Positions 1 to 64,000 of a stretch of DNA of 64,000 bases are shown here, in pieces. The notes under the pieces are model-generated. The model was not told where the DNA came from and did no database searches. It saw only the letters and a list, made by a program, of their open reading frames with translations. Source of the stretch: Acidobacteriota bacterium (GTDB taxonomy: Bacteria > Acidobacteriota > Vicinamibacteria > Vicinamibacterales > UBA2999). The stretch is from the NCBI GenBank assembly GCA_030650395.1, contig JAUSDY010000171.1, positions 6,554 to 70,553 of the forward strand, written 5' to 3'. How positions within the stretch are numbered: the first letter of the stretch is position 1; every line of letters starts with the position of its first letter. A program made the position numbers and the translations under genes.

Positions 1-165
1 GTCACCGTTGCGGGCATCGCCGGCAACCGGGCCAGCGGCTATCCGCGCGCGGCGATCGGACGCGGCGAAATGGTGTTTGCGTGGACCGAGTCGGCTGATG
101 GCGGAGCGCTGCAGGTCAGGACCGCCACGGCGGCGCTGCCGGTCGCGGGCGCCCCGGCCAGGTAA
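1..165 (+). CDS. 3' end of an unidentified protein-coding gene (5' part outside window)
   Basis: Frame +1 is open from position 1 to TAA 163-165. Third codon positions are almost all G/C, as in neighbouring genes. 54 residues are not enough to name a product. Confidence 0.45.
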   Translation, partial: VTVAGIAGNRASGYPRAAIGRGEMVFAWTESADGGALQVRTATAALPVAGAPAR

Positions 166-174
166 TGACCGGTA

Positions 175-807
175 ATGAAACGATTCCTCCGTACGCTCGT
201 CTATACGGTCGCTGCGCTCGCGCTCGTCGCCGTCGGCGCGCTGTTCTACATCAGAGGTCGCGGGGTGAGTGCCCGCCCGGAACCATCGTGGATTGAGGCA
301 CGCACCGCGCTGTTGCTGCGAAGCTGGCTTACGCCGCCGCGCTACAAGGGACTGAACAACCCTGCTTCGGCCTCCACTGACAACATCACTGCGGGCCGCG
401 AACACTTCGCCGATCATTGCGCGACTTGTCACGCCAATGACGGCAGCGGCAATACCGAGATGGGCCGCAACTTCTACCCCAAGGCGCCGGACATGCGCCT
501 GCCGCGGACGCAGGGCCTGAGCGACGGCGAGCTGTTCTACATCATCGAAAACGGCATCCGCCTCACCGGCATGCCGGGATGGAGCAATGGGACCCCGGAG
601 GGCGAGCGATCGAGCTGGCACCTCGTCCACTTCATCCGGCACCTGCCATCGCTCACGCCGGAGGAGTTGAAGGACATGGAGCGCTTGAATCCGCGCTCCG
701 GCGCCGAGATCGACGAAGCCCGGCGCATTGAAGAGTTTCTCAAGGGCGCCGACGCTCCGGCCTCCCCGCCCCCGGATCCTCACGCTGGTCACAAACCTCC
801 GCAGTAA
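175..807 (+). CDS. membrane-anchored mono-haem c-type cytochrome
   Basis: N-terminal hydrophobic anchor (LVYTVAALALVAVGALFYI), single CxxCH haem motif (HCATCHAND), class I cytochrome c-like segment (GIRLTGMPGW). Confidence 0.8.
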   Translation: MKRFLRTLVYTVAALALVAVGALFYIRGRGVSARPEPSWIEARTALLLRSWLTPPRYKGLNNPASASTDNITAGREHFADHCATCHANDGSGNTEMGRNFYPKAPDMRLPRTQGLSDGELFYIIENGIRLTGMPGWSNGTPEGERSSWHLVHFIRHLPSLTPEELKDMERLNPRSGAEIDEARRIEEFLKGADAPASPPPDPHAGHKPPQ

Positions 808-812
808 TACAC

Positions 813-984
813 AGGTTCAGGGGTTCATTCCGTTCTGAACTGAAACAGTGAGACGCGATGCCAATTCCGAACCTCAGCCTGCTAATCGCCCTTGACGGGA
901 ACGGACCGCACGCGATCCTCGGAGTACCCTCCAATCAGGAACCCCTGAACCTCTGAACCTCTGAACCTCTGAACCTCTGAACCG
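813..984. repeat. long-range inverted repeat with octamer tandem array (tandem-word composite palindrome)
   Basis: aggttcaggggttc (813-826) is the exact reverse complement of gaacccctgaacct (939-952). The right arm continues as 5 tandem CTGAACCT units (945-984). Confidence 0.85.
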
Positions 985-1000
985 ATTCCGCTTTGGTGTA

Positions 1001-1021
1001 ATATACCCCTAGGGGGTATAT
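1001..1021. promoter_or_regulatory. candidate CsoR operator of the cop operon
   Basis: Palindrome ATATACCCC-TAG-GGGGTATAT ends 2 nt before the copZ GTG. The CCCC-N-GGGG core flanked by AT matches the known type of CsoR operator, and csoR is the last gene of the same operon. Confidence 0.6.
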
Positions 1022-1022
1022 C

Positions 1023-1238
1023 GTGAGCGCCATCGAAAAGACCTACACCATCGAGGGCATGTCCTGCGGCGGCTGCGTCAACAGCCTCACGCGCGTGCTG
1101 AAATCGGTTCCGGGGCTCGAACCCGTGAAGGTCGAAGTCGGCCGCGCCGTGCTTCGATTCGATCCGGCCGTGATCACTGCCGACACCATCAAGGCGGCCG
1201 TCGATCGCGCCGGGTTCTCTGTCATCGCCGAGCAGTAA
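1023..1238 (+). CDS. copZ: copper chaperone, heavy-metal-associated (HMA) domain protein
   Basis: 71 aa with GMSCGGC metal-binding motif and ferredoxin-like HMA layout. GTG start, directly upstream of copA. Confidence 0.85.
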
Positions 1239-1239
1239 C

Positions 1240-3636
1240 GTGGCGACCCCCGCCGACTTGTCCGCCGGAGCTTCAGCGAAGGTGGAAGCGGCTTCCGCCC
1301 TCGAAGGCGGACCCGTTCTCAAGATCACTCTGCCCGTCGAGGGCATGACCTGCGCCGCCTGCCAGGCCACCGTGCAGCGCGCGCTGACGAAGGCGCCGGG
1401 CGTCGCGAAGGCCGCGGTCAACCTCATGACGAATGAGGCCACGATCAGCTACGACCCGGCGGTCACCGGACCGGAGGGCCTGGTCGCGGCCATCAACGAC
1501 ACCGGTTACGTGTCACGCGTCCCCGTCGAAGGCGAAGCCGTGCCGGCCGACGATGAGCGTGAGCAGGCGCAGCGGCGAGAGTACCTGGCCCTGCGAAACA
1601 GGGCGCTGGTCAGCCTCGCGTTGGGCGCAGTGGCGATGGTGGCGTCGATGCCGCTGATGGGCGGCGCCTCACCACATGGAGCCCACACCGGCGATCCGCT
1701 GCTGCGATGGGTGATGACGACGATCGATCCGCCCGTGCGGTCCGCGCTGCCGTGGCTCTATGCCATCGATCCGGCATCGTTGACCCTCGGCCTGCTCGCC
1801 GCCACGGTGATCGTGATGTCGTGGGCCGGGCGTCATTTCTATACCCGCGCGTGGGTGGGCATCCGCCATCGCTCCACCGACATGAATACCTTGATCGCGG
1901 TCGGCACCGGCGCGGCCTTCGTGTATTCCGTCGCGGCGACGTTCGCGCCCGGCTGGTTCGCCGCCGAAGGCGCGCGGCCGGACGTGTACTACGAGGCCGT
2001 GATCATCATCATCGCGTTGGTGCTGCTCGGCAACGCGATGGAGGCGCGGGCCAAGACCCAGACGACCCGCGCGCTGCGGCAGCTCGCGAAGCTGCAGCCA
2101 TCCACCGCACGCGTGCGCCGCGACGGCCGCGAGCAGGAGATTCCGATCGCAGAGGTCCGCGTCGGCGACCTCGCCCTGGTTCGCCCCGGCGAGCGCTTCC
2201 CCGTCGACGGCGAGGTGGTGAGCGGCAGCGGCGCGGTCGACGAGTCGATGCTCACCGGTGAATCCATGCCGGTCGACAAGGCCCCCGGCGATCGCGTGAT
2301 TGGCGCGACGGTGAATTCGTCCGGCGCCATGGAAGTGCGCGCCAGCGCCATCGGCGCCGGCACCGTGCTCGCCCGGATCGTGACGTTGATGAAAGAGGCG
2401 CAGGGCTCGCAGGCGCCGATTCAACGGCTGGCCGATCGCATCTCGGCGGTGTTCGTGCCCATCGTCATCTCGCTGTCGATCGCGACGTTTGCCGCGTGGA
2501 TGGTGCTGCCCGACACGCCCTCGTTCGCATCGGCGATCACCGCATCGGTCGCGGTCCTGATCATCGCCTGTCCCTGCGCAATGGGCCTGGCCGTGCCGAC
2601 CGCGGTGATGGTCGCCAGCGGCCGCGGCGCCGCCGCCGGCATCTTGATCAAGGGCGGCGAACCGCTCGAACGGCTCGCGTCGGTCGACACGGTGGTGTTC
2701 GACAAGACCGGCACGCTGACACAGGGGACGCCGAAGGTGGTGGATGTTGCCATCGCGGCCGGCCAGGATCGTGCTGAGACGTTACGGTTGGCCGCAGCGC
2801 TTGAGGCGCGCTCGGAGCATCCACTCGCGAAAGCCGTTGTGACTTTCGCGGGCGAGTCTTCAGCCCCGACTGTTGACGAAGTCAGGGCCATTCCAGGTAA
2901 GGGCGTGCGCGGCTTCGTGGACCGTCGAAACGTGACGATCGGAACAGAAGCACTCATGCGTGAGTCGCGGATCGATACTTCCGCTATGGCCCGCCAGACC
3001 GAGCCGTGGGCCGCAGAAGCCAAGACTGTCGTGTTTGTTGCAATAGACGGCACGGTTGCCGGCGCATTTGCGATCGCCGACACCATGCGTCCGAATGCCG
3101 CCACGATCGTCTCCTCGCTCAAGGCGCGCGGGCTCCATACCGTCATGTTGACCGGCGACCGCCGCACCACCGCCGAGGCCGTGGCGAAGCAGGCCGGCAT
3201 CGACGAGGTCATTGCGGACGTCCTGCCGGACGGCAAGGTCGCCGCGATCAAGGCGTTGCAAGCCAAAGGCCGCGTCGTGGCGATGGTCGGCGACGGCCTC
3301 AACGACGCGCCGGCGCTGGCGCAGGCCGACATCGGGATGGCGATGGCGTCGGGCACCGACATCGCGGCCGACGCGGCGTCGGTCACCTTGATGCGCAGCG
3401 ACCTGGCGAGTGTCGAACACGCGATCGTGCTCGCGCGCAAGACGATGAAGACGATGAAGCAGAACCTGTTCTGGGCGTTTGTCTACAACGTCATCGGCAT
3501 TCCGGTGGCGGCGGGATTGCTCTACCCGGCGGTCGGCATCCTGCTGAGTCCGATCATCGCGAGCGCGGCGATGGCCTTCAGCTCGGTCAGCGTCGTGTCC
3601 AACAGCCTGCGGTTGAGAGGAGTGAGCCTGTCGTGA
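1240..3636 (+). CDS. copA: copper-translocating P1B-type ATPase
   Basis: N-terminal HMA (GMTCAACQ), TGES, CPC (IIACPCAMG), DKTGTLT and [10 protein letters not shown] motifs. 798 aa. Confidence 0.95.
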
Positions 3637-4001
3637 CGCCCGCCTCCGCTCGCCGCAAGACCGGTCGCGAGCTTCGGCGAGGTCTCGCCGTAGCGGCCGT
3701 CGGCCGCGAAGGCGGAAAGGCCGATGCGGTGGATCCCGATATCAAGGACGCCAACCTGAAGCGGCTGCGCCGGATCGAAGGCCAGATTCGCGGCCTCCAC
3801 AAGATGGTCGAAGAGGATCGCTACTGCCCCGACATCATCACGCAGATCGCGTCGGCGCAAGAAGCGCTGCGCGGCGTGGGCCGGCAGCTGCTGCGCAATC
3901 ACCTGAAGCACTGCGCGACGACGGCGATCAAGAAAGGGCCGAAGGAAGCGGATGCCACTTACGACGAGCTGCTCGAGCTCGTGTATCGACACCTGCGGTG
4001 A
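3633..4001 (+). CDS. csoR: CsoR/RcnR-family metal-sensing transcriptional repressor
   Basis: The C-terminal ~90 aa ([53 protein letters not shown]) fits the CsoR/DUF156 fold with Cys/His ligands. GTG 3633 overlaps the copA stop (GTGA). The exact start is uncertain. Confidence 0.75.
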
Positions 4002-4067
4002 ATAACCAAAAACCAATAACAAAAAACCAAAGACTCTTTGGTTATTGGTAATTCGTTATTGGTTATT
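4001..4067. terminator. AT-rich hairpin between convergent csoR and the M49-like peptidase gene (AATAACCAA word family)
   Basis: aataaccaaaaaccaataacaaaaaaccaaag / ctttggttattggtaattcgttattggttatt are imperfectly complementary arms. The element overlaps both stop codons (TGA 3999-4001, TAA 4063-4065). Terminator function is inferred. Confidence 0.5.
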
Positions 4068-5769
4068 TCAACAAGTCGATAGCCGTCACAAACCGGGGCT
4101 CGATGTCGACCGGCACCGAGTTGAGCTTGTCGAGAATCGCCTTGGCCGGCGGACGCAGCACGCCGAGGGTCTCGATCATCTGCTTGGCCTTGGCGTAGCT
4201 GCCCTCGGCCTGCAGCATCATGATCTCGCGCGTCAGCGCGGTCACGCCGTCGCGGATCTTCGCCGTATCCACCGCGAACGTGCCGTCGCCGTTCACCGTG
4301 AAGGCGCCCGTGTCGAGCAGGTAGTTCAACTGGATGGCCTGGCCGCGGCCGTGCGCCTCGGCGATGCCGAAGCGCAGCGATCGGAACGCCGACGCGAGGA
4401 ACGTCGTGTAGATCGTATTCTCCAGCCGCTTGTCGAGCTCGCCGCGGTCGATCAGGAACTGCAGGGCAAACAGGCCCGAGATGTCGGCCTTGGCTTCTTC
4501 GATGGCGCTGTAGGTGTCCTTCAGCTCCTGGCGCACGGTGGTGGTGCGTCCGCCGACGGTGATGTCGTGGGGGCCGAGGCCGTGCATCAGCTCGTGCATC
4601 AGGATGTGCGTGAAAAACGCTTCGAAGGCAATCTTGTCGTGATCGCTCGAGGCGAGCGCAACCTTGGAGATCGGCACCAGCACTTTCTGGAACTTCGCCT
4701 CCTGGTTGTTCTTCAACATCACCCGCTTGCTGCCCTTCTCGCGGATCACCCGCTCGTCGTTGGGCAGGTTGAAGGCGGCGGTCTGCACGCCGCGGTTGCC
4801 GTCGCCGGCCGAGAACACGGTGTTGACGACCGCGATTGGCGCCAGGGCGCCGAGTTTCGGGTTGCGGTACTTCGGATCGATCGGCAGGTTGTCTTCGATC
4901 GCCTGCAGCGAGCCGGCGAACTTGCGCAGCTTGTCGGATTCGGTTTGATCCTTGACGGTGATGAAGGCCTCGAACGCCGCCTTGTAGTTGAACCATTCGT
5001 CTTCGTAGACCTCGTACGGTCCGATGGCCGGCTCGATCGTGGCGTCCAGCTCCATCCATTTCACGTCGCTGTCGAAGTAGTCATTCGACACGAACGCGGC
5101 GGCGCGGCTTTCGAGAAACGCCTTGAGCGTGGGCTGCGCGGTCGCGGCGGCCGCGGCGCGCAGGTGCTGGGCCGCCAGCGCCAGCTCGCCCTGGTATTCG
5201 GTGCTGTACGGCACGGCGACCAAGCCGCCGGACGGAGCGCGCCGGATCGTAGTGAAGAACCCGGTGGCGCTCGTCTTCTCGGCCGCGCCGAGCGATGCGA
5301 TCCACGTCTCCACTTCGGCCTTGGTCGCACCGGCGGGATAGAAATTGGCCGACGCCGGTTTCTCGGGCGCACCGGGCACGAAGGCCTGGTGGTGATCGAG
5401 CCGCGACCACGGGCCCTTGTTGACGAGAAAGGCGTGGAGCCGGGCCTTGCCGGCGGGCGACTCGTCCTTGATCAAGTTGTAGAGCATGGTCTCGTTGCCC
5501 GACCACACTTGCTCGAGGAAGAGCGCGTCCATCACCTGCGCGGCCCGCACCATGTGCGCGAGCGCATCGCGCTCGTTGGGCGGCAGCGCCGTGATGTCGG
5601 CGCTCAAATCGGTGACCGCAAAACGCGCGGTCTGTTGCTGAAGCTGCGACAGGTCCTTGTCGACCGGCGCCGGCGTCGCGGGCGGCGGCGGCGATGGCGC
5701 CTGCGCCCGGCAGCCCGCCAGGGTCGCCACGAGAGACATAGACGTTACCACGACACGCAACCTTCCCAT
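4063..5769 (-). CDS. M49 (dipeptidyl-peptidase III)-like zinc metallopeptidase lipoprotein
   Basis: HELMHG...EEAKAD motif pair resembles the M49 HExxxH/EExxAx signatures. Lipoprotein signal MGRLRVVVTSMSLVATLAGC. ATG 5769 is preceded by GGAGAG; the ORF extends to 5781. Confidence 0.65.
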   Translation of the reverse strand: MGRLRVVVTSMSLVATLAGCRAQAPSPPPPATPAPVDKDLSQLQQQTARFAVTDLSADITALPPNERDALAHMVRAAQVMDALFLEQVWSGNETMLYNLIKDESPAGKARLHAFLVNKGPWSRLDHHQAFVPGAPEKPASANFYPAGATKAEVETWIASLGAAEKTSATGFFTTIRRAPSGGLVAVPYSTEYQGELALAAQHLRAAAAATAQPTLKAFLESRAAAFVSNDYFDSDVKWMELDATIEPAIGPYEVYEDEWFNYKAAFEAFITVKDQTESDKLRKFAGSLQAIEDNLPIDPKYRNPKLGALAPIAVVNTVFSAGDGNRGVQTAAFNLPNDERVIREKGSKRVMLKNNQEAKFQKVLVPISKVALASSDHDKIAFEAFFTHILMHELMHGLGPHDITVGGRTTTVRQELKDTYSAIEEAKADISGLFALQFLIDRGELDKRLENTIYTTFLASAFRSLRFGIAEAHGRGQAIQLNYLLDTGAFTVNGDGTFAVDTAKIRDGVTALTREIMMLQAEGSYAKAKQMIETLGVLRPPAKAILDKLNSVPVDIEPRFVTAIDLLK

Positions 5770-5812
5770 TTGACTCTCCATCTCACGTTCGTCCGATCCT
5801 CTCGTTAATCGC

Positions 5813-5939
5813 GACGGGAGTTGAGCCTAGTCGGGAGGGCTCTTCTTGTCGGGAGGACAAGTCTTGTCGGGAAGTAAATCCCGTCAAGAGTTGCGTTCCC
5901 GTCAAGGGGTGCCCTCCCGTCAAGAAGTGCCCTCCCGTC
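5813..5939. repeat. tandem-word composite palindrome (CTTGTCGGGAGG / CCTCCCGTCAAG words)
   Basis: The left arm has 3-4 units of cttgtcggga(g/a)g and the right arm 4 units of (c)tcccgtcaag, complementary except one T:T per unit. Outermost gacgggag (5813-20) pairs with ctcccgtc (5932-39). Confidence 0.85.
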
Positions 5940-5948
5940 AGGCCGGCT

Positions 5949-6500
5949 CTAGTGAACGCCCGAGGAACCCTGCAACATCGAGGGCTCCGCTCCGAGCCGG
6001 CGAATGACCGCTTCCCACATGCCGTCGACCGGCGTTGAAAAAATCAGGTCCGCTTCGACCGGCGCCAGCAGCCAGGACGATTCGGCGAGCTCGGCGTCGA
6101 GCTGCCCGGCGGTCCAGCCCGCGTACCCCACCACCATCCGCACCGCCGGGTCCGGAGCGGACTCGAGCGTCTTGCGGACCAGGGCCGGCGACGCCGACAG
6201 GTAGACGCCACCCATGACTTCGAGCGCATCGGCATCGAGCTCGGGCTTGGCGGTCAGAATCCAGGCGCGCGTGGGCTCGACCGGGCCGCCGGTGAACAGG
6301 TGCATTCGTGGATGGATCCGCAGCGGCTCATCGGCGGTCACGATCGATTGCGCCGGCTCCGGCATGCGGCGGTTCAGCACGAGGCCGAAGGCGCCATGCG
6401 CGCCGTATTCAGCCAGCAGCACGACCGTCTTCGAGAAGTTGGGATCGTTCATCTGCGGCATCGACACCAGCAGGACCGGGGCGAGGGAGGCATTCGCCAT
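5949..6500 (-). CDS. YqgE/AlgH family protein (UPF0301)
   Basis: LLVSMPQMNDPNFSKTVVLLAEYGAHGAFGLVLNR is the typical N-terminal signature of this family. 183 aa. Confidence 0.85.
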   Translation of the reverse strand: MANASLAPVLLVSMPQMNDPNFSKTVVLLAEYGAHGAFGLVLNRRMPEPAQSIVTADEPLRIHPRMHLFTGGPVEPTRAWILTAKPELDADALEVMGGVYLSASPALVRKTLESAPDPAVRMVVGYAGWTAGQLDAELAESSWLLAPVEADLIFSTPVDGMWEAVIRRLGAEPSMLQGSSGVH

Positions 6501-6521
6501 GTTCTGATCCTAGATCATGCG

Positions 6522-6579
6522 GGGCTTGAGGGCTCGAGGGCTTGGCGTTTTTTGCCTTTTGCCTTCTGCCTTCTGCCTT
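6522..6579. repeat. spacer built from GGGCTTGA octamers followed by a GCCTTNT heptamer array
   Basis: gggcttgagggctcgagggcttgg (6522-45), whose first 23 nt (6522-44) also occur at 38449-71. Then gcctttt gccttct gccttct gcctt (6554-78). This fills the queG-yqgE spacer. Confidence 0.85.
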
Positions 6580-7648
6580 AACCCTCTGTCTTCAGTCGCC
6601 CTCGCGCCCATGCGACCGCGTCTTCGACTGCCGGGGTGTGCGCGCTGTGGGCCGCATTCCTGATGCCGCGGCCGGGCCGATCGAGCACGGCCGCAAGCGA
6701 GCCGTCGCCGCTGTTGCCAATCACCATCGCAAGGTTTCGCCGGAACCCTGACAGCGTCAGGTGGGTCATGGCGCTGCCGGCCACGAATTGATGGAGCTCG
6801 TTGTCGGTCTGCTGCCACAACGCCGCCGCCGACACGCCGTTGCGCGGCACGGCGTGCCAGGCCGGATCCTCGCTCCGCGGCCCCGCGAGGTTCCAGGGGC
6901 AGACGTCCTGGCAAATGTCGCATCCGTACGCATGGTTGGCGATCTGCGGGCGCTCATCGGGCGCAATCGCGCCGGCCGTCTCGATAGTCAGATACGAGAT
7001 GCACCTGGTAGCGTCGAGCACGTGCGCGTCGACCAGCGCCCCGGTCGGGCAGGCGTCGATGCAGAGCGTGCAGGCGCCGCATTGATCGAGCGACGGCGCA
7101 TCGATGTCGAGCGCGAGATCGGTCGCGATGCCGGCGAGGAACAGAAAGGAGCCCAGCTCGGGATTGATCACGCAAGTGTTCTTGCCGATCCACCCGATGC
7201 CCGCGTGCCGCGCGTACGGGCGTTCCTGCACCTGGTGTTTGTCGACGAAGATGGCCGCGTCAAACGGCTCGGACTGTTGCTCGCGCATCCAGGCGACAAG
7301 CACCTCGAGCCGCTCGCCCAGCACGACGTGATAATCCCGCCCGCGCGCATAGCGGGCAATCTGAACGGGGTCGCTAGGCCCCGTTTTGCCTTCTGCCTTT
7401 TGCCTTATGCCTTCGTCCGTGTTGTAAACCGTCCCCGTCACGATCACCGACCGCGCCGAGGGCAGAAACTTCCGGATGTCAGCGCGAACGTGGGCCGACT
7501 TGTGGAGGTAGATCATCTCGCCGGCGCAGCCGCGGGCGAGCCAGTCCGGCAGGTGCGCCAGCTCCGGCAGCGCCGCCGCGGGAGCAATCCCGCAGACGTC
7601 GAAACCTAACGACCGAGCCTGTTCCTTGATTCCGTCAGCGTGCAACAC
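6578..7648 (-). CDS. queG: tRNA epoxyqueuosine(34) reductase
   Basis: Two 4Fe-4S ferredoxin motifs (CGACTLCIDACP, CDICQDVCPWN) in a QueG-type context, with C-terminal HEAT-like tail. GTG start. Confidence 0.9.
   Translation of the reverse strand: MLHADGIKEQARSLGFDVCGIAPAAALPELAHLPDWLARGCAGEMIYLHKSAHVRADIRKFLPSARSVIVTGTVYNTDEGIRQKAEGKTGPSDPVQIARYARGRDYHVVLGERLEVLVAWMREQQSEPFDAAIFVDKHQVQERPYARHAGIGWIGKNTCVINPELGSFLFLAGIATDLALDIDAPSLDQCGACTLCIDACPTGALVDAHVLDATRCISYLTIETAGAIAPDERPQIANHAYGCDICQDVCPWNLAGPRSEDPAWHAVPRNGVSAAALWQQTDNELHQFVAGSAMTHLTLSGFRRNLAMVIGNSGDGSLAAVLDRPGRGIRNAAHSAHTPAVEDAVAWARGRLKTEG
7388..7415. repeat. GCCTTNT heptamer array inside queG coding sequence
   Basis: gccttct gcctttt gccttat gccttcg, translated on the minus strand as part of EGIRQKAEGKTG. 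It is the same word as the array just downstream of queG (6554-78). Confidence 0.8.
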
Positions 7649-7650
7649 AC

Positions 7651-7737
7651 TTGAAACTTAAAACTGAACTTAAAACTGAACTTCAAACTGAACTTCAAAC
7701 TGAAACTTTCAACTTACAACTTTCAACTTTCAACTTG
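7651..7737. repeat. one-armed tandem-word element (AAACTGAACTTN 12-mers then CTTTCAA heptamers)
   Basis: 4 x aaactgaactt(a/c) followed by ctttcaa units. It equals the right arm of the full palindrome at 46166-46318. It covers the acnA-queG spacer and the last acnA codons. Confidence 0.85.
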
Positions 7738-10482
7738 CTTCACCAACTGTCTCAGCACGTACGGCAGGATGCCGCCGTGTGAGAACGCGGTGAGCTCTTC
7801 CGGCGTGTCGATGCGGGCGAGCGCGGTGAAGGTCTTGACCGAGCCGTCCTCCGCCGTCGCCATCACCGCGATCTCGGCGCGCGCCTTGAGCGACGCACCC
7901 GCGCCGGCAAACGCAAACACCTCGCGGCCGGTGAGGCCGAGCGACGCGGCGCCCTGGCCGTCCTTGAACTGCAGCGGCAGCACGCCCATGTTGACGAGGT
8001 TGCTGCGGTGAATGCGCTCGTAGCTTTCCGCCATCACCACCTTCACGCCGAGCAGCATCGTGCCCTTGGCGGCCCAGTCGCGCGACGAGCCGGAGCCGTA
8101 CTCCTTGCCGGCGATCACCACGAGCGGCACTCCGGCCGACTGATAGCTCATGGCCGCGTCATAGATGGGCATCACGTCGCCGCCCGGAAGATATGCCGTC
8201 ACGCCGCCTTCCACGCCGGGGACCATCTGGTTCTTGATCCGCGTGTTGGCAAAGGTGCCGCGCATCATCACTTCGTGGTTGCCGCGCCGGGCGCCGTAGG
8301 AATTGAAGTCCTTCGGCTCCACGCCGTGCTCGATCAGGTACTTGCCGGCGGGGCTGGCGGCCTTGATGCCGCCGGCCGGCGAGATGTGATCGGTCGTGAT
8401 GCTGTCGCCGAGCAGCGCCAGCGCGCGCGCGCCGCGAATATCCGAGGCCGGCGCCGGCGTCATCGACAGGTTCTCGAGGAACGGCGGTTTGCGAATGTAG
8501 GTCGAGGTGTTGTCCCACGCAAAGCGATCGCCGACAGGCACCGGCAGCGTCTGCCACCGCACGTCGCCGTCGAACACGCTCGCATACTGCTGGCGATACG
8601 CCTCGGACGTGACGGCATGGAGCATCGCCGCCTGGATCTCTTTTTCCGTCGGCCACACATCCTTGAGATACACGGGCTTGCCTTCGATGCCGATGCCGAG
8701 CGGCTCGGTGGTGATGTCGATCGTCATCGATCCCGCCAGCGCATAGGCGACGACCAGCGGCGGTGACGCGAGGTAATTGGCGCGCACTTCCTGCTGGATG
8801 CGGCCTTCGAAGTTGCGGTTACCGCTCAGCACCGATGCCACTACCAGGCCCCGCTCCGCGATTTCAGCCGAGACCTCCTCGGGCAGCGGGCCGCTGTTGC
8901 CGATGCAGGTGGTGCACCCGTAGCCCACCAGATTGAAGCCGATCTGATCGAGATACGTGTCGAGGCCGGCCTTCTTCAAGTAATCGGTCACGACCTTCGA
9001 CCCCGGCGCCAGGCTGGTCTTGACCCACGGCTTGCGCGTCAGCCCGAGCTCGACCGCCTTCTTGGCGACAAGACCCGCGCCGATCATCACGCTCGGATTC
9101 GACGTGTTGGTGCAGCTGGTGATCGCGGCGATCACGACCGAACCATGTTCGAGCTGCGTCGCGGTGGCAACGGCTCCCTGCCCTGACCCTTCGACAGGCT
9201 CAGGGTCACCCCGAGCGGAGCCGAGGGGTGAGCGAGCTTCGGGGTTTTCCCCGAAGCGAGTCGAAGGCACGCCCTTCTTCAAGTCCGCCAGCGCGCCGGC
9301 GAACGATGCCTTGGCCTTGGTCAACGGGACGCGGTCCTGCGGGCGACGCGGGCCCGCGAGACTGGGCACCACGGTTCCGAGATCGAGCTCCACCGATTCG
9401 GTATACACCGCGTCGGGCGACTGGGCCGTCCTGAAGAGGCCCTGCGCCTTCGCGTAGCCTTCCACCAGCGCGATCTGCCGCTCGTCGCGCCCGGTCAGGC
9501 GCAGGTATTCGAGCGTCATGTCGTCGATCGGGAACATCGCGACGGTGGCGCCATACTCGGGGCACATGTTGCCGAGCGTCACGCGGTCGGCAATCGTGAG
9601 ATGCGCGAGGCCAGGCCCGTAGAACTCGACGAACTTTCCCACCACGCCGTGCTTGCGAAGCGCTTCGGTGATCGTCAGCACGAGGTCGGTGGCGGTGGCC
9701 CCTTCGGGCAGCTTACCCGTCAGGCGATAGCCCAGCACCAGAGGAATCAGCATCGAGCTCGGCTGGCCCAGCATCGCCGCTTCGGCCTCGATGCCACCCA
9801 CGCCCCATCCAACGACCCCAAGGCCATTGACCATCGTGGTGTGCGAGTCGGTGCCGAACACCGTGTCGGGATAGGCGACCGCCGTGCCGTTGACTTCGTC
9901 GCGACAGACGACGCGCGCCAGGTATTCGATGTTGACCTGGTGCACGATGCCGGTCTCGGGCGGCACGACGCGAAAGTTGCGGAACCCGGTCTGGCCCCAG
10001 CGCAGGAACACGTAGCGCTCCCGATTGCGGTGGTACTCGAGGCTCGCGTTCAGCTCGAGCGCGTTGCTGGTGCCGAAATGATCGACCTGCACCGAGTGAT
10101 CGATCACGAGCTCGACCGGCTGCAGGGGGTTGACCTTGTGCGGATCGCCGCCGAGGGCGACGATGCCGTCACGCATGGCGGCCAGATCGACCACACAAGG
10201 CACGCCGGTGAAATCCTGCAGCAGGACCCGGGCCGGCATGAACGACATTTCCTTTTCGCCGATCGTCTTCGGATCCCACGACGCCAGCGCCGTGATGTCG
10301 GCGGCTTTCACAAAGCCGTTGTCTTCACGCCGCAACAGGTTCTCGAGCAGGATCTTGAGCGAATACGGCAGCCGCGCCACGCGGGGAAACGCCTGTTCGA
10401 GTGCGGGCAGGCTGTAGATGCTGACGGTGTCGGTGCCGATGGATAACGACGTGCGGGTCTTGAAGCTATCGAGGCTGGACAT
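7723..10482 (-). CDS. acnA: aconitate hydratase A
   Basis: [13 protein letters not shown] and [12 protein letters not shown] Fe-S ligand motifs, full-length aconitase/IRP architecture. ATG 10482 is preceded by AGGAG; the upstream ORF extension to 10566 overlaps the neighbouring gene. Confidence 0.95.
9188..9267. repeat. compound palindromic element inside acnA coding sequence
   Basis: ccttcgacaggctcaggg + tcaccccgagc-gga-gccgaggggtga + gcgagc + ttcgggg-tttt-ccccgaa + gcgagtcgaagg. Translated in frame as ...[23 protein letters not shown]... Confidence 0.8.
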
Positions 10483-10489
10483 GATGGCG

Positions 10490-12046
10490 CTAACGCTCCT
10501 GAGGTAACCCTCCAAGTCTATCAAGGAACCCGCGTGCGACCTCGGCGGGGTCCTGCTTGCCTTCATCGACGGCGCGGTTCATCTTTCGCATTTCAGCGGC
10601 CGGGATGCGACCGTCGAGGGCGCGCAGCGCCTCGGCCACCTGCGGATGCTTCAGCAGCAGCGCGGCTCGCGCCACCGGCGCCGCGTCATACACGGGAAAA
10701 TATCGTCGATCGTCGTCCAGCACGACGAGGCCGAGCGCGTCGATCAGGCCGCTGGTCGCGTCGCCCGCCGTGACGTCGATCTCGCCCGCCGCTACGGCGC
10801 GGTAGATCAAATTGAGATCCATGACCCGCGGCGCATCCGCAAACTGCAGCCCGTACGCGGCGCTCAGGCCCTTGAACCCGTCTGGCCGCTCCAGAAACTC
10901 GTAGCCAAAGCCCGCCCTCCAGGGCCGGGCATTTTCGCGGCTGCTCTTTGCCAGATCACTCACGGTCTTCAATCCGTACTTCTGCGCATCGTCTCGCCGC
11001 ACCAGAATCGCAAACGTGTTGTTGAACCCCAACCGCGGCAGCAGCGTCAGCCCAAGTGCCGCGTAGCGGTCGCGCACGCGCGCCAAGACCGCGGTGGAAT
11101 CCGTCGACGGCGGATCGTTGAAGATCGCGGTCAGCGCCGTGCCGGTGTATTCGACGTAGACGTCGATGCCTTCGCTCAGCAGCGCTTCGTGGGCGATCGC
11201 GGTGCCGCCAAGATTCAGGCGGCGCTCGACCGTCAGGCCGGTCTGCCGTTCGATCGCCTGCGCCAGCAACTCGCCGAGCACGACCTGTTCGGTGAAGTTC
11301 TTCGACCCCACGATGACATCCGCACGCCGCGTCGATGCGGTGCCCCACCATGCGCCAGCCAGCACTATCAATACCAGCGCGGCCAGCACGACCACGCCAC
11401 GCCGCGATCGGCGTCGCGGATCAGCCAGCCTGGCGGCCGAGGCCAAGGCGCCATCGGCCAGCAGCGCGAGTAACGCGGCGGGCAATGCACCGGCGAAGAT
11501 CACCGTGCGATCCACCATCGCAAGGCCGCGGAAAATGTAGTCGCCCAGGCCACCGGCGCCGATCGCCGACGCGATGGTGGCGGTGCCGACGCCGATCACC
11601 ACGGCGACACGCAGGCCCGACACGATCGCGGGGAGCGCCAGCGGCCACTCGACTTGACGCAACACCTGCCGCGTCGTCAGGCCCATCGCCACGGCACATT
11701 CCACGACGGCGGCCGGCACGCCCTGAATTCCCGAGATGGTGCCGCGCAGAATCGGCAACACCGCATAGACGGTCAGCGCGACCAGCGCGGTGCGCGTGCC
11801 AATGCCACCGAACAATGGCAGCGGGATGAGAAACCCGAACAGCGCCAGGCTCGGGATGGTTTGAGCGAGGTTGACGAGGGCGACGATCGGCTTCGCAATC
11901 GAGGGCCGTCGCGCGGCCACGATGCCCAGCGGGATGCCGAGGGCCGCCGCGATGGCCGTCGAGACCGCGACGAGCACGACGTGCTCGCCGATCCGCGTGG
12001 CCATCTCTGCGCGGTGTGACGCGATGAACGCCAGCAGCTCGCTCAT
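10490..12046 (-). CDS. osmoprotectant (glycine betaine/choline type) ABC transporter, fused permease + substrate-binding protein
   Basis: N-terminal ~210 aa form a multi-TM BPD permease. The C-terminal part is an OpuC/ProX-like binding domain ([20 protein letters not shown]...[10 protein letters not shown]). Confidence 0.8.
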
Positions 12047-12783
12047 CGCTCGAGTGGAACCTCACCGAACAACGAGAGCACCCGTGGATCCGCCGACGCG
12101 CGCACGCGATCCGGCGTATCAACGGCGATCACGCGGCCCTCATCCAGCACGGCGATCCGATCCGCCAGCGCAGACGCTTCGGCGATGTCGTGCGTGACAA
12201 TCAGCACCGTGCGATGCAACGACCGTTGCACGCGGCGGAACTCGGCGTGCAGCTCGCGCTTGGTGATGACGTCGAGCGCGCCGAACGGCTCGTCCATCAG
12301 CACCACCGCGGGGTCCGCCGCCAGCGCCCGTGCCAGCCCGACGCGCTGCCGCTGTCCGCCCGACAATTGATCGGGCCAGCGCCGGCTGAAGTCCGCGGGG
12401 TCGAGCCCAACCATCGCCAGCAGCTCGCCGACGCGCGCCTGCACGCGCGACTCGGGCCAGTCGAGCAGCCGCGGCACCGTGGCAATGTTGTCGGCGACGG
12501 TGAAATGCGGAAACAGGCCGACATCCTGGATCACGTATCCCGTGCGACGACGGAGCGCGATCGGGTCCCACTCGCGGGTATCGCGGCCGTCGACGTCGAC
12601 TCGCCCGCGATCCGGATCGAGCAGGCGGTTGACGAGCCGGAGCAGCGTGGTCTTGCCGGATCCGCTGCGGCCGACGAGGGCGAGCGTTTCGCCGGCGTCG
12701 ATCGACAGCGACACGTCGTGCAGCACACCGCGGCCGCCTCGACTCGCTGCGACGTCCGCGAATTGGACGGCCGGCATGCTCAT
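12043..12783 (-). CDS. ABC transporter ATP-binding protein (osmoprotectant uptake system)
   Basis: Walker A GRSGSGKTT, signature LSGGQRQRV, Walker B VLMDEPFGALD. ATG 12783 (MSMPAVQF) was chosen; the longer ORF to 13224 overlaps the neighbouring gene. The stop overlaps the permease start. Confidence 0.9.
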   Translation of the reverse strand: MSMPAVQFADVAASRGGRGVLHDVSLSIDAGETLALVGRSGSGKTTLLRLVNRLLDPDRGRVDVDGRDTREWDPIALRRRTGYVIQDVGLFPHFTVADNIATVPRLLDWPESRVQARVGELLAMVGLDPADFSRRWPDQLSGGQRQRVGLARALAADPAVVLMDEPFGALDVITKRELHAEFRRVQRSLHRTVLIVTHDIAEASALADRIAVLDEGRVIAVDTPDRVRASADPRVLSLFGEVPLER

Positions 12784-12793
12784 GGGTGTAACA

Positions 12794-12818
12794 GTAGGGC
12801 ACCCCTTTATGGGGTGCC
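12794..12818 (+). repeat. GTAG-headed stem-loop (REP-like), GGCACCCC stem
   Basis: gtag-ggcacccc-tttat-ggggtgcc. An identical 25-mer occurs at 22802-22826. Confidence 0.9.
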
Positions 12819-12835
12819 ACATAATCATTGGCCCG

Positions 12836-13522
12836 CTAGAACTCGAAAAAAACGAACGCAGAGACGGTTGGAAACGTCCGGGTCCGATTATCGAAGTCGA
12901 TGCCGTCCTTCTTCCAGGTCGCGCGCGCGTCGGCGCGAACGCCGAGCGAGCGCCTGGTGCCGCTGCCGCCCCGGATCCAGTACCGCACGCCACCGCCGGC
13001 GTAATAGATCTGCCCGGTTTCCACCAGCGTGCGCCCTTCATGAAGCTGCCGCAGGTAACCGCCCCCCCCCGACACAAACGGCCGCGCGCGGCGGCCGAAG
13101 CGAAACGGCAGCTGCCAGACTGCGCCGGCATCGAACGCGTACTGCTGGAGCTCTTCACCCTCGAGCACCTGCGCCGCGACTTCAGGATCGGCGCTGATCG
13201 CGGTGCTGACTCTCGGCTTGGCAAACGCGCCGCCGATTTCCACGACGAGGTTCCTGGTCACCGCGAACCCGACGCGCCCTTCCAGACCGGCGATCGACGC
13301 CACGGTTGATGCCGCCGAAAACAGCGTGAACGGCGGCGGCGAGGCGCCGACGACGCTCGACCTCAAGATCGCGTTCCGGGTCCCGACCGGATAACTCCCC
13401 GACCACGTCACTCCCCCGCTCACGGTCGCGCGATGGGCACGCAGCGTTGGGGGCTCGGCACTCTGCGCGCTCGCGGTGGAACTGAGCACCAGCACGATTA
13501 GGCACGCTGTGCGCAGCGTCAC
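12836..13522 (-). CDS. small outer-membrane beta-barrel protein
   Basis: Signal peptide (LIVLVLSSTASAQS), alternating-hydrophobicity strands, C-terminal FVFFEF aromatic terminus. The GTG start overlaps the upstream stop (GTGA). Confidence 0.6.
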   Translation of the reverse strand: MTLRTACLIVLVLSSTASAQSAEPPTLRAHRATVSGGVTWSGSYPVGTRNAILRSSVVGASPPPFTLFSAASTVASIAGLEGRVGFAVTRNLVVEIGGAFAKPRVSTAISADPEVAAQVLEGEELQQYAFDAGAVWQLPFRFGRRARPFVSGGGGYLRQLHEGRTLVETGQIYYAGGGVRYWIRGGSGTRRSLGVRADARATWKKDGIDFDNRTRTFPTVSAFVFFEF

Positions 13523-14505
13523 TTCGGGGGAACCTTGATCTCGATTGAGGCCGATGAACCGCCTTTAGGCGCGACTACCATGCGAGACGCGTACGTGACG
13601 CGGAAGTCGGTGTCGATGGCGGTTGAAAAAAAACTATCGATCTCCGCATCGTCCAGCGGCTCGACCCGCAGTAGGTACGGACCCGGCGCCAGGCGGACCA
13701 TGGCGAATTCGCCGCTCATGTTCAGGGAGAAATTGCCGACCAGCGCTCCGCTCTCGGGATTGAACGCCACGACGTGCGCACCCAACAGGCCCTGCCCGTT
13801 CTTCGTGACGCGGCCGGTGATGCCGCCGGTGGACTCGACCTGGCCCGCGGCCGGATAGAGATCCGATATCCCCGCGATGTCGTCGGGCTGCAGCACGCGA
13901 TCGGCAATTGCGCCGGCGGTCATCGCGATCGGGAACATCACGGCACCCGAGGCCAGCACACGACGGCCTCCGGTGCCGGTGCGCTCGGTTTCGCCGAGCG
14001 CCGAGTGGCCGAGGCCGAGCAGGTGCCCGAGCTCGTGCAGCACCACCGACTCGAGGTCGACACGGCCGGCTTCCCCCTGCGGCGACACCGACCAGGTGAA
14101 GCGGGTGTTAAAAAACACGTCGGCCTCGACGATCGCGCCGTTGGTCGTATCGATCAGGAAGCTGGTGGATCCGAGCACGCGATCGAGATCGGGACGATCG
14201 AGAAAGCCGAGCGTGGTCCGCCCGTCTGCGCCGCCCGGCGCGACCGACGTGGCGCCGAGGAATTCGAAGCGGACGGTCGCGGACGGCACGGCCTGCCACG
14301 TCGCCGTCGCACGACTGATGGCGCCCCGCAGGTCGGCCGCCGTGGCGCCGGTGCCGTCTCGATCGGACACAAAATAGCGGACGGGCTGACGCCACGACAC
14401 GTCGATCACCTGGCCGCCGATGGCGGCCCCAAGCTTCAGATACGCCTGCGCGGGCGACTGTGAAGAAAGAATGATCGCAACGATCGCGAACCAGACCCGC
14501 TTCAA
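13519..14505 (-). CDS. secreted matrixin-like (M10) zinc metalloprotease with C-terminal CarboxypepD_reg-like beta-sandwich
   Basis: HELGHLLGLGH (HExxHxxGxxH) plus a downstream Met-turn (AVMFP). C-terminal GRVTKNGQGLLGAHVVAF...YLLRVEP. TTG 14505 gives signal peptide MKRVWFAIVAIILSSQSPAQA and overlaps the upstream stop (TTGA). Confidence 0.7.
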   Translation of the reverse strand: MKRVWFAIVAIILSSQSPAQAYLKLGAAIGGQVIDVSWRQPVRYFVSDRDGTGATAADLRGAISRATATWQAVPSATVRFEFLGATSVAPGGADGRTTLGFLDRPDLDRVLGSTSFLIDTTNGAIVEADVFFNTRFTWSVSPQGEAGRVDLESVVLHELGHLLGLGHSALGETERTGTGGRRVLASGAVMFPIAMTAGAIADRVLQPDDIAGISDLYPAAGQVESTGGITGRVTKNGQGLLGAHVVAFNPESGALVGNFSLNMSGEFAMVRLAPGPYLLRVEPLDDAEIDSFFSTAIDTDFRVTYASRMVVAPKGGSSASIEIKVPPK

Positions 14506-15041
14506 CGCACCACCTGCTTCACCGCGCGCACTGCCGCCTCGAACGACGCGAGCGGCACCGGCTTTCGCATCACATCGCCGCGAATGATGCGCCGATCCGC
14601 CGCATCGATCGCCGGCGGGAGCACCAGGGCCGAGCCGGTCCGTGCGTCGACGGTCACCCGGTAAATGCCCTGGGTGAACCCGGTTGTGATCGGCAGGCGC
14701 GGGCCGCGCGCCGTCAGGAACAGCACCGCGCGATCGCCGCGCGCGAACGACGGCGCGCCCGGAACGAGATTCAGGTAAGGCCCGACCTGCCCGCCAGGCA
14801 CCGTGAACGTCAGCGTCTCGCCCGGCGATCCCTTGTAGCGCCCCACCACCTCGATGGTGACCAGGCTGTCGATGCGGCGCCGATCGTCGGACCACCGCCC
14901 CTGAACATCCGACACGCGCCCGTAGACGACGGTGGTCGACTCGTTGACGAGCTCATCGAAGCTGAGCGGTGCCACGGTGACGGCGCCGGCCCGCGCGGTG
15001 AGCGCGAGGCAGATCACGACGATCCCGACACTACGCGACAT
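14502..15041 (-). CDS. hypothetical secreted protein
   Basis: High-GC3 ORF with signal peptide MSRSVGIVVICLALTARAGA. No recognisable domain. The start could also be 15071 or 15059. It overlaps the lpxB 3' end by 11 nt. Confidence 0.5.
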   Translation of the reverse strand: MSRSVGIVVICLALTARAGAVTVAPLSFDELVNESTTVVYGRVSDVQGRWSDDRRRIDSLVTIEVVGRYKGSPGETLTFTVPGGQVGPYLNLVPGAPSFARGDRAVLFLTARGPRLPITTGFTQGIYRVTVDARTGSALVLPPAIDAADRRIIRGDVMRKPVPLASFEAAVRAVKQVVR

Positions 15042-16173
15042 GCTGCGAGTGTACGACATGCAGAACGGCATCGGCGGCCCGCGCGCTGGCGCCGGGGCCG
15101 CCCAGCCGGCTTCGCACTTCGGCGAGCTTGCCCGTCATGCGTTGTCGATAGCCGGTGTCGGTCAGCAGCTTCACCGTTTCAGTTGCCACGGCCTCGCCGG
15201 TGCACGCATCCTGGATTAACTCCACGACCACGCGCTCGCCGGCGATCAGGTTCACCATCGCGTAGATGTCGACGCGCGCCAGCGGCTTGCCGAGCCGATA
15301 GGTCATCGGCGACAGCTTGTAGAGCACGACCATCGGTTTACCGTGCAGCGCCGTTTGCACCGTCGCGGTGCCCGACGCGGTGACGACCGCATCGCTCGCG
15401 TTCAGCACATCGTCGGTCTGGCCCTCGACGATCCGTACGGTGAGGCCGGGCACGCCGAAGCCCTCGAACAACCGATCGGAGAGGTGTGGCGCCCGGGCGA
15501 CGATGAATTGCACGTTGGGAACGTGCCGGGCGACGAGGGGCGCGGCTTCGATCATCACCGGCGCCAGCCGGGTCAGCTCATTCGGACGGCTGCCGGGCAG
15601 CACCGCCACGACCGGCGCCGCCGGGTCGAGATGTAGGCCGCGCAGGAATTCGTCCCGCGAGCGGGACGGCTTCGCGAGGTCGACGAGCGGATGCCCGACG
15701 AAGCGGACGTCGATGTGTTCGCGGCTGTAGATCGCTTCCTCGAACGGGAAGATCGGCAGCACGCAGTCGACAAGCTTCTTCATCGTCTTGATGCGGCCGG
15801 CGCGCCAGGCCCACAGCTGCGGGCTGACGTAATAGATCACCGGCACGCCGAGCCGCTTCACCGCCGCCATCAGCCGGAAATTGAAGTCGGGATAGTCGAT
15901 CACAACGAGGGCGTCAGGCTTCTGCGTTCGTGCGGCTTCGACCAGCGTCTTCATGGTCGACCACGAGCGCGGCAGCACGCGCAACGCCTCGGTGAGGCCG
16001 GTCACCGACAACCCGTCGAAGTTGGCGATCAGCCGGCCGCCGGCAGCCTGCAATCGCTCGCCGCCGAGCCCGAACACGTCGATGTCGGGCTCGCGGCTGC
16101 GAAGCGCGGCGACCAGCGCCCCGGCGTAGAGATCGCCGGACGGCTCGCCGCACGAGATCATCAGTCGGGTCAT
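15031..16173 (-). CDS. lpxB: lipid-A-disaccharide synthase
   Basis: N-terminal ISCGEPSGDLYAG signature and GT19-family length. The start is taken at MTRLMISCGE. Confidence 0.9.
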   Translation of the reverse strand: MTRLMISCGEPSGDLYAGALVAALRSREPDIDVFGLGGERLQAAGGRLIANFDGLSVTGLTEALRVLPRSWSTMKTLVEAARTQKPDALVVIDYPDFNFRLMAAVKRLGVPVIYYVSPQLWAWRAGRIKTMKKLVDCVLPIFPFEEAIYSREHIDVRFVGHPLVDLAKPSRSRDEFLRGLHLDPAAPVVAVLPGSRPNELTRLAPVMIEAAPLVARHVPNVQFIVARAPHLSDRLFEGFGVPGLTVRIVEGQTDDVLNASDAVVTASGTATVQTALHGKPMVVLYKLSPMTYRLGKPLARVDIYAMVNLIAGERVVVELIQDACTGEAVATETVKLLTDTGYRQRMTGKLAEVRSRLGGPGASARAADAVLHVVHSQHVA

Positions 16174-16183
16174 TCGCGCTCGC

Positions 16184-16213
16184 GTGGGGACCAACCTGAA
16201 GGTTTGTCCCTAC
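16184..16213 (+). repeat. GTGG-headed stem-loop (REP-like), GACAAACC-type stem
   Basis: gtgg-ggaccaacc-tgaa-ggtttgtcc-ctac. The terminal CTAC is the complement of the TAG stop of the M16 gene (16210-12). Confidence 0.85.
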
Positions 16214-17697
16214 TTTTGTGCGGGAGCCCCCGTGCGCCGCTGGAAATCCGCGGACAGCAGGTCTACCTTCTCGATCGGGATGCGTTCGTAGTCGCCGAAG
16301 CCGATGCCCTTGAGGTCTTTCACGAACGCGTCGGCATTGCCGACCAGCACGACCGACAGTTGCGCCGGCCGGATCAACCACCGCGCGACGCGCTGAATCT
16401 CTTCGGGCGAGACCCGCATCACGCGCTCGCGGTACCGCGGCAGGTCTTCAACTGGCAGCTCGTAGAATAGCTGGTTGAGCACCTGCGTGGCGATCGCGTC
16501 GGGCACCTCGATAGTGAGCGGAAAGTGGCCGACCATGTAGTCCTGGGCGCCGCGCAGCTCTTCGTCGTAGACGCGCTCGCGCTGCAGGCGTGAGAACTCA
16601 TCCACCACCACCCGCAACGCCTCGGCGGTCTTCGAGGTCTGCGTGTCGGTTTCGGCGATCACCGCGCCGGCCATCTTGAAGGTGTCGAGATCCGCTGAGG
16701 CGCCGTAGGTCAGCTGCCGCTGCGAGCGCAGCACCTGCTGGAGCCGGTTCGCGCCCTCGCCGCCGAGAATCTTGACGGCCTGATCGATCGCCTCGTAGTC
16801 GTTGTGCTTACGCGGAATCGCGATATGCCCGACCCGGATCTCGGTCTGCACCGCGTCTTTCTTGTCGATGACGATCACGCGCTTGGTCGCGTCCGGCGGC
16901 TCAGTGACGTTGGCCGTGGGCACCGTGCCGGGCTTCCAGCCGCCGAAATACTTCTCGAGCCCCTTGATCGCCTCGTTGGGGTCGATGTCGCCGACCACCG
17001 CAATGAGGGCGTTGTTCGGCACGAAGTAGCTGCGGTGAAACTCGACGAAGTCGGCGCGGCTCAGCGACGCCAGCGATTCGGCCGTGCCGTTGCCGGGCAA
17101 GCCGTACGGATGGAAGCCGTAAATCAAGCGGTCGATGACCTGGCCCGCAACGGAATCCGGATCCTCGGCGGAGACCTTCAGCGCCGACAGCGCCTGCTGC
17201 CGCTGCCGATCGATTTCCTCCTGGCTAAACGTCGGCCGCTGCACCACGTCCGACATCAGCTCGAGCGCCACCTCGTAGCTGTCTTTCATCACGATGGCGT
17301 TGACGAAGCTGAGGTCGCTGCCGGCGCCCGTGCCGAGCACGCCGCCGATGAAGTCGATGGTGTCGGCAATCTGCTCGGCGGTGCGCTTGCCGGCACCCTG
17401 GTCGAGCAGCGTCGCCGTCAACATCGCCACACCGAACTTGTTCTTCGGGTCCTGCGCGGCGCCCGCCTTGATGATCATCCGCACGCTGATCACCGGCTGT
17501 TCGTTCTGGCTGACCAGCACCACTTGCAGGCCATTGGCGAGCTTGCGGATCTCGTACGACGGGAACGTCACCGGCCGCGCCGCCAACGGCCGCGGCGGGT
17601 TCTCCCGGGGCCAATTGGACGAGGAAACGACTTGCGCCATCATCATCGCCGTCGCGGCCGACAAAAAACCAAACGTGACGAGCGTCTTCAGTCTCAC
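16210..17697 (-). CDS. M16 (pitrilysin) family peptidase, non-catalytic-type subunit
   Basis: Insulinase-like two-domain layout with signal peptide and no HxxEH motif. 4-nt overlap with the upstream M16 gene. Confidence 0.8.
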   Translation of the reverse strand: MRLKTLVTFGFLSAATAMMMAQVVSSSNWPRENPPRPLAARPVTFPSYEIRKLANGLQVVLVSQNEQPVISVRMIIKAGAAQDPKNKFGVAMLTATLLDQGAGKRTAEQIADTIDFIGGVLGTGAGSDLSFVNAIVMKDSYEVALELMSDVVQRPTFSQEEIDRQRQQALSALKVSAEDPDSVAGQVIDRLIYGFHPYGLPGNGTAESLASLSRADFVEFHRSYFVPNNALIAVVGDIDPNEAIKGLEKYFGGWKPGTVPTANVTEPPDATKRVIVIDKKDAVQTEIRVGHIAIPRKHNDYEAIDQAVKILGGEGANRLQQVLRSQRQLTYGASADLDTFKMAGAVIAETDTQTSKTAEALRVVVDEFSRLQRERVYDEELRGAQDYMVGHFPLTIEVPDAIATQVLNQLFYELPVEDLPRYRERVMRVSPEEIQRVARWLIRPAQLSVVLVGNADAFVKDLKGIGFGDYERIPIEKVDLLSADFQRRTGAPAQK

Positions 17698-19043
17698 TGT
17701 TTGGCCCCTCTAGAAGGCATGATCGTCATCACCAGCCGCGTTTCCGGCACGAAGTACTGCTTCGCCGTCCGCTTGCAGTCCTCCAGTGAGACCTTGAGGA
17801 AAGTGTCGTACTCACCGTCGGCGGACGAGATGTCTTTCTGGATCACCTCGGCGTGCCCCAGCTGCGACGCCTTCTCCTTGATCGACAGGCGGCTGACGAT
17901 GTAGTCGCGCGAGAACTGGTTCTTGGCGCGCTGCAGCTCGCGGTCGGTGATGCCGTCGACCTTCAGCTTGTCGAACTCCGCGATCAGCGCCTTCTCCACC
18001 GCCTGTGGCGACTGGCCGGGATTGACGATGGCGACCGCGTAAAAAATGCCGGGCTGCTCCTGGAAGCTGCTGCTACCGAACACGGTCAGGGCGAGCCCGG
18101 TCTCGTAGACCAGCTTGCGGTAGATGCGGGAGGTCTGCCCGTCCGAGAGCGTCTTCGACATCACGAACATCGGGTACGAATCGGGATGGCCGTTGTACGG
18201 CACGTGGTACGCGACCACGACCGCGGGCAGCGGCCATGGCTGCTCGAGCGTCACCCGCTTCTCTTTCTTGTGCGGCGGCTCCTGCGGAATGTCCCGCGGC
18301 ACGGGCGTGGCGGCCTTCGCGACGCGCCCGAAGTACTGATTCACCAGGCTCACCACTACGTCGGTATCGAAGTCGCCGGCGATCAGCAGCGTGGCGTTCT
18401 CGGGTACGTAATAGGTCTTGTAAAAGTCGCGCACGTCGTCGATGGTCGCGGCATTGAGGTCGGTCATGCTGCCGATCACCGGGTACTTGTAGGGGTGCAC
18501 GTCGAATGCGTGGAAGGTGATGAGCTCGTTGAGCAAGCCGAACGGCGGGTTCTCGATGCGCATGCGGCGCTCTTCCTTGACCACTTCGCGCTCCGAGACA
18601 AACGTCTTTTCGTCGATGCGGAGGGTGGCCATGCGGTCGGCCTCCATCCACAGCGCCAGCGGCAGGTATTGGGCCGGCAGCGTCTGCCAGAAGACCGTCT
18701 GATCCTCGTTGGTATAGGCGTTGGCCTGTCCGCCGACCGATGCGACGATCGAGGTGTGCTGTTCGGGCTCGACGTTCTTGGAGCCCTTGAACATCAGATG
18801 CTCGAAGAAATGCGCGAAGCCGGTACGTCCGGGCTTCTCGTTCTTGGAGCCGACGTGATACTGCAGCTCGACGTGCACGATCGGCGTCGACTTGTCTTCG
18901 TGCAGGATGACGACGAGGCCGTTGGGCAGCACCAGCCGTTGGTACTGAAGCTTCGGCGGCCGCACCGCCGCCTGCAGGGGCACCAGCCACAGCACGGTGC
19001 CGAGCGCGATCAGTGCGAACAAGGCGGTCGATACTTTGCGCAT
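17694..19043 (-). CDS. M16 (pitrilysin) family zinc peptidase, catalytic-type subunit
   Basis: HFFEHLMFKGS (HxxEH) zinc motif and signal peptide. Confidence 0.9.
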   Translation of the reverse strand: MRKVSTALFALIALGTVLWLVPLQAAVRPPKLQYQRLVLPNGLVVILHEDKSTPIVHVELQYHVGSKNEKPGRTGFAHFFEHLMFKGSKNVEPEQHTSIVASVGGQANAYTNEDQTVFWQTLPAQYLPLALWMEADRMATLRIDEKTFVSEREVVKEERRMRIENPPFGLLNELITFHAFDVHPYKYPVIGSMTDLNAATIDDVRDFYKTYYVPENATLLIAGDFDTDVVVSLVNQYFGRVAKAATPVPRDIPQEPPHKKEKRVTLEQPWPLPAVVVAYHVPYNGHPDSYPMFVMSKTLSDGQTSRIYRKLVYETGLALTVFGSSSFQEQPGIFYAVAIVNPGQSPQAVEKALIAEFDKLKVDGITDRELQRAKNQFSRDYIVSRLSIKEKASQLGHAEVIQKDISSADGEYDTFLKVSLEDCKRTAKQYFVPETRLVMTIMPSRGAKQ

Positions 19044-19075
19044 CTGTTGTTTCGTTCTTCGTTATTCGTTCTTGG

Positions 19076-20101
19076 TTATTTCGTTTTCTCTTCCAGCGCC
19101 GCGAGGCGTTCTTCCAGACTCTTCAACTGCTTGCGCATCTCGGGCAGCTTACGCACCACGACATGGGCGCGCCGCCATTCGGACGTCTCCATCATCGGAT
19201 GGCCGGACATCGAGACGCCGGCGTCGATCGACGCGATGATTCCCGTCTTCGCGGCCACCTTGACACGGTCGCCGATCGTCAAGTGACCACTGGCGCCGGA
19301 CTGGCCGCCGAACATCACATTGTCGCCGATGATGGTGGTGCCGGCGATCCCGACCTGCGCGGCGAGCAGCGAATTGCGGCCCACCACGACGCCGTGCGCG
19401 ATCTGCACGAGGTTATCGATCTTCACGCCGGACTTGATCCGCGTCTCGCCGATCGCCGGCCGATCGATCGTGGTGTTGGCGCCGATCTCGACGTCGTCTT
19501 CGATCACGACCGGCCCCACTTGGGGAATCTTCTCGTACGAGCCGTCGGGGCGCGGCGCAAAGCCGTAGCCGTCGCTGCCGATCACCGCGCCGTTCTGAAC
19601 CACCACGCGGGCGCCGAGCACGCAGCGCTCGCGGATCGAGACGTGTGCATGCAACACACAGTCGGGCCCGATCATCGATTCCGCGCCGATCACGACGTGG
19701 GGATGAACGACGGTACGCGCGCCGACCCGCGCGCCGCGCTCGATCACCGCGAAGGCGCCGACCGTGGCACTCGGATCGACAACCGCATCCGCGGCGATGG
19801 CTGCGAGCTTATGCACGCCAGGCTCGGGTTTCCGCTCGGGCGATAACACCTGGAGCGCTTTCGCAAATGTCAGGTAGGGAGAGGCGCTGCGAATCACGGC
19901 GCATGGCGCGCCGGCGGCGTCCGCGCCGGCAATCACGGCGCTCGCTTTCGTGGCAGCCAGCGCGGCGGCGTACTTGGACGCGGCGAAAAACGTGACGTCG
20001 CCGGGACCGGCGGATTCGATCTTGGCCACGCGGTGGATCTCGATGCCGGAATCCCCCTCGACGGGGCACTCTAGTCGCCGAGCCAGCTCGCCGAGGGTCA
20101 C
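19076..20101 (-). CDS. lpxD: UDP-3-O-acylglucosamine N-acyltransferase
   Basis: N-terminal LpxD domain ([37 protein letters not shown]) followed by left-handed beta-helix hexapeptide repeats. GTG 20101 gives 341 aa. Confidence 0.9.
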
Positions 20102-20114
20102 AAGATCGAGAATA

Positions 20115-20795
20115 TCACGCGGTCGGCGCGCCCATTCGCTCGACCCAGGTCGCCAGACGAGGCAGATGGAGCCGGTTGGCCACCTCGCGGATGGTGCGAT
20201 GGCGGGCCGGCTCCTCCATCGCCAACGCGCTGCGAAGGGCGGCCAGTTCGTCGCTGCATTTGACCTCCCACCGGACGCCGGCCACGCCGTGACGCGCGCC
20301 CCGCCACGACAGAAAATGCCCCACCACCGTGAAGGTAAAGAGGTAGCCGAGGACGTTTGGTCCCGGGATGAGAGCGACCGGGACGGCGAGGATGAGCAGC
20401 AGCGAATGGAGGATGAGCAGCTTGAGATGGCGATCGGCATCGCGCGTCATCGCCACCCGCATCATTGCCTCCGCCGCAACGGTTTCGAGATCGGTCGCGA
20501 TGTAGAGGGTGGCCGCGTCAGCGCTCCGCAAATGCCACAACAGGCGCTGTTCGGCGATGCGCTCGGCGATCCATCGCAGCGATCGTTTGTGAAGCTTTCC
20601 CAGCAGCGTCTTGGGCACTTCCGGTGCGGACTGATGGCGGGCCGCTTCGGCTTCTCGTAGTTGGGCCTGGAAGCGCGCTTTGATGCGTCCGAAGAAGCCC
20701 TGCCCCTCGATCGGCTCCGGCTCCTCTTCATCCGCCGCCTCGTAGTAACACTCGAAGCTGTCGCGGCTGATCGGCACGAGATAAACGTCCATCAC
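20115..20795 (-). CDS. hypothetical membrane protein (two predicted TM helices)
   Basis: Good GC3 bias, acidic N-terminus, hydrophobic pair [20 protein letters not shown] / [15 protein letters not shown]. No recognisable family. 13 nt upstream of lpxD. Confidence 0.5.
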
Positions 20796-20857
20796 TGATT
20801 AGTGGAGCGTATCAACGATTTCGCGAGTACGAGCATCGTCGCTCTGACAACGTTTTG

Positions 20858-20880
20858 GGGCCGTTCCTACGGAACGGCCC
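20858..20880. terminator. 10-bp perfect hairpin downstream of the nuclease gene
   Basis: gggccgttcc-tac-ggaacggccc. No U-tract on the minus strand, so terminator function is uncertain. Confidence 0.3.
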
Positions 20881-20884
20881 GCTT

Positions 20885-21796
20885 TCACTCTCGAACATAC
20901 ACTCCACTAGAACGTCGAATCGGCCGCGGAGTTCGCGGCCCATCCACCGGGAGGGCGGGCTGGCCGGCCTGTTCCCACGCGCCGATGATGATCGACGCGA
21001 CCGCGGTGATGGCCTCGTTCATCCGGCGCTCGAGCACCGGCAACGTGCCATCGGCGAACGCATCAAAGTAGCCGTCGTCGTAGAATTCGCGGCCGGCCGC
21101 TGCCTTCTGGTCCGACTCGAGCACGTTTTTGGACGCGCGGTTGCTCGCGAGCAGCGTGTCAAAGATGAAGGTGCGCGGATCGGTGATGCCCTTCGGCGCC
21201 GCCGGCGCGATCTTGAGACGGGCGCGGGTCCGGTCGAAGAGCTCGGTTTCCCAGCGTGAGTGCAATCCCTCCTGGCCGGTGAGCTCGCCGTTGTGGTTGA
21301 CCACCGAATGCAGCGGCACGTGCGCGTCGCTCACGTAGTGCGCCAGAATCGCGGAATACAACACGATGTTGTCGACCGCGTAGCCCGGCGCCGGCTTGCG
21401 CTTGAGCGACTCGAACTCGCGCTGCAGCATGCCGTAGAACTCCTGCACGCGCCACGGCAGCAGGCCCTGTGAGTGAACGAACGCCTTGCCAAATTTCTGC
21501 ACCGCGGCGGCGTAATCCCGAGGCAACCCTTCGAAGGGATACGGGCCGAACGCTTCGTGATCCATGTCGAGGAAATGGTTGGGGGGTTCTTCGAGCCATC
21601 CCACGTTGCGCCACAGGTCCGGGTCGATCGAGCGCTCGACGATAAACGCGCGACGCTTCTCGAAGAGCGGCCTCAACTGAGCGGGCAGCAGATCGATCAT
21701 GCGATCGGCGATGAACCTGTGCCCCTCGAACCCCCAGCCGGAGACGGCGGTAGGAATGGCGAGCATGACAGCCAGCAGTAGAGCGGCTACGCGCAT
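20885..21796 (-). CDS. S1/P1-type zinc nuclease family protein (secreted)
   Basis: The mature N-terminus begins WGFEGHRFIA (the WGxxGH signature). Also HFLDMD, HYVSDAHVPLH and HSRWETE, which are metal-ligand-like motifs of the S1/P1 nuclease / PLC-Zn fold. Confidence 0.65.
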   Translation of the reverse strand: MRVAALLLAVMLAIPTAVSGWGFEGHRFIADRMIDLLPAQLRPLFEKRRAFIVERSIDPDLWRNVGWLEEPPNHFLDMDHEAFGPYPFEGLPRDYAAAVQKFGKAFVHSQGLLPWRVQEFYGMLQREFESLKRKPAPGYAVDNIVLYSAILAHYVSDAHVPLHSVVNHNGELTGQEGLHSRWETELFDRTRARLKIAPAAPKGITDPRTFIFDTLLASNRASKNVLESDQKAAAGREFYDDGYFDAFADGTLPVLERRMNEAITAVASIIIGAWEQAGQPALPVDGPRTPRPIRRSSGVYVRE

Positions 21797-21800
21797 GCAT

Positions 21801-22790
21801 TCATTGTATCTGGGTCCTCGATAAGACTCTGACCGCCGACCACCCGCCCAGCCCGACGTTCGCGTAGCGATAATCGTTGAGCCAGATGCCCGACGGTTCG
21901 ACGGCGGCAAATGGCAAGCGTGACCAGGCGAGGTAGGCGCGCGCGAGTGGTGTTTGCAACGCGGGTTGAACGGCGGGGTCGTCGAGGTGCGTGTCGATGC
22001 CAAATCCGGATGGTCGAAAGTGCGGCAGCGGTTCGAACCACACGAGGCCTTTTTCGTAGCGGCCGCCGGCGTCGATCACCACTTCCCGTTTGAACGGGTT
22101 CACCAGCACAGGCGTGACCATGAACCGCGTCGACGCGGGACGCCCCGCGCGCACGAGGCCACCTTGCACCTCAGCGCGCGCCAGCAGGTTCGATCCGAGC
22201 ATCACGGCCATGTAGACCGTCGCGATTGCGACGCCGATTCGCGCCGGTTGCGCCGCGTCGGCGTCGCCGCGTTTCTGGCGTCGTGAGGCCAGCCACCATC
22301 CGAAGCCGAGCGCGAGGTACAGCCAGGGATCGACGATGTACAGGGCATCGCCGTAGAACCAGCGGTCCGAAAACGGCATCAACAGCCGCACGCCGTAGCT
22401 GTTGAGGAAGTCCATGAAGACGTGGGCGAGCACGCCGATATACGCCAGCAGCGCAAGCTCGCCAAACTTCGCAGGGGACAGCCCCTGCCCTGAGCGAGCG
22501 ACGTCGCGCGTTTCGCGCGACGTCGAGAGTCGAAGGGTCCGTTGAAGAACAAGGCGGTCGTAGGCAAGCATCACTCCGGTCAACACCAGCGGCAGCACCG
22601 CTTGCGCCAGCACGCCGTGCGTCCAGCCGCGGCGGAACGACATCACCAGTGTGTTGGTCGCGAAGACCGCGACGTCGATGTCGGGCAGGTTGTTGGCGAT
22701 GACGAGCGTGCTCATGCCGAGCGTCGTGCGCCTGGCCAGGCCGGCTTTGCCGAGCGCCGCGCCCATCAGCGAGTGACAGACGTTATCCAC
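21801..22790 (-). CDS. YdjM-like membrane-bound metal-dependent hydrolase (DUF457)
   Basis: MDNVCHSLMGAALGKAGL N-terminus, multiple TM segments, conserved His/Asp (NLPDIDV, WTHG, HVFMDFLN). GTG start. Confidence 0.7.
   Translation of the reverse strand: MDNVCHSLMGAALGKAGLARRTTLGMSTLVIANNLPDIDVAVFATNTLVMSFRRGWTHGVLAQAVLPLVLTGVMLAYDRLVLQRTLRLSTSRETRDVARSGQGLSPAKFGELALLAYIGVLAHVFMDFLNSYGVRLLMPFSDRWFYGDALYIVDPWLYLALGFGWWLASRRQKRGDADAAQPARIGVAIATVYMAVMLGSNLLARAEVQGGLVRAGRPASTRFMVTPVLVNPFKREVVIDAGGRYEKGLVWFEPLPHFRPSGFGIDTHLDDPAVQPALQTPLARAYLAWSRLPFAAVEPSGIWLNDYRYANVGLGGWSAVRVLSRTQIQ
22474..22537. repeat. flank-conserved/variable-stem element inside the YdjM-like CDS
   Basis: ccctgagcgagc + perfect 11-bp hairpin gacgtcgcgcg-ttt-cgcgcgacgtc + gagagtcgaaggg. 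Translated in frame as ...LRLSTSRETRDVARSGQGLSP... Confidence 0.85.
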
Positions 22791-22801
22791 GAGTCGTAGT
22801 C

Positions 22802-22826
22802 GTAGGGCACCCCTTTATGGGGTGCC
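22802..22826 (+). repeat. GTAG-headed stem-loop (REP-like), GGCACCCC stem
   Basis: Identical to 12794-12818 and preceded by an extra gtcgta duplication. The loop complement supplies the fadD TAA stop (22815-17). Confidence 0.9.
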
Positions 22827-24551
22827 TTTCTTTCTCGCGAGATAGGCCTGCACGGCATCGTCACGCAGGTCTTTGCGCAGCACCTTGCCGACGTTCGACT
22901 TGGGCAGGTCGTCGCGGAACACGACGATGCGCGGGACCTTGTAGCCGGTGAGCGATAGCCTGGCGTGCTGGCGCACCGCGTCTTCGGTCAGCGCCGCATC
23001 CTTCTTCGTGACAAACGCCACGACGATCTCGCCGCACTCGTCGTCCGGCACGCCGACCACGGCGACGTCGCCGACGCCCGGATGCTCGGCGATCACGGCC
23101 TCGACTTCATTGGGATACACGTTGAAGCCGCTCACCAGGATCATGTCTTTTTTGCGATCGACGATCTGGATGTAGCCGTCGGCATCCATCTTCGCGATGT
23201 CGCCGGTGGCGAGCCAGCCGTCGCGAAGCGCGCGCGCCGATTCATCCGGACGCTGCCAGTAGCCCTGCATGACCTGCGGGCCCTTGATCCACAGCTCCCC
23301 GACCTCGCCGAAGGCCACCTCCTTGTTGTCGGCGTCGACGAAGCGGACGTCGGTGCCGGGCACGGGCACGCCGATGGCCTCGCGCTTCGGACGCTGGAAC
23401 GGATTGAGCGTCGCGACCGGCGAGGTTTCGGTCAGGCCGTAGCCTTGATAGATCGGCGTGCCGGTGGCTTTCTCCCAGCGCTCGCCGATCACCGGCACGA
23501 GCGCCATGCCGCCGGCCACCGTGCCGCGCAGCGACCAGTTCTTCTTCGCCATGAACCACGGCTCGTGCATCAAGCCGGCGAAGAGCGTGTTGACGCCGGT
23601 GAACCAGGTGATCGGTTCGGTCGTCATCACCACCTTGAGGTTCGAGAGCGGGCGCGGGCTCGGCACGAGGATGTTGCGCCCGCCGGCGGCGAAGAAAATC
23701 ATCAGGTTCGCCGTGAACGCGAAGATGTGGTACAGCGGCAGCGCCGTGAGCATCACTTCGTTGCCGAGCCGCAGAAACGGCCGCCACATCTCGAGCCCCT
23801 GCATCATGTTGGCGATCAAGTTGCCGTGCGTGAGCACGGCGCCCTTGGCGACGCCGGTCGTGCCGCCGGTGTACTGCAGCGCGGCGATGCTGTTGCGCGT
23901 CAGCGATTCGGCATAGAGCCGCGGGTCCGCACCGGCCGCGATGCGATCGGCGCCCTGCGACAGCGCGCGCTCGAACTTCGTATGCGCGAACGTGATCGGC
24001 GGGACCATTTTCTTGACGTACTTTTGCACCAGCCTGATCAGCGTGCGCTTGATCGGCGGCAGCAGATCGGCGATCGTCAAGACGAGGACAGTCTTGATTT
24101 GCGTCTTCGAGAGGACCTCGGCGACCTTCGGCGCGAACAGGTCGATCACCACGAGGCCGGCGGCGCCACTGTCGGAGAATTGGTGAACCATTTCCGCCGT
24201 GGTGTAGAGCGGGTTGGTGTTCACCATGATCAAGCCCGCTTTGAGCGTGCCGAACACGGCGACCGGGTAGGCCAGGCAATTGGGCATCTGCAGCGCGACG
24301 CGATCCCCGGCCTTGAAGCCGGCGACCTCGCGCAGGTAGACGGCAAACTGATCCGACAGCCGGTCGATCTCGCCGAATGTCAGGCCGCCTTGCGAGCCGT
24401 TGGGCAGCGCAAGGGTAAACGCGGGCTGAGACTGGTAGGTCGCCGCGGCCTCTCGAATCGCCGCCGGCATGTGCGGCCACTTGAGCGGCGGCAGGTCCGC
24501 GGGCGTCGACGGGTGATAGAAGCGGGTCCACGGACGCAAGGGGGTGGTCAT
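22815..24551 (-). CDS. fadD: long-chain fatty-acid--CoA ligase
   Basis: AMP-binding motif LQYTGGTTGVAKGAVLTHGN with FadD-like length and C-terminal domain. ATG 24551 (MTTPLRPW). Confidence 0.85.
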   Translation of the reverse strand: MTTPLRPWTRFYHPSTPADLPPLKWPHMPAAIREAAATYQSQPAFTLALPNGSQGGLTFGEIDRLSDQFAVYLREVAGFKAGDRVALQMPNCLAYPVAVFGTLKAGLIMVNTNPLYTTAEMVHQFSDSGAAGLVVIDLFAPKVAEVLSKTQIKTVLVLTIADLLPPIKRTLIRLVQKYVKKMVPPITFAHTKFERALSQGADRIAAGADPRLYAESLTRNSIAALQYTGGTTGVAKGAVLTHGNLIANMMQGLEMWRPFLRLGNEVMLTALPLYHIFAFTANLMIFFAAGGRNILVPSPRPLSNLKVVMTTEPITWFTGVNTLFAGLMHEPWFMAKKNWSLRGTVAGGMALVPVIGERWEKATGTPIYQGYGLTETSPVATLNPFQRPKREAIGVPVPGTDVRFVDADNKEVAFGEVGELWIKGPQVMQGYWQRPDESARALRDGWLATGDIAKMDADGYIQIVDRKKDMILVSGFNVYPNEVEAVIAEHPGVGDVAVVGVPDDECGEIVVAFVTKKDAALTEDAVRQHARLSLTGYKVPRIVVFRDDLPKSNVGKVLRKDLRDDAVQAYLARKKGTP

Positions 24552-24587
24552 GGTCAGGGGCGCAATTCTTGCACAGGCGATCGGGTT

Positions 24588-25523
24588 ATGACACGAATCC
24601 TTCGACTCGCCCATCGGGCGCGCTTCGCGACGACCCGATGGGCTCGCTCAGGACAGGTCGTTCTCGTGGTCGCGCTGCTGGCCTCAATTACGGCCTGCAG
24701 CAAGGGCGGAACCCCGACCTCACCCACGCCCCCGACACCGGATACACGCACGCAGGCCATTTTTTACACGGCGATCGGCGCCAGCGATGGCCTTGGGGTT
24801 GGCAGTTCCTCGGCTTGCTTTCTGTTCTCAGAATGCCCGGACGGAAAAGGTTACGTTCAGATTCTGCTGGCCCGGCTTCGCGACGGAGGCAGGACCGTCG
24901 GTCACAGCAACCTAAGCATTCCGGGCTCGGTTCTGAGCAAAGCGGTCTTTGACCTGGCCGCGTCGGTGGGGCGGCCTATTGATCAACTGGCCGGTAACTT
25001 CATCGAGCGCGAGGCGCCTTTTGTGCGTCCCGAAACCACGCATGTGACCATTTTCGCGGGCGGTAATGATGCCAACACCATCGCGTTTGCCGCGCGCTCG
25101 CGCGGTGGGTCGGATCCAACGGCGTATGTGAATGATCAAGTTCGTCAGTGGGGCACCGACCTCGAGGATCTGGTCGCCCGTATCCGCAGCCGTGCTCCCA
25201 ACGCGCGCATCGTCGCGCTCAACCTGCCGAACCTGGCGGCGTCGCCGTATCTTGCGGGGAACCCGCCCTCGGAAAAGAGCCTGATGCAGCGCGTCGCGGT
25301 CGGGCTCTCGGATCGCGTGAATGCCCTCACCTCGCGCAATGTGCTCGTCGTCGATCTGATGTGCGACGCGCGCCTCTATCTGTCGTCGAACTACGCCGCC
25401 GACGGCTTCCACCCCAACGACGGCGGCTACGCCGTCTTCGCCGAGCTGGCCTTGCCGGCGTTGCGGGACGGTACGAGCCGAGCGCCGTCAACCACCTGCG
25501 CTCAGCGAACCGTTTTCCCCTAA
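24588..25523 (+). CDS. SGNH/GDSL-family hydrolase lipoprotein
   Basis: Lipobox LLASITAC, block I AIGASDGLG, block III FAGGNDAN, block V DGFHPND. Confidence 0.75.
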   Translation: MTRILRLAHRARFATTRWARSGQVVLVVALLASITACSKGGTPTSPTPPTPDTRTQAIFYTAIGASDGLGVGSSSACFLFSECPDGKGYVQILLARLRDGGRTVGHSNLSIPGSVLSKAVFDLAASVGRPIDQLAGNFIEREAPFVRPETTHVTIFAGGNDANTIAFAARSRGGSDPTAYVNDQVRQWGTDLEDLVARIRSRAPNARIVALNLPNLAASPYLAGNPPSEKSLMQRVAVGLSDRVNALTSRNVLVVDLMCDARLYLSSNYAADGFHPNDGGYAVFAELALPALRDGTSRAPSTTCAQRTVFP

Positions 25524-25530
25524 ACACGCA

Positions 25531-25592
25531 CAGGAGATCAGGAGACCAGGAGTTGTTTTTCAAAAAACCACTCCTGAGCTCCTAGTCTCCTG
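25531..25592 (+). terminator. tandem-word hairpin after the SGNH hydrolase gene (CAGGAGNN octamers)
   Basis: caggagat caggagac caggagtt - gtttttcaaaaaacc - actcctga gctcctag tctcctg, followed by tttgg. Confidence 0.5.
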
Positions 25593-25689
25593 TTTGGTCG
25601 TTTGCCTTAGTGGGTGTACTTGAAATCTTGCACAAAATGCATGATTTCAATTTCACTTTGCAACTTTCGACCTAAATCGACAAGTGTCA

Positions 25690-25705
25690 TGGGTCAGATG
25701 TTGCA
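25690..25705 (+). promoter_or_regulatory. candidate sigma-54 (-24/-12) promoter upstream of glnN
   Basis: TGGgtcagatgTTGCA keeps the invariant GG-N10-GC spacing of TGGCAC-N5-TTGCA and lies about 76 nt upstream of the ATG. The surrounding 25600-25740 is unusually AT-rich, with TGCAC-AAAA-TGCAT at 25629-43. Confidence 0.3.
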
Positions 25706-25780
25706 AAGTGATGCGAGATCCGTGCATACTCGTGCATTCGGCCGCACCTTCCGCGGCCGGCATACAGGAGGGGCCGGTTT

Positions 25781-27958
25781 ATGGGATCCGCAGCACTGGG
25801 CGAGGCAATCAAGGGCATCCGCAGTTGGGCGATGAACGACGGGCGCGTGGCGCACGCGCCGGCGCAGGTCAAAGACATCTTTGGCGCGCGTGTGTTCAGC
25901 GACAAGGTCCAGCAGGCGAGGCTCCCCAAGCCCGCGTACCGAGCGCTGCGCGACACCATCATGCGCGGCGAAGCGCTCGACTCGTCCACCGCTGACGCGG
26001 TGGCATCCGCGCTCAAAGACTGGGCGGTGGAGAACGGCGCCTCGCACTTCACGCATTGGTTCCAGCCGCTGACCGGCATCACCGCCGAGAAGCATGACTC
26101 GTTCTACGGGCCGACCGCCGATGGCCGCGCGCTCGCGGAGTTCAGCGGCAAGGAACTGGTCCGCGGCGAGCCCGATGCCTCGAGCTTCCCGTCGGGCGGC
26201 ATCCGCAGCACCTTCGAGGCCCGCGGCTATACCGCGTGGGACCCGACGAGTCCGCCGTGGCTGCTGGTGCACAACAACAGTGCGACGCTCGTCATCCCGA
26301 CGGCGTTTGTCAGCTGGACGGGCGCCGCGCTCGACAAGAAGACGCCGCTGCTGCGCTCGATGGAAGCGCTCTCGGCGCAGGCCGTGCGCGTGCTGAAGCT
26401 GTTCGGCTCGTCGGCGACCCGCGTCACGGCCACCTTCGGGCCCGAGCAGGAGTATTTCCTGATCGATTCGAACTTCTACTTCGCGCGGCCCGACTTGTTG
26501 AACGCCGGGCGCACGCTGTTTGGCGCACGCCCGCCGAAGGGACAGGAGCTCGAGGATCAGTACTTCGGCTCGATACCGGAGCGCGTGCTCGCCTGCATGG
26601 CGGAGTCCGAAGCCGAGCTCTACAAGTGCGGCGTGCCGATCAAGACGCGCCACAACGAGGTCGCGCCGTCGCAGTACGAGGTCGCCCCGATCTTCGAGAG
26701 CGCCAACGTCGCCACCGATCATCAGATGATGACCATGGAGACGCTGAAGCGGGTGGCGCCGAAGTACGGGCTGGCGTGCCTGCTGCACGAGAAGCCGTTT
26801 GCCGGCGTCAACGGCTCCGGCAAGCACTTGAACTGGAGCATCGGCGACGATCTCGGCAACAACCTGTTGAACCCGGGCGACACGCCGCACTCGAACATGC
26901 AGTTCCTGTTCTTCTGCACCGCGGTGATCCGCGCGGTCGACGTGTGGCAGGGGCTGCTGCGCACCAGCATTGCCCATGCCGGCAACGACCATCGCCTCGG
27001 CGCCAACGAAGCGCCGCCAGCCATTCTGTCGGTCTTCCTCGGCGACATGCTCACCGAGATCTTCGAGCAGGTCGAGAGCGGCGGCGCGAAGAGCACCAAG
27101 CTGGGCGGCATGCTCGACATCGGCGTCGCCGCGCTGCCGAAGCTGCCGCGCGATGCCGGCGATCGCAACCGCACCTCGCCGTTTGCCTTCACCGGCAACA
27201 AGTTCGAGTTCCGCGCCGTCGGGTCGACGCAGAACGTCGCGCTGCCGGGCACATGCCTGAACGTGGCCGTGGCCGAGTCGCTCGACATGCTGGCCACCGA
27301 GCTCGAAGCCAAGCTGGCCAAGGGCGAGGCGCTCGAATCGGCGGTGGCGGCGCTGCTGCGTAAGACGATCAAAGCCCACAAGCGGATCATCTTCAACGGC
27401 AACGGCTACTCCGACGAATGGCAGAAGGAAGCGGGCAAGCGCGGCCTGCTCAACCTGAAGAACACGGTCGATGCGCTGCCCGAGCTGGTCAAGCCGGCCG
27501 TCATCAAGGCCTTCGAGAAATTCAAGGTCCTAACCGGGGCGGAGCTGCACGCCCGCCACGAGATCAACCTCGAAACCTACTGCAAGACCGTCAACATCGA
27601 AGCGCAGCTGATGGTGCTGATCGCCAACCGCTACATCCTGCCGGCCGCGTTCGAGTTCCAGAAGCAGGTCGGGCAGAGCGTCGCGGCCGCCAAAGCCGGC
27701 GGCGTGCCGAGCAAAGAAGGCAAGAAGCACCTGGCGCAGATCGTCAAGCTGACCGATGGCTTCCGCGTGCAGACCGGGCGCCTGGCCGCCGCGCTCGATC
27801 ACAACAGCACCTCGTCCGAGAAACACGCGAAGTACATGCGCGACACGATCGTGCCGGCGATGGCGAAGCTGCGCGACCTCGGCGACCAGATCGAAGTGCT
27901 GATCCCGCATGAGATCTGGCCGTTGCCGACTTACCGTGAAATGCTATTTGTAAAGTAA
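25781..27958 (+). CDS. glnN: glutamine synthetase type III
   Basis: ~725 aa with the GSIII-specific N-terminal region ([20 protein letters not shown]) and catalytic domain ([26 protein letters not shown]). Confidence 0.9.
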
Positions 27959-27974
27959 GGTCACAGGGGTCCTG

Positions 27975-28070
27975 GAAGGGCTTGGGGGCCTGGGGGCTCG
28001 AGGGCTTGGACGGTCAAGTCCTCAAGCCCTCAAGCCCTCAAGCCCTCTGCGGCCTCAAGCCCTCAAGCCC
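27975..28070. repeat. tandem-word composite palindrome (GGGCTTGR / CCTCAAGC octamers)
   Basis: gaagggcttgggggcctgggggctcgagggcttggac opposes gtcctcaagccctcaagccctcaagccct...cctcaagccctcaagccc. It fills the glnN-GT39 spacer up to 3 nt before ATG 28074. Confidence 0.85.
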
Positions 28071-28073
28071 GCC

Positions 28074-30293
28074 ATGCGCGCCCTGCCCGCCCTTGTCTTC
28101 GTCATCGCGTTTGTGGTCCGGCTTGTCCACATCTGGCAGATCAAGCCGTCGCCGTTTTTTGACGTCCTGCTCGGCGACGCGGGCGGCTACGACGAGTGGG
28201 CGCGGCGGCTGGCGGGCGGCGACTGGATCGGCAGCGACGTGTTCTACCAGGCCCCGCTCTATCCATACTTTCTCGGCGTTCTCTATAAGCTGTTCGGCCA
28301 CGATCTGCTGATCGTCCGCATCTGCCAGGCGGCGATCGGGTCGGCGTCGTGCGCGCTGCTCGCGCTCGCGGGCGGGCGGCTCTTCTCGCCGCGGGTCGGG
28401 CTCATTGCCGGCCTCGCGCTTGCGCTCTACGCGCCGGCGGTGTTCTTCGACGCGCTGCTCCAGAAGTCGGTGCTCGACATGTTCTTCGTCTGCCTCAGCA
28501 TCTGGCTGGTCTCGCGAATTCTTGCTGGCTCGTCGACGCGGGCGTCGTGGATCGCGCTCGGGCTCGCAATGGGTGCCCTCGCGCTCACACGGGAAAACGC
28601 ACTCAGCTTCATTGCGGTGATTGTTGTCTTCGCCGTCGTTCAGAAGGGTTCAGAAGGGTTCAGAGGGGTTCTGAAAGGTTCTGACGGGTTCGGAAAGGTT
28701 CGGAAAGGTTCGAACCCTTCAGAACCCTTCAGAACCCTTCAGAACCATTCAGAACCATTCAGAACCTTTCAGAACCTCGGATGGTTTGTGGTCGGCTTGG
28801 CCGTGGTGTTGCTACCGGTAGCGATCAGGAACTATTCGGTAGGTGGCGGGCTGTATCTAACGACGTCGCAGTTCGGATCGAACTTCTACATCGGCAACCA
28901 TGCCGGAGCCGATGGCACATACGCGTCGATCCGGTTTGGCCGCGGCGCGCCGGAGTTCGAGCGGCAGGATGCGACGGAGGTGGCCGAGCAGGCCGTCGGC
29001 CGCAGCCTCACGCCGTCGGAGGTCTCGGCCTACTGGACCGATCGCGCTCTCCTTTTCATCACGTCACAGCCTGCCGAGTGGATCGCGCTGACCGGACGCA
29101 AGATCAGGCTGCTCGTCAATCGCTCGGAGATGCTCGACACCGAAAGCCAGGAGAGTTACGCCGAGTGGTCGTGGCCGCTGCGGATCGGCGGTTGGATCGG
29201 GCATTTCGGCGTGCTGGTGCCGCTGGCGCTGCTTGGAGTGATGGTGACGTGGCCGGAACGGCGCCGCCTCTGGATCCTCTACGCGATGGCGATCGCCTAC
29301 GCGGCCAGCGTGGTGATGTTCTATGTGTTCGCGCGCTATCGCTATCCGCTGGTGCCATTCCTGCTGTTGTTTGCGGCAGCCGGTGTGGCGTTGCCCTTCG
29401 ACTCAACATTTCGCGAGTACCTCGCGAAATGTTTCGCTCAGGGTTCGCGTCGATGGCAACTGGCGGCAATTTCGATCGCTGTTACCATTTTTGCGAATTG
29501 GCCTGTGTTGTCATCGACGCTCATGATGGCCATCACCGAGAACAATCTCGGCACGGCGTTGCAGGACGCCAAACGCTACGACGAGGCCGTCGTCCATCAC
29601 GAGCGCGCGGTCGCCTTGCAGCCGGATTACGCGCCGGCGTACAACAACCTCGGGGCCGCGCTACGCGCCGCCGGCCGTCTCGACGAAGCGGTCGCGCAGT
29701 ATCAGAAGGCGCTCGCGCTCAAGCCCGACTTCGGCAACGCGAGTTACAACCTCGCCAACGCCCTGCTCGAGCGCGGCCAGGCCGGCGCGTCGGTCGACGA
29801 GTTTCGGAAGGCGATTCAATTGACGCCCGATTCCGTGCAGGCGCACAACAACCTCGGAATCGCGCTGGCGGCCAAAGGCGATGCGGCGGGCGCGATGGCC
29901 GAGTTCCGCGCCGCGATCGCCCTCGACGGCACCTCGGTGCAGGCCCATCGCAATCTCGGCAACATGCTGGTCGACCGCGGCGAGCGGGCCGAGGGCATGG
30001 CTCACCTCGAGCGCGCGGTGCAGGTCGCGCCGGGCGAAGCCGACGCGCTCTTCGACATCGGCAGCATCCTGCTGCAGGAGCAGGATTTCAAGGGCGCCGC
30101 CGGGCGATTTCAGGCGGCGCTGCAAATCAAGCCCGACTCGCCCGAGACGTTGAACAACCTCGGGATCGCGTTCGCCAATCAGGGCAAGATCGCCGACGCC
30201 CTCACCTACTTCGAGCGCGCACTCAGCTTGCGGCCCAACTTCAACGACGCTCGCGTGAATCGTGATCAGGCTCGCGCCGTCCTCAAGAAATAA
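28074..30293 (+). CDS. membrane glycosyltransferase (GT39/PMT-ArnT-like) fused to C-terminal TPR repeats
   Basis: Multi-TM N-terminal half with a typical start (VVRLVHIWQIKPSPFFDVLLGDAGGYDEWA). The C-terminal ~280 aa are consecutive TPR units (YNNLGAALRAAGRLDEAVAQYQKALALKPDF...). Confidence 0.8.
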   Translation: MRALPALVFVIAFVVRLVHIWQIKPSPFFDVLLGDAGGYDEWARRLAGGDWIGSDVFYQAPLYPYFLGVLYKLFGHDLLIVRICQAAIGSASCALLALAGGRLFSPRVGLIAGLALALYAPAVFFDALLQKSVLDMFFVCLSIWLVSRILAGSSTRASWIALGLAMGALALTRENALSFIAVIVVFAVVQKGSEGFRGVLKGSDGFGKVRKGSNPSEPFRTLQNHSEPFRTFQNLGWFVVGLAVVLLPVAIRNYSVGGGLYLTTSQFGSNFYIGNHAGADGTYASIRFGRGAPEFERQDATEVAEQAVGRSLTPSEVSAYWTDRALLFITSQPAEWIALTGRKIRLLVNRSEMLDTESQESYAEWSWPLRIGGWIGHFGVLVPLALLGVMVTWPERRRLWILYAMAIAYAASVVMFYVFARYRYPLVPFLLLFAAAGVALPFDSTFREYLAKCFAQGSRRWQLAAISIAVTIFANWPVLSSTLMMAITENNLGTALQDAKRYDEAVVHHERAVALQPDYAPAYNNLGAALRAAGRLDEAVAQYQKALALKPDFGNASYNLANALLERGQAGASVDEFRKAIQLTPDSVQAHNNLGIALAAKGDAAGAMAEFRAAIALDGTSVQAHRNLGNMLVDRGERAEGMAHLERAVQVAPGEADALFDIGSILLQEQDFKGAAGRFQAALQIKPDSPETLNNLGIAFANQGKIADALTYFERALSLRPNFNDARVNRDQARAVLKK
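28638..28777. repeat. 140-nt composite palindrome of 10-nt words inside the GT39/TPR coding sequence
   Basis: 7 x gttc(a/t/g)ga(a/g/c)(a/g)g, centre ggttcgaacc (28708-17), then 7 x c(c/a/t)ttcagaac. Translated as KGSEGFRGVLKGSDGFGKVRKGSNPSEPFRTLQNHSEPFRTFQN between two TM segments. Confidence 0.9.
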
Positions 30294-30423
30294 GGTGCGT
30301 ACAGTGCGTACAGTTCCAAGAGTGCGTACAGTGCACCGAGTGCCTAGGAGTGCCAAACACTTGGCACCCCTGGCACACGAGCACTCTTCGCACTTCAGGC
30401 ACGGTACGCACCGTACGCACCTT
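30292..30423. repeat. tandem-word composite palindrome (GTGCGTACA 9-mers) between convergent genes; possible bidirectional terminator
   Basis: aaggtgcgtacagtgcgtac...gtacgcaccgtacgcacctt. The arms consist of about 7 gtgcNNNNN / NNNNNgcac units each and start inside the TAA of the GT39 gene. Confidence 0.8.
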
Positions 30424-30429
30424 GTGCTA

Positions 30430-33378
30430 TCACCAGCGGGTTACTAACCCCAGTCCGTACATCCGTCCCTGCATGATGCTGTTGGGCGAGAGATACGAGG
30501 TCGAGAGCGAGTTGGTCGTGATGTAGCTGATGATCGCGTCCGAGTTGTTGATGTTGAACACCTCGAACGTCGGCAGCACCGAGAAGCGGCCGAACCGGAA
30601 GGTCCTCGACACTTTGAAGTCGAGCTGAACGATCCGCTCCACCGATGTGGCGCGGACGGGCTCGAGGTTATAGGTGAGCGAGGTCTGTCCGAACGTCGTC
30701 GGCATGATGACCTGGCCGGCCGGGCAGGGCGCGGGACAGTTGGCCGGGTAGCGCGTGCTGCCGCGGGTCGCCGCCATCGTCCGCGAGCTGTTGGGACCGG
30801 CGTTGCTCTGGAACGCCATGCTGACGTTGACGCCGAAGCCGATTTCCCTGGTCCCAAACAGCTTCCAGCTCGGACGGTACGGGATGTCGAGCGCGTACTC
30901 GTCGCACAGGGCTTTGCCGTTGCCGCCGTAGTTGGGATCGTCGGGCGACGTGCAGTTCTTGACCCGCTCGCGCTCGATCGAAACGCCACCGCGCACCTGG
31001 CCGCCGCCTGGAATGCGCCAGCTGCTGTCGAAGTTGAACGCCTCGTAGGAATTCTGGCGCTCCGGATCGTAGGTATCCAGGTTGCTGGTGGGCCGGGCGG
31101 CAGCCGCGGTGCTCAACGCGTAGACCTCGAACGGCTGGCCTGTGAGCGGGTTGTAGAAGGTAAAGGGCGTGTAGTCGGACAGCGACAAGCTGCGGTTAAT
31201 GGTGGTCGTCAGGTTTCTGAAGTCGCCCTTCCACCACGATCCGCTCACGGACAGACCAGCGAGGAGCTCATGCTGGAGCTCGAGACCCGACTCGAGGTTC
31301 CAGGTGCGGGGATAGTCGCCGTACTCGTTGAGGGCGGCGATGCCGTAGTTGGCGGGCAGTCCCGCGAACGAGATCTCGCACGCCGCGCTCGGGTAGCCAG
31401 TGCAACGGAAGGTGCCGTCGGCGATGTCATTGCCGTTGACGTCGCGCCATGGCAATGACCGCGTCTCCCTGCGCAGAGGGTTGTAATTGGACGCGATGCC
31501 AGTCGTCCGCGACAGGTTGTAGCGATTGAGCGAATACTTGATCGCCGTGCGGCCGTTGCCGAACAGGTCGTAGACCAGCGCCATGCGGGGCGCAAAGTCA
31601 TTCCACGCGGGGACATCCTTGATCTCGTCGAACGAGCGCTCGGGCGCAAAACGCCCGGCCCCGGACTTGCCGGCCATCACCTTGGCGTTGAGCGTTTCCC
31701 ATCGCAACCCGACGTTGGCCGTGAGCCGGTTCAGGCGCCAGGAATCTTGGACAAAGATGCCGAGATCCCGATTGAGGCGCTCGCCGTAGATCAGCGGCGT
31801 ATTGTTGATGAGAACGCTGTCTGGCACGGACCAGCGCACGCCCGTACTGCTGCTGCGATACTGCTGCGTGAGGTCCGCATTGGCCTCGCGCGTGTGGATG
31901 AACTCGCCCTGTCGATTGGTGGCGCCGGCCTTGATGGTGTGGTCGCCCTTCACGTACGTGGCGGCGAAGTTCCAGTAGAAGGCGATCGGGCTCTCCGTGG
32001 TGTTAGTCGGGCCGGCCTTGGTGTAGCCGCCCAGATCGAGCTCGTTGTGGGCGGCAGTGGCGAACCACTCGGCGCTGCCGCGCGGCTTCTCGATGCCCTC
32101 CTGGTATTCGTTCGTGTAGTACTCGGTGTTGTTGGAGTAGCCGCCCTCCAGGAAGAGGGAGCTGGACACCGGCGACGACCACTTGATGGCCGTCGTATGG
32201 TACGCCGGCGAGTTCCAGACCGTGGACGCCGTCTCAGGATCGTAATTGGCCTGCATATCGTGCCCGCGGTACTTATCGACTTCGTCGAAGTAGCCGGAGA
32301 TCTTGTTCCTCGGCGTGACCTGCCAGGTGAGGCGCGCCGTGCCGCTCTTGATGAACTGGTCGTCGATGCCCTGCGACCCATCGTCGAAGTAGGTGTTGGC
32401 GATGAAGTTATTCACCGAGTAGTAGCGCGCCGACCCGAAGATCCACAGCTTGTCTTTCTGGATCGGACCACCGAGCGCAAGCGTGTAGTCGATGATGCGG
32501 TCGATCGCATTGCCGCTGGTCAGGCCCCTGGCCTTGTGTCGATCGGTCAGGTTGCTGGACTGCCAGGTTCCCGGCCGGGACGAGGCCTTGAAATCGCCAC
32601 TGAACCGGTTGCCGCCCTCGCGCGGGATCATGTTCATGCGCACGCCGCCCGACGAGTTCTCGGCGCCGATGCCGCTGGTCTGGACGCTGACTTCCGCATT
32701 CATCGCGTCGTTGAAGTAGCTCTGGATCGCGCCGTCGCCCTGCAGGCCGTTGACCATCATGCCGTCCACCAGGATGGTGGTGTTTGACGTGGACATGCCG
32801 TGCGTGGACATGTAGGTCTGCTGCATCGCGCGGGCACCACCCGTGTCGGGCAGGCTCAGGTTGACGCCCACCACGAGCTGGGCCATCCCCTGGATGGTCC
32901 GGCCAGTCGGGACGAGATCGATCGCTTCACGGTCCAGCACCGCCACCTTGGCCGCCGTCGTCACGTCCACCACCGGCGAGGCGCCGGTCACGGTGATGGT
33001 TTCCTCGAGAGCACCGACCGCAAGCTCGGCGTTGACGGTGGCCGTAAATTCGGCAGGCAGCAACAGGCCGTCGCGCCGGTAGGTCTTGAACCCGGGCAGG
33101 GTGAACGCCACATTGTAGGTGCCCGGCCTGAGGTCGGCGATGCGGTAGTTGCCGCTTTCGTCGCTGATCGCCGACTTGACCTTCTCGATCAGGACGTCGC
33201 TCGAGGCTTCAACCGTGACGCCGGGCATCGCGGCGCCCGTCGTATCTTTCACCACGCCGGTGATTGCACTCTGGGCGTATGCCGACGACGTCAGGAGCAT
33301 CGCTCCCGCGAACGCCAACAACGCTCTGACACCGACAAACCTTAAGGTTTGTCGCCACCCGACTATTCGTCGCGCCAT
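30430..33378 (-). CDS. TonB-dependent outer-membrane receptor with N-terminal CarboxypepD_reg domain
   Basis: Signal peptide, then ITGVVKDTTGAAMPGVTVEA (carboxypeptidase-regulatory-like), a plug region, a ~900-aa barrel and terminal aromatic W. ATG 33378. Confidence 0.85.
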   Translation of the reverse strand: MARRIVGWRQTLRFVGVRALLAFAGAMLLTSSAYAQSAITGVVKDTTGAAMPGVTVEASSDVLIEKVKSAISDESGNYRIADLRPGTYNVAFTLPGFKTYRRDGLLLPAEFTATVNAELAVGALEETITVTGASPVVDVTTAAKVAVLDREAIDLVPTGRTIQGMAQLVVGVNLSLPDTGGARAMQQTYMSTHGMSTSNTTILVDGMMVNGLQGDGAIQSYFNDAMNAEVSVQTSGIGAENSSGGVRMNMIPREGGNRFSGDFKASSRPGTWQSSNLTDRHKARGLTSGNAIDRIIDYTLALGGPIQKDKLWIFGSARYYSVNNFIANTYFDDGSQGIDDQFIKSGTARLTWQVTPRNKISGYFDEVDKYRGHDMQANYDPETASTVWNSPAYHTTAIKWSSPVSSSLFLEGGYSNNTEYYTNEYQEGIEKPRGSAEWFATAAHNELDLGGYTKAGPTNTTESPIAFYWNFAATYVKGDHTIKAGATNRQGEFIHTREANADLTQQYRSSSTGVRWSVPDSVLINNTPLIYGERLNRDLGIFVQDSWRLNRLTANVGLRWETLNAKVMAGKSGAGRFAPERSFDEIKDVPAWNDFAPRMALVYDLFGNGRTAIKYSLNRYNLSRTTGIASNYNPLRRETRSLPWRDVNGNDIADGTFRCTGYPSAACEISFAGLPANYGIAALNEYGDYPRTWNLESGLELQHELLAGLSVSGSWWKGDFRNLTTTINRSLSLSDYTPFTFYNPLTGQPFEVYALSTAAAARPTSNLDTYDPERQNSYEAFNFDSSWRIPGGGQVRGGVSIERERVKNCTSPDDPNYGGNGKALCDEYALDIPYRPSWKLFGTREIGFGVNVSMAFQSNAGPNSSRTMAATRGSTRYPANCPAPCPAGQVIMPTTFGQTSLTYNLEPVRATSVERIVQLDFKVSRTFRFGRFSVLPTFEVFNINNSDAIISYITTNSLSTSYLSPNSIMQGRMYGLGLVTRW
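33333..33358 (-). repeat. GTGG-headed stem-loop (REP-like) inside the receptor signal-peptide coding region
   Basis: Minus strand reads gtgg-cgacaaacc-ttaa-ggtttgtcg, translated as VGWRQTLRFVG. The paralogue at 33473-36457 lacks these ~10 residues. Confidence 0.85.
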
Positions 33379-33396
33379 GCTGTTCCCCTCCGTGAC

Positions 33397-33434
33397 CACA
33401 AAAGTCGGGCGCGCGGCGGAATGCCCCGCGCCCG
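33397..33434 (-). terminator. intrinsic terminator after the second TonB-dependent receptor gene
   Basis: Minus strand reads cgggcgcg - 13-nt loop - cgcgcccg followed by acTTTTgtgg, a GC stem plus T-tract. Confidence 0.55.
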
Positions 33435-33472
33435 GCTCAAATAAATGCCGACTCAGATCGTTCCGGTTCGCC

Positions 33473-36457
33473 TTACCACTTCAACTGCATACCGAGCCGT
33501 ATCATCCGGCCCTGGAGGACGCTCGAGGGCTGCAAGTACGCGGTGGTCGCGTAATTCACCCCGCGGTAGGCGATCGCGTAGTTCTTGTTGAACACGTTGA
33601 ACAGATCAGCCTGTCCCTGCACTCGATACGAGCCGATCTGGAACCACTTCGCAAAGCTGAGATCGAGCTGGTTGATGCGCGGCAGGAACTCGGTGCCCGG
33701 CGCGACCAGCGGCACTGTGACCGAGGCCGACGTCAGCGTCGGTGCAACCAGTTGGCCGGCCGGGCAGGGCGCCGGGCAGTTGGCTGGATAGCGAGTCGTC
33801 CTCGTGATCAGGAAGTTGGTGCCGACCGGGCTGCCGGTGTCGCCGTAGCCCGGGCCGCTGATCTTGTTGCCGGCCGTGGTGGTCAGGCCCAGCGGGCGGC
33901 CCGCAGAGCTCTGGAAGGCCGCGCTCACCGAGATGCCCCACGCGATCGGATACGTGCCGGCCAGCTTCAGCGTCGGCCGGTACGGAATGTCGTTCGTCGC
34001 GTCGTCGCAGTACAGCAGCATGGTCGGGTCGTCGGGCTCGTCGCAGATGTTGCGGAGGTTGCGCTCGGTGACCACACCGCCAAAGAGCGATCCGCCCCTC
34101 GGCAACCGCGCCTGCACGTTGAGGTCGTAACCCATATACACGTGCTTGCGCTCGGAACCGGCGTTGGTATCGAGCTGGTCGACGCGGCTGACCGCGGCCG
34201 GCGACACGTCGTAGATGGTGAAGGGCTTGCCGTCGATCGGATTGAAGATGTTGAACGGGATGTAGTCGGCCTTGGTGCGGAGCACGTTATCCGTCACTCG
34301 CAGTCGGTGGAAGGTGCGCCGGTACCAGTTGGCGCTCACCGACACTCGCGGCAACAGTTCGTGCTGGACGCCGGCCGTGGTCTCGATGTTGTAGACGCGC
34401 TTGAAGTTGGGATCGACACGATTCAGCTGGGCGCGGCCGAACGTGGCCGGCAACTGCGCCATGTTGATCTCGCAGCCGGGCGTCTGGTAGACGCATCCCA
34501 GTTCGCCCTGCGCGATGTCGTCGCGATTGGCGTCGATCCAGCTGAGCGACGCCGACGAGAGCGCGAGCGGGTTGTAGCGATTGGCGAAGAAGGTCGTGCG
34601 CGACTCGTTATAGCGGTTCAGCCCGATCTTGACTGCGGTCTTGGCATTGCCGAACAGGTCGTAGACCAACCCGAACCGCGGCGCAATGTCCTTCCACACC
34701 GGCATCGGAATCGGCTCGAAGTTGCGCTCGCCGATGAAGCGGCCCGCGCCCGACGATTGCTTCGAGACCTCGGACTTCAGGTACTCCCAGCGCAGACCGG
34801 CGTTCACGGTCAGGCGGTTGATCGCCCACGTGTCCTGTGCGTAGAGCCCCAGATCGCCGAGCAGCGCGTCCTGGTAGCGCAGCGGCGTGTTGAAGACCGT
34901 GACCGAGCTCGGCACGCCGTTGAGATACACCTGCTGCAGGTCGGCATTGGTCTCGCGCGTGTTGATGTAGACGCCCCAGTTGTACTGGAACCCGACCTTG
35001 ACGTTGTGCGCGCCGGTCACATACGACATCGACGCTTGCGTGTTGAACCGATCGGGATAGCGGCCGCCCCAGTTGGCCAGCCCGCTGCGCAGCGTCACGA
35101 GGGTCGCGTCGCGCCGGCTGGCGCCGGAGTACCAGTCCGCCGCGCCCCGATCCTTGTTGATGCCGTCCTGGTTGGTGATGACGTACTCTTCGTAATTGAA
35201 CGAGTAGCCCGCGTCGAACAACAGCCTGCTGCTGATCGGGCTCGTGTACTTCAGCACGGCGTCGTTGTAGCGCGGCGAGGTCCAGACCTGCGACGCCGTC
35301 AGGGGATCGTCGCCCGCGTTCATGCCGTGGCCGCGGAACTTGTCGACCTCTTCGTAATACAGCGACAGTTTGTTGCGCGGGCTCAACTGCCAGGTCAGGC
35401 GCAGCGTCGCGCTGTTGATGTTCTGGTCGTCGATGCCCTGTTCGCACGCGACGCGCCCGGCCTGGCAATCGGCCTGGGTGGCGCCGGACGGGACGTAGAA
35501 CGTGTCGGCAATCGGCGCGTCGACGCCGCTCAAGCGGCCGGCGGCGAAGAACCACAGCTTGTCGCGCTTGATCGGGCCGCCGAAGCCGCCGCTGAATTCG
35601 TAGATCTTCTTGATCTTGTCCACCGCGCGCAGCCCCTTTGCCCGCAGCGCGTCGGTCATGTTGTTGGCCTGCCACTTGCCGTCGTTCCAGGCGCCGAAGA
35701 ACGTGCCGTTGTACTGGTTGCCGCCGTCCTTCATGACGATGTTGACGCGCACGCCGCCCGGCGAGACGTCGGCGCCGGCGCCGGCCGTGGTGTAGCTCAT
35801 CTCCTGGATCATCTGGTTGTTGACGTACTGCTGCACGGCGCCGTCGCCGTCCAGGCCGTTGATCATCAACCCGTCAATCTGGACGATGTTGTTGGCCGAG
35901 GTCAGGCCGCGCGTCGACATGTAGGTCTGCTGCATCGCGCGCGAGCCGCCCACGTCGGGCCCGGCCAGCGCCACGCCCGTCACCAGCTGCGACATGCCGT
36001 AAATCGTCCGCCCGCTCGGGATCGCGTCGAGCACGTCGCGCGACAGCACCTGCACGCGCGACGTGCTCGAGACGTCAACGATCGGCGACTCGCCCGTGAC
36101 CGTGATCGTTTCCTCGAGCGCGCCGACCTTGAGCTCGGCGTTGAGCGTGGCCGTAAAGTCGGACGGCAGTTCAAGGGCGTCGCGTTTATAAGTGTTGAAG
36201 CCCGGCAACGTGAAGGTCACCGAGTAAAGACCGGGCCGCAGGTCGGTGATGCGGTAGGAGCCGTTACCGTCGCTGACGACGGACTTCACCCGTTCGATCA
36301 GGACCGGGCTCGCGGCTTCGACGGTCACGCCCGGCATTGCCGCGCCCGAGGCATCCCGGACCGTGCCGGTAATCACGCTCTGTGCATAAGCCGCGGTCGA
36401 GAGCAGCATCACTCCCGCACACGCCCACACCGCTCTCGCCAACATTCTTCGCGCCAT
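33473..36457 (-). CDS. TonB-dependent outer-membrane receptor with N-terminal CarboxypepD_reg domain (tandem paralogue)
   Basis: Same architecture as 30430-33378. Many blocks are shared (TITVTG.SP.VDV, MQQTYMST.G, RLTWQ..PRNK.S.Y). Confidence 0.85.
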   Translation of the reverse strand: MARRMLARAVWACAGVMLLSTAAYAQSVITGTVRDASGAAMPGVTVEAASPVLIERVKSVVSDGNGSYRITDLRPGLYSVTFTLPGFNTYKRDALELPSDFTATLNAELKVGALEETITVTGESPIVDVSSTSRVQVLSRDVLDAIPSGRTIYGMSQLVTGVALAGPDVGGSRAMQQTYMSTRGLTSANNIVQIDGLMINGLDGDGAVQQYVNNQMIQEMSYTTAGAGADVSPGGVRVNIVMKDGGNQYNGTFFGAWNDGKWQANNMTDALRAKGLRAVDKIKKIYEFSGGFGGPIKRDKLWFFAAGRLSGVDAPIADTFYVPSGATQADCQAGRVACEQGIDDQNINSATLRLTWQLSPRNKLSLYYEEVDKFRGHGMNAGDDPLTASQVWTSPRYNDAVLKYTSPISSRLLFDAGYSFNYEEYVITNQDGINKDRGAADWYSGASRRDATLVTLRSGLANWGGRYPDRFNTQASMSYVTGAHNVKVGFQYNWGVYINTRETNADLQQVYLNGVPSSVTVFNTPLRYQDALLGDLGLYAQDTWAINRLTVNAGLRWEYLKSEVSKQSSGAGRFIGERNFEPIPMPVWKDIAPRFGLVYDLFGNAKTAVKIGLNRYNESRTTFFANRYNPLALSSASLSWIDANRDDIAQGELGCVYQTPGCEINMAQLPATFGRAQLNRVDPNFKRVYNIETTAGVQHELLPRVSVSANWYRRTFHRLRVTDNVLRTKADYIPFNIFNPIDGKPFTIYDVSPAAVSRVDQLDTNAGSERKHVYMGYDLNVQARLPRGGSLFGGVVTERNLRNICDEPDDPTMLLYCDDATNDIPYRPTLKLAGTYPIAWGISVSAAFQSSAGRPLGLTTTAGNKISGPGYGDTGSPVGTNFLITRTTRYPANCPAPCPAGQLVAPTLTSASVTVPLVAPGTEFLPRINQLDLSFAKWFQIGSYRVQGQADLFNVFNKNYAIAYRGVNYATTAYLQPSSVLQGRMIRLGMQLKW

Positions 36458-36738
36458 GTAATCCCTCCAAGCCTGCCGGCGACTCCGATTGCGGGCGCTG
36501 CCTGGCGCCGCGGCAGGGAAACCAACGGACCGACGAATCGAACAACACAGAAAACGCCCGACGGATAAGTGCGCGGAATGACTGCGACGACGGTCGCGAA
36601 TGGGAGGCTAAACCCATGGCCAGTCGGAGTCAATGACAAACTGTGACAACGACGGCCAACTTATTGGATCTAAAGGCGTTCGATTTAATTATGGGTCTCA
36701 AAACCGGAACAGATAGATCGGGGCGGTAAGATAGCGGG

Positions 36739-37149
36739 ATGAAACTGTCATTTTTCGGCGCCCTGGCGCTGGCTCTGGCGGTGGGTGGCTGCGGCAAAGA
36801 CAACCCCACCTCGCCGACTGCGAACGTCCCGTTCTCGACGGTCGACGTTCGCGTGGGCACCGGCGCGGAAGCGACCGCCGGCAAGCTGGTCCAGCTCAAT
36901 TACTCGGGCTACCTGTACAGCGCCACAGCAGCCGAGAACAAAGGGACGCCGTTCGATGCCGGGCCCTTGACGTTTACGGTGGGGGCGGGCGTGATTCCCG
37001 GCTTCAGCCAAGGCGTGACGGGCATGCGCGTGGGCGGGATCCGCCGCGTGATCATCCCGCCAAATCTCGGCTACGGAAACCAGGCGAACGGCGCAATCCC
37101 AGCGAACTCGACGCTGGTCTTCCAGATCGAGCTGCTCGCGGTTCAGTAG
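36739..37149 (+). CDS. FKBP-type peptidyl-prolyl cis-trans isomerase lipoprotein
   Basis: Lipobox LAVGGC and FKBP domain (FDAGPLTFTVGAGVIPGFSQGVTGMRVGGIRRVIIPPNLGYG...LVFQIELL). Confidence 0.9.
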   Translation: MKLSFFGALALALAVGGCGKDNPTSPTANVPFSTVDVRVGTGAEATAGKLVQLNYSGYLYSATAAENKGTPFDAGPLTFTVGAGVIPGFSQGVTGMRVGGIRRVIIPPNLGYGNQANGAIPANSTLVFQIELLAVQ

Positions 37150-37234
37150 CGCGGTGCCGTAGCGCGGAACTTTAGTTCCGCGATCGCCCACACGGATTTC
37201 GCCGGTCCATAGCGGACCTAAAGGTCCGCTCTAC
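37146..37234. repeat. cluster of GTAG-headed stem-loops (REP-like)
   Basis: Partial head gtagcgcggtgcc (37146-58, including the FKBP TAG stop). Then gtag-cgcggaac-ttta-gttccgcg (37159-82) and the inverted agcggacc-taaa-ggtccgct-ctac (37211-34). Confidence 0.9.
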
Positions 37235-37243
37235 CTGTCACGT

Positions 37244-38581
37244 TTAGCGCGGAAAGCGTCCGAGCGCGACGAGCAATTCCAGGCGCGCTTGCCGCACCGC
37301 ATCCTCGCCCTGCGCGACGATGGTCTCGAGATCGCGCACCGAGCGTTGCGCATCGATCACCTCGATGTTGGTCGTGGACCCGGCATCGAAGGCGATGATC
37401 GTGATCTTCAAGACTTCGTTGGCGTGCTGTGCCGCCTGCCGCGCGCGCACCAGCGCGCGCTCCTGGGCCTCGACCGCCGCGCGCGCGACGCGCACTTCCG
37501 ACCGCGCCCGGATCTGCACCTGCTCCAGTGAGAACGACGACGCCTGCAAGCTCGCCTCGCGCTGGCGCCGCACCGCGCGGCGCGAGCCGGCGTCGTAGAG
37601 CGGCTGCGACACCTGGAACGACAGGCTCCAGCTGCGCGACGGCTGAAAGAGGCCCGACGGCGCGAGCAGCTGCGGGCCGAAGGTGACGGCCGCCGCCGGC
37701 CACCAGTCTTTCGAGCTGTCGTGAACGACCCGATCGCTCGCCTCGCGTTCGGCGGTGAACAGCTGCACGTCGGTTCGACCCGGCATCCATTCAGCCTCGG
37801 CAGTTTCAACCGGCACCTCGAAGGCCGGCTCGCCATTCACATCGACCGGCGCATTCGCGGCCAGCAGAACACCGAGCGCCTCTTGCGCGCGCCTGACGTT
37901 GAGGCGAAAGATTTCGACCAGCGCTTCGTTGCTCGCGAGGATCTGCGCCGACCGCAGCTCGTTCAACCGGCTGCCGACGCCGCCTTCACGCCGCCTGGTG
38001 TTGTAGTCGAGTTGTCCGCGCGCGGTCTGGATCGCGTTCACGCTCACCTCGACCTGCCGCTTCTGCGCGATCACGGCAAGATAGGCTGACGCGGTCGCGA
38101 CCGCGATTTGGCGGCGCGTCTCTGTGGTCGACAGGCGCGCAATCTCGACCTGGTCGAGCGCCTGCGCGCGTGCGGCCCACTGTGCGGCCGCGAGGATGGG
38201 CGCGGTGGCCGAGAGTCCGAACAGGGTCTGGTTCTGCGGCTGCACCGTTTCGCCGCCGAACGAGCGGCCGCTGTCGAGCGTGGTGTTGGTGATGTTGGCG
38301 CCGAGGCGCGGCATCACCGCCGCGCGGACCTGCTGCAGGATGGCTTCGGAGCGCAGGATGTTGGTCGAGGCAATCGCGATCGTCGGGTTCTTCTCCAACG
38401 CGCGCGCGATGGCCTCGTCGAACGTCACGGTTTCCACGGGTACCCCGAGGGCTTGAGGGCTCGAGGGCTTGAGCCTGCCCTGAGCGAAGGTGACTCCGCT
38501 TGCGGAGTCGGCTGAGTCGAAGGGGGCTTGAGAGCCCTGCGCCAACGCAGGCGTGGCGAACGACACCGCCAGCAACAACAT
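37244..38581 (-). CDS. alternative model: separately initiated TolC/OprM-like outer-membrane efflux protein
   Basis: In-frame ATG 38581 (GTG 38584) opens MLLLAVSFATPALAQG..., followed by two OMF repeat halves. This model is nested in the long ORF. Confidence 0.4.
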   Translation of the reverse strand: MLLLAVSFATPALAQGSQAPFDSADSASGVTFAQGRLKPSSPQALGVPVETVTFDEAIARALEKNPTIAIASTNILRSEAILQQVRAAVMPRLGANITNTTLDSGRSFGGETVQPQNQTLFGLSATAPILAAAQWAARAQALDQVEIARLSTTETRRQIAVATASAYLAVIAQKRQVEVSVNAIQTARGQLDYNTRRREGGVGSRLNELRSAQILASNEALVEIFRLNVRRAQEALGVLLAANAPVDVNGEPAFEVPVETAEAEWMPGRTDVQLFTAEREASDRVVHDSSKDWWPAAAVTFGPQLLAPSGLFQPSRSWSLSFQVSQPLYDAGSRRAVRRQREASLQASSFSLEQVQIRARSEVRVARAAVEAQERALVRARQAAQHANEVLKITIIAFDAGSTTNIEVIDAQRSVRDLETIVAQGEDAVRQARLELLVALGRFPR

Positions 38582-41500
38582 CACGGCACCAGCTGCCGCC
38601 GGTGCAGGCGAACCTGACGAACCCGAACGCCGTCCGCGTCCTGGCGCGATCGATCGAATCACGACGTAGAGCACCGGGATGAAGACGATCGACAGGAATG
38701 TCGAGGCCAACATGCCGCCGGCCACCGCGGTGCCGACCGAGTTGCGCGCCGCCGCGCCCGCACCGGTCGCCAGCGCCAGCGGTAGCACGCCGAGGACGAA
38801 GGCCAGCGACGTCATCAGGATCGGCCGCAACCGAATCCGCGCCGACTCGATCGCGGCGTCGACGATCGACAGCCCGCGCCCGCGCAGCTGCTCGGCAAAC
38901 TCGACGATCAGGATCGAGTTCTTCGCCGCCAGCCCGACGAGCAGCACCAGGCCGACCTGGCAGAACACGTCGTTGTTGAAGCCGCGCACCAGCTGCGCAG
39001 ACAGCGCCCCAAATACCGCCAGCGGCACGCCGAGCAGGATGATCAGCGGCAGGACGAACGACTCGTATTGCGCCGACAGCACCAGGTAGACGAGCAGCAG
39101 GCTCAGGCCGAAAATCAACCCGGCCTGGCCGCCGGCCCGGCGCTCCTCAAGCGATTGCCCGGCCCACGCGAAGTCAAACCCCGGCGGCAGATTCGCGCGC
39201 GCCAGGTCCTCCATCGCCTGCAGCGTCTGTCCCGAGCTCTGGCCGGGAGGCGGGTTGCCCGAGATCTCCGCCGACCGGAACAAATTGAAGTGGCTGATCA
39301 CCTGCGGCGCGGTCGTCTCGCGCAGGCGGACGACGCTGTCGAGCGGGATCATGTCGCCGCTCGACGCCCGCGCATACAGCTGCTTCAGGTCGGTCGGGCT
39401 GGCCCGGAACCGTTGATCCGCCTGCACGTAGACGCGGTAGGCGCGGTTGTTGAAATCGAAGTCGTTCACGTACTGCGAGCCCAGGAACACTTGCAGCGCA
39501 TCGGTCACCTCGCGCAGCGGCAGGCCCAGGCTGCGCGCCTTGTCGCGATCGATGTCCACGATCAATTGCGGATCGTCGGCACGGAAGCTGCTGAAGGCGC
39601 CCTGGACTTTTCCACTCTGATTGGCCGCCCCCATCAAGCCGAAGGTGGCGCCCGCCAGCGTGTTGATGTCGTTGGAGCCGGTTTGATCCAGCACTTCGAA
39701 CTGGAAGCCACCGAAGGCACCCACCCCCTGGATCGACGGCGGCGGGAACGCGACCACGATGGCGCCGGGAATCATGAAGAGCGGACCGCTCAAGCGCTGC
39801 AGGACCGCCGACAGCGATTGATCTGCATTGGGCCGCTCGGCATAGTCCTTCAGCCGGACGAAGATCATGCCGTTGTTCGGCGCCGCGCCGGAAAAGCTGA
39901 AGCCCATCACGGAAAACGCCGCGGCCACGTCCTTGTCGGCGTAGAGGATCTGCTCGGCCTTCTTGGCAATCTCCGTGGAGTATTCGAGCGACGCCCCGGC
40001 GGGCGCCTGCACGATCGCCATGAAAAACCCTTCGTCTTCCTGCGGCACGAACGACGAGGGCACCATCTGGAACACCGTCCACGTCGCCCACAGCCCGCCG
40101 GCAAACAGCAGCAGCATCGCGTATCGCAGCCGCAACGCCCCGCGCACGAGGCGGACGTAGCCGTTGGTCCCGGCATCGACGACGCGATTGAATCCGGTGA
40201 AGAAGCGGCCGTGCGTGTGCGACTCCTTGTCGAGCAGCAGCGCCGCCAGCGCGGGCGTCAGCGTCACGGCGTTGAACACCGACAACACCACCGAAAACGC
40301 GATGGTCAGCGAGAACTGCTGATACAAGCGCCCGGTCACGCCGGGGAAGAACGCCACGGGCACGAACACCGCCACCAGCACGATGCCAATCACGACCACC
40401 GCGCCAAACACTTCGCGCATCGCGTCAACAGCGGCCTGCCGCGCCGACTTGTGAAACTCGCGCATGTGCCGCTCGATGTTCTCGATCACCACAATCGCAT
40501 CGTCGACCACGATGCCGGTGGCCAGCACGATGCCGAACAGCGTCAGCGTGTTGATCGAGAAGTCGAACAGCTTGATGAAGGCGAACGTCCCGATCAGTGA
40601 CACCGGGATCGTGATGGCCGGAATGATCGTGCTCCGCCAGTTCTGCAGGAACAGGAACATCACCAGGATCACAAGGCCGATCGCTTCCGCGAGCGTCCAC
40701 AGCACTTCGACGATCGATTCGCGCACGACGACGACGTTGTCGAAGGCGACCTGCCACTCGAGGCCCGGCGGGAAGCTCAGCTTGAGCCGATCCATCTCGG
40801 CGACCACGCCTCTGAACACTTCGATCGCATTGGCCGAGGGCAGCAGCGAAATGCCGATGCCCTGGGCTTCGAGGCCGAGGAACCGCAGGTTGGACGAATA
40901 GGTTTCGGCGCCGAGCTCGACACGGCCGACGTTTTTCACGCGCACCAGCGCGCCGTCCTTGCCGGCCTTGACGACGACGTCCTCGAACTCGGGCGCCTCG
41001 GACAGACGGCCCATGGCGCGCACGCTGATGGTGTATTGCTGACCGACAGTAGCCGGCGCATCACCCAGCGCGCCCGCGGCCACCTGCACGTTCTGTTCGC
41101 GCAGCGCGCCCAGCACATCGGCCGCCGTGATGTTGTGGCCCGCCAGCTTCGACGGATCGAGCCAGAGCCGCATCGCGAACTTGCGCTCGCCGAACACGAT
41201 CACGTCGCCGACGCCGGGGACACGCTTGATCGCGTCGCGGATGTACAAGTCGATGTAGTTGCTGATGAACAGGCTCGAATAGCGGTTGTCCTTCGAAAAG
41301 AACCCGAGCCCGCCGATGAAGCCGCTAGCGACCTTGACGACCGAAATGCCGTTCTGGCGCACCTCCGCCGGCATGCGGCCGAGCGCCTGGTTGACGCGGT
41401 TCTGCACGTCGACGGCCGCGAGATCCTGATCGCGATCGACGTCGAACGTGACGGTGATCGTCGCAAAGCCGCTGTTGGTGCTGGACGAGGTCATGTAGCT

Positions 41501-41728
41501 CATGCCCTCGACGCCGTTGATGGCCTGCTCGAGCGGGGTGGTCACCGCGCTCTCGACGGCTTGCGCGTTGGCACCGGTATAGAACGCGGACACCGTGACC
41601 GCCGGCGGCGCCAGGTCCGGATAGCGGGCAATCGGCAGCGTCGGAATCGACACCGCGCCGGCGAGGATGATCAGCAGCGAGCAGACCGTTGAGAGGACGG
41701 GCCTGCGAATGAACACGTCGGCCATCAT
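37244..41728 (-). CDS. RND (AcrB/MexB-type) efflux permease continuing without a stop codon into a TolC/OprM-like outer-membrane factor (single 1494-codon ORF)
   Basis: The first ~1048 codons are typical HAE1 RND (MMADVFIRRPVLS...). Then come a G/S/P/A linker, a signal-like segment VMLLLAVSFATPALA-QG and ~430 codons of OMF repeats. No in-frame stop separates them. Confidence 0.8.
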   Translation of the reverse strand: MMADVFIRRPVLSTVCSLLIILAGAVSIPTLPIARYPDLAPPAVTVSAFYTGANAQAVESAVTTPLEQAINGVEGMSYMTSSSTNSGFATITVTFDVDRDQDLAAVDVQNRVNQALGRMPAEVRQNGISVVKVASGFIGGLGFFSKDNRYSSLFISNYIDLYIRDAIKRVPGVGDVIVFGERKFAMRLWLDPSKLAGHNITAADVLGALREQNVQVAAGALGDAPATVGQQYTISVRAMGRLSEAPEFEDVVVKAGKDGALVRVKNVGRVELGAETYSSNLRFLGLEAQGIGISLLPSANAIEVFRGVVAEMDRLKLSFPPGLEWQVAFDNVVVVRESIVEVLWTLAEAIGLVILVMFLFLQNWRSTIIPAITIPVSLIGTFAFIKLFDFSINTLTLFGIVLATGIVVDDAIVVIENIERHMREFHKSARQAAVDAMREVFGAVVVIGIVLVAVFVPVAFFPGVTGRLYQQFSLTIAFSVVLSVFNAVTLTPALAALLLDKESHTHGRFFTGFNRVVDAGTNGYVRLVRGALRLRYAMLLLFAGGLWATWTVFQMVPSSFVPQEDEGFFMAIVQAPAGASLEYSTEIAKKAEQILYADKDVAAAFSVMGFSFSGAAPNNGMIFVRLKDYAERPNADQSLSAVLQRLSGPLFMIPGAIVVAFPPPSIQGVGAFGGFQFEVLDQTGSNDINTLAGATFGLMGAANQSGKVQGAFSSFRADDPQLIVDIDRDKARSLGLPLREVTDALQVFLGSQYVNDFDFNNRAYRVYVQADQRFRASPTDLKQLYARASSGDMIPLDSVVRLRETTAPQVISHFNLFRSAEISGNPPPGQSSGQTLQAMEDLARANLPPGFDFAWAGQSLEERRAGGQAGLIFGLSLLLVYLVLSAQYESFVLPLIILLGVPLAVFGALSAQLVRGFNNDVFCQVGLVLLVGLAAKNSILIVEFAEQLRGRGLSIVDAAIESARIRLRPILMTSLAFVLGVLPLALATGAGAAARNSVGTAVAGGMLASTFLSIVFIPVLYVVIRSIAPGRGRRSGSSGSPAPAAAGAVMLLLAVSFATPALAQGSQAPFDSADSASGVTFAQGRLKPSSPQALGVPVETVTFDEAIARALEKNPTIAIASTNILRSEAILQQVRAAVMPRLGANITNTTLDSGRSFGGETVQPQNQTLFGLSATAPILAAAQWAARAQALDQVEIARLSTTETRRQIAVATASAYLAVIAQKRQVEVSVNAIQTARGQLDYNTRRREGGVGSRLNELRSAQILASNEALVEIFRLNVRRAQEALGVLLAANAPVDVNGEPAFEVPVETAEAEWMPGRTDVQLFTAEREASDRVVHDSSKDWWPAAAVTFGPQLLAPSGLFQPSRSWSLSFQVSQPLYDAGSRRAVRRQREASLQASSFSLEQVQIRARSEVRVARAAVEAQERALVRARQAAQHANEVLKITIIAFDAGSTTNIEVIDAQRSVRDLETIVAQGEDAVRQARLELLVALGRFPR
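38445..38537. repeat. compound element (GGGCTTGA words + flank-conserved/variable-stem unit) inside the OMF coding region
   Basis: gagggcttgagggctcgagggcttgag + ccctgagcgaagg-t-gactccg-cttg-cggagtc-ggct-gagtcgaaggg + ggcttgagagccc. Translated as SQAPFDSADSASGVTFAQGRLKPSSPQALG. Confidence 0.85.
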
Positions 41729-41731
41729 AAT

Positions 41732-41794
41732 TAGGTGCCTCGGGTGCCTAGGGTGCCTAAGGTGCCTAGGGTGCTTTGGGTGCCTGAGGTGCGG
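41732..41794. repeat. tandem 9-mer array (NNGGTGCCT x7) spanning the MFP stop and the MFP-RND spacer
   Basis: taggtgcct cgggtgcct agggtgcct aaggtgcct agggtgctt tgggtgcct gaggtgcgg. On the minus strand it encodes the MFP tail PQAPKAP, then TAG-containing repeats. Confidence 0.9.
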
Positions 41795-42914
41795 CGCCGG
41801 CAGGCGCCGGCATCACGGGCGCGCCGTCGCGAATTTTTTGCAGCCCCGACACGATCAGCTGCTCGCCGGCCACGAGGCCCTTGCGCACGACGTAGTCGTT
41901 GCCGACGATCTCACCGAGGTCGACCGGCTTCTGCTTGGCGACCATGCCCTGACCGTCCTTCTCCGCCACGAACGCGAAGTACTGGGCGTTGATGCGAAGC
42001 ACCGCGGTGACGGGCACGGTGAGGCCGGGCGCATCCGACCACACCACGCGCGCGCGCACGAACTGATCGGCGCGGAACTGGCCGCGGCCTTCGACGAGCG
42101 GCGCTTTCGCGAGCACGGTCTGCGTTTCATCCACGTTGGGCGAGATGAACGAGATCTGGTTGGTGGCGATCACTTGCCCGCGATCGTCCATGAGCCGGAC
42201 CGGCAGGCCGACCCTGAGCCCGGGCGCCTGCTGCACGGGCACGTTGATGTAGAGCTCGAGCACGTCGTTCTCGTCGACGGTGGTGAGCACGGTGCTCTTG
42301 GTGACGCGGTCGCCGACCACCACCTGGATGTCGCCGACCACCCCCGGGCTTGGCGCGGTGACGCGGTAATAGGCCAGCATGCTGCGCTGCTGCTTGATCT
42401 GATCGTCGAGCGCCTTCAATTGCGCTTCGGTGGTGCGAACCGAGGTTTCGTATTGCTCGACCTCGCGCTGGCTGACGGCGCCGGCCTCGTGCAGGGTCTT
42501 GTTGCGTTGCACCTGTTGCCGCGCGAATTCGAGCTCGGCTTCGCGCATCGGGCGCATCGATTGCAGCGACGCGAGGGCGGATTGTTCGGGCGCCGAGTCG
42601 ATCTCGAACAGCACGGCGCCTTGGGAGACACGCTCACCCGATCGCACCGCGATGCGGGTGAGGTGTCCTTCGGCCTGCGGTTGGATCGTTGTCGATCGCC
42701 GAGATTTGAGCGAGGCGACGAACTCGCTCGTTTGTTCCACCGGCTTATTAGCCAGCGTGATCAGTTCCACCGGCATCGGCGGCATACCGCCACCGGGCGG
42801 GACCGCCGGCTGTCCGCCTTCCGGCGCGCCACCGCATGCGACTATGGACGAACATAAAGCGAATGCGACGGCCGCGCGTCGGAGGTCAGGAGCGGTATGT
42901 AGGTGGAAAGTCAT
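41766..42914 (-). CDS. efflux RND periplasmic adaptor (membrane fusion protein) lipoprotein
   Basis: Lipobox SSIVACGG with HlyD/MFP barrel-sandwich and hairpin regions. Immediately upstream of the RND gene. Confidence 0.9.
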   Translation of the reverse strand: MTFHLHTAPDLRRAAVAFALCSSIVACGGAPEGGQPAVPPGGGMPPMPVELITLANKPVEQTSEFVASLKSRRSTTIQPQAEGHLTRIAVRSGERVSQGAVLFEIDSAPEQSALASLQSMRPMREAELEFARQQVQRNKTLHEAGAVSQREVEQYETSVRTTEAQLKALDDQIKQQRSMLAYYRVTAPSPGVVGDIQVVVGDRVTKSTVLTTVDENDVLELYINVPVQQAPGLRVGLPVRLMDDRGQVIATNQISFISPNVDETQTVLAKAPLVEGRGQFRADQFVRARVVWSDAPGLTVPVTAVLRINAQYFAFVAEKDGQGMVAKQKPVDLGEIVGNDYVVRKGLVAGEQLIVSGLQKIRDGAPVMPAPAGAAPQAPKAP

Positions 42915-43006
42915 GGTGTTAGGCGGATCTCGATGAGACGTAGAAAAAGCGAACCTCTACTATACGATGAAGTCACAAAAGATGGCAAATACGCGGGCGG
43001 TCCACA

Positions 43007-43870
43007 ATGGGTGAGATGCAGGACGTACTGAAGGGTTTCAGCCGCGGGATGTACAGCAACTGGATGTGGCACAAGCCGCTGCAGCTGCTCGTCGATGCCG
43101 GCGAAGGCCTGCAGCTCGCTCTCGGCTCCAATGTGTTCTCCCCATCAGTGCTCGCCGTCACCCACGGCCACTCCGATCACGTCATGGGGATCCCGGGCCT
43201 GATCGCATCCAGGCGCTTCGGCAAGGGCGCGGTCGACAAGCCGCTGACCGTCTACTATCCGGAACAATCGCGCGGCGTGCAGGGCGTTCGCGAGCTGCTC
43301 GGCATTTCCTACGCGGGCGTGGTGTTCCCCGTGACCTGGACGGCGCTCACGGCCGGCGCGATCGTGCCGCTGGGAAAGACGCGAAGCCTGCATGCCTTTG
43401 CGGTGCGGCACACGGCCGCTGAACCAGCGCTTGGCTATAAAGTGGTCGAGACCAGACGGCGGCTCAAGCCGGAGTTTGCCGCCTTGACGCAGGCAGAGGT
43501 CGAGGCCAGTGCGCGCCAAGGCCGGCGCGACGAGCTGCTCGAGGAGATGGCGCACGTCACGTTCGCGCATTCCGGGGATGCCATGCCGATCGACCCCGCG
43601 CTCGTGGCCGGCGCCGATCTGCTGGTGCATGACGCGACCTTTCTGAGCGAGCCCGATCGGCGCGAGCCGATTCACGCCACCACCGAAGAAGCCCTCGAGG
43701 TCGCGCGCGCGGCGGCCGTCAAGACGTTGGTGCTGTACCACCTCTCGATTCGCTACGATCGGGCCACGGCCCTTCCCATCCTTCGCGCGCAAGTCGCTGC
43801 CAGCGGTTTCACAGGCGAGTGCCTGCTGCTCGATGAGGGCGAATTCATCGAAATAACCAAGAACCAATAA
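43007..43870 (+). CDS. MBL-fold metallo-hydrolase (RNase Z/ElaC-like)
   Basis: THGHSDH (HxHxDH) motif and later His/Asp ligands (HDATF, YHLS). 287 aa. Confidence 0.7.
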   Translation: MGEMQDVLKGFSRGMYSNWMWHKPLQLLVDAGEGLQLALGSNVFSPSVLAVTHGHSDHVMGIPGLIASRRFGKGAVDKPLTVYYPEQSRGVQGVRELLGISYAGVVFPVTWTALTAGAIVPLGKTRSLHAFAVRHTAAEPALGYKVVETRRRLKPEFAALTQAEVEASARQGRRDELLEEMAHVTFAHSGDAMPIDPALVAGADLLVHDATFLSEPDRREPIHATTEEALEVARAAAVKTLVLYHLSIRYDRATALPILRAQVAASGFTGECLLLDEGEFIEITKNQ

Positions 43871-43935
43871 CCAATAACCAAAACGGAGAGCCGCCTTTCG
43901 TTATTTCTTTATTCGTTATTTGTTATTCTTCTTAG
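43850..43935. repeat. AATAACCAA-word element (A-rich arm then T-rich arm)
   Basis: gaaataaccaagaaccaataaccaataaccaaaacg ... cgttatttctttattcgttatttgttattcttctt. The left arm encodes the MBL tail ITKNQ and its stop. Arm complementarity is only partial. Confidence 0.75.
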
Positions 43936-43938
43936 ATC

Positions 43939-44232
43939 GTGTCGACCCTTAGCCCCCAGGATGTCAAGCGGATCGCGGAGCTGGCGCGCCTCGAGCTGAG
44001 CGCCGCCGAGCTCGATCTGTTCACGCGGCAGCTCGGCGACATCCTCGCCTACGTCGAGCAGATCCGCACGCTCGACACCACCGGCGTGCCGCCGACATCG
44101 TCCGTGCTCAATCGTCCGGTGGATCGCGCCGACGAGCCGCGGCCGTCGCTGTCGCGCGCCGACCTGCTGCGCAACGCCCCCGATGCCGCGCCGGAAGCGG
44201 GCCTCTTCAAAGTGCCCCGAGTGATCGGATGA
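43939..44232 (+). CDS. gatC: Asp/Glu-tRNA(Asn/Gln) amidotransferase subunit C
   Basis: [35 protein letters not shown], a typical GatC. GTG start. Confidence 0.9.
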
Positions 44233-44292
44233 TCCACCTTCGCCAAGGCTTCCACCTCCGCCAAGGCTACGGCGGACAAGACGGCGGACGAG
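44233..44292. repeat. tandem-word spacer element between gatC and gatA
   Basis: 2 x 18-mer tccacct(t/c)cgccaaggct followed by 2 x 12-mer acggcggac(a/g)ag. tccgcc / ggcgga are complementary. Confidence 0.8.
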
Positions 44293-44296
44293 CCCT

Positions 44297-45742
44297 ATGA
44301 CCCTACGGGAGCTAACGATACAGCTGGCGGACGGCGCGAGCGCCGTGACGATCGTCGAAGCGTGTCTCGAGCGCATCAAGACCGCTGAGCCGTCGATCGG
44401 CGCCTTCATCACCGTGACCGCGGAGCGCGCGCTCGATCGCGCGCGGGCGCTGGATGCGGCGCGTGCGAAAGGCGGCCCGCTGCACGGCGTGCCGGTCGCG
44501 CTCAAAGACAACATCTGCACGGCCGGCGTGCCCACGACCGCGGCCTCGAAGATCCTGCGCGGGTTCATTCCGCCGTACGACGCCGCCGTCGTGCAGCGGC
44601 TCGAAGCCGCCGGCGCGGTGATCGTCGGCAAGACCAACCTCGACGAGTTTGCGATGGGCTCCTCCACCGAGAACTCATCGCTCGGCCCGTCGAAGAACCC
44701 GTGGGACGTGACACGCACGCCGGGCGGATCGAGCGGCGGCTCGGCGGCCGCGGTGGCCGCGGGCATGGTCCCGGTCGCGCTCGGGTCCGACACGGGCGGG
44801 TCGATTCGGCAGCCTGCCGCGCTGTGCGGCGTGGTCGGCCTCAAGCCCACCTACGGCCGCGTCTCGCGCTACGGCCTGATCGCCTTTGCGTCTTCGCTCG
44901 ATCAGATCGGTCCCTTCGCGCACACCGCCGCAGACGCCGCGGTGATGTTCAACGTGATTGCCGGCCACGATCCGCGCGACGCTACTTCCTCGACCGAAGC
45001 GATCCCCGACGTGTCAGCGGCACTCACCGGCGACGTCAAGGGTGTGCGCGTGGGCGTGCCACGCGCGTTCCTCGGCGAGGGCGTCGATGACGCGATCTCG
45101 TCGGCCTTCGCCGCATCGCTGGACGTGCTCAAGGCCCGCGGCGCCGTGCTGGTCGACATCGAGCTGCCGCATGCCGGTTACGGCATCCCGGTCTACTACC
45201 TGATCGCCACGGCGGAAGCCTCGTCGAACCTCGCGCGATACGACGGCGTGCGCTACGGCCATCGCGCCGCGCTCGCGGCCGGCGATGGGCTGCGGGAGAT
45301 GTACGAGCGGACACGAGACGAGGGCTTCGGCGCGGAAGTGAAGCGACGCATCATGCTCGGCACTTACGTGCTCAGCGCGGGCTATTACGATGCGTATTAC
45401 TTGAAGGCGCAGCAAGTGCGCACGCTGTTGCGCCGCGACTACGAGCAGGCGTTCGAGCGCGCCGACCTCATCGCCACGCCGACCACGCCGACGCCGGCGT
45501 TCAAGCTGGGGGAGAAAACCAGCGATCCGCTCCAGATGTATTTGAATGACATCTTTACGGTGAGCGCTAACCTCACGGGCCTGCCCGCGATCAGCGTGCC
45601 GTGCGGATTCTCCCGGGACGACCTGCCGATCGGATTGCAGCTGACGGGCCGGATGTTCGACGAGGCGTCGCTGCTGCGCGCGGCCGACGCCTACCAGCGC
45701 GACACTACGTTTCATACCCGGGCGCCCGCGCTTGCCGATTGA
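44297..45742 (+). CDS. gatA: Asp/Glu-tRNA(Asn/Gln) amidotransferase subunit A
   Basis: Amidase signature [12 protein letters not shown] with full-length GatA similarity blocks. Confidence 0.95.
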
Positions 45743-46186
45743 TGGCGATTGTCCTTCCGCTCTGCGCCGCATACGCGCTGTGGTGCCTGTTCACGATGCC
45801 GGCAGGACCGATCACCACGCCAGACTCGGTGCACTATCTCAATGCCTCGCCGATCGTTCCGCTCGGCTACCCGCTCTTCCTGAACCTCGTCGGCGCGCGC
45901 GGCGCGATGTTCGCGCAGCCGATGCTGTTTGCGGCGGCGCTCGCCGTGCTCGGGCGCGAAACCATTCGCCTTGTGGACGGTCGATCGCCTGCGGCACCCC
46001 GACACCGCTGCCCCGCTCACGCAGTTCATCGCGAGCAATCGGCCGCTGCCGTTCGAAAAGGAGGCGTTCCGCGTCGATCCCGACGTCACGATCGCCTTCA
46101 CCGCCGACGGCTTATGGCCGGCGATCACCACGGCAGCGCTGTATGGTGTCTGGGCGGTTTGGGTTAAGTTGAAAGTTGAAAGTTGA
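45742..46186 (+). pseudogene. frameshifted small membrane-protein gene (possible remnant)
   Basis: ATG 45742 (TGATG overlap with gatA) opens a high-GC3 hydrophobic frame up to about 45955. High GC3 then continues in the +1 frame (KPFALWTVDRL...WAVWVKLKVES, stop 46184-86). The original frame becomes Arg-rich and low-GC3. Confidence 0.4.
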
Positions 46187-46318
46187 AAGTTGAGAGTTTC
46201 AGTTGCCAGTTCAGTTGGAAGTGTGAAGTCTTACGTTCGCGTGGGCGAGTCGAACTTTGAACTCAAAACTGAACTTGAAACTGAAACTTCCAACTTTCAA
46301 CTTTCAACTTTCAACTTG
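46166..46318. repeat. 153-nt tandem-word composite palindrome (GTTGAAA heptamers + AGTTCAGTT words)
   Basis: gttgaaa x3-4 + gagtttcagttgccagttcagttggaagt opposes aactgaacttgaaactgaaacttcc + aactttc x3-4, with a ~40-nt central loop. Confidence 0.9.
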
Positions 46319-46323
46319 ACCGG

Positions 46324-47535
46324 TCACTGAGCGGTCATGTTGGGACGACCCTGTCGGAGAACGTACTTCTGTATTTTCCCGGTGGCGGTCTTCGGTAACT
46401 CCGCGATCGGGGTAAAGCCGTGCGGCACCTTGAAGTGGGCCATGTTCGCCCGGCAAAACTCGCGCAATGCCTCGGCGGTAGCCGACTGGCCGCTCTTGAA
46501 CACCACGAACGCGTGCGGCGCCTCGCCCCATTTGTCGTGGGGCAGCCCGACGACGGCGGCTTCCTGGATGGCGTCGTGGCGAAGCAGCATGGCCTCGACT
46601 TCGACCGATGAAATGTTCTCGCCGCCGCTGATAATCACGTCCTTCAGCCGATCGGTGATCTGGACGTAGCCGTCGGGGTGCACGACCGCGGCATCGCCGG
46701 TGTGAAACCAGCCGTCGCCCATGCATTTCGCGGTGGCCTCGGGGTCGTTGTAGTACCCCGCCATGATGACGTTGCCGCGGGCGATGATTTCTCCCGCGGA
46801 CGTGCCGTCCGCGGGCACCTCTCGGCCGTTTTCGTCCACCACCCGCAGCTCGCCGGAGGTGATGAGCTCGACGCCCTGGCGAGATTTGATGCGGGCGCGG
46901 TCCGACGCGCCGAGCGCGTCGTGTTCGGGCAGCGGCTCGCAGATGCTGATGGCCGGGGCGGTTTCGGTGAGGCCGTAGATCTGCGTCACGGTCCACCCCA
47001 TCTCGCCCTCGATGCGCTCGATCGTCACGGCCGCGGGCGGCGCGCCGGCCGTCATCACGCCCACGCCGCGCGGCAGCCCGGCCTTCACCTCCGCGGGCGC
47101 GCTGGCCAGCATGATCAGCACGGTGGGCGCCGCGCACATCCGTGTGATGCGCTCGTCCTTCACCAGCCGGAACACGGTCGCGGCCTCGAGCTTGGATCCG
47201 GGGCCCCCACCACGCGTACTTTGCGTGGTGGGGTGGAGGCACACGTGCGTCGCGCCGGCGGCCGTCACCGTCCACGTGAACGTCCAGCCGTTGGCGTGGA
47301 ACATCGGCAGCGTCCACAGGTAGCGATCGCGCGGCGTCATCGGCGTGTGCACCAGCATGCCGACGCAGTTCATCCACGCGTTGCGATGCGTGATCATCAC
47401 GCCCTTGGGACGCGACGTGGTGCCGCTGGTGTAGTTGATCGTCAGCAGATCGCGCTCGCCGATCGCGGGCGGCGTGAAGCGCGCCGTCGCCGCGGCGACG
47501 AGCGTTTCGTAATCGAGCCATCCTTCTCTCGACAA
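46324..47535 (-). CDS. acyl-CoA synthetase (AMP-binding enzyme), C-terminal 403-codon fragment
   Basis: Contains INYTSGTTSRPKGVMITH and the remaining AMP-binding/C-terminal domain motifs. Separated from its N-terminal part by an in-frame TGA. The only start available is TTG 47535. Confidence 0.65.
   Translation of the reverse strand: MSREGWLDYETLVAAATARFTPPAIGERDLLTINYTSGTTSRPKGVMITHRNAWMNCVGMLVHTPMTPRDRYLWTLPMFHANGWTFTWTVTAAGATHVCLHPTTQSTRGGGPGSKLEAATVFRLVKDERITRMCAAPTVLIMLASAPAEVKAGLPRGVGVMTAGAPPAAVTIERIEGEMGWTVTQIYGLTETAPAISICEPLPEHDALGASDRARIKSRQGVELITSGELRVVDENGREVPADGTSAGEIIARGNVIMAGYYNDPEATAKCMGDGWFHTGDAAVVHPDGYVQITDRLKDVIISGGENISSVEVEAMLLRHDAIQEAAVVGLPHDKWGEAPHAFVVFKSGQSATAEALREFCRANMAHFKVPHGFTPIAELPKTATGKIQKYVLRQGRPNMTAQ
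47198..47238. repeat. 41-nt CCACCACGCG hairpin element inside the acyl-CoA synthetase fragment
   Basis: ccggggc-ccccaccacgc-gtacttt-gcgtggtgggg-tggag, 39/41 identical to the intergenic copy at 54794-54834. Translated as HPTTQSTRGGGPGS. Confidence 0.9.
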
Positions 47536-47555
47536 ACCTCAAGGTTTGTCGCCAC
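47530..47555 (-). repeat. GTGG-headed stem-loop (REP-like) that interrupts the acyl-CoA synthetase reading frame
   Basis: Minus strand reads gtgg-cgacaaacc-ttga-ggtttgtcg. The loop TGA (47539-41) is the in-frame stop. A 21-nt tandem duplication (47551-71 / 47572-92) is adjacent. Confidence 0.9.
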
Positions 47556-47979
47556 CTCGGTCGAGCGCGACGCCACCTCCGTCGAGCGCGACGAAGTGCG
47601 TGACATCAGGCAGGCTGGCGCGGATGGAATCCACCGCGTCGAGGTAGTCGGCCGACGCGCACACCACCTTCGCGCCGCTGTGTTGGATCAGGTATTTGAA
47701 GTCGTCCGCAATCAACCGGAAGTTGAGCGGCACCAGCACGGCGCCCATCTGGGGCACCGCATAGAACGCCTCGAGCTGCGCGTGCGAGTTCGGCGCGATG
47801 TAAGCGACCCGGTCGCCGGGGCCGACGCCCATTTCGTGCAGGACGCTCGACCACCGATCGCAGCGATCGCCGAACGCCTCGTAGGTCCAGCGCTCCGCGC
47901 CATCAACGACCGCTTCGCGATTGCCGTGAAGCCGCCGCGCACGGCGCATGAATTCCAGTGGGGTCAGCGCCACTTCCAT
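47539..47979 (-). CDS. acyl-CoA synthetase (AMP-binding enzyme), N-terminal 146-codon fragment
   Basis: MEVALTPLEFMRRARRLHGNREAVVDG...VAYIAPNSHAQLEAFYAVPQMGAVLVPLNFRL is a typical N-terminus of medium-chain acyl-CoA ligases. It ends at the TGA in the hairpin loop. Confidence 0.65.
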   Translation of the reverse strand: MEVALTPLEFMRRARRLHGNREAVVDGAERWTYEAFGDRCDRWSSVLHEMGVGPGDRVAYIAPNSHAQLEAFYAVPQMGAVLVPLNFRLIADDFKYLIQHSGAKVVCASADYLDAVDSIRASLPDVTHFVALDGGGVALDRGGDKP

Positions 47980-47997
47980 AGTGCGCGGGATTGTAGT

Positions 47998-48116
47998 TGA
48001 GTTCAGAGTGCAGCGTTAAGAGTTAAGAGTTAAGAGTTAAGAGTTAAGAGTTAAGAGTTAAGAAAAATGCCTCGAGTTCGGAGTTCTTAACTCTAAACTC
48101 TTAACGCTGAACTCAG
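47998..48116. repeat. tandem-word composite palindrome (7 x GTTAAGA heptamers)
   Basis: tgagttcag(agtgcag)cgttaagag pairs with ctcttaacgctgaactca. The left arm carries 7 GTTAAGA units (48015-63) against about 2 in the right arm. Confidence 0.9.
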
Positions 48117-48457
48117 ACAGCCGCAGGTCGGTGCCGCATCAGCGCCCAGATCATCAGGCCGAGAAGAAGGAACGGGATGGCCGGAACGAGCAGCGCCAGT
48201 AATGCGGCGATCGCGCCGACGACGACCACGGCGGCTACGACGACCAGGAGGATTGGGATGGCGGCAGCGCCCGCAGCGAGGCCGATGGCTCCAAATGTGA
48301 GAGCCACCGGAATCATCAGCACCTTGAACAGGAGGCGGAACGGCAGCAAGACCGTCCAGAACGCCATTCGGATGATGAAGAAGACGAGGCCGATCAGCGA
48401 GAAGAAGGCCAGCCCGGCAGCGGCGAGCAGGCCCGCGAACGCGAGGAATCCGATCAT
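48113..48457 (-). CDS. small integral membrane protein (3-4 TM helices)
   Basis: The ORF is almost entirely hydrophobic (MIGFLAFAGLLAAAGLAFFSLIGLVFFII...). ATG 48457 was chosen because the longer ORF overlaps the upstream gene. Confidence 0.5.
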   Translation of the reverse strand: MIGFLAFAGLLAAAGLAFFSLIGLVFFIIRMAFWTVLLPFRLLFKVLMIPVALTFGAIGLAAGAAAIPILLVVVAAVVVVGAIAALLALLVPAIPFLLLGLMIWALMRHRPAAV

Positions 48458-48492
48458 CTCAAATGAAGAGACGAGGCCGGGGCCTCGTCGGT

Positions 48493-48786
48493 TCACCTGA
48501 GGTCGATAACCACCTTGAAATCGGGGAGGCTCCACTGCACGAGGTTCTGCTTAACCTCTTCCATGGCAACCCTTTCCGGCTTCAACAACTTCACGGCCGG
48601 CAGGAGCTCTTCGGGGGAGCGGTCGAGCCGGATGCGGGCGCCGCGGCGCAGCTGCTTCGCCCTCAGGGCCGACACGTCCACGAACAGGAATCGGCTCTCG
48701 ATGGGGGGCGCCTTGGGGTGAACAATGGGCGCGTCATCGGGTGATGGGGCGGCGTCCTGCCCCTGCGGGATCTCGTTCTCTGACAT
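48493..48786 (-). CDS. RNA polymerase omega subunit-like protein
   Basis: The core ESRFLFVDVSALRAKQLRRGA resembles the RpoZ signature (NRFxLVxxAAxRARQLxxG). The N-terminal extension and genomic context are atypical. Confidence 0.45.
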   Translation of the reverse strand: MSENEIPQGQDAAPSPDDAPIVHPKAPPIESRFLFVDVSALRAKQLRRGARIRLDRSPEELLPAVKLLKPERVAMEEVKQNLVQWSLPDFKVVIDLR

Positions 48787-48815
48787 AGCCTTTCAGCTTA
48801 CCACAGGCTCCTTAT

Positions 48816-48896
48816 GGACTTGAGGGCTTGAGGACTTGAAGGGCTTGAGGACTTGAAGGCGACCAAGCCCCCAAGCCCTTAAGCCCCCAAGCCCTG
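48816..48896. repeat. tandem-word composite palindrome (GGRCTTGA / CCAAGCCC words)
   Basis: ggacttgagggcttgaggacttgaagggcttgaggacttgaaggc opposes gaccaagcccccaagcccttaagcccccaagccc. It lies between the dnaK stop and the rpoZ-like start. Confidence 0.85.
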
Positions 48897-48900
48897 GGTG

Positions 48901-50622
<1,722 letters not shown>

Positions 50623-50665
50623 ATTTTCTGGTCCTCCTGAGGACGGATCGATAGTGCCTATTTTA

Positions 50666-50706
50666 TGAGTGTTTGTAAAGCAATTTATATTAGTTATTAA
50701 CACTCA
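50666..50706. promoter_or_regulatory. inverted repeat in the AT-rich dnaK / hsp20 divergent control region
   Basis: TGAGTGTT-N25-AACACTCA, embedded in the most AT-rich ~60 bp of the window, between divergent heat-shock genes. Confidence 0.35.
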
Positions 50707-50824
50707 CATACATAAGACGCTGGAAACTCCACGAAGTTCCACGTGGTCCCTGGCTAGCTCGACCATTTTCGGAGCCCGGAGGCCCGGCGCCCGGAGCCCG
50801 GACAAAGCGCTAGAATCGAAGGGA

Positions 50825-51292
50825 ATGGCCGCGTTTTCCACGAGCCCGCACGACCTCGATCCCGCTCACCTGGCCCAGGACGTCCACCGGCTGTTTGACG
50901 ATCTCGCCCGCGGGCGTCCAGAGCGGCGGCACGTGGTCGCCGGTGAGTGCATGCCGGTCGTGGACGTGTTCGTTACCGAGCACAGCGTGGAGATCGTGTT
51001 CGATCTCCCCGGGGTGTCGGCCGACGCGCTTCGCATCTTGATCAAGAACGGCGTGGTGCTGGTGGTGGGCGAGAAGGAACGCCCCGAGCCGTCGAAGCGC
51101 GCGCCCGCGAGTTTTCATCTCGTCGAGCGGGACTTCGGGCGCTTCGCCCGAGCCGTGCGCGTGCAGTCGGCGTTCGATGCGTCGGCGGTGCGCGCGCGCC
51201 TGGCCAACGGCGAGCTCCACGTCGTGCTGCCCCGCCTGCAGGAACGACGCGGGCAAGGGATTTTGATTCCTGTTGAAACGCCCGGCGAATGA
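50825..51292 (+). CDS. Hsp20/alpha-crystallin family small heat-shock protein
   Basis: Alpha-crystallin domain (PVVDVFVTEHSVEIVFDLPGV...FGRFARAVRV...ANGELHVVLP). Confidence 0.85.
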   Translation: MAAFSTSPHDLDPAHLAQDVHRLFDDLARGRPERRHVVAGECMPVVDVFVTEHSVEIVFDLPGVSADALRILIKNGVVLVVGEKERPEPSKRAPASFHLVERDFGRFARAVRVQSAFDASAVRARLANGELHVVLPRLQERRGQGILIPVETPGE

Positions 51293-52119
51293 AGCTGCTC
51301 TTCATCGGCGACATCGTCGGTCGCCCGGGCCGTGACCTCGTACGGCGGCATCTCAAGGCACTGGCGTCTTCCCTGGGTGTGGACCTGGTAATTGCCAACG
51401 GCGAGAACGCGGCCGGCGGTGCCGGCATTACGCGCGACAACACCAACGAGATCCTCGCGGCCGGTGTCGACGTGATCACGTCGGGCAATCACGTCTGGGA
51501 CAAGCGGGAAACGCTGGAGTTCATCGGCACGGAGCCTCGCCTGGTCCGGCCGGCCAACTACCCCGCCGGAACCCCGGGCCTCGGCTGTTACGTCGTGACC
51601 ACCCGCACTGGCGTACGGGTCGGCGTGATCAACGTCATGGGCCGCGTGTTTCTACATGCCCTTGACGATCCGTTTCGTGTCGCCGAGCGGGAAATCGAGC
51701 GCGTCCGAAACGAGGGCGCGCAAATCATCTTTGTCGACATCCACGCCGAAACGACGTCCGAGAAAATGGCGCTTGGTTGGTACCTCGATGGCAAGGTCTC
51801 GGCGGTGGTCGGCACGCACACGCACGTGCAGACTGCCGACGAACGGATTCTGCCGGGTGGCACGGCGTATCTGACCGATGTGGGCATGACCGGCCCGCAC
51901 GACGGCGTCATCGGCATGGACCGCACCGCGGTAATCGCCCGTTTCATGTCGGGCCTGCCGGTGCGATTCGAGCCGGCGAGTGGCGATGCGCGTCTCCACG
52001 GCGTCACCATCACGGCGGATCCGGTCACGGGAAGGGCGACTGCGATTGAGCGCGTTGCCCTGACGGAAGAACAACTCAAAGAACTGACAGATCGGGCGTC
52101 CGCGGTTTCAACCGCATGA
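51289..52119 (+). CDS. ymdB: YmdB-family metallophosphoesterase (2',3'-cyclic-nucleotide 2'-phosphodiesterase)
   Basis: MKLLFIGDIVGRPGR, ANGENAAGG and GNHVWDK motifs typical of the TIGR00282/YmdB family. Confidence 0.85.
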   Translation: MKLLFIGDIVGRPGRDLVRRHLKALASSLGVDLVIANGENAAGGAGITRDNTNEILAAGVDVITSGNHVWDKRETLEFIGTEPRLVRPANYPAGTPGLGCYVVTTRTGVRVGVINVMGRVFLHALDDPFRVAEREIERVRNEGAQIIFVDIHAETTSEKMALGWYLDGKVSAVVGTHTHVQTADERILPGGTAYLTDVGMTGPHDGVIGMDRTAVIARFMSGLPVRFEPASGDARLHGVTITADPVTGRATAIERVALTEEQLKELTDRASAVSTA

Positions 52120-53606
52120 GCAAACTCCCCTTCGACGAGGAACCGCCACCAACCAAGGTGCCGAAGGCACCAGCACAGGTGCGTACGGTGCCAGCGGTGC
52201 CTAAGGGGTTGGTGCCTAATGTGCCTATCGTGCCTAAGGTACAGGCGCCGACGGTGCAGGTGCCGGTGCGACAAGTCCTCACAGTCAGCGAGTTGTCAGC
52301 CACGATTCGCGATGCGCTCGAGACGAAGTTTCAGAAGGTCTGGGTCGAGGGCGAGATTTCTAACGCTCGGCTGTGGAATACCGGCCACCTGTATTTCACG
52401 CTGAAAGACAGCGCGTCGCAGATCAAGGGCGTGATGTTCCGCTCGGCGCTGCGCTACCTGAAGTTCAAGCCTGAAGACGGGCTGCACGTCGTGGCGCGCG
52501 GGAAGATCAGCGTCTACGACCCGAAAGGCGAATACCAGATCATCTGCGAGCACCTCGAGCCCAAGGGCTTCGGGCCGCTGCAGCTCGCCTTCGAGCAGCT
52601 CAAGAAAAAGCTTCTGGCCGAGGGGCTGTTCGACGCGGCGCGCAAGCGTGCGCTGCCTGCCCTGCCCAGGCGGATCGGCCTGGTGACCTCGATCGACGGC
52701 GCGGCGCTGCGCGACATGGTGCGCGTGCTGCGCCGCCGTTATCCCAATGCGCATTTGATTATCTCGCCGTCACGCGTCCAGGGTGAAGGCGCGGCCGCCG
52801 AAGTGGTGCGCGCGCTCAAGCTCGTGACGCGCGTGCAGCACGTGGATGTGGTGATCGTCGCCCGCGGCGGCGGCTCGCTCGAAGACCTGTGGGCGTTCAA
52901 CGACGAGGCCCTGGCCCGTGCCATCGCGGCGTCGCCGGTGCCGGTGATCTCGGGCGTCGGCCACGAGACCGACGTCACGATCTGCGATTTCGTTTCCGAC
53001 CTTCGCGCCGCGACACCGTCGGCGGCCGCCGAGCTCGTGGTGCGCAGGAAAGACGAGTTTGTTGCGCAGATCACCCGCACCTGCGGCCAGCTCGATGCCG
53101 CGCTTCGTAATCGCCTCCGCCGGATGGAATCGCGGCTGCATTCGCTCGAAGCGCGGTCGGGGTATGCGGGGTTTGCCGGCCGGCTGGCGTTTCGCGGCCG
53201 CCATACCTCCGAGTTGACCGCGGCGCTGCGTCACGCCGCCGGCCACGAGATCGCCAGGCGATCGCGCCGGCACGAACAGCTGCGCCGCTCGCTCGATCAG
53301 TTCGACCCGCGCCATCGGCTCGGCGCGGTCCGGACGCGGCTGGTGTCGCGCGAAGCGCAGTTGACCGCCGCTGCGCGGCGGCGAATCGGCGTGCTGCAAT
53401 CGCGATTCGGGGGACTGGCCGCGCGAATCGAAGGCCTCAGTCCTCTGGCTGTGCTCGGCCGCGGCTACGCCGTGACCTGGGACGCCGCCCGAACGCGTAT
53501 TATTCGTGACGCAGCCACGGTCAAGCCCGGCGACGATATTCGCGTGACGCTTGAAAAAGGCGTCATCGACGCAACAGTAACGAGAACTCATGGACCCGAC
53601 CATTAA
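52116..53606 (+). CDS. xseA: exodeoxyribonuclease VII large subunit
   Basis: OB-fold N-terminus (LTVSELSATIRDALE...VWVEGEISN) plus the catalytic and coiled C-terminal regions. ATG 52116 overlaps the ymdB stop. An alternative GTG 52266 would exclude the repeat-encoded first 50 codons. Confidence 0.85.
   Translation: MSKLPFDEEPPPTKVPKAPAQVRTVPAVPKGLVPNVPIVPKVQAPTVQVPVRQVLTVSELSATIRDALETKFQKVWVEGEISNARLWNTGHLYFTLKDSASQIKGVMFRSALRYLKFKPEDGLHVVARGKISVYDPKGEYQIICEHLEPKGFGPLQLAFEQLKKKLLAEGLFDAARKRALPALPRRIGLVTSIDGAALRDMVRVLRRRYPNAHLIISPSRVQGEGAAAEVVRALKLVTRVQHVDVVIVARGGGSLEDLWAFNDEALARAIAASPVPVISGVGHETDVTICDFVSDLRAATPSAAAELVVRRKDEFVAQITRTCGQLDAALRNRLRRMESRLHSLEARSGYAGFAGRLAFRGRHTSELTAALRHAAGHEIARRSRRHEQLRRSLDQFDPRHRLGAVRTRLVSREAQLTAAARRRIGVLQSRFGGLAARIEGLSPLAVLGRGYAVTWDAARTRIIRDAATVKPGDDIRVTLEKGVIDATVTRTHGPDH
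52156..52268 (+). repeat. degenerate 9-mer array (GTGCCTNNN) at the 5' end of xseA
   Basis: aaggtgccg aaggcacca ... gcggtgcct aaggggttg gtgcctaat gtgcctatc gtgcctaag ..., the same GGTGCCT word as 41732-94. Would encode KVPKAPAQVRTVPAVPKGLVPNVPIVPKVQAPTVQVPV. Confidence 0.8.
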
Positions 53607-53841
53607 GGATTTTGAAGCGGCGATCGCGGAGCTCGAAGGCATCGTCAAGAAGCTCGAAGACGGCGACCTCGCGCTCGAGAAATCCCTCGAGCTCTACGAG
53701 CGGGGCGTGCAGCTGTCGCGCTTCTGCCATTCGCGCCTCGAGGAGGCAGAGCGCCGCATCGAGATCGTGAACGAACGCGGCGAGCTCAAGGCCGCGCCCT
53801 CGTCTCTGCGCCTGCCCGACGACGACGATGGAGAGTCGTGA
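53590..53841 (+). CDS. xseB: exodeoxyribonuclease VII small subunit
   Basis: FEAAIAELEGIVKKLEDGDLALEKSLELYERGVQLSRFC, a typical XseB. Confidence 0.9.
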   Translation: MDPTIKDFEAAIAELEGIVKKLEDGDLALEKSLELYERGVQLSRFCHSRLEEAERRIEIVNERGELKAAPSSLRLPDDDDGES

Positions 53842-54770
53842 CGTTCGCTGAGTACCTGGACGCGCGGCGAAAAGAGGTCGAGGCCGCGCTCGAAGTTTAC
53901 CTTCCCAAATCGCCTCGCATTCCTGCCGTCGTGGCCGACGCCATGCGCTATAGCCTGATGGCCGGCGGCAAGCGCCTCCGCCCCTTGCTGGTGCTGGCCA
54001 GCGCCGAAGGCGCGGCGCAATCGATCGGCACATCCGAAGTGGCCGCCCGCGACGCGGCGATGGCCGCAGCCTGCGCGATCGAGATGATCCATACCTACTC
54101 GCTCATTCACGACGATCTGCCGTCGATGGATGACGACGACCTGCGGCGTGGACGTCCGACGTCGCACATCGTGCATGGCGAGGGCATGGCGATTCTCGCC
54201 GGGGACGGCCTGCAGGCCGAAGCCTTCAGCCTGCTGGCGCGCGAGCCGCAAGGACTGCACCTGACGCTGACGGCGCGCAAGCTGCGCGTGCTCGGGCTCG
54301 TCGCTGAGGCGGCGGGACCCGCGGGCATGGTCGGCGGTCAGGCGATCGATCTCCACGCGGTCAGTGCCACGCCCGCCGCGGCGCCGCTCGATGCAGACGG
54401 ATTGAGAGAGATGCACGCGCGAAAGACCGGCGCGCTGATTCGCGCGTCGGTCGCATCCGGCGCGGTGATGGGCGGCGCCGACGATCGCCTCGTCGCAACG
54501 CTGGACATCTACGGGACCGAGATCGGGCTCGCGTTCCAGATCGTCGACGACATTCTCGACGTCGAAGGCGCGGCCGCCACCCTCGGCAAGACGGCGGGTA
54601 AAGATCACGCGGCCGGCAAGCCGACCTATCCGGCATTCTTCGGTCTGGAGAAATCGCGCGCGCTGGCGGCAGACTGCCATGGCCGCGCCAGGCAGGCGCT
54701 CGACAAGGCGGGCCTGCTCGACTCGCGCCTCGATGACATCGCCACGTGGATCATCAAACGTGACAAGTAG
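53838..54770 (+). CDS. ispA: (2E,6E)-farnesyl/geranylgeranyl diphosphate synthase
   Basis: First and second Asp-rich motifs (HDDLPSMDDDDLRRG, FQIVDDILD). GTG start overlaps the xseB stop. Confidence 0.9.
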   Translation: MTFAEYLDARRKEVEAALEVYLPKSPRIPAVVADAMRYSLMAGGKRLRPLLVLASAEGAAQSIGTSEVAARDAAMAAACAIEMIHTYSLIHDDLPSMDDDDLRRGRPTSHIVHGEGMAILAGDGLQAEAFSLLAREPQGLHLTLTARKLRVLGLVAEAAGPAGMVGGQAIDLHAVSATPAAAPLDADGLREMHARKTGALIRASVASGAVMGGADDRLVATLDIYGTEIGLAFQIVDDILDVEGAAATLGKTAGKDHAAGKPTYPAFFGLEKSRALAADCHGRARQALDKAGLLDSRLDDIATWIIKRDK

Positions 54771-54783
54771 GACGACGCTACGA

Positions 54784-54868
54784 AGGGGTCAGACCGGGGC
54801 CCCCGCCACGCGGACTTTGCGTGGTGGGGTGGAGACCCCTCGGCACTTCTTGCTCGGGGTCAGACCCC
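54784..54868. repeat. spacer with the 41-nt CCACCACGCG hairpin element flanked by GGGGTCAGACC(CC) palindromes
   Basis: aggggtc...gacccct outer pairing. The core 54794-54834 is 39/41 identical to 47198-47238. A perfect palindrome ggggtcagacccc (54856-68) lies 1 nt before the tlyA GTG. Confidence 0.85.
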
Positions 54869-54869
54869 T

Positions 54870-55619
54870 GTGAAGAAGCGCCAGCGGCTCGATGCGCTGC
54901 TCGTCGAGCGAGGCCTGGTTGAGTCGCGTGTCAAGGCGCGCGCGCTCATTCTCGCGGGACAAGTCGACGTTGGCGGGCACGGCGCCGAGAAGGCCGGCAC
55001 GATGGTGCCGAACGACGCCGAGGTGAAGGTGCTCGGCCCCGATCACCCCTGGGTCAGCCGCGGCGGCATCAAGCTCGCCTTTGCGCTCGACGCGTTTCAG
55101 ATCAGCGCGGCGGGGGCGTTCGTGCTGGACGTGGGCGCGTCGACGGGCGGGTTCACCGATGTGTGGCTGCACCGCGGGGCGCGCCAGGTCATCGCCCTCG
55201 ACGTCGGGCACGGCCAGCTGCATTGGCAGATCCGCAGCGACCCGCGCGTGACGGTGATCGAACACTTCAACGCGCGTTACTTGAAGTCCGGCGATCTACC
55301 CGAGACCGACGCCCCGATCACGCGCGTCAGCATCGACGTGTCGTTCATTTCGCTCCGCCACATTTTCCCGGTGTTGCCCGCGATCGTCGCGTCGGGCAGC
55401 GAGATCGTCGCGCTCGTCAAGCCCCAGTTCGAGGCCGGCCGCGCCGAGGTCGGCAAGGGCGGGCTGGTGAAGGATCCCAAAGTGCATGACCGTGTGGTCC
55501 GCGACGTCGAGGCCGCCGCCGCTGAAGTAGGATTGAGCCGCGTTGGCCTGGTGGAGTCGCCCATCACCGGCGCACACGGGAACCAGGAATTCCTGATGCA
55601 CCTCAGAGTGCAGAGTTAA
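54870..55619 (+). CDS. tlyA: TlyA-family rRNA (cytidine-2'-O)-methyltransferase
   Basis: N-terminal S4 domain (RLDALLVERGLVESRVKARALI) and FtsJ-like SAM motif (LDVGASTGGFTDV). Confidence 0.85.
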   Translation: MKKRQRLDALLVERGLVESRVKARALILAGQVDVGGHGAEKAGTMVPNDAEVKVLGPDHPWVSRGGIKLAFALDAFQISAAGAFVLDVGASTGGFTDVWLHRGARQVIALDVGHGQLHWQIRSDPRVTVIEHFNARYLKSGDLPETDAPITRVSIDVSFISLRHIFPVLPAIVASGSEIVALVKPQFEAGRAEVGKGGLVKDPKVHDRVVRDVEAAAAEVGLSRVGLVESPITGAHGNQEFLMHLRVQS

Positions 55620-55635
55620 GAGTGCAGAGTTAAGA
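55604..55635. repeat. heptamer-word array (CAGAGTG CAGAGTT AAGAGTG CAGAGTT AAGA) bridging tlyA and nadK
   Basis: Same word family as 47998-48116 and 63719-63790. It encodes the tlyA tail RVQS plus TAA and ends at the nadK ATG. Confidence 0.85.
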
Positions 55636-56502
55636 ATGCGGATAGGGATCGCGGTCAAGCCGGGACTCGCCGACGCCGCCGAAACGCTGGCGGGCATCGA
55701 GCTATGGCTGGCAAGCCACTCGGTTGGCTCGTCGTGGGAGCCGGCCGCCGCCGCACTGCTGCCGCCGGGCGAGCGGCGTGTCGTCGAGCGTGCCGACCTG
55801 CCGCGCGACGCCGACCTCGTGCTGGTGCTGGGCGGCGACGGCACGCTGCTGGCCCTCGCCAAGGCGATCGCCGAAACCAATCGCGACATCCCGATCCTGG
55901 CGGTCAATTTCGGATCGCTCGGGTTTCTCACCGAGATCACACGGCCGGAGATTTACTCGTCGCTCGATGCGGTGCTCGCCGGCACAGCCGAACATGACCA
56001 GCGCATGATGCTGCGGGCGGTCGCCAATCGCGCCGGCGCAGCGCCGTCGACGCATTGGGCGCTGAACGATATCGTGTTCACCCGCACGGCGCTCTCGCGC
56101 ATGATCGATCTCGCGATCTGGGTCGGCGATCAGTTCGTGGCGTCGGTCAAAGCCGATGGCTTGATCGTCGCCAGCCCGACCGGATCAACCGCCTACAATC
56201 TCGCCGCCGGCGGACCGATCGTGCACCCCGCGATGGATGCGCTGGTGTTGACCCCGATTGCGCCACACATGCTCACCAACCGTCCGATCGTGATTCCCGC
56301 GGAGCGTGACGTGCGCGTGCGATCGAATAGCGCCAACGCCGGCAACATCTACGTCACCTTCGACGGCCAATCCGGGTTCGAGATGCAGGAAGGCGACGAG
56401 ATTGCGATCGCGCGCGCACCCAAGCCGCTGCGGCTGGTGCGAAGCTCGTCGCGAAGCTATTTCGATGTGCTCCGCCAGAAGTTGAAGTGGAACGAGCGCT
56501 AG
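55636..56502 (+). CDS. nadK: NAD(+) kinase
   Basis: GGDGTLL motif and NadK C-terminal beta-sandwich blocks (DGLIVASPTGSTAYNLAAGGPIV). Confidence 0.9.
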   Translation: MRIGIAVKPGLADAAETLAGIELWLASHSVGSSWEPAAAALLPPGERRVVERADLPRDADLVLVLGGDGTLLALAKAIAETNRDIPILAVNFGSLGFLTEITRPEIYSSLDAVLAGTAEHDQRMMLRAVANRAGAAPSTHWALNDIVFTRTALSRMIDLAIWVGDQFVASVKADGLIVASPTGSTAYNLAAGGPIVHPAMDALVLTPIAPHMLTNRPIVIPAERDVRVRSNSANAGNIYVTFDGQSGFEMQEGDEIAIARAPKPLRLVRSSSRSYFDVLRQKLKWNER

Positions 56503-57557
56503 CGCTGGCGCTGCTTCCTGAAGTACTCGACCTGCCAGGTGAAGACGTTCTGATTGTGCTCCTCGAGCGTCGTCGCAAACGCGTGCGTGCCGTCGTTCTT
56601 GCTGACGAAATACACGTAATCAACCGGCGCCGGGCGCACCGCGGCCTGTAACGACGCCCGACCGGGTGAGGCGATCGGTCCGGGCGGCAAGCCCGGATAA
56701 CGATAGGTGTTGTAGGGCGAATCGAGCTGCAGGTCCTCGCGCCTCAGGTTGCCGTTGTATCTCCCGGCCTTCTGCAACGCGTAGATCACCGTCGGGTCCG
56801 CCTGCATCGCCATACCCATCGTCATGCGGTTGCGATACACCGCCGCGACGATGGGACGCTCGTCGGGCGTGCCCGTTTCTTTCTCGACCAGCGCCGCGAG
56901 CGTGACCACTTGACGCACCGTCAGGCCGTCGGCGGCTGCGGCAGCGCGCAGTTCGTCGTCGAACGCCTTCTTGAACCCCGTCACCATCGATCCCACGACG
57001 TCACGGGCCGACGTGCCGCGCGGCAAGGCGTAGGTCTCGGGAAATAAATAGCCTTCGAGATCGCGCGCGGCCGGGTCGAGATCGCGGATCGCAGCCGGAT
57101 CGGACGCCGCCTGGACGAATTCGGCTGCCGAGCCAAATCCTTTTTGCTCGAAGACGGCGGCCATCTCGGCAATCGTGAGGCCTTCACGAAACGTCAGCAA
57201 GCGCCGGTAGATGTCGCCACGCCTGATCTTGTCAATGACCTCGAGCGCGTCGATGGGCTTGTCATAACGATACTCACCAGCCTTGAGCTCGCGGGCCCGC
57301 CCGCTGATCAAGACCGCGGCGCGAAACGTCCACGGATCGCGGACGATGCCGGCGTCGACCAGGCGCTGGCCGATGCCGACCGGGCCGGTGCCGTTTGGAA
57401 TGTCGACGAACTGCTCGGCGCCCGTGTATCCCCGATACGGCTCGTTCACCCGAGAGTAGATCCACCAGCCCGCCGCCCCGAACACCACGAGCGCCAACAC
57501 CAGCAGCAGCGCCAGTCGCTTCAACCATCGCACCCTTCGACTCGGATGGCTCGTCAT
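56499..57557 (-). CDS. mltG: endolytic murein transglycosylase MltG (YceG-like)
   Basis: N-terminal TM anchor and YceG domain (LDSPYNTYRYPGLPPGPIASPG). ATG 57557 overlaps the ruvX stop. Confidence 0.85.
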   Translation of the reverse strand: MTSHPSRRVRWLKRLALLLVLALVVFGAAGWWIYSRVNEPYRGYTGAEQFVDIPNGTGPVGIGQRLVDAGIVRDPWTFRAAVLISGRARELKAGEYRYDKPIDALEVIDKIRRGDIYRRLLTFREGLTIAEMAAVFEQKGFGSAAEFVQAASDPAAIRDLDPAARDLEGYLFPETYALPRGTSARDVVGSMVTGFKKAFDDELRAAAAADGLTVRQVVTLAALVEKETGTPDERPIVAAVYRNRMTMGMAMQADPTVIYALQKAGRYNGNLRREDLQLDSPYNTYRYPGLPPGPIASPGRASLQAAVRPAPVDYVYFVSKNDGTHAFATTLEEHNQNVFTWQVEYFRKQRQR

Positions 57558-58009
57558 GCCGAGCCATCCTCGCTCAGGGCGGGCTTTCGCCCGTCCAGAT
57601 AGTCCTGCAGGATGACGGCCGCGGCGGCGGCGTCGAGCTTCTTCTTCCGCTTGCGCCAGTCGGGCTCGCGCCTCGCGAGGCGTGCCTCGGCCTCGTGGCT
57701 CGACAATCGTTCGTCCTGCAGAATCACGGGCACCGGCACCTGCGCTTCCAGCGCGCGCGCGAAAGTTTCCACAATGGGGGTTTGATCGTTCGGCGTGCCG
57801 TCGAGGCGTCGCGGCCAGCCCACCACCACCGCCTCGAGCCCCTCGTCTGCCTTGGCGAGCGCCGCAATCTCCGCCACTACGAGGCGCATCGTTTCCGCGT
57901 CGGAGGGCGGCTTCTGCAGCAGCCGCCACGGCGAGGCCAGCGTGGCGGTGGCGTCGCTCAGCGCCAGGCCGATGCGCCGCGCGCCGTAATCGATCCCAAG
58001 CACTCGCAC
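57554..58009 (-). CDS. ruvX: Holliday-junction resolvase-like / pre-16S rRNA nuclease YqgF
   Basis: VLGIDYGARRIGLALSD signature. GTG 58009 gives 151 aa; the ORF extends to 58111. Confidence 0.8.
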   Translation of the reverse strand: MRVLGIDYGARRIGLALSDATATLASPWRLLQKPPSDAETMRLVVAEIAALAKADEGLEAVVVGWPRRLDGTPNDQTPIVETFARALEAQVPVPVILQDERLSSHEAEARLARREPDWRKRKKKLDAAAAAVILQDYLDGRKPALSEDGSA

Positions 58010-58033
58010 AGCGGCCAGTATAATTCGTGAATC

Positions 58034-59173
58034 GTGCGCAAGCGGTTCGGCGCGATCGTGTTCGCGATCATCCTGCTCGGTGTCAGTCCGGCCGGGCAGG
58101 CCCCTGATCAAAATGCCAAGGCGCTGGCCGCGAGAGCCGCGGCGCGCATTCGCTCGCTGCAGGCCGAGGCCGATCGCCTCGCCGCCGAGGCCCGAACGGT
58201 GTTCGGCGATCTGCGCAGACTCGAAATCGATCGCGCGATCAAACGGGAAGCGCTGGCCCGGATTGAAGCGGCGCTGCAGCAGAACACCCTGGCGGGCGAC
58301 GCCGCCGCGGCGAGTGTGAAGGCGCTCGAGGCGACGCGCGTCGCGCAGATCCCCGGCGTGGCCAGCCGGCTGGTCGAGATTTCCAAGCGCGGCCGCGGTG
58401 GCTATCTGCAGTTGTTGCTCGCGTCAGACGATGTGAGGGCGTTCGGCAGGCTGAGCCGCGGTGTCGCGGCGGTGGCGGAGCTCGACCGCGTGCGGCTCGA
58501 AACGCATCGCCGCACGCTTGCGGCCAAGCGCACGGCGGTAGCCGGCCTCACCAAGAGACGCGCGGCGATCGCGGCAGCGCAAAAAGAAGCCGCAGCGGCG
58601 CGGATGGCGCTCGAGGCGGCCATGGCCGCGCGCAACCGGGCGATTGACGATCTCGATCGGCGGCGCGACCTGACGGCCGAATACGTGAGCGAGCTGCAAA
58701 ACGCCCAGTTGGCGCTCGCGCGCACGATTTCCACCGCGGGAACGTCTTCGACAGCGGCGGCTCTTCCGATCCGCCCGTTCCGCGGCGACCTCGAATGGCC
58801 GGTGACGGGCACAGTGGTGACCGGCTTCGGCCGCGCGCTCGCAGGCCGTTTTGGCACGTCGATCGTCCGAAATGGTATCGAGATTGCGGCGCCGGAAGGC
58901 ACATCGGTGCGGGCGGTGCACGGCGGCACCGTCGCATATGCGGCGCCGTTCACCGGATTCGGCGTGCTCGCGATCGTCGATCATGGCGGCTCGGCCTTCA
59001 CGCTCTACGGACACCTGTCGGAGGTATCGGTCGCGCAAGGGGCGGCGCTGCAGCGCGGTGCCGAGGTCGGAAAAGTCGGGCTGGTGCCCGCCGGCGACGC
59101 GGGGCTGTACTTCGAGCTGCGCATCGACGGGCGCCCGGTCGATCCCGTACAATGGCTGAGGAGATCACGATGA
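58034..59173 (+). CDS. EnvC-like murein hydrolase activator (coiled coil + M23/LytM domain)
   Basis: Long Ala/Arg/Glu-rich coiled-coil N-half and C-terminal LytM domain (GIEIAAPEGTSVRAVHGGTVAYA...DHGGSAFTLYGHL). Confidence 0.8.
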   Translation: MRKRFGAIVFAIILLGVSPAGQAPDQNAKALAARAAARIRSLQAEADRLAAEARTVFGDLRRLEIDRAIKREALARIEAALQQNTLAGDAAAASVKALEATRVAQIPGVASRLVEISKRGRGGYLQLLLASDDVRAFGRLSRGVAAVAELDRVRLETHRRTLAAKRTAVAGLTKRRAAIAAAQKEAAAARMALEAAMAARNRAIDDLDRRRDLTAEYVSELQNAQLALARTISTAGTSSTAAALPIRPFRGDLEWPVTGTVVTGFGRALAGRFGTSIVRNGIEIAAPEGTSVRAVHGGTVAYAAPFTGFGVLAIVDHGGSAFTLYGHLSEVSVAQGAALQRGAEVGKVGLVPAGDAGLYFELRIDGRPVDPVQWLRRSR

Positions 59174-60336
59174 AAGTTCGCGGCCGGGTCCTCGTTCTCG
59201 CGGTGTCGATTCCCGTCATTGCCTTCGCCGTCATCGGCGGATTCATGGGCAAGGCCATGGCGCGCGAAGACAGCTATCAATACCTCCGCATCTTCGAGGA
59301 CGTTGTCAGCCTCATCGTGCAAAATTATGTCGAAGAGGTGAACGTCGACAAAGTGATGCATGGCGCCATGCACGGCCTGGCCGACGGGCTCGACCCCGAC
59401 AGCGCCTACCTGGATGCGGCGCAGGTAAGAACCCTCGACAAGGGCGAGGCCGTTGGCACGGCCCAGACCGGACTCGAGATTACGCGGCAGTACTACCTGC
59501 GCGTGATCGCGGCGCGCGACGGATCGCCGGCGGCCCGCGCCGGCCTGCTGCCCGGCGATTACATCCGCGCGATCGACGGGCAGTCGACGCGCGACGCCAC
59601 GGTCTACGAAGGACAGCGATTGCTGCGCGGCAAGGCGGGGTCGAAGGTCCGGCTGACGGTGCTGCGCGGCAACGCCGCCGAGCCGCACGACCTCGAGCTC
59701 ACGCGCGAAGAGCTGCCCGCGGCTCCGGTCAAAGGCCGTATTGCGGCGCCGGGCATCGGCTATCTGCGCGTCGCCGAGTTTGGCAAGACCACGACGGATC
59801 AGATGAAGAGCGAGATTGCGTCGCTCTCGAAGGCTGGGGCCAAACAGCTCGTAATCGATCTGCGGGGCACCGCGTTTGGCGACGCTGAGCTGGGCCTCGG
59901 CGCGGCGAAACTGTTCGTGAAGAGCGGCGTGCTGGTTTACCGGCAGGATCGCGGCAGGGAAAAAGAAGCGGTGTCGGCGTCGGCCGGCGACGGCGGCGTG
60001 ACGCTTCCGGTGGCGCTGTTGACCGACAACGGCACGTCGAGCGCCGCGGAAGTGTTCGCGGCAGCGCTGTCGGGCAACAAGCGCGCGTCGCTCGTCGGCG
60101 AGCGCACGCTGGGCCGCGCCGCCAGGCAGAAGCTGGTGCGCCTGCCCGACGGCAGTGCCCTCATGCTCACGCACCTGATCTACCTCACGCCGGCCAGCGT
60201 GGCGATTCACGAGAAGGGCTTGATTCCGGACATCGGCGTCGAGCAGCCTGACGTCGAGTTCGGACAGGCGCCGGCCGCGAAAGACCCGACGCTCGAAAAG
60301 GCCATCGAGTCGTTCGCGCAGAAGGCCGCCGCCTGA
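59170..60336 (+). CDS. S41 family C-terminal processing peptidase
   Basis: PDZ domain (GSPAARAGLLPGDYIRAIDG) and S41 catalytic region (NGTSSAAEVFAAAL...GERTLGRA). ATG 59170 overlaps the upstream stop. Confidence 0.85.
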   Translation: MKVRGRVLVLAVSIPVIAFAVIGGFMGKAMAREDSYQYLRIFEDVVSLIVQNYVEEVNVDKVMHGAMHGLADGLDPDSAYLDAAQVRTLDKGEAVGTAQTGLEITRQYYLRVIAARDGSPAARAGLLPGDYIRAIDGQSTRDATVYEGQRLLRGKAGSKVRLTVLRGNAAEPHDLELTREELPAAPVKGRIAAPGIGYLRVAEFGKTTTDQMKSEIASLSKAGAKQLVIDLRGTAFGDAELGLGAAKLFVKSGVLVYRQDRGREKEAVSASAGDGGVTLPVALLTDNGTSSAAEVFAAALSGNKRASLVGERTLGRAARQKLVRLPDGSALMLTHLIYLTPASVAIHEKGLIPDIGVEQPDVEFGQAPAAKDPTLEKAIESFAQKAAA

Positions 60337-60608
60337 TGAACAAGCAGGACCTGATCGCGAAGATCGTGAAAGAGACCGGCGCCAGCAAGGCGCACGCTTC
60401 GCGAATCGTCACCGTCCTGCTCGCCGCGGTGACCAAGGCCCTCAAGAAGGGCGAGCCGGTGACCTTCGTCGGCTTCGGCACCTTCAAGACCGCCATCCGG
60501 AAGGCGCGCCAGGGGCGCAACCCGCTGACGGGCGGCGCCATCAGGATCCCCAAGCGCAAGACCGTCCGCTTCTCTGCGGGCAAGGCCCTCAAGAAAGCGG
60601 TCAACTGA
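60336..60608 (+). CDS. hup: HU family DNA-binding protein
   Basis: MNKQDLIAKIVKETG...FVGFGTFKTAIRKARQGRNPLTG is the canonical HU/IHF fold. 90 aa. Confidence 0.9.
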   Translation: MNKQDLIAKIVKETGASKAHASRIVTVLLAAVTKALKKGEPVTFVGFGTFKTAIRKARQGRNPLTGGAIRIPKRKTVRFSAGKALKKAVN

Positions 60609-60609
60609 C

Positions 60610-60635
60610 AGGCGGGTCTAAAGACCCGCCTCTAC
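60610..60635 (-). repeat. GTAG-headed stem-loop (REP-like) immediately after hup; possible terminator
   Basis: aggcgggtc-taaa-gacccgcct-ctac (inverted orientation), followed 7 nt later by ttttt. Confidence 0.85.
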
Positions 60636-60678
60636 TGCTATACTTTTTGTTCGGCTTTGAGCCGAAATCGCACGAGAT

Positions 60679-60755
60679 AGGCGCGTAGCTCAGCTGGTTA
60701 GAGCGCCTCCCTGACACGGAGGAGGTCGATAGTTCGAATCTATTCGCGCCTACCA
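60679..60755 (+). tRNA. tRNA-Val (anticodon GAC)
   Basis: Cloverleaf read by hand. Acceptor aggcgcg/cgcgcct, D-arm gctc-agctggtta-gagc, anticodon arm cctcc-ctGACac-ggagg, T-arm gatag-ttcgaat-ctatt, encoded CCA. Confidence 0.9.
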
Positions 60756-60803
60756 TTCGACTCACCTGCGTTCCGCCTTCGGCGAACCGCAGGTTCGCTC
60801 ATG
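60756..60803 (-). repeat. flank-conserved/variable-stem element (inverted orientation) abutting the tRNA 3' end
   Basis: Reverse complement reads ccatgagcgaac + ctgcggttcgcc-gaag-gcggaacgcag + gtgagtcgaa. Confidence 0.8.
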
Positions 60804-60825
60804 GCGGGCCCTGTAGGTCGAATGT

Positions 60826-60873
60826 CCTGAGCGAGCGGTTTGGTCACGGAGTGACCAAAATGCGAGTCGAAGG
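60826..60873 (+). repeat. flank-conserved/variable-stem element in the thrS leader
   Basis: cctgagcgagcg + g-tttggtcac-gga-gtgaccaaa-at + gcgagtcgaagg. Confidence 0.85.
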
Positions 60874-60888
60874 ACCGCGCCATCACTC

Positions 60889-62823
60889 ATGAGTCAAGTC
60901 ACAGTTACGCTTCCCGACGGATCGACGAAACAAGTCGAGTTCGGCGCGCCCGTCAGGGCTGTCGCCGAGGCGATCTCGCCACGCCTGGCCGATGCGGCCC
61001 TCGCCGCCTTCGTCGACGACAAGATGGTGGACCTGTCGCATCCGCTCACCAAGGACGCATCGGTGCGGATCGTCACCAACAAGTCACCGGAAGCCCTCGA
61101 GCTCTATCGCCACTCGACGGCGCACTTACTGGCCGCGGCGGTCACGACGCTGTTCCCGGGTACGCAGTGCGGCGTCGGCCCGCCGATCGATGACGGCTTC
61201 TTCTACGACTTCGTCGTCGAGCGCCCGTTCGTGCCCGAGGATCTCGAAGCCATCGAAAAGAAGATGCGGGAGCTCGCATCGCAGGACCTGGTGTTCGAGC
61301 GCCAGCTGTGGCCGCGGCAGGAAGCGATCGACTTCTTCAAGAAGCGCGGCGAGCCGCTCAAGGTCCAGTTGATCGAAGAGAAGACCGCCGGCCAGCCGGA
61401 AGTGTCGGTCTACACGATCAAAGACAAAGACACCTTCCTGGATTTTTGCGTCGGTCCGCATGTGCCGGCGACGTCGAAGCTGAAGGCGTTCAAGCTGACA
61501 ACGACGTCGAATGCGTACTGGAAAGGCGATGCGAAGAACCAGCCGATGCAGCGCGTCTACGGCACGGCGTTCTTCACGCAGAAGGAGCTCGACGAGCACG
61601 TGACGCGGCTCGAGGAAGCGAAGAAACGCGATCACCGCAAGGTCGGCAAGGAGCTCGGTCTCTTTACCTTCCATCCCTGGGCGCCCGGCGCGGGCTTCTG
61701 GCTGGGCAAGGGCACGACCCTGTACAACACGCTCGCCGACTACATGCGCGGCCGCCTCTTCCCCGCCGGCTACGACGAGGTCAAGACGCCGATCATCTAC
61801 AACAAGGCGCTGTGGGAGCTCTCGGGCCACTGGTCGCATTACCGCGAGAACATGTTTCTGGTGAAGTCGGCCGACGGCGAGGAGATGGGCCTCAAGGCGA
61901 TGAACTGCCCCGGGCACTACCTGCTGTTCTCGAGCGACAAGCACAGCTACAAGGAGATGCCGATCCGGTATCACGAGCAGACGCCGCTGCACCGCAACGA
62001 AGCGTCGGGCGTGCTCGGCGGGCTGACGCGCGTCCGCCAGTTTTCGCAGGACGATGCGCATTGCTTCGTGATGGAGGAGCAGATCGCCAGCGAGGTCGAG
62101 GCGTTGCTGCGGTTGATTCAGGGCATCTACGGCGACTTCGGCCTGAGCTACACGGCAAAGCTGTCGACGCGGCCGGAGAAATTCATCGGCGAGATCCCGC
62201 TGTGGGATCGGGCCGAGGGCGCACTCAAAGAGGCGCTCGAAAAGGCCGGGCAGGCGTATTCGATCAACGCCGGCGATGGCGCGTTCTACGGGCCGAAGAT
62301 CGATTTCGACATCACCGATGCGATCGGCCGCAAGTGGCAGTGCGGCACGATCCAGTTGGACTACGTGGCGCCCGAGCGGTTCGACCTCACATATGTCGGG
62401 GCGGACAACGCCGAGCATCGCCCGGTCGTGATCCATCGGGCCATCTTCGGCAGCTTCGAGCGGTTCATCGCGATCCTGATCGAACACTTTGCCGGCGCCT
62501 TCCCCCTTTGGCTCGCGCCCCTGCAGGCCATCGTCCTGCCCATCGCCGACCGGCACCAGGACTACGCCCGCGAGGTAGTCGAGACGCTGAAGGCCGCTGG
62601 GCTCAAGGCCCAGGTCGACGATCGCCAGGAAAAGGTGAATTACAAGATTCGCGAGGCCCAACTGCAGAAAATCCCCTACATGCTGGTGGTGGGCGACCGG
62701 GAAGCCGCCGACCGGGCGGTGGCCGTCCGCAGCCGCGCCAAGGGGGATTTGGGCGCCCGGCCGCTCGACCAGTTCGTCGCCGACGCGCTTGCCGAGATCC
62801 GGTCTAAAGCGTTATCCTTGTAA
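60889..62823 (+). CDS. thrS: threonine--tRNA ligase
   Basis: TGS domain, editing-domain HxxxH (HSTAHLLA), class II catalytic motifs and anticodon-binding domain. 644 aa. Confidence 0.95.
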   Translation: MSQVTVTLPDGSTKQVEFGAPVRAVAEAISPRLADAALAAFVDDKMVDLSHPLTKDASVRIVTNKSPEALELYRHSTAHLLAAAVTTLFPGTQCGVGPPIDDGFFYDFVVERPFVPEDLEAIEKKMRELASQDLVFERQLWPRQEAIDFFKKRGEPLKVQLIEEKTAGQPEVSVYTIKDKDTFLDFCVGPHVPATSKLKAFKLTTTSNAYWKGDAKNQPMQRVYGTAFFTQKELDEHVTRLEEAKKRDHRKVGKELGLFTFHPWAPGAGFWLGKGTTLYNTLADYMRGRLFPAGYDEVKTPIIYNKALWELSGHWSHYRENMFLVKSADGEEMGLKAMNCPGHYLLFSSDKHSYKEMPIRYHEQTPLHRNEASGVLGGLTRVRQFSQDDAHCFVMEEQIASEVEALLRLIQGIYGDFGLSYTAKLSTRPEKFIGEIPLWDRAEGALKEALEKAGQAYSINAGDGAFYGPKIDFDITDAIGRKWQCGTIQLDYVAPERFDLTYVGADNAEHRPVVIHRAIFGSFERFIAILIEHFAGAFPLWLAPLQAIVLPIADRHQDYAREVVETLKAAGLKAQVDDRQEKVNYKIREAQLQKIPYMLVVGDREAADRAVAVRSRAKGDLGARPLDQFVADALAEIRSKALSL

Positions 62824-62845
62824 TCTTTGTCGCTGGAGGAACCTT

Positions 62846-63445
62846 ATCGCCTTCGATAGATCTCGCCCGACCCGTCGTGACGACCGTCTCCGCATCAACG
62901 AGCGGATTCGAGTCCGTGAAATCCGCGTAATTGACGACGCGGGGCAGCAGCTGGGCATCATGCCGCCGCCCCAGGCTCTGATTCTTGCCCGACAGAAAGG
63001 CCTCGACCTGGTCGAAATCTCGCCGACCGCCGTGCCGCCCGTCTGCCGGATCATGGATTACGGCAAGTATCAGTACCAGGAGCAGAAGCGCGCCCGCGAG
63101 GCGAAGCGGCACCAGAAGGTGATCGAGGTCAAGGAAATCAAGTTCCGTCCCAAGGTGGACGAGCACGATTACCAGTTCAAGAAGCATCACATCGAGCGCT
63201 TCATTGAAGAAGGCGACAAGGTCAAGGCGACGATTTTCTTCCGCGGGCGCGAAATGGCGCATCCGGAGATTGGCCACCGGATTTTGATGCGGCTGATCAA
63301 GGACCTCGAGGACGTGGCGATGGCCGAGACCATGCCGCGTCAGGAGGGCAACCAGATGCACACCATCCTGACAGGCAAGAAGGGCCAGCCGAAAGCGGCG
63401 GCCAAGCCGAAGGCAGAAATGCCTGAAACGGTTAATAAAGAATAA
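62846..63445 (+). CDS. infC: translation initiation factor IF-3
   Basis: RINERIRVREIRVID...LVEISPTAVPPVCRIMDYGKYQY...KEIKFRP...FFRGREMAH. The proposed non-AUG start ATC 62846 lies 5 nt after GGAGGA. In-frame ATG 62789 lies inside thrS and would add an atypical 19-aa extension. Confidence 0.8.
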   Translation: MAFDRSRPTRRDDRLRINERIRVREIRVIDDAGQQLGIMPPPQALILARQKGLDLVEISPTAVPPVCRIMDYGKYQYQEQKRAREAKRHQKVIEVKEIKFRPKVDEHDYQFKKHHIERFIEEGDKVKATIFFRGREMAHPEIGHRILMRLIKDLEDVAMAETMPRQEGNQMHTILTGKKGQPKAAAKPKAEMPETVNKE

Positions 63446-63469
63446 CGAATTACCAATAACGAAAAGACA

Positions 63470-63493
63470 GGTAGCGCGGAACTTTAGTTCCGC
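63470..63493 (+). repeat. GTAG-headed stem-loop (REP-like), CGCGGAAC stem
   Basis: gtag-cgcggaac-ttta-gttccgcg. The 27-mer including the atc tail is identical to 37159-37185. It is preceded by AATAAC words (63433-65). Confidence 0.9.
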
Positions 63494-63511
63494 GATCAGA
63501 GTTTGGGAATC

Positions 63512-63718
63512 ATGGCCAAGAAGCAGAAGTTGAAGACCCATCGCGGCGCGAAAAAGCGGTTCAAGATCACCGGCACCGGCAAAGTCATGCGCGGCGCGGC
63601 GTTCAAGCGTCACATCCTCACGAGCAAGACGACCAAGAGCAAGCGCCACGCCCGCGGCCCGAAGGTGGTGACTCCCGGTGACGCTCGCAAGATCAAGTTG
63701 ATGCTTCCGTATGACTAA
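63512..63718 (+). CDS. rpmI: 50S ribosomal protein L35
   Basis: MAKKQKLKTHRGAKKRFKITGTGKV..., a typical L35. 68 aa. Confidence 0.9.
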   Translation: MAKKQKLKTHRGAKKRFKITGTGKVMRGAAFKRHILTSKTTKSKRHARGPKVVTPGDARKIKLMLPYD

Positions 63719-63790
63719 GACGAGTTAAGAGTTAAGAGTTCGGAGTTAAGAGCATTAGTTCTTAACTCGTAACTCTGCACTCTGAACTCC
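63719..63790. repeat. tandem-word composite palindrome (GAGTTAA / GAGTTCG heptamers)
   Basis: gagttaagagttaagagttcggagttaagagc - att - agttcttaactcgtaactctgcactctgaactc. Confidence 0.85.
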
Positions 63791-63856
63791 CGTTTAGGCG
63801 CGTCGCGGCCCGCGGGTTGGGGCATTTTCGCTGCGACACAATTAGCACCCCGTCCC

Positions 63857-63897
63857 GGCACCCCTAAAGGGGTGCCCTACTAAGCGGGGTGCCCTAC
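63857..63897 (-). repeat. GTAG-headed stem-loop (REP-like, GGCACCCC stem) plus a second partial copy
   Basis: ggcacccc-taaa-ggggtgcc-ctac (63857-80) and ggggtgcc-ctac (63886-97). Confidence 0.9.
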
Positions 63898-63971
63898 AGC
63901 GCCTGCCAGTGCATGTAGCGCTGGCTCAAGTCCGGTAACCACCGGCCCCCAATATCGCAGCAGGAACAGTC

Positions 63972-64000
63972 ATGCCTCGCGTCAAACGTGGTGTCGTCCG
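63972..64000 (+). CDS. rplT: 50S ribosomal protein L20 (5' end; continues beyond window)
   Basis: ATG 63972 after AGGA. MPRVKRGVV matches the conserved L20 N-terminus and the expected infC-rpmI-rplT order. Confidence 0.8.

Follow-up and report, generated by a model that had tools for sequence, protein, structure and literature searches.

Short repeat elements carried in frame by conserved genes of a Vicinamibacterales genome

In a soil bacterium of the order Vicinamibacterales (Acidobacteriota), DNA belonging to dispersed repeat families lies inside the true reading frame of at least eight conserved genes. The pattern as a whole is probably best explained by repeat families that spread, are filtered by selection and survive in frame as tolerated peptide. 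The window, meaning the whole stretch of DNA analyzed here, is 64 kb of a MAG contig with a GC content of 65%; it was compared with about 430 kb from relatives, and all ten genic repeat sites were compared with their orthologues. The host proteins are 65-94% identical to these orthologues over their full length and the genes look intact. The original prediction had located such DNA in eight genes, and family DNA was found at every position, within the frame actually used. Its comparison with the palindromic elements of Rickettsia was borne out as well, in that dispersed families also present between genes occur in frame at length-variable positions of otherwise intact conserved genes. In the orthologue alignments, the genic segments correspond to loops and linkers that are additional or hypervariable; an AlphaFold2 model meant to show surface exposure of the inserts was of low confidence (mean pLDDT 47.5).

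Repeat families and their intergenic members

Several families of short DNA, self-complementary or tandemly repeated, are present in the genome and usually sit in the spacer immediately 3' of a stop codon. Class A consists of arrays of 7-10-nt units, frequently disposed as paired inverted arrays. Class B is an element of about 50 nt composed of CCCTTCGACTC, a variable hairpin of 10-15 bp and TCGCTCAGGG. Class C is a 26-nt palindrome and class D a 41-nt hairpin. Within the window genome, class B copies have only 21 terminal bases in common, which would not normally be expected of a mobile family with recent activity.

The families cannot be due to chance. Two copies each of classes C and D are present in the window where none is expected, the class B pattern finds 18 matches against none in a reversed-sequence control, and RNA folding gives z scores of -2.8 to -10.2 at eight of ten sites, the exceptions being queG (-1.5) and OMF (-1.9). 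The window and the ~430 kb of relatives yielded neither a transposase nor a target-site duplication or excision product.

Between genes, class B forms an inverted pair directly after tRNA-Val (60753..60874, with copies at 60753-60804 on the plus strand and 60825-60874 on the minus strand) and a plus-strand copy at 24598..24653, antisense in the 5' UTR that precedes the start of a second AMP-binding gene. The intergenic class D copy (54794..54834, plus strand) is located upstream of a tlyA/ftsJ-like gene. Class A palindromes include one of AAGTTGA/AACTTTC heptamers directly 3' of the acs stop (46162..46321), which belongs to the same family as 7649-7737; the 92% identity of 7677-7737 to 46258-46318 argues for copying from an existing array. 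Another, of AATAACC/GGTTATT units (4001..4069), fills the spacer of the convergent csoR-like and M49 peptidase genes, and the orthologous spacers of L030, L031 and L032 hold arrays of other units. A third, of GAGTTAA heptamers (47999..48125), is made of stop-containing units and has none of its six frames open.

Copies within conserved genes

In queG, a class A array of five heptamers recognized by TRF (7383..7417, minus strand) occupies a loop of DUF1730, where the sense units GACGAAG, GCATAAG, GCAAAAG, GCAGAAG and GCAAAAC encode DEGIRQKAEGK. The array is not palindromic, as its fold score indicates; the description of the sites as palindromic does not fit all of them, as shown by this plain tandem array and by that of xseA, which is chiefly a 9-nt tandem repeat. 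The loop has about the same length as that of Bacillus subtilis QueG and is only three residues longer than in PDB 5d08. Judged from sequence comparison, the array brings no net gain in length, occurs throughout the order Vicinamibacterales and is ancestral to it. L001 has an identical array despite ~11% divergence of the gene, and at the same codons L030 has the same array with a nested 'empty' (hairpin-less) class B unit, L031 has GAACCGG units and L032 has GATCAGG units. Among the ~120 orthologues listed, most loops display a 7-residue periodicity and length changes are frame-preserving steps of 21 nt.

The acnA insert (9188..9267, minus strand; fold z = -4.9) is a class B composite consisting of a full unit, a 7-bp hairpin and an inverted 'empty' unit. 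It encodes 27 residues, gives ~26 extra residues relative to orthologues with a net gain of 66 nt, and lies in a segment without alignment to human IRP1 (2b3x). It was not found in the 120 closest orthologues or in the syntenic relative L001 (~90% identical), and class B footprints of the PST(G/R/F) type occur in this loop in 23 of the 120 orthologues. The NCBI annotation retains the inserts of AcnA (919 residues), the YdjM-like protein, GT39 and MltG.

The YdjM-like membrane hydrolase (22474..22537, minus strand) contains a small GGGG-ACAG-CCCC hairpin followed by a sense class B element at 22488-22537, which scores 56.9 bits with the covariance model. Its Pfam match spans 205 residues for 173 profile positions, and the insert adds ~15 residues relative to the orthologues of L009, L016 and L012. 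The class C palindrome GTGGCGACAAACCTTAAGGTTTGTCG lies in the signal-peptide n-region of a TonB-dependent receptor (33328..33360, minus strand) and adds ~10-11 residues (GWRQTLRFVG) relative to six orthologues and a paralogue. In the OMF part of an AcrB-OMF (RND-OMF) fusion ORF (38445..38537, minus strand), 3.4 copies of the 8-nt unit GAGGGCTT enclose a sense class B element (38478-38524, 35.1 bits); they are located in a variable linker that follows a signal-peptide-like stretch and comprises ~35 residues in the window versus 16-20 in L004 and L007.

The GT39/TPR protein has two sites, both on the plus strand, and its orthologues collectively have three separate ones. Site 1 (28638..28777) is a 140-nt class A palindrome of 10-nt units, GTTCAGAAGG seven times and then GAACCCTTCA 6.5 times, whose units match at 85% in the left arm and 96% in the right; its fold energy is -85.8 kcal/mol (z = -10.2). 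It encodes 47 residues with only one of six frames open. Absent from 17 orthologues, it was seen in the window only; the loop differs in length between orthologues, and other repeat-derived peptides occupy it in L011 and L022. Site 2 (29394..29443), overlooked in the original prediction, is a 50-nt class B element encoding PFDSTFREYLAKCFAQG; a 50-nt copy is found in L003, L005, L007, L008, L009, L010 and L012, and the site is empty in L002, L004, L006 and L016.

The acyl-CoA synthetase gene acs (minus strand) also has two sites. The 41-nt class D hairpin at 47198..47238 encodes HPTTQSTRGGGPG, is identical at 39 of 41 positions to the intergenic copy at 54794-54834 and adds 12-13 residues that are missing from PDB 1ult and from the intact L114 orthologue. 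The second site (47530..47593) is a class C palindrome (47530-47555) adjoining a 2 x 21-nt tandem duplication. The centre of this 26-nt palindrome, CCTTGAGG, creates an in-frame TGA at 47536-47538, so that acs is probably inactivated in the window; no protein record was found for the two acs fragments. At this site in L114, a 34-nt centre is bounded by the same palindrome ends and the frame is open. This insertion had been singled out as the only one introducing a stop, and the stop is real; since it breaks the reading frame, acs is not a case of a tolerated insert.

The N-terminal linker of xseA contains an array of GTGCCTAAG-like 9-nt units (52156..52268, plus strand) encoding (VPx)n. This site had been given as only possibly in frame. 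It is definitely so: the start is the ATG at 52116, upstream of the array, because 100 of 120 orthologues share the motif MS(K/R)LPFD(D/E)E, and this start is also fixed by an ATGA overlap with the upstream gene. The linker varies from 11 to 76 residues in frame-preserving 9-nt steps, and 71 of the 100 orthologues have repeat-derived peptides. A further class B copy overlooked earlier straddles the ruvX/mltG junction (57533..57582, minus strand), antisense to the genes. One half encodes the RuvX tail LSEDGSA and the other the MltG residues MTSHPSRR, while the hairpin loop GCATGA contains the overlapping TGA stop and ATG start; annotated MltG has 352 residues, exactly as predicted from the start inside the element. 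L113 carries this element too, with a compensatory change from G-C to A-T.

Relative to L001, recent gains comprise the insert of acnA, an 84-nt array at 7640-7723 that L001 lacks, and segments 810-997 and 5826-5950. A recent origin of all sites was rejected: orthologues also have the array of queG, the class B copy of GT39 and the class C palindrome of acs.

Open frames, filtering and precedents

Two explanations had been proposed for the scarcity of disrupted genes, purifying filtering and an intrinsic bias of the elements towards open frames. The second does not hold: of 60 frames in genic copies, 41 are open, where random window segments of equal length predict 42.6. For intergenic copies, 72 frames out of 156 are open and 108.6 are expected, a shortage due to AT-rich stop-containing units (GAGTTAA, AATAACC and others) that occur only between genes. 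As there is no intrinsic bias and the stop-rich array types are exclusively intergenic, purifying filtering explains the pattern; it must be strong, since some 10 of the 36 elements lie inside genes while ~88-90% of the window is coding.

We propose that new copies would arise by copy-and-paste from existing ones, which for the hairpin classes may involve an HUH/RAYT-like single-strand activity, and that arrays would additionally change by slippage. Copies would land anywhere, and selection would remove those introducing a stop or a frameshift or falling in structured protein. Genic survivors are accordingly multiples of three, stop-free in the used frame and GC-rich, and they are limited to loops of variable length, the n-regions of signal peptides and linkers between domains or at N termini, where they would be translated as extra, presumably neutral, peptide. 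Fixed copies are long-lived: the class B hairpin is kept paired by compensatory changes while its peptide drifts, and arrays retain their period while their units change in concert, with frame-preserving steps of 21 nt in queG and 9 nt in xseA.

The elements resemble those of Rickettsia as in-frame inserts; in the window they are denser and of apparently new repeat types. The original prediction had been aware of no equivalent in GC-rich genomes, but in-frame intragenic GTAG/CGTC REPs are published for Opitutus terrae, Thauera, Xanthomonas and others (Di Nocera et al. 2013; PMC3733652). The principle of in-frame repeats is already known in such genomes, and it is the elements themselves that appear new, namely the ~50-nt class B and the tandem 7-10-nt arrays whose unit differs between genomes at the same codons.

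Hairpin covariation and alternative readings

Eight orthologous 50-nt copies at GT39 site 2, from eight genomes and in host proteins 61-70% identical to that of the window, have 87.5% of their class B hairpin cells paired versus 72% in shuffles, a value reached by none of 500 shuffles. Both sides have changed in 12 of 13 apical pairs, and sliding the partner by one to three columns, as a control, leaves 28-51% paired. At E<0.01, the class B covariance model finds ~20 matches in 427 kb of Vicinamibacterales and three, which all come from a single Acidobacteria MAG, in 1.37 Mb of other phyla; within the sample searched, the element is restricted to Acidobacteriota. Arrays reach 1.95 per 10 kb in Vicinamibacterales loci versus 0.36 in 80 loci of other phyla.

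Covariation of a hairpin within a coding region, together with arrays kept at orthologous positions while their unit changes, hints at function beyond tolerance. The elements might be functional nucleic-acid structures under selection even in genes, with incidental coding capacity, a reading we regard as tenable though rather doubtful; mRNA hairpins or ssDNA structures serving as terminators, stabilizers, coupling or pausing devices, or protein-binding sites are possible candidates. It draws on the conservation of class B ends across Acidobacteriota classes, on the ruvX/mltG stop and start conserved in a hairpin loop with compensatory change, on the same intergenic spacer and queG codons holding arrays of differing units in five genomes, and on the sense orientation of internal genic class B copies at six of six independent sites (chance ~0.05, allowing for one antisense-frame stop). 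The structure is nevertheless dispensable where sites are empty, in four GT39 orthologues and most acnA orthologues; hairpin-less 'empty' units persist, and Rfam has no family matching the elements. Sense-strand stem mismatches, counted over copies that are not independent, comprise 16 A.C against 5 G.T, the opposite of an mRNA-level prediction, and templated correction between the arms of a palindrome could look like compensatory evolution where there is no function at all.

Tolerated insertion, our preferred reading, also has to be weighed against the improbable view that most inserts only seem to be in frame. On this view, annotation would have placed within genes repeats that precede the true start codons or sit between genes reading through by chance, or the inserts would be native low-complexity or disordered linkers with a mere likeness to the repeats. 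It does hold for several copies, those at 24598, 44233, 50770 and 54794, which precede the likely starts; in addition, a 9-mer array inside a called gene of L001 is intergenic in L030, and queG shows no net length gain over B. subtilis. The NCBI start of the TonB receptor follows the insert (956 residues), but its MARR start is conserved upstream, as is MSKLPFDEE in xseA, and the Logan gene call in an independent assembly is an identical 982-residue protein, insert included. Conserved protein sequence with Pfam matches borders the inserts of acnA, YdjM, GT39 (two sites), OMF and acs (two sites) on either side, and insert DNA matches intergenic members of the same families at the nucleotide level.

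Arrays of 7-, 8- and 10-nt units in coding sequences, in host classes as typical as a glycosyltransferase (GT39) and an outer-membrane factor, and with 96% matching units in the GT39 right arm, recall contingency loci switched on and off by slipped-strand changes in unit number. Such phase variation is very unlikely here: the arrays are short and imperfect (85% matches in queG and the GT39 left arm), queG, xseA and acnA have housekeeping roles, L001 keeps the queG array unchanged, length varies in frame-preserving 21-nt steps among the ~120 orthologues listed, and frameshifted alleles were not seen. Finally, although the window is a MAG contig and the 140-nt GT39 palindrome occurs in one assembly only, it is scarcely credible that the palindromes are assembly or sequencing artefacts, given that independent Logan assemblies yield the identical YdjM-like protein and the TonB receptor with their inserts, and that L001, L030-L032, L113, L114 and the GT39 loci, from other samples, bear the same families, some at orthologous sites.

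Repeat families of the window and their distribution

The data comprise 64 kb of the source genome and ~430 kb from relatives, whose loci carry L-numbers, L001 being the syntenic relative. The window has a GC content of 65%, and the nearest relatives of its AcnA, XseA and QueG are proteins of Vicinamibacterales/Acidobacteriota MAGs. Repeat finding and TRF revealed that almost all intergenic spacers of the window are occupied by tandem arrays of short period, with units of 7-10 nt (class A), which often occur as inverted pairs forming long hairpins and adjoin stop codons. The ~50-nt class B element consists of CCCTTCGACTC, a variable hairpin (stem 10-15 bp, loop 3-6 nt) and TCGCTCAGGG, and is present in 8-9 copies. 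Class C is the 26-nt palindrome GTGGCGACAAACCTTRAGGTTTGTCG and class D a 41-nt hairpin, each with two copies in the window against none expected. Every class has members both within and between genes, as do Rickettsia palindromic elements (RPEs): about 4 genic and about 20 intergenic arrays were counted in the window for class A, 4 of the 8-9 class B copies are internal to genes, class C has two genic copies and one diverged intergenic copy, and class D one of each kind. Class B also forms inverted pairs, one at 60753/60825 in the window and three in -/+ orientation in locus L048.

The class B copy at 60753 starts exactly at the CCA end of tRNA-Val(GAC) (60679-60804). A faint similarity to the B-box and A-box of tRNAs is seen in the class B ends TTCGACTC and GCTCAGGG, but it is too short to uphold a tRNA-derived origin. 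At gathering thresholds Rfam matched tRNA-Val alone, and a permissive scan across the class B pair returned chance-level matches only.

Other palindromes accompany these classes. The sole classical REP-type element seen in the window is a GTAG-headed dimer, GTAGCGCGGAACTTTAGTTCCGCG ... GCGGACCTAAAGGTCCGCTCTAC, between convergent genes (37159-37234). An additional REP-like family is represented by an inverted pair of 85% complementarity, one copy (1250-1289) at or near the N-terminus of a P-type ATPase and the other (44233-44287) between gatC and gatA; it encodes 'SAKATADK'- and 'SASAAEG...SPKLA...SEGG'-type peptides, which also fill the XseA and QueG loops of many orthologues. A diverged class C-like palindrome, GGACCAACCTGAAGGTTTGTCC (16188-16209), fills the 15 nt separating lpxB from the peptidase gene upstream of it.

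Arrays with a period of 7-11 nt have a density of 1.95 per 10 kb in loci from Vicinamibacterales; the figure for 80 loci of other phyla is 0.36. This negative control was assembled with the PEPCK-like protein encoded at 48901-50703, which is so conserved that it brought in loci from other phyla but none from syntenic relatives. We counted 38 period-7 arrays in 391 kb of Vicinamibacterales DNA, with units recurring at several loci (AACTCTT at 3, AACCAAT at 3 and AAGCCCTC at 4). At E<0.01, the class B covariance model identified ~20 copies in 427 kb of Vicinamibacterales DNA and 3 copies, all in one Acidobacteria MAG, in 1.37 Mb from other phyla; weaker matches occurred in a second Acidobacteriota MAG and in a Gemmatimonadales MAG. 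Classes C and D were seen in this lineage alone.

In-frame copies in conserved genes

The original prediction held that palindromic repeats are tolerated in frame in eight otherwise conserved genes, namely queG, acnA, a YdjM-like gene, GT39/TPR, a TonB-dependent receptor gene, OMF, acs and xseA. Pfam upheld the identity of all eight, and their products align full length with orthologues at 65-94% identity. The insert is missing or variable among orthologues at all genic sites and nine out of ten sites are open in frame, so that the claim stands, as does the statement that a single insertion, the class C copy in acs, introduces a stop.

The acnA insert (9188-9267) adds ~26 residues found neither in the 120 closest orthologues nor in L001 (~90% nucleotide identity), and the junction with L001 indicates that it takes the place of 27 nt and is not a clean insertion. 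The segment could not be aligned with IRP1 (2b3x) by sequence, which lends indirect support only to a putative surface or loop position, and an AlphaFold2 model built from a 40-sequence alignment had a mean pLDDT of 47.5, too low to map it. The YdjM-like protein (22474-22537) carries ~15 residues more than three orthologues, and the TonB-dependent receptor (33328-33360) ~10-11 residues after a conserved MARR start that are lacking in six orthologues and in the neighbouring paralogue; the edges of the latter insert, GTC/GTCGG, overlap the palindrome itself. YdjM and TonB proteins with inserts were recovered from independent assemblies.

In GT39, a 140-nt palindrome of decamers (28638-28777) occurs in the window only, in one assembly, and the corresponding loop holds other repeat-derived peptides in other genomes. 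A class B copy further along the gene (29394-29443) had been overlooked. GT39 orthologues carry another class B site at about residue 155 (GARRSPRASALSS...), in L002 (450-500) and L005 (2887-2937) and not in the window, which brings to three the number of separate repeat hot spots known in GT39 across the order. The OMF repeat (38445-38537) is located in a variable linker behind a signal-peptide-like segment. The AcrB-type RND transporter and the OEP/TolC-type OMF form one ORF of 1494 residues (37244-41728, minus strand), joined by this hydrophobic segment, which ends in ALA|Q. The same stop-free fusion occurs in two other genomes (L004, about 6476-10925; L007, about 9656-13829), and either signal peptidase could cleave the product as a polyprotein or translation of the OMF could begin internally.

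Two copies reside in acs. The class D copy (47198-47238) adds 12-13 residues relative to Thermus thermophilus 1ult and to the intact L114 orthologue, and the class C copy (47530-55) with a 21-nt duplication (47530-47593 together) adds 14 residues and the in-frame TGA. Selenocysteine insertion or readthrough was dismissed, the TGA lying in the palindrome centre at the position of a non-conserved loop. The corresponding site in L114 has the same ends, a longer centre and an open frame, which indicates that this copy is old.

For xseA (52156-52268), which had been listed as merely possible, the N-terminal motif MS(K/R)LPFD(D/E)E is present in 100/120 orthologues and the start overlaps the stop of the upstream gene as ATGA. 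Translation consequently starts upstream of the array, which is confirmed to lie inside the reading frame. The length of the XseA linker varies between 11 and 76 residues, and 71/100 orthologues have recognisable repeat-derived peptides in it; an exact look-up of the window XseA with both candidate starts found no record. The conserved motif (52116-52155; orthologues P0121-P0240), tied to the OB fold by this hypervariable linker, can be likened to acidic/IPF-type short linear motifs such as the SSB tail.

Two explanations had been offered for the prevalence of open copies, an intrinsic open-frame bias of the elements and purifying filtering. Stop-free frames were tallied for 36 elements (10 genic, 26 intergenic) and compared with random window segments of equal length: 41 of 60 frames are open in genic elements against 42.6 expected, and 72 of 156 in intergenic elements against 108.6. 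The elements are thus not built to stay open, and the first explanation fails. The second is supported: only ~10/36 elements lie inside genes in a window that is ~88-90% coding, a scarcity consistent with strong purifying filtering, and AT-rich stop-bearing array units (GAGTTAA, AATAACC, AAGTTGA) are confined to spacers, genic copies being GC-rich and stop-poor.

Gains of the window over L001 are the acnA insert, an array of 84 nt that now separates acnA from queG, and two more array blocks. The new 84-nt array is 92% identical to an array 38 kb away, and the two class D copies match at 39/41 positions; these gains and identities are evidence that copies may be gained by copying. Neither terminal inverted repeats of known IS type nor target-site duplications nor a partner transposase were found, junctions being comparable for acnA and the TonB receptor only, and the 18 window ORFs scanned against Pfam included no Y1 transposase of the RAYT kind. 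The sites offer a natural experiment on where proteins can take up 4-47 extra residues, candidate permissive positions being the AcnA and QueG loops, signal-peptide n-regions and the XseA tether.

Hairpin persistence and array turnover

Eight genomes, with GT39 proteins only 61-70% identical to that of the window, have a copy measuring exactly 50 nt at the GT39 class B site (29394-29443 in the window); four other orthologues are without it. These copies have conserved ends and a 13-bp stem that is different in each genome yet paired, with 87.5% of cells paired against 72% in shuffles (0/500 shuffles reach the observed value) and 28-51% in slid controls, and with changes on both sides in 12/13 apical pairs. 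Repeated independent insertion at this site is rejected because all eight copies measure exactly 50 nt, whereas the length of unrelated copies varies between 47 and 56 nt. Hairpin-less 'empty' units, in which CCTTCGACTC is joined to GCTCAGGG, occur in acnA and in the L030 queG, and as PSTGSGQ or PSTRSGE peptides in 23/120 AcnA orthologues; they are probably deletion footprints. Internal genic copies of class B are in sense orientation at 6/6 independent sites, a weakly significant bias. In a small set of copies, some of them related, the sense strand has 16 A.C against 5 G.T mismatches in the stem, an excess that hints against a simple role in mRNA structure.

A second site missed by the original prediction is a class B copy lying antisense across the ruvX/mltG junction (57533-57582). 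Its left half encodes the RuvX tail and its right half the first eight MltG residues, and in the hairpin loop GCATGA the TGA stop of ruvX overlaps the ATG start of mltG. L113 (10001-10047) shares this layout and has a compensatory change in the stem, and the NCBI MltG is exactly the 352-residue product predicted from the loop ATG. This hairpin may control translational coupling of the two genes.

The queG site (7383-7417) is of another nature. The copy had been described as palindromic; it is a plain five-unit heptamer array, non-palindromic (fold z = -1.5) and without net length gain. A heptamer array starts from the same queG codon in five genomes with differing units (GAAGGCA-type, GAACCGG, GATCAGG), and the QueG loop has a 7-residue (21-nt) periodicity in most of the ~120 listed orthologues; loop lengths span 14-46 residues and differ by whole codons, for the most part seven residues at a time, and some of these loops hold nested REP-like inserts. 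In the convergent spacer at 4001-4069, the array unit likewise differs genome by genome. The queG array has the appearance of a coding minisatellite that evolves in concert and is held to the reading frame. Phase-variable contingency repeats were considered and rejected: the array is identical in the window and L001, one pair of close strains, and its length changes keep the frame.

Covarying hairpins in coding sequence and concerted unit turnover at fixed codons make selection or repair acting on DNA/RNA structure within genes testable. It is possible, although on balance we doubt it, that class B is an Acidobacteriota-restricted structured element whose hairpin is actively maintained even in coding DNA, and that, together with 7-10-nt arrays renewed by a lineage-specific unit-homogenising process, it constitutes an undescribed repeat system continually creating and reshaping loops and linkers of proteins as well as gene junctions, one example being the hairpin loop with the stop of ruvX and the start of mltG. 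Hairpin maintenance could then reflect either a nucleic-acid function under selection or repair or replacement by self-templating, and the inserts would be more than passively tolerated junk.

Known repeat systems and gene annotation

In-frame palindromic repeats are classically known from Rickettsia, where RPE-1 and related elements were reportedly described by Ogata and colleagues in 2000 and 2002 (cited in PMC3733652). The repeats of the window similarly are dispersed palindromes found both between genes and, in frame, inside conserved genes that appear functional, belong to several families per genome and add peptide segments where orthologues have none. The hosts differ, a reduced AT-rich obligate intracellular genome in one case and a free-living soil acidobacterium in the other, and the present elements are shorter (26-140 nt), include one class made of tandem arrays of 7-10-nt units and another, class B, conserving only 21 terminal bases around a freely covarying hairpin. 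Translation of RPE-1 is said to have been demonstrated, whereas the inserts here are known as predicted coding sequence. Judged on composition and phylum, membership of the Rickettsia RPE families by sequence is unlikely.

The arrays call to mind the cyanobacterial STRRs, short tandemly repeated repetitive heptanucleotides reportedly described by Mazel and colleagues in 1990. Both comprise heptanucleotide arrays of several unit types, each dispersed over many mostly intergenic loci. Unlike STRRs, the present arrays belong to another phylum, use other units (none of those listed equals an STRR unit, CCCCAGT and others) and also periods of 8, 9 and 10 nt, usually form inverted pairs with long hairpins right after stops, lie in some cases in predicted coding sequence and differ in unit between genomes at orthologous positions. 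The term STRR is attested in the literature (PMC2670836). Bacterial MITEs found in frame, such as Nezha, Correia/NEMIS and the enterobacterial small mobile sequences (Delihas 2007-2011, PMC3184786), are likewise non-autonomous small self-complementary repeats that sometimes supply ORFs to host genes; the present elements are far shorter than typical MITEs.

For GC-rich genomes, too, an equivalent description exists. A REP survey (Di Nocera et al. 2013, PMC3733652) reports intragenic GTAG/CGTC REPs in GC-rich free-living bacteria such as Opitutus terrae, Thauera, Xanthomonas and Stenotrophomonas, a minority of them in frame within known genes, and ascribes the pattern to removal of disruptive insertions, the same selection argument as here. 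The two systems share small palindromes (20-40 nt for REPs) situated mostly 3' of genes and often as inverted dimers, and N-terminal cases that are often truly extragenic. The present elements do occur as inverted pairs and in 3' position, but the heads read off the sequence (CCCTTCGACTC for class B, GTGGCGACAAACC for class C, CCGGGGCCCCC for class D) contain no GTAG/CGTC, leaving the 37159-37234 dimer as the only GTAG-headed element in the window, and class B stems are wholly different among copies of one genome. Vicinamibacterales do not figure in the passages of the survey consulted. The principle is thus known already from Rickettsia and from these REPs; in the literature searched, neither such repeats in Vicinamibacterales nor the class B architecture nor palindromes built from arrays were found described, a full-text search with the class B ends returned unrelated primers only, and literature on Vicinamibacter or Luteitalea and repeats yielded nothing relevant. 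The present case extends the colonisation of conserved genes, in frame, by palindromes and tandem arrays from Rickettsia, where it was first noticed, to abundant, poorly studied soil bacteria, at an apparently high density (10-11 coding sites in 64 kb).

These repeats affect the annotation of Acidobacteriota MAGs in start-codon choice and in pseudogene and fused-gene calls. NCBI places the TonB receptor start after the repeat, the two acs fragments have no protein records, and the predicted AcnA, YdjM-like, GT39 and MltG proteins take in repeat-derived residues. Copies at 24598, 44233, 50770 and 54794 seem to lie within long ORFs and are really upstream of the true starts. Array units also provide the last 4-9 codons and the stop of three genes, giving the C-termini APQAPKAP* of a membrane-fusion protein (41733-41792), LRVQS* of a TlyA/FtsJ-like methyltransferase (55603-55635) and QVES* of AcnA (7723-7737). 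A 66-nt array of the 9-nt unit GGCACCTTA, present in L001 (6552-6617) and L030 (6934-7000) and not in the window at about 13512, encodes residues 2-23 of a 250-residue protein in one gene call and is intergenic in the other, a conflict indicating that such arrays mislead start-codon prediction.

Follow-up and report, generated by a model that had tools for sequence, protein, structure and literature searches.

A tract of nested palindromic repeats translated in frame within an acidobacterial aconitase gene

Rickettsia palindromic elements (RPEs) are dispersed palindromes that lie in frame in unrelated housekeeping genes (Ogata et al. 2000, as summarised in PMC10969869 and PMC3733652). They are about 100-150 bp long and form ten Rickettsia families, each with a conserved peptide (PMC10969869). 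Intragenic REPs of the GTAG and CGTC types are smaller stem-loops of 20-40 nt, some of which lie wholly in ORFs of known proteins (Di Nocera, De Gregorio and Rocco 2013, PMC3733652). These occur singly or as dimers, have hit recB at the same site in Xanthomonas species and, in the case of CGTC repeats, have no dedicated transposase (PMC3733652). REPINs, on the other hand, are extragenic and are found beside their own RAYT gene; their insertion into other REPINs has been described (Bertels and Rainey 2011, PMC3116915).

Here we analyse a repeat tract inside acnA, the aconitase gene of a soil acidobacterium with a draft genome in 180 contigs. The window, the whole stretch of that genome under analysis, is 64,000 nucleotides long. 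A preliminary description had placed a repeat of a dispersed family, translated in frame, just upstream of the IAAITSCTN Fe-S ligand block; this observation is real and its core interpretation is supported. We give a probability of roughly 0.8 to the reading that the tract is passenger DNA of a dispersed family of GC-rich palindromic micro-repeats, which entered in at least two steps and is tolerated by acnA.

Host gene and anatomy of the tract

The coding sequence of acnA occupies 7723..10482 on the (-) strand, with an ATG start at 10482, and encodes 919 residues with the Pfam domains Aconitase and Aconitase_C, with the tract in frame. AcnA matched the IRP1 structure 2b3x with E = 7e-302, and its AF2 model (pLDDT 93.6) superimposed on 2b3x with a TM of 0.91-0.94. 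The model was made from a diverse 66-sequence alignment, which replaced an alignment of 25 close relatives whose model had a pLDDT of 47.6. C457, C523 and C526, the Fe-S cysteines, do not vary among the aligned relatives, and the catalytic and Fe-S residues are intact. By domains, structure and cysteines the protein thus has the four-domain fold and the three Cys ligands of the 4Fe-4S cluster that define an aconitase. Its earlier label of 'essential' is not borne out, because the source genome also encodes other aconitase-superfamily genes. In HMMER searches, many AcnA matches split at residue ~442.

The sequence quoted in the preliminary description is present at 9188-9267 exactly as given, and both of its hairpins are real. 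The whole repeat-derived tract is 89 nt long rather than 80 (9179..9267, (-) strand). Likewise, the repeat does encode part of the protein, but the count is 30 residues (codons 406-435) rather than about 27. Nor is it a single element bounded by terminal inverted repeats. Read along the coding strand of acnA (9267..9179), the tract is made up entirely of units from one repeat family, namely three copies of a small GC-rich hairpin repeat with one pair nested in another.

The outer unit has the layout CCTTCGAC-TCGC-(9-bp hairpin)-GCTCGC-TCA|GGGCA, where a 45-nt inverted doublet sits at the bar; all the parts that follow are on the (-) strand. The left end, CCTTCGAC plus TCGC (9256..9267), belongs to the family consensus CCTTCGACTCG..., present in 69 copies in the genome. 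Its junction with the gene, GTN|CCTTCGACTCGC without the AAG codon, is also found in a congener, G020, and in P0004, P0015 and P0002. The hairpin GCTTCGGGG-AAAA-CCCCGAAGC (9236..9257), delimited by folding and by comparison with G020, is followed by the first part of the right end, GCTCGCTCA (9229..9237). This part is interrupted after TCA, where G020 has an uninterrupted GCTCGCTCA|GGGCA. The nested doublet (9184..9228), delimited against G020, P0004 and P0015, covers exactly codons 419-433. It consists of a variant unit, CCCCTCGGCTCCGCTCGGGG (9209-9228), a TGA spacer, an inverted short unit, CCCTGAGCCTGTCGAAGGG (9187-9205), and a TCA (9184-9186) that repeats the TCA at 9229-9231. The remainder of the right end, GGGCA (9179..9183), then continues the GCTCA|GGGCA seen in G020 and in short-unit alleles.

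The hairpin TTCGGGG-AAAA-CCCCGAA has the 9-bp stem once its flanking GC pairs are counted, and the hairpin TCACCCC...GGGGTGA has 7 bp and 3 inner pairs. The 8-nt ends CCTTCGAC and GTCGAAGG are perfect reverse complements of each other, an apparent terminal inverted repeat which is in fact the left end of the outer unit opposite an inverted short unit. As single-stranded DNA, the full 89-nt tract folds into three consecutive hairpins (z = -6.5), with an equally good fold in 0 of 200 shuffles, and the 45-nt doublet folds as two adjacent hairpins (z = -4.1). A 121-nt RNA fold gave z = -3.4.

Alleles of the loop in relatives

The two nearest relatives, the sister species G005 (94% AcnA identity) and G001, have KVPASGGGT and no repeat where the window has 31 residues, so that comparison of the locus in relatives bears out the preliminary description. 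Relative to G005, ~27 nt are replaced by ~93 nt in the window, rather than there being a clean insertion. In G020 the same codon has an outer unit that lacks the doublet; the stem at the matching place, GCTCCGGAG-AAAA-CTCCGGAGC, differs from that of the window by two compensatory pair changes. The outer unit is uninterrupted (GCTCGCTCAGGGCA) in G020, P0004 and P0015, whereas in the window 45 nt separate TCA from GGG. Nine other congeners have only the bare short unit at the acnA site (PSTGSGQ or KPSTGSGQ). Among metagenome proteins, 66 of 119 have a baseline loop of 39 aa, and forms longer by the 7 aa PSTGSGQ occur at several offsets. Two loops are composites: that of P0007 has a doublet nested centrally in a short unit, and that of P0002 has two units.

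An AcnA tree built without the loop requires at least six state changes. The outer unit may have been lost in G005 and G001, may have moved in very short conversion tracts or may have inserted independently. The window and G020 share the unit across different AcnA clades, and the flanks in the window are G005-like. Import of the loop by recombination from a G020-like donor found no clear support, as sliding identity gave G005-like flanks up to the loop and no clear tract. At acnA and PriA, the idea of ancient elements fixed at the same positions in all congeners is contradicted by the data.

No other assembly was found to have the exact nested allele, and exact-pattern scans of metagenome contigs for the nested and acnA/element junctions gave 0 matches. 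This, together with the draft state of a metagenome-assembled genome, would fit an assembly artefact, a repeat-induced chimera. We consider such an artefact hardly credible, however, because the tract is in frame (87 + 2 nt), the nested piece is exactly 15 codons long and the gene is continuous into both flanks. In addition, the same codon holds the outer unit in independent assemblies (G020, P0004, P0015), and another nested form occurs in P0007.

Apo-aconitase binds its own transcript in other bacteria, and the hairpins might be a functional cis-acting structure in acnA mRNA or DNA (a translational pause, an RNA stability element or an apo-aconitase site), with the peptide as a by-product. 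The perfect 9-bp stem, kept through two compensatory changes between the window and G020, and a fold far better than that of shuffles would both suit this explanation. It is nevertheless improbable, given that the tract is missing from the two nearest relatives and most congeners, and that members of the family also sit between genes and within some 60 unrelated ones. The stems of P0004 and P0015 have decayed, so pairing is not kept in every case, and an Rfam search gave no match (best E = 0.96, far below the gathering score). Moreover, template-switch correction of quasi-palindromes, an established mutational mechanism, can hold the arms paired without selection.

In the AF2 model, only segments 411-413 and 417-440 have pLDDT < 50, and the insert is predicted to be disordered and exposed to solvent, in the link from helix 387-401 to strand 448-454. 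It lies in the most length-variable segment of AcnA/IRP proteins, which ranges from 23 to 68 aa across diverse members with no conservation, in contrast to the conservation in distant AcnA proteins that would have spoken against the preliminary description. The 30 extra residues could instead be an adaptive flexible loop, selected for AcnA interaction or regulation, as might be argued from the preserved frame, the surface position adjoining the Fe-S ligand strand and the recurrence of extended loops here in related lineages. We find this very unlikely: the loop is predicted to be disordered, its peptide differs among the window, G020, P0007 and P0002, the sister species is without the insert, and the family is read in five frames among genes, so that there is no conserved peptide.

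The dispersed family and its probable movement

The source genome has 158 exact end-pairs of the family. The canonical hairpin pattern matched 69 times there and a reversed control pattern 0 times in every genome searched; the family is therefore not a chance pattern. Copy number ranges from 0 to 94 across 25 congeners. The family is near-absent from sampled genomes of other families in the order, and the short unit is present in 29 of 201 genomes of the phylum. Short units measure 18-21 nt, hairpin-bearing units 27-55 nt and the doublet 45 nt. The hairpin centres are almost all different (79 of 81 distinct), yet their median fold z is -3.8. No second copy of the acnA hairpin centre was found in the source genome, where its sequence is unique. 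An element in PriA, common to G000 and G005, shows one compensatory pair change. A literature search by sequence strings and peptide motifs returned nothing but primer noise.

Some 40% of the copies (64 of 158) lie in coding-like ORFs. Among them, five of the six reading frames are in use (PST.., FDS..AQG, LRL..SGQ, ALSE..RVEG and PEPVEG), and the hosts confirmed by Pfam are MetH (in an interdomain linker), PriA (splitting the zinc ribbon), penicillin amidase and YdjM. The flank words that the preliminary description reported as shared were confirmed at four other places in the window. A gene for a YdjM-family membrane protein has one copy in frame (22488..22536, (-) strand), as residues 93-109 within a Pfam YdjM match covering residues 10-213. 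Another, recognised by the family pattern, is in frame in a gene for a large membrane/TPR protein (29395..29443, (+) strand). A third is read as APFDSADSASGVTFAQGRL immediately after an apparent signal peptide in a putative outer-membrane-factor-like ORF (38478..38523, (-) strand), and the fourth matches the family pattern at 57534..57579 on the (+) strand. Adaptation of the family to ORFs by avoidance of stop codons was rejected: the elements have 4.5 open frames each, compared with 4.2 in composition-matched shuffles, and given so small an excess the stop-free property is mostly a matter of GC content.

The doublet junction pattern gave 7 copies in the source genome and 35 in G013, the highest number among congeners, with 0 for the control. 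Three of the eight doublets in the source genome lie inside another family unit, although the family makes up 0.11% of the genome (binomial P = 8e-8). One of them, at C14:34660, is nearly identical to that of acnA and nested at the same point of another short unit. Among dispersed near-identical copies, here and in congeners, the two halves differ consistently (CCCC...GGGG as opposed to CCCT...AGGG), and the spacer triplet covaries with the flanking triplets (TCA/TGA, CCA/TGG, TCG/CGA and CCG/CGG).

A nested piece of this kind might have arisen locally, if replication switched template or folded back and copied a nearby short unit in inverted form. Indeed, other congeners have at the acnA site a short unit of which CCCTGAGCCTGTCGAAGGG is the exact reverse complement, and an inverted pair with a 3-nt spacer, 3-nt flanking repeats and covariation between the two is what such copying could leave. 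We judge this origin unlikely, in view of the dispersal of near-identical doublets with consistent half differences, the position of the C14:34660 doublet in a different short unit, and the TCGC type of the outer unit in the window, which is thus not a template for an AGG-type inverted unit. The dispersed near-identical doublets suggest that the units move by copying rather than by local generation. Simple copy-and-paste from a few masters leaves the distinct centres of almost every hairpin unexplained.

For tolerated passenger DNA, the alleles of the relatives suggest the following course. In a first step, a unit CCTTCGAC-TCGC-(hairpin)-GCTCGC-TCAGGGCA would have taken the start of the loop after LKKGV. 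In a second, a 45-nt inverted doublet of two short units entered the right end of this outer unit, between TCA and GGG; this step is shown by a clean comparison of before and after, with TCA left on both sides and exactly 15 codons added. Resident units would be the preferred landing places of new units, a preference that would account for the nesting and for the repeated hits on the acnA loop. As copies diverge, the hairpin arms would stay paired because selection acts on the hairpin or because template switching corrects quasi-palindromes. The gene would tolerate the result because the site is a disordered surface connector where AcnA/IRP proteins differ most in length, the length of the pieces is divisible by 3 nt, and five of the six frames of the GC-rich units contain no stop.

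In the search for a mobilising enzyme none was found; the lone Y1_Tnp gene of the source genome (C1:102804-103706) is flanked by unrelated 38-nt inverted repeats. Counts of Y1 genes and of elements in the 25 congeners do not correlate (Spearman rho = 0.02, p = 0.91): genomes with zero elements carry 2-5 Y1 genes, and G007, with 10 elements, has none. A Y1/RAYT enzyme was rejected as the mobilising enzyme on both grounds, the lack of flanking units and the lack of correlation.

Relation to known repeats and significance

The family works like RPEs without being one. As in RPEs, the units have no coding capacity of their own, insert in frame in many unrelated genes with the ORF kept (64 of 158 copies; four Pfam-confirmed hosts and AcnA), and add surface peptides that the protein fold can accommodate. 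RPEs are defined by a length of about 100-150 bp and a peptide conserved in one frame, which the family lacks. In contrast to RPEs, the acnA-type units are 18-55 nt long, GC-rich, nested and found in Acidobacteriota. The likeness to RPEs drawn in the preliminary description is therefore one of behaviour, and does not extend to size, conserved peptide or taxon.

Intragenic REPs resemble the family in being small stem-loops in ORFs, single or dimeric, with a recurrent site and no dedicated transposase. However, the units have no GTAG/CGTC tag at the stem base, their ends being CCTTCGAC and GCTCAGGG(CA). Unlike in REPs, the conserved part is formed by the two unpaired ends or loop (TCGAC...GCTC), which CCCT/AGGG closes and which surround a hairpin that varies freely, and the intragenic share is about 40%, compared with a minority in REPs. 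The 45-nt piece is like a REPIN in being an inverted doublet with a short spacer and hairpins. In other respects it departs from the REPIN/RAYT system, as no units flank a cognate Y1 gene, copy number does not track the transposase and about 40% of the copies are in coding-like ORFs rather than mainly extragenic. MITEs have terminal inverted repeats of 15-30 bp and a target-site duplication; the ends here pair over 4 bp only, and the TCA...TCA flanking the doublet may be structural, since the triplet also pairs with the central TGA. Elhai and colleagues reportedly described, in 2008, small mobile repeats of heterocystous cyanobacteria, SDR1-8, of about 21-27 nt, which insert into each other and into genes. 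No enzyme is known for SDRs. The 21-nt PSTGSGQ unit is like them in size, while sequences and phylum differ.

A further, tentative possibility, which we hold to be a good deal less likely than not, is that the family represents an undescribed kind of micro-mobile DNA: an 18-21-nt stem-loop, with a GC stem of 4-7 bp closing a TCGAC-N2-3-GCTC loop, that homes into its own kind. If so, homing would yield the hairpin-bearing, doublet and nested forms with mutually complementary loops, and lengths would be quantised in threes even outside genes. The spread across Acidobacteriota would be patchy and independent of a Y1 transposase, and cutting and rejoining at the loop would fall to a host enzyme or some other structure-specific one. 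Successive homing events would in that case have left a natural record in the AcnA loop.

On the best reading, the case is clear yet ordinary in kind: selfish palindromic DNA tolerated inside a housekeeping gene, as with RPEs and intragenic REPs. It indicates that an enzyme of central metabolism can bear 30 repeat-derived, disordered residues beside its Fe-S strand with all conserved residues retained. In metagenome-assembled genomes, tracts of this type lengthen protein loops and make them vary; homology searches can break at the loop, and spurious peptide motifs (PSTGSGQ, ALSE..RVEG) result. One genus offers an unusually full series of alleles (empty, short unit, hairpin unit, hairpin unit with doublet, and short unit with doublet), which is useful for following how micro-palindromes move, why they land in one another and how the pairing of their arms is kept up.

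The repeat-derived tract of acnA

The acnA gene (7723-10482, minus strand) encodes a 919-residue AcnA/IRP1-type aconitase that carries the Pfam Aconitase and Aconitase_C domains, matches human IRP1 (2b3x) with E = 7e-302, and has lost none of its three Fe-S cysteines or other invariant residues. The sequence quoted in the preliminary description is present at 9188-9267, on the antisense strand of acnA, and the element is indeed translated in frame, although it is longer than the 80 nt proposed: the repeat-derived tract occupies 89 nt (9267..9179, minus strand) and specifies 30 residues (codons 406-435). On the coding strand it reads GTG / CCTTCGAC TCGC / TTCGGGG AAAA CCCCGAA / GCTCGC TCA / CCCCTCGGCTCCGCTCGGGG TGA CCCTGAGCCTGTCGAAGGG TCA / GGGCA GGGA. 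Folded as ssDNA, the tract forms three hairpins in series (z = -6.5; none of 200 shuffles was as good).

The same genome has other aconitase-superfamily genes, a LeuC-like gene and a fused aconitase-family gene. The latter, a 680-aa ORF (contig C1:21022-22047), has its swivel (small-subunit-like) domain at the N-terminus, before domains 1-3, and bears on the question of whether acnA is the only aconitase. The last four codons (QVES) and the stop of acnA lie within an AT-rich array of ~6-7-nt words (AAGTTGAAAGTTGAAAGTTG..., 7649-7737), which occupies the entire spacer before the adjoining QueG-like gene, whose start codon is GTG. Because the consensus of relatives ends in ...LRQLVK, this repeat provides the C-terminus and stop codon of acnA. 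A second array at 46162-46321, part of a 68-nt inverted repeat, is 92% identical to it.

A dispersed family with three forms

A dispersed family is bracketed by CCTTCGAC and GCTCAGGG: the genome to which the window belongs contains 158 exact end-pairs within 75 nt, and the canonical hairpin form, CCTTCGACTC-N12-45-CGCTCAGGG, matched 69 times there, against 0 matches for its reversed control. The short unit, CCTTCGAC-N2-3-GCTCAGGG, measures 18-19 nt. The hairpin unit places the short-unit ends around a hairpin with loops of 3-4 nt; 79 of the 81 hairpin centres are distinct, with a median fold z of -3.8. The third form is an inverted doublet, XYZ-CCC(C/T)TCGAC-NNN-GCTCGGG(G/A)-Z'Y'X'-CCCTGAGC-NNN-GTCGAAGGG-XYZ, in which the outer triplets and the shared spacer triplet vary together (TCA/TGA, CCA/TGG, TCG/CGA, CCG/CGG); its junction pattern occurs 7 times in the window's genome, 35 and 12 times in the congeners G013 and G020, respectively, and 0 times in the control.

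Given these three forms, the acnA tract is a hairpin-bearing unit whose right end contains a nested doublet. The nested 45 nt are exactly codons 419-433; they separate TCA from GGG and have TCA on either side. The apparent "terminal inverted repeat" of the proposed 80-nt element is the outer unit's left end opposite the doublet's inverted short unit.

Element length, counted from CCTTCGAC to GCTCAGG, is a multiple of three far above the one-in-three expectation: in 35/41 coding-like copies, in 51/74 of all others, and in 21 of the 37 where neither flank looks coding (p = 0.004). Stop-codon avoidance does not explain this excess.

Insertion sites in acnA and other genes

We compared acnA across 24 congeners and genomes sampled from the order's other families. 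The two nearest relatives, G005 (the sister species; 94% protein identity) and G001, have no repeat at the site, and nine congeners have a bare short unit in frame, AAG CCTTCGACAGGCTCAGGGCA, read as KPSTGSGQ. The G020 site reads GTC CCTTCGACTCGC TCCGGAG AAAA CTCCGGA GCTCGCTCAGGGCA, which matches the outer unit of the window at the identical codon, with the AAG codon likewise lost, without the 45 nt; compensatory changes at two pairs (C-G to T-A, A-T to G-C) distinguish its stem from the window's. The states before and after the doublet are thus cleanly shown by G020 and the window, respectively. A near-identical doublet lies at the corresponding point of a different short unit (contig C14:34660), and the exact nested acnA allele was found in no other assembly searched. 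The NCBI source name for the G020 AcnA (P0003) is 'Cyanobacteria bacterium', yet G020 belongs to the same genus as the window's genome; this MAG is probably mislabelled. The AcnA of G001, also a congener, is P0042, 'Acidobacteria bacterium RIFCSPLOWO2_12_FULL_67_14b'.

The loop is a hot spot. Public data supplied 119 AcnA proteins with shared flanks, in which the loop segment has 39 aa in 66 and 46 aa, with PSTGSGQ added, in 8; PSTGSGQ is found at several offsets. In P0004 and P0015 the loop contains a unit of the G020 type whose stems have decayed; P0007 has a doublet nested centrally in a short unit, and P0002 has two units. When the loop is masked, a maximum-likelihood AcnA tree groups the window with G005 and G001 and places G020, alongside G012, in the other main clade; on it the presence or absence of the repeat changes at least six times; the site turns over among close species. 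The outer unit common to the window and G020 could reflect its loss in G005 and G001, its independent arrival, or conversion by a tract that would be very short; sliding-window identity finds the window's acnA flanks G005-like all the way to the loop.

Of the 158 copies, 64 lie inside ORFs whose GC3 is of coding type on both sides of the copy, a call that rests on GC3 as a heuristic and takes in some chance matches, such as that in an NHL-repeat gene. In-ORF copies use five of the six reading frames; the sixth contains TGA. Four hosts are confirmed by Pfam: MetH, with the insert in the linker joining the homocysteine and pterin domains; PriA, in which it splits the zinc ribbon; penicillin amidase; and the window's YdjM gene.

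The zinc-ribbon beta-turn of PriA (CPNC to CHYC; loci L120, L121-L134) is a second hot spot. Ten relatives, seven of them congeners and three members of other families, have a short baseline turn such as HTQGREWRGRCHYC, and the window's genome (contig C123:91412-92059) and its sister G005 have an element in common, with hairpins that differ, one compensatory pair included. Pairing of the hairpin arms, we infer, is maintained by selection or by template-switch correction. Other inserts occupy the same turn in five congeners (G015, G012, G001, G013, G014), of which at least one, the GC-rich G015 insert with its SLGEGG-type peptide, looks derived from another repeat family. A different GC-rich repeat in the window, CCGCCGACTTGTCCGCCGGAGCTTCAGCGAAGGTGGAAGC, forms a 40-nt inverted pair (1250-1289 and 44248-44287; 85% complementary) and, from its similarity in sequence to GCCTCGGCGAAGGAGGAAGC of G015, may be of the same kind as the repeat filling the G015 turn.

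Mobility, known repeats and the host loop

The names given to identical proteins put the genus in Vicinamibacterales (Acidobacteriota). Within it, canonical copies range from 0 (G014, G017, G019) to 94 (G005) per genome, and they are nearly absent in the sampled genomes of the order's other families. The short unit is patchy over Acidobacteriota (29/201 sampled genomes), and a second lineage rich in it, distant from the genus (family f44; 38, 17 and 10 copies in G214, G194 and G124), suggests either horizontal spread or independent bursts. Three of the eight doublets in the window's genome lie inside another family unit, the family covering 0.11% of the genome (binomial P = 8e-8). Units would move by copying, and appear to prefer resident units as targets. 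A single Y1 (IS200/RAYT-like) transposase gene of ~300 aa (contig C1:102613-103745; locus L031) sits between perfect 38-nt inverted repeats (GATTGGGGTCAGGTCAAGAAAATCACAGTTTGGGATGA), unrelated to the acnA repeat family, that contain GGGGWSAS, the motif of the 'TIRtrons' of Acidobacteria (Di Nocera et al. 2013, PMC3733652). There was no correlation between Y1 gene counts and element counts (rho = 0.02).

Our literature search found no description of this repeat family. Nearest to it in size and nesting are the small dispersed repeats reported in cyanobacteria by Elhai et al. 2008. The likeness to Rickettsia palindromic elements suggested earlier holds in that the family works alike, but their defining size and conserved peptide are missing (PMC10969869). 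It also works like intragenic REPs, but lacks the GTAG/CGTC feature of tagged REPs (Di Nocera et al. 2013, PMC3733652), and its nested doublet has the architecture of a REPIN (PMC3116915) without the RAYT association and extragenic location of REPINs.

The acnA site itself is disordered and hypervariable. An AlphaFold2 model of AcnA built from a diverse 66-sequence alignment (mean pLDDT 93.6, pTM 0.92) superposes on closed IRP1 2b3x (TM 0.91/0.94), and pLDDT falls below 50 only at 411-413 and 417-440. These segments are predicted to form the coil linking helix 387-401 to strand 448-454, which would run to the cysteine of IAAITSCTN. The segment after GPxRPxD spans 23 to 68 residues in diverse AcnA/IRP representatives, without conservation, with the window's 68 at the top, and HMMER splits many AcnA matches near residue ~442. 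On the best-supported reading, the acnA tract is a selfish DNA passenger lodged in a tolerant loop.

Follow-up and report, generated by a model that had tools for sequence, protein, structure and literature searches.

An in-frame hairpin of 10-nt tandem words in a loop of a PMT_2-TPR membrane protein from Vicinamibacterales

Results

The window analysed here, a 64,000-nt stretch of DNA from an Acidobacteriota bacterium, carries a gene for a 739-residue membrane glycosyltransferase of the GT-C type, and inside this gene lies a palindromic array of short words (Table 1). The Pfam family PMT_2 matches residues 59-191 of the protein (E 5e-13; score 49.9 bits, cut-off 26.1), with the match ending at the insert, and many TPR families match an array of repeats at the C-terminus. 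Pfam PMT (PF02366), the GT39 family proper, is absent from the matches to the host protein; of the label “GT39/TPR” that an earlier note on this DNA had used, the TPR part thus stands, while the GT39 part is not established. A total of 4248 homologues of the host protein were found, and the gene order (GSIII, the host gene, a convergent CarboxypepD_reg receptor) is common to the orthologues. Compared with the PDB by sequence, the membrane half has no solved-structure match, and a structure search with the whole model returned matches dominated by the TPR half.

Table 1. Coordinates of the host gene, the parts of the repeat and related hairpins (window positions)
Feature	Position	Strand	Basis
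Host gene, 739-aa PMT_2+TPR membrane glycosyltransferase (GT-C type)	28074..30293	+	ORF + Pfam
Left arm, seven 10-nt words GTTC(A/T/G)GA(A/G/C)(A/G)G	28638..28707	+	TRF + unit listing
Centre GGTTCGAACC	28707..28716	+	inverted-repeat search (0-nt loop)
Right arm, six 10-nt words C(C/A/T)TTCAGAAC + terminal C	28716..28776	+	TRF
Upstream word-hairpin, GGGCTTGG.. / TCAAGCCC words, period 8, GSIII-host spacer	27959..28073	.	TRF + fold
Downstream word-hairpin, GTGCGTACA / GTACGCACC + GTGCC / GGCAC words, convergent gene ends	30294..30429	.	repeats + fold
Intergenic word-palindrome, AAGTTGA / TCAACTT words, between convergent genes	46162..46321	.	repeats + fold

The repeat consists of seven GTTCNGANNG words, the centre and six CNTTCAGAAC words (28638-28775), that is, of thirteen 10-nt words plus the centre in an element of 139 nt. 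The units of the left arm are GTTCAGAAGG (twice), GTTCAGAGGG, GTTCTGAAAG, GTTCTGACGG and GTTCGGAAAG (twice), and TRF assigns them a period of 10, 7.4 copies and a score of 85; the full units of the right arm (28716-28775) are CCTTCAGAAC (three times), CATTCAGAAC (twice) and CTTTCAGAAC, with a period of 10, 6.5 copies, 96% matches and a score of 109 (scores across the repeat were 85, 94 and 109). An inverted-repeat search returned 65-nt arms of 83% complementarity without a loop; the dyad falls between 28711 and 28712, and the unit listing places the centre in a 1-nt register shift with respect to relatives. The earlier note had described a 140-nt palindrome of fourteen such words around a centre at 28708-28717. 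The palindrome and its period are real, but this centre is one base off and the supposed seventh unit of the right arm is a hybrid with the centre, which leaves six full units. Since the variant words of one arm are not mirrored in the other, the two arms grew independently.

As RNA, the repeat folds with -89.5 kcal/mol, compared to -47.4 +/- 4.0 for 200 dinucleotide shuffles, none of which was as stable (z -10.65); as DNA it folds with -49 kcal/mol (z -9.75). The opposite strand folds equally well (-90.9 kcal/mol), and because both strands behave alike, G·U asymmetry cannot separate an RNA-level from a DNA-level structure. An Rfam scan found no family at the insert, its sole match being a tRNA, and a scan for terminators and promoters found nothing there; the stem has 49% G+C and is followed by the tail CCTCGGATGG, without the U-tract of an intrinsic terminator.

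The repeat is open in the frame of the host ORF, as had been claimed, and encodes the peptide VQKGSEGFRGVLKGSDGFGKVRKGSNPSEPFRTLQNHSEPFRTFQN between predicted helices 176-189 and 227-257, which also agrees with the placement between membrane segments given before. AlphaFold assigns residues 190-230 a pLDDT of 53-58, versus about 92 on either side, and models them mostly as coil. Invariant alignment columns all lie in other loops and none in this one, and in the predicted structure the insert loop is on the face opposite all invariant residues; the distribution of the invariant loops together with the pattern of positive charges suggests that it is cytoplasmic. The G+C content of the first, second and third codon positions is 0.53/0.45/0.49 within the insert, compared to 0.66/0.45/0.84 for the remainder of the gene, and a GC3 of 0.49 versus 0.84 implies that the insert is without codon adaptation. 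This supports the proposal of the earlier note that the 10-nt period belongs to the nucleic-acid level and is not selected through codons.

In contrast, the notion that the repeat just “happens to stay open” is at odds with what we observe. The reading frame is kept at each of the 39 loci whose segment is intact; these loci span species, and 27 of them are genome loci from tblastn, which is able to detect frameshifted genes. The flanking intergenic hairpins have lengths of 0, 1 or 2 modulo 3. Stops number 0/1/1 in the three frames of the coding strand versus 3/3/3 in those of the opposite strand. Among the 58 words of nine coding copies, the N of TTCNGA, its centre base, is A in 42, G in 11, C in 1 and T in 4; a T would complete the palindrome but spell TGA, and an in-frame TGA occurs in 0 of the 58. 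In the sequences compared, the palindrome is broken exactly at the TGA-forming base, which marks the action of purifying selection on translation.

The same word stands at the same codons in six independent assemblies from related Vicinamibacterales (the window, JGI, ENA, NCBI and two from Logan), with segments of 249 nt (window), 270, 180, 210, 210 and 150 nt, so that an assembly error, which the earlier note had named as one way in which its claim could fail, was not what we found; nor was the other, the same peptide encoded by non-repetitive DNA, as the relatives that share the peptide use the same repetitive DNA. Proteins L048 and L034 are 94% identical and their segments differ by exactly 60 nt, equal to six words, and L032-L035 and L048 differ from one another in length by multiples of 30 nt. 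As judged from these alignments, change in the array takes place at the level of DNA, through gain and loss of words. The comparison with orthologues that had been proposed also gives it a direction: at about 50% identity, orthologues have a constant 50-residue segment without the repeat, and the array is therefore derived. Relationships were read from pairwise identities, and an NJ tree with short internal branches was set aside. The minimal palindrome of L047 appears expanded fourfold in L042, and minimal versions of the repeat do not exceed the ancestral loop in length. The minimal T1 loop (VQKGSERFRTVRNA) is similar to WQHGTDRFAMILKSA loops, which have no repeat (z 6.2-6.6); the argument for a local origin of the array rests on this comparison of short peptides. 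A metagenome scan with the pattern TCGTTCAGAANGGTTCAGAA returned six unrelated chance matches, among which there was no orthologue, strain variant or conspecific contig.

The GTTCAGAAGG word is identical across lineages that are near four-fold saturation (0.48-0.51 identity, with about 0.39 expected from composition), and the insert is AT-rich though the GC3 of the genome is close to 0.85; it takes more than passive tolerance to explain why such an AT-rich word is kept across near-saturated lineages. Other clades have hairpins of different words at the same codon, namely a 165-nt in-frame palindrome on a 2.6-Mb contig in L014 (-114.7 kcal/mol) and a weaker structure in L008 (-47.3 kcal/mol). 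Many orthologues, including the close L002, L047 and P0014-like ones, have an intact gene with little or no hairpin.

The same loop also holds unrelated cassettes in orthologues that are 91-95% identical elsewhere. All these loci are syntenic, and paralogy as the source of differing cassettes in near-identical proteins was rejected. The sister lineages L044-L046 carry a GTAG-tagged REP-like doublet (bounded by GTAG...CTAC in L044), whose 20-mer GGCGGGTCTAAAGACCCGCC recurs without change in an intergenic hairpin of the window (60611-60630). T2 cassettes are one-armed arrays without a hairpin, and in the sister cassettes the period is 9 or 12 nt, neither of which could shift the reading frame. 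The presence of unrelated cassettes in close relatives, one of them REP-like and dispersed, indicates that insertion or recombination acts at this loop as well.

Similar word-hairpins occupy about half of the intergenic regions, and the likeness in build that the earlier note had drawn to intergenic word-palindromes holds, for example for the one at 46162-46321. Both spacers next to the host gene contain one. That upstream is 115 nt long (MFE -72.1; seven copies in 28014-28070), and orthologous spacers there have other words and other lengths; that downstream is 136 nt long (MFE -81.1) and is 87% identical to its counterpart in L032 and 92% in L016. The region 46134-46348 folds with an MFE of -102.7, and a homologous copy of the right arm of its palindrome lies at about 7676-7737 (56/61 identical, within 7612-7771); further word-hairpins in the window are likewise dispersed homologous copies, and small in-frame arrays occur also in QueG and in an AcrB-OEP linker. 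Four-fold sites are about 62% identical or less where syntenic intergenic hairpins reach 87-92%, from which the class seems to be under a constraint of its own, and the in-gene copy may thus have a function.

Discussion

We think it probable that the block is a word-array hairpin of a genome-wide class, which is tolerated in a permissive loop, shaped by slippage and filtered at the level of the protein. The model that we propose is as follows. Across these Vicinamibacterales genomes the class occupies unconstrained DNA, meaning intergenic regions and a few permissive coding linkers, of which the host site, the one loop of the GT-C (PMT_2)-TPR enzyme that has no conserved residues, is an example. 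A short palindrome at the site itself, of the kind seen in a relative (16 nt, GAGGTTCC|GGAACCTC), was probably the seed of the array, and slippage inside each arm, along with fold-back, may since have added and removed words without loss of the 10-nt spacing or of the capacity to form a hairpin. Presumably the ribosome reads through it to produce a disordered linker of about 45 residues rich in Lys, Arg, Gly and Ser. Selection on the host protein would pass only net lengths divisible by 3 and would keep stops out of the word whichever frame of the coding strand is read, and a stop-free word forces each pair of words into an A·A mismatch at its middle.

Four other explanations have to be weighed against this model. 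The hairpin, as mRNA or DNA, might instead have a job at this site with the peptide as its by-product; it could cause ribosome pausing between membrane helices, serve as a site of processing, stability or termination, or bind a word-specific protein. An AT-rich word conserved past synonymous saturation, clades that keep hairpin potential at the same codon with different words and the 87-92% conservation of intergenic members of the class are all consistent with this. However, orthologues as close as those named above keep the gene intact with little or no hairpin, T2 cassettes are one-armed, the two strands fold equally with no G·U signature of a sense RNA, and U-tract, terminator consensus and Rfam family are all absent at the insert. 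Moreover, conservation of the word could stem from its being read in three frames, where any base change passed on from word to word affects three residues in each repeat, and we regard a selected structure as unlikely. Somewhat more doubtful still is a foreign mobile element, a MITE, REPIN or RPE-like palindrome that was inserted in an ancestor of the clade and later trimmed in frame. It would account for the REP-like doublet in the sister lineages and the intergenic occurrence of its 20-mer, for the dispersed homologous copies among other word-hairpins of the window, for the related sequences in L001 (a GGTTCAGAAC period-10 array at the stop codon of an FKBP gene) and P0121 (which ends ..EPFRTLQNPSEPFRTFQN), and for the enrichment of the GGTTCAG core in the window (16 matches versus 6.1 expected). 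Against it, the 64 kb contain no second copy of the in-gene element, visible target-site duplication, transposase or RAYT gene, an exhaustive peptide search gave no bacterial enzyme family bearing the element, and its minimal versions fit the ancestral loop length and resemble non-repeat loops.

The remaining two explanations are weaker. Glycosyltransferase genes are classic targets of phase switching (contingency loci), and with a unit length indivisible by 3 and close relatives that differ in word number, gain or loss of a single 10-nt word might toggle a surface-glycosylation enzyme within a population, as the earlier note had envisaged. Yet 0 of the 39 loci, compared across species, are out of frame, L032-L035 and L048 differ by steps of 30 nt and the periods of the sister cassettes are frame-neutral, all of which makes such a switch improbable. 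As for a collapsed or chimeric repeat, palindromes can be mis-built by short-read assemblers and any one contig's word count could err, but six assemblies from different pipelines agree on the array and the codon, all in frame, and the L014 contig has a comparable palindrome; we give an artefact hardly any credence.

A bolder extension of the model, which we offer tentatively and consider possible rather than likely, is that Vicinamibacterales harbour an undescribed class of self-expanding word hairpins, of which a functional copy is embedded in this gene. A literature search returned no account of word-built palindromes in Acidobacteriota. If this were true, palindromes of 7-12-nt tandem words with a limited, lineage-wide vocabulary would populate most intergenic regions, their AT-richness and conservation beyond synonymous saturation would point to a word-specific machinery or function, and the in-gene copy would be a structural or regulatory hairpin that is also translatable rather than a tolerated passenger.

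With the model of a tolerated, protein-filtered array, two layers of selection are visible on one stretch of DNA, of which it would be a clear natural example: a period that codons could not maintain persists within an essential-looking membrane enzyme, and the filter imposed by the protein is legible in lengths that are multiples of 3 and in a palindrome broken at the would-be stop. An abundant and poorly studied soil lineage emerges as rich in word-built hairpins that are apparently more conserved than neutral sites, which bears on how repeats arise, on how newly formed disordered linkers reshape proteins and on the punctuation of genes in Acidobacteriota. Annotation calls for caution, as inserts of this kind and their intergenic relatives yield odd peptides and spurious ORFs.

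Among known systems, the Rickettsia palindromic elements (RPE; Ogata et al. 2000) come closest; a later summary describes palindromes of about 100-150 bp in frame inside functional protein-coding genes (PMC10969869). Going by that summary, the window block shares with them an in-frame palindrome in an otherwise intact gene, an extra translated peptide and a position that the fold tolerates: its length is in this range, its flanks align in the same frame with orthologues, and its peptide falls in a low-pLDDT coil loop without invariant residues. It departs from RPEs, as portrayed there, in that these are near-identical copies dispersed in many unrelated genes, whereas the block is built of 10-nt tandem words, changes in length word by word, has an Acidobacteriota host and no second full copy so far, and may derive from local codons. 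Searched with phmmer against 1.84 billion representatives, the insert peptide matched only low-complexity repeat proteins (30, with 10-residue periods, from unknown organisms), which identifies no set of unrelated genes and is uninformative on dispersal within the lineage; a word-index protein search gave one weak match, a 76-aa fragment, and missed the source protein itself.

REPs and REPINs are GTAG- or CGTC-tagged hairpins, mainly extragenic and in most cases located 3' of genes or in the gap between convergent ones, and occasional intragenic REP clusters inside ORFs encode 43-82 residues (PMC3733652, PMC3116915). Like the word-hairpins they are short hairpin repeats, mostly extragenic and at times within ORFs, and a true GTAG-tagged doublet of this kind fills the very same loop in L044-L046. 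Unlike them, the window element has word periodicity, measures 139 nt against the 20-40 nt of a REP unit and is without a conserved GTAG or CGTC tag; the CGTC at 28634-28637, just 5' of the array, is a plain Val codon, since relatives have AGTC, TGTC or GTTC there. A RAYT (Y1 transposase) gene was found among none of the 34 window proteins scanned. With contingency loci the block has in common a tandem repeat in a coding sequence, a unit that is not a multiple of 3, a glycosyltransferase gene and a number that varies between relatives; it differs in its long 10-nt unit, its palindromic layout, the lack of any out-of-frame allele seen and the frame-neutral periods of its sisters. PARCELs (palindromic amphipathic repeat coding elements), which are described as horizontally spread coding repeats selected as protein modules (PMC2996958), are likewise tandem intragenic repeats with palindromic DNA; compared with that description, the period of the window block is not a multiple of the codon and its opposite strand is closed by stops. 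Taken together, the in-gene word hairpin is an unusual variant of the palindromic repeats that are tolerated inside genes.

Results

The array and its host protein

The frame of ORF 28074-30293 stays open through the palindromic array of 10-nt words, which encodes the peptide VQKGSEGFRGVLKGSDGFGKVRKGSNPSEPFRTLQNHSEPFRTFQN, as the earlier note had it. Of the seven plus seven mirrored units described there, the left arm does hold seven words but the right arm holds six, and the centre, placed at 28708-17, in fact begins one base earlier. Tandem Repeats Finder scores the arms at 85 and 109 and also detects a 20-nt period; an inverted-repeat search returns two 65-nt arms, 83% complementary and not separated by a loop. 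The proposed folding of the mRNA was carried out and predicts a strong hairpin: the minimum free energy of the 156-nt region is -89.5 kcal/mol versus -47.4 +/- 4.0 for 200 dinucleotide shuffles (z -10.65; 0/200 as stable), with -90.9 kcal/mol for the opposite-strand RNA and -49 kcal/mol under DNA parameters. The insert has 49% G+C versus 65% in the window. No intrinsic terminator was found at the array, and it matches no Rfam family.

Coordinates and word content of the array, of the cassettes found at its site and of other word arrays in the window
Feature	Position	Words or sequence	Remarks
Left arm	28638-28707	GTTC(A/T/G)GA(A/G/C)(A/G)G	seven 10-nt words
Centre	28707-28716	GGTTCGAACC	
Right arm	28716-28775	C(C/A/T)TTCAGAAC	six words
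Whole array	28638-28776		
T1 cassette		GTTCAGAAGG-type	period 10, palindromic
T2 cassette		GGCACCNNA	period 9, single arm
T3 cassette		GTTCTACG / CGTAGAAC	period 11-12, palindromic
T4 cassette		GTAGAGGCGGGACTGCAGTCCCGCC...GGCGGGTCTAAAGACCCGCCTCTAC	GTAG-tagged REP-like doublet
Word arrays/hairpins, examples	3969-4107, 25511-25738, 27959-28073, 30294-30429		
Further examples	43818-43969, 46134-46348, 47972-48133, 63669-63804		46134-46348 folds at -102.7 kcal/mol
QueG gene array	7387-7414	four GAAGGCA words	period 7, one-armed; gene 6578-7648 (minus)
AcrB-OEP linker array	38447-38473	TCAAGCCC	period 8; gene 37244-41728 (minus)
XseA array	52212-52265	GTGCCTAA-type	period 9; ORF 52116-53606
Split acyl-CoA synthetase	46324-47535 and 47539-47979 (minus)	CGACAAACCTTGAGGTTTGTCG	junction 47480-47640
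Arrays downstream of thrS	63396-63804	AATAACG-type and GAGTTAA / TCTGAAC	two arrays/hairpins; ThrRS gene 60889-62823
REP-like hairpin	60605-60637	GGCGGGTCTAAAGACCCGCCTCTAC	GTAG/CTAC-tagged

The host product is a GT-C-type PMT_2 protein, with the membrane domain at residues 59-191 of 739 and a long TPR array downstream of it, so that in the former label "GT39/TPR" the second half stands and the first is approximate only. The PMT_2 profile match ends at position 133/160, precisely where the repeat starts, and relatives of the gene carry Acidobacteriota / Vicinamibacterales MAG protein names. In an AlphaFold2 model built with 62 homologues (mean pLDDT 85), residues 190-230 are mostly coil at pLDDT 53-58, flanked by confident helices 176-189 and 227-257. 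Invariant columns gather in loops other than that of the insert (G34 D35 Y39 D40 W42; F125 D126 Q130 K131; R173 E174 N175; R252 N253 through E296). The conserved acidic first loop of GT-C enzymes faces outward, and counting helices from it would place the insert loop on the cytoplasmic side, a position consistent with the Arg-rich ancestral loop and with an insert that is positively charged overall.

Cassette turnover and probable growth at one site

When 120 homologues are aligned, the conserved LTRENA motif and the PV..RN motif are seen to bound a segment of highly variable length. Orthologues of about 50% identity share a constant, repeat-free segment of 50 residues; this is therefore the ancestral condition, and the insert is derived. 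At least four kinds of cassette occupy the same place among closer relatives, and that of locus L014 (T3) folds at -114.7 kcal/mol. Cassettes are unrelated even between orthologues whose identity outside the loop is 91-95% (T1' in protein P0033, T2 in P0074, T4 in P0079 and a minimal T1' in P0115); paralogy was ruled out, all loci being syntenic. At the DNA level, the stretch replaced between types comprises the cassette and about 15-25 nt on each side. The flanking intergenic hairpins likewise change words among relatives this close. The upstream spacers of loci L042, L043, L044 and L047 (GSIII stop to glycosyltransferase start; 84-160 nt, folding down to -120.9 kcal/mol) contain wholly different word hairpins despite a 91-95% identical glycosyltransferase, and thus turnover is not confined to the coding loop. 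Turnover could come from old alleles being exchanged by recombination, from repeated replacement, or from the two together.

The feature is real. The T1 word stands at the same host codons (..GTC|GTTCAGAAGG..) in six independent assemblies, namely the window and loci L032 (JGI), L033 (ENA), L034 (NCBI), L035 and L048 (both Logan), which rules out an assembly artefact; the suggested comparison with orthologues has thus yielded both a repeat-free ancestral loop and independent copies of the array. The LTRENA-to-RN segment measures 249 nt in the window and 270, 180, 210, 210 and 150 nt in these relatives, respectively. Among the five, the differences are multiples of 30 nt, that is three words or ten codons, and the window lies 9 nt out of their series because its centre has shifted register by 1 nt. 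The L048 and L034 proteins are 94% identical outside the loop, and their arrays differ by exactly six words. Variant words of the left and right arms are no mirror images and adjacent words are often identical, a pattern that fits words being duplicated and lost locally, in each arm independently.

As to origin, locus L047 contains a perfect 16-nt palindrome, GAGGTTCC|GGAACCTC, inside a loop of ancestral length, and in its relative L042 the same word is expanded to four 10-nt copies. Moreover, the minimal T1 loop of P0014, VQKGSERFRTVRNA, significantly resembles the non-repeat loops WQHGTDRFAMILKSA and WQHGADRIARIPKSA (z 6.2-6.6 versus shuffles), themselves similar to ancestral loops. Short as the compared peptides are, these two lines favour a T1 grown out of codons already present over one inserted as foreign DNA. 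T4, by contrast, shares its 20-mer base for base with an intergenic hairpin at window 60611-60630 and so is clearly dispersed. That hairpin follows a small gene and precedes a tRNA (60679-60752) by about 40 nt; the same 20-mer is in frame in the L044 glycosyltransferase loop (1455-1500), encoding ..KAGLKTRLYG...

The array is kept translatable

The segment is in frame in 39/39 loci where it is readable, 27 of them recovered by tblastn on genomes, which would also find frameshifted copies; as a control, the hairpins in the intergenic spacers on both sides of the gene, in these loci, have lengths that leave remainders 0, 1 and 2 (mod 3). The perfect complement of GGTTCAGAAG is CTTCTGAACC, which includes a TGA that the 10-nt period would put in frame every third word. 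Counted over nine coding copies, TTCNGA has at its centre A 42, G 11, C 1 and T 4 times, the T never in frame, and in consequence an A.A mismatch breaks the palindrome exactly at the would-be stop. Stops per frame number 0, 1 and 1 on the coding strand and 3, 3 and 3 on the other. G+C at codon positions 1/2/3 is 0.53/0.45/0.49 in the insert versus 0.66/0.45/0.84 in the rest of the gene; this flat profile means that codon usage does not shape the repeat, which bears out the earlier note in holding that codon-level selection did not produce the period. Its corollary, that the array merely happens to stay open, is contradicted by the frame, stop and control data, and selection apparently keeps the array translatable.

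A genome-wide class of word hairpins

About twenty arrays of 7-12-nt words occur in the window, many paired into hairpins and most of them 3' of genes or between convergent genes. Words are shared between loci, and for some copies the homology extends to small details: 56/61 bases agree between 46258-46318 and 7676-7737, which also share an irregular word order. Such order is also common to 48033-48114 and 63722-63789, and to 4000-4070 and 43858-43937. At least some families are therefore dispersed rather than purely local.

Syntenic positions in related genomes carry such arrays too. The hairpin downstream of the host gene is 87% identical to that of L032 (3821-3954) and 92% to that of L016 (6215-6362). 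At four-fold sites the host gene retains an identity of 0.62 to L032 and 0.48-0.51 to L034/L035, against a composition expectation of about 0.39. This convergent-end hairpin, kept across genomes beside a gene at or near four-fold saturation, appears to be under strong constraint. The T1 word is identical in all five lineages and, like the class as a whole, looks constrained. The coding copy may have a trivial cause for this: in an array of period 10 every base falls in each of the three frames in turn, so that a change which spreads along it alters three residues per repeat. The two arrays downstream of thrS lie among short genes. In other bacteria, the region downstream of thrS carries regulatory RNA structures.

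Other, smaller in-frame arrays occur in the window. That of QueG encodes ..DEGIRQKAEGKTG.. within the DUF1730 region and is followed by a small hairpin. A 1494-aa ORF fuses AcrB-type transporter and outer-membrane factor (OEP) domains; its linker holds what looks like an OEP signal peptide and then an array encoding GRLKPSSPQALG. The XseA array is translated as roughly the first 50 residues of the longest ORF; as the Pfam match starts only at residue 55, it represents a 5' leader or else an N-terminal extension. An AMP-binding acyl-CoA synthetase gene lies in two pieces (profile positions 4-133 N-terminal, 141-384 C-terminal), the junction having a 21-nt tandem duplication (VALDGGG/VALDRGG) and then a perfect 22-nt palindrome with an in-frame TGA in its loop; this hairpin may have broken or split the gene. 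In proteins P0123, P0124, P0128, P0149 and P0151, recovered by an exhaustive search, 10-residue repeats are strung together in long runs; one such repeat, NRSEPFRTVP, back-translates to a 10-nt GAACCGTTCC-like word, and similar read-through period-10 GTTC/GAAC arrays thus exist elsewhere.

Discussion

The account best supported by these comparisons, and in our judgement a reasonably probable one, is that a DNA-level word hairpin would lengthen and shorten by slippage in a permissive loop, with selection on the host protein retaining its translatability. The strongest competitor is that the hairpin itself has a function, as the constrained look of the T1 word and of its class would suggest; the constancy of words in coding copies may, however, stem from the three-frame reading alone. 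Next comes a mobile origin of T1. The dispersed T4 does sit in the same loop of relatives, and T1-like arrays are found at the end of an FKBP gene in locus L001 and in the fragment P0121, but the minimal T1 loop and the L047 palindrome speak for local codons. Last we rank the phase switch raised in the earlier note: formally the array is built like a contingency repeat, but no OFF allele was seen. What passive tolerance leaves unexplained is why the class as a whole is conserved and AT-rich, and this we regard as the most interesting lead.

Our literature searches turned up no account of palindromes built from words in Acidobacteriota. REPs may occur in ORFs, where clusters encode 43-82 residues (PMC3733652), and Rickettsia palindromic elements (RPE) sit in frame in many genes, according to the part of PMC10969869 that cites Ogata et al. 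2000. The array departs from REPs in unit size and in the tag, from RPEs in that an exhaustive peptide search did not show it dispersed in unrelated genes, and from contingency repeats, whose formal features it has, in the lack of OFF alleles among the 39 loci. It resembles intragenic REP and RPE in being a palindrome that is tolerated, and translated, where the host gene is permissive.
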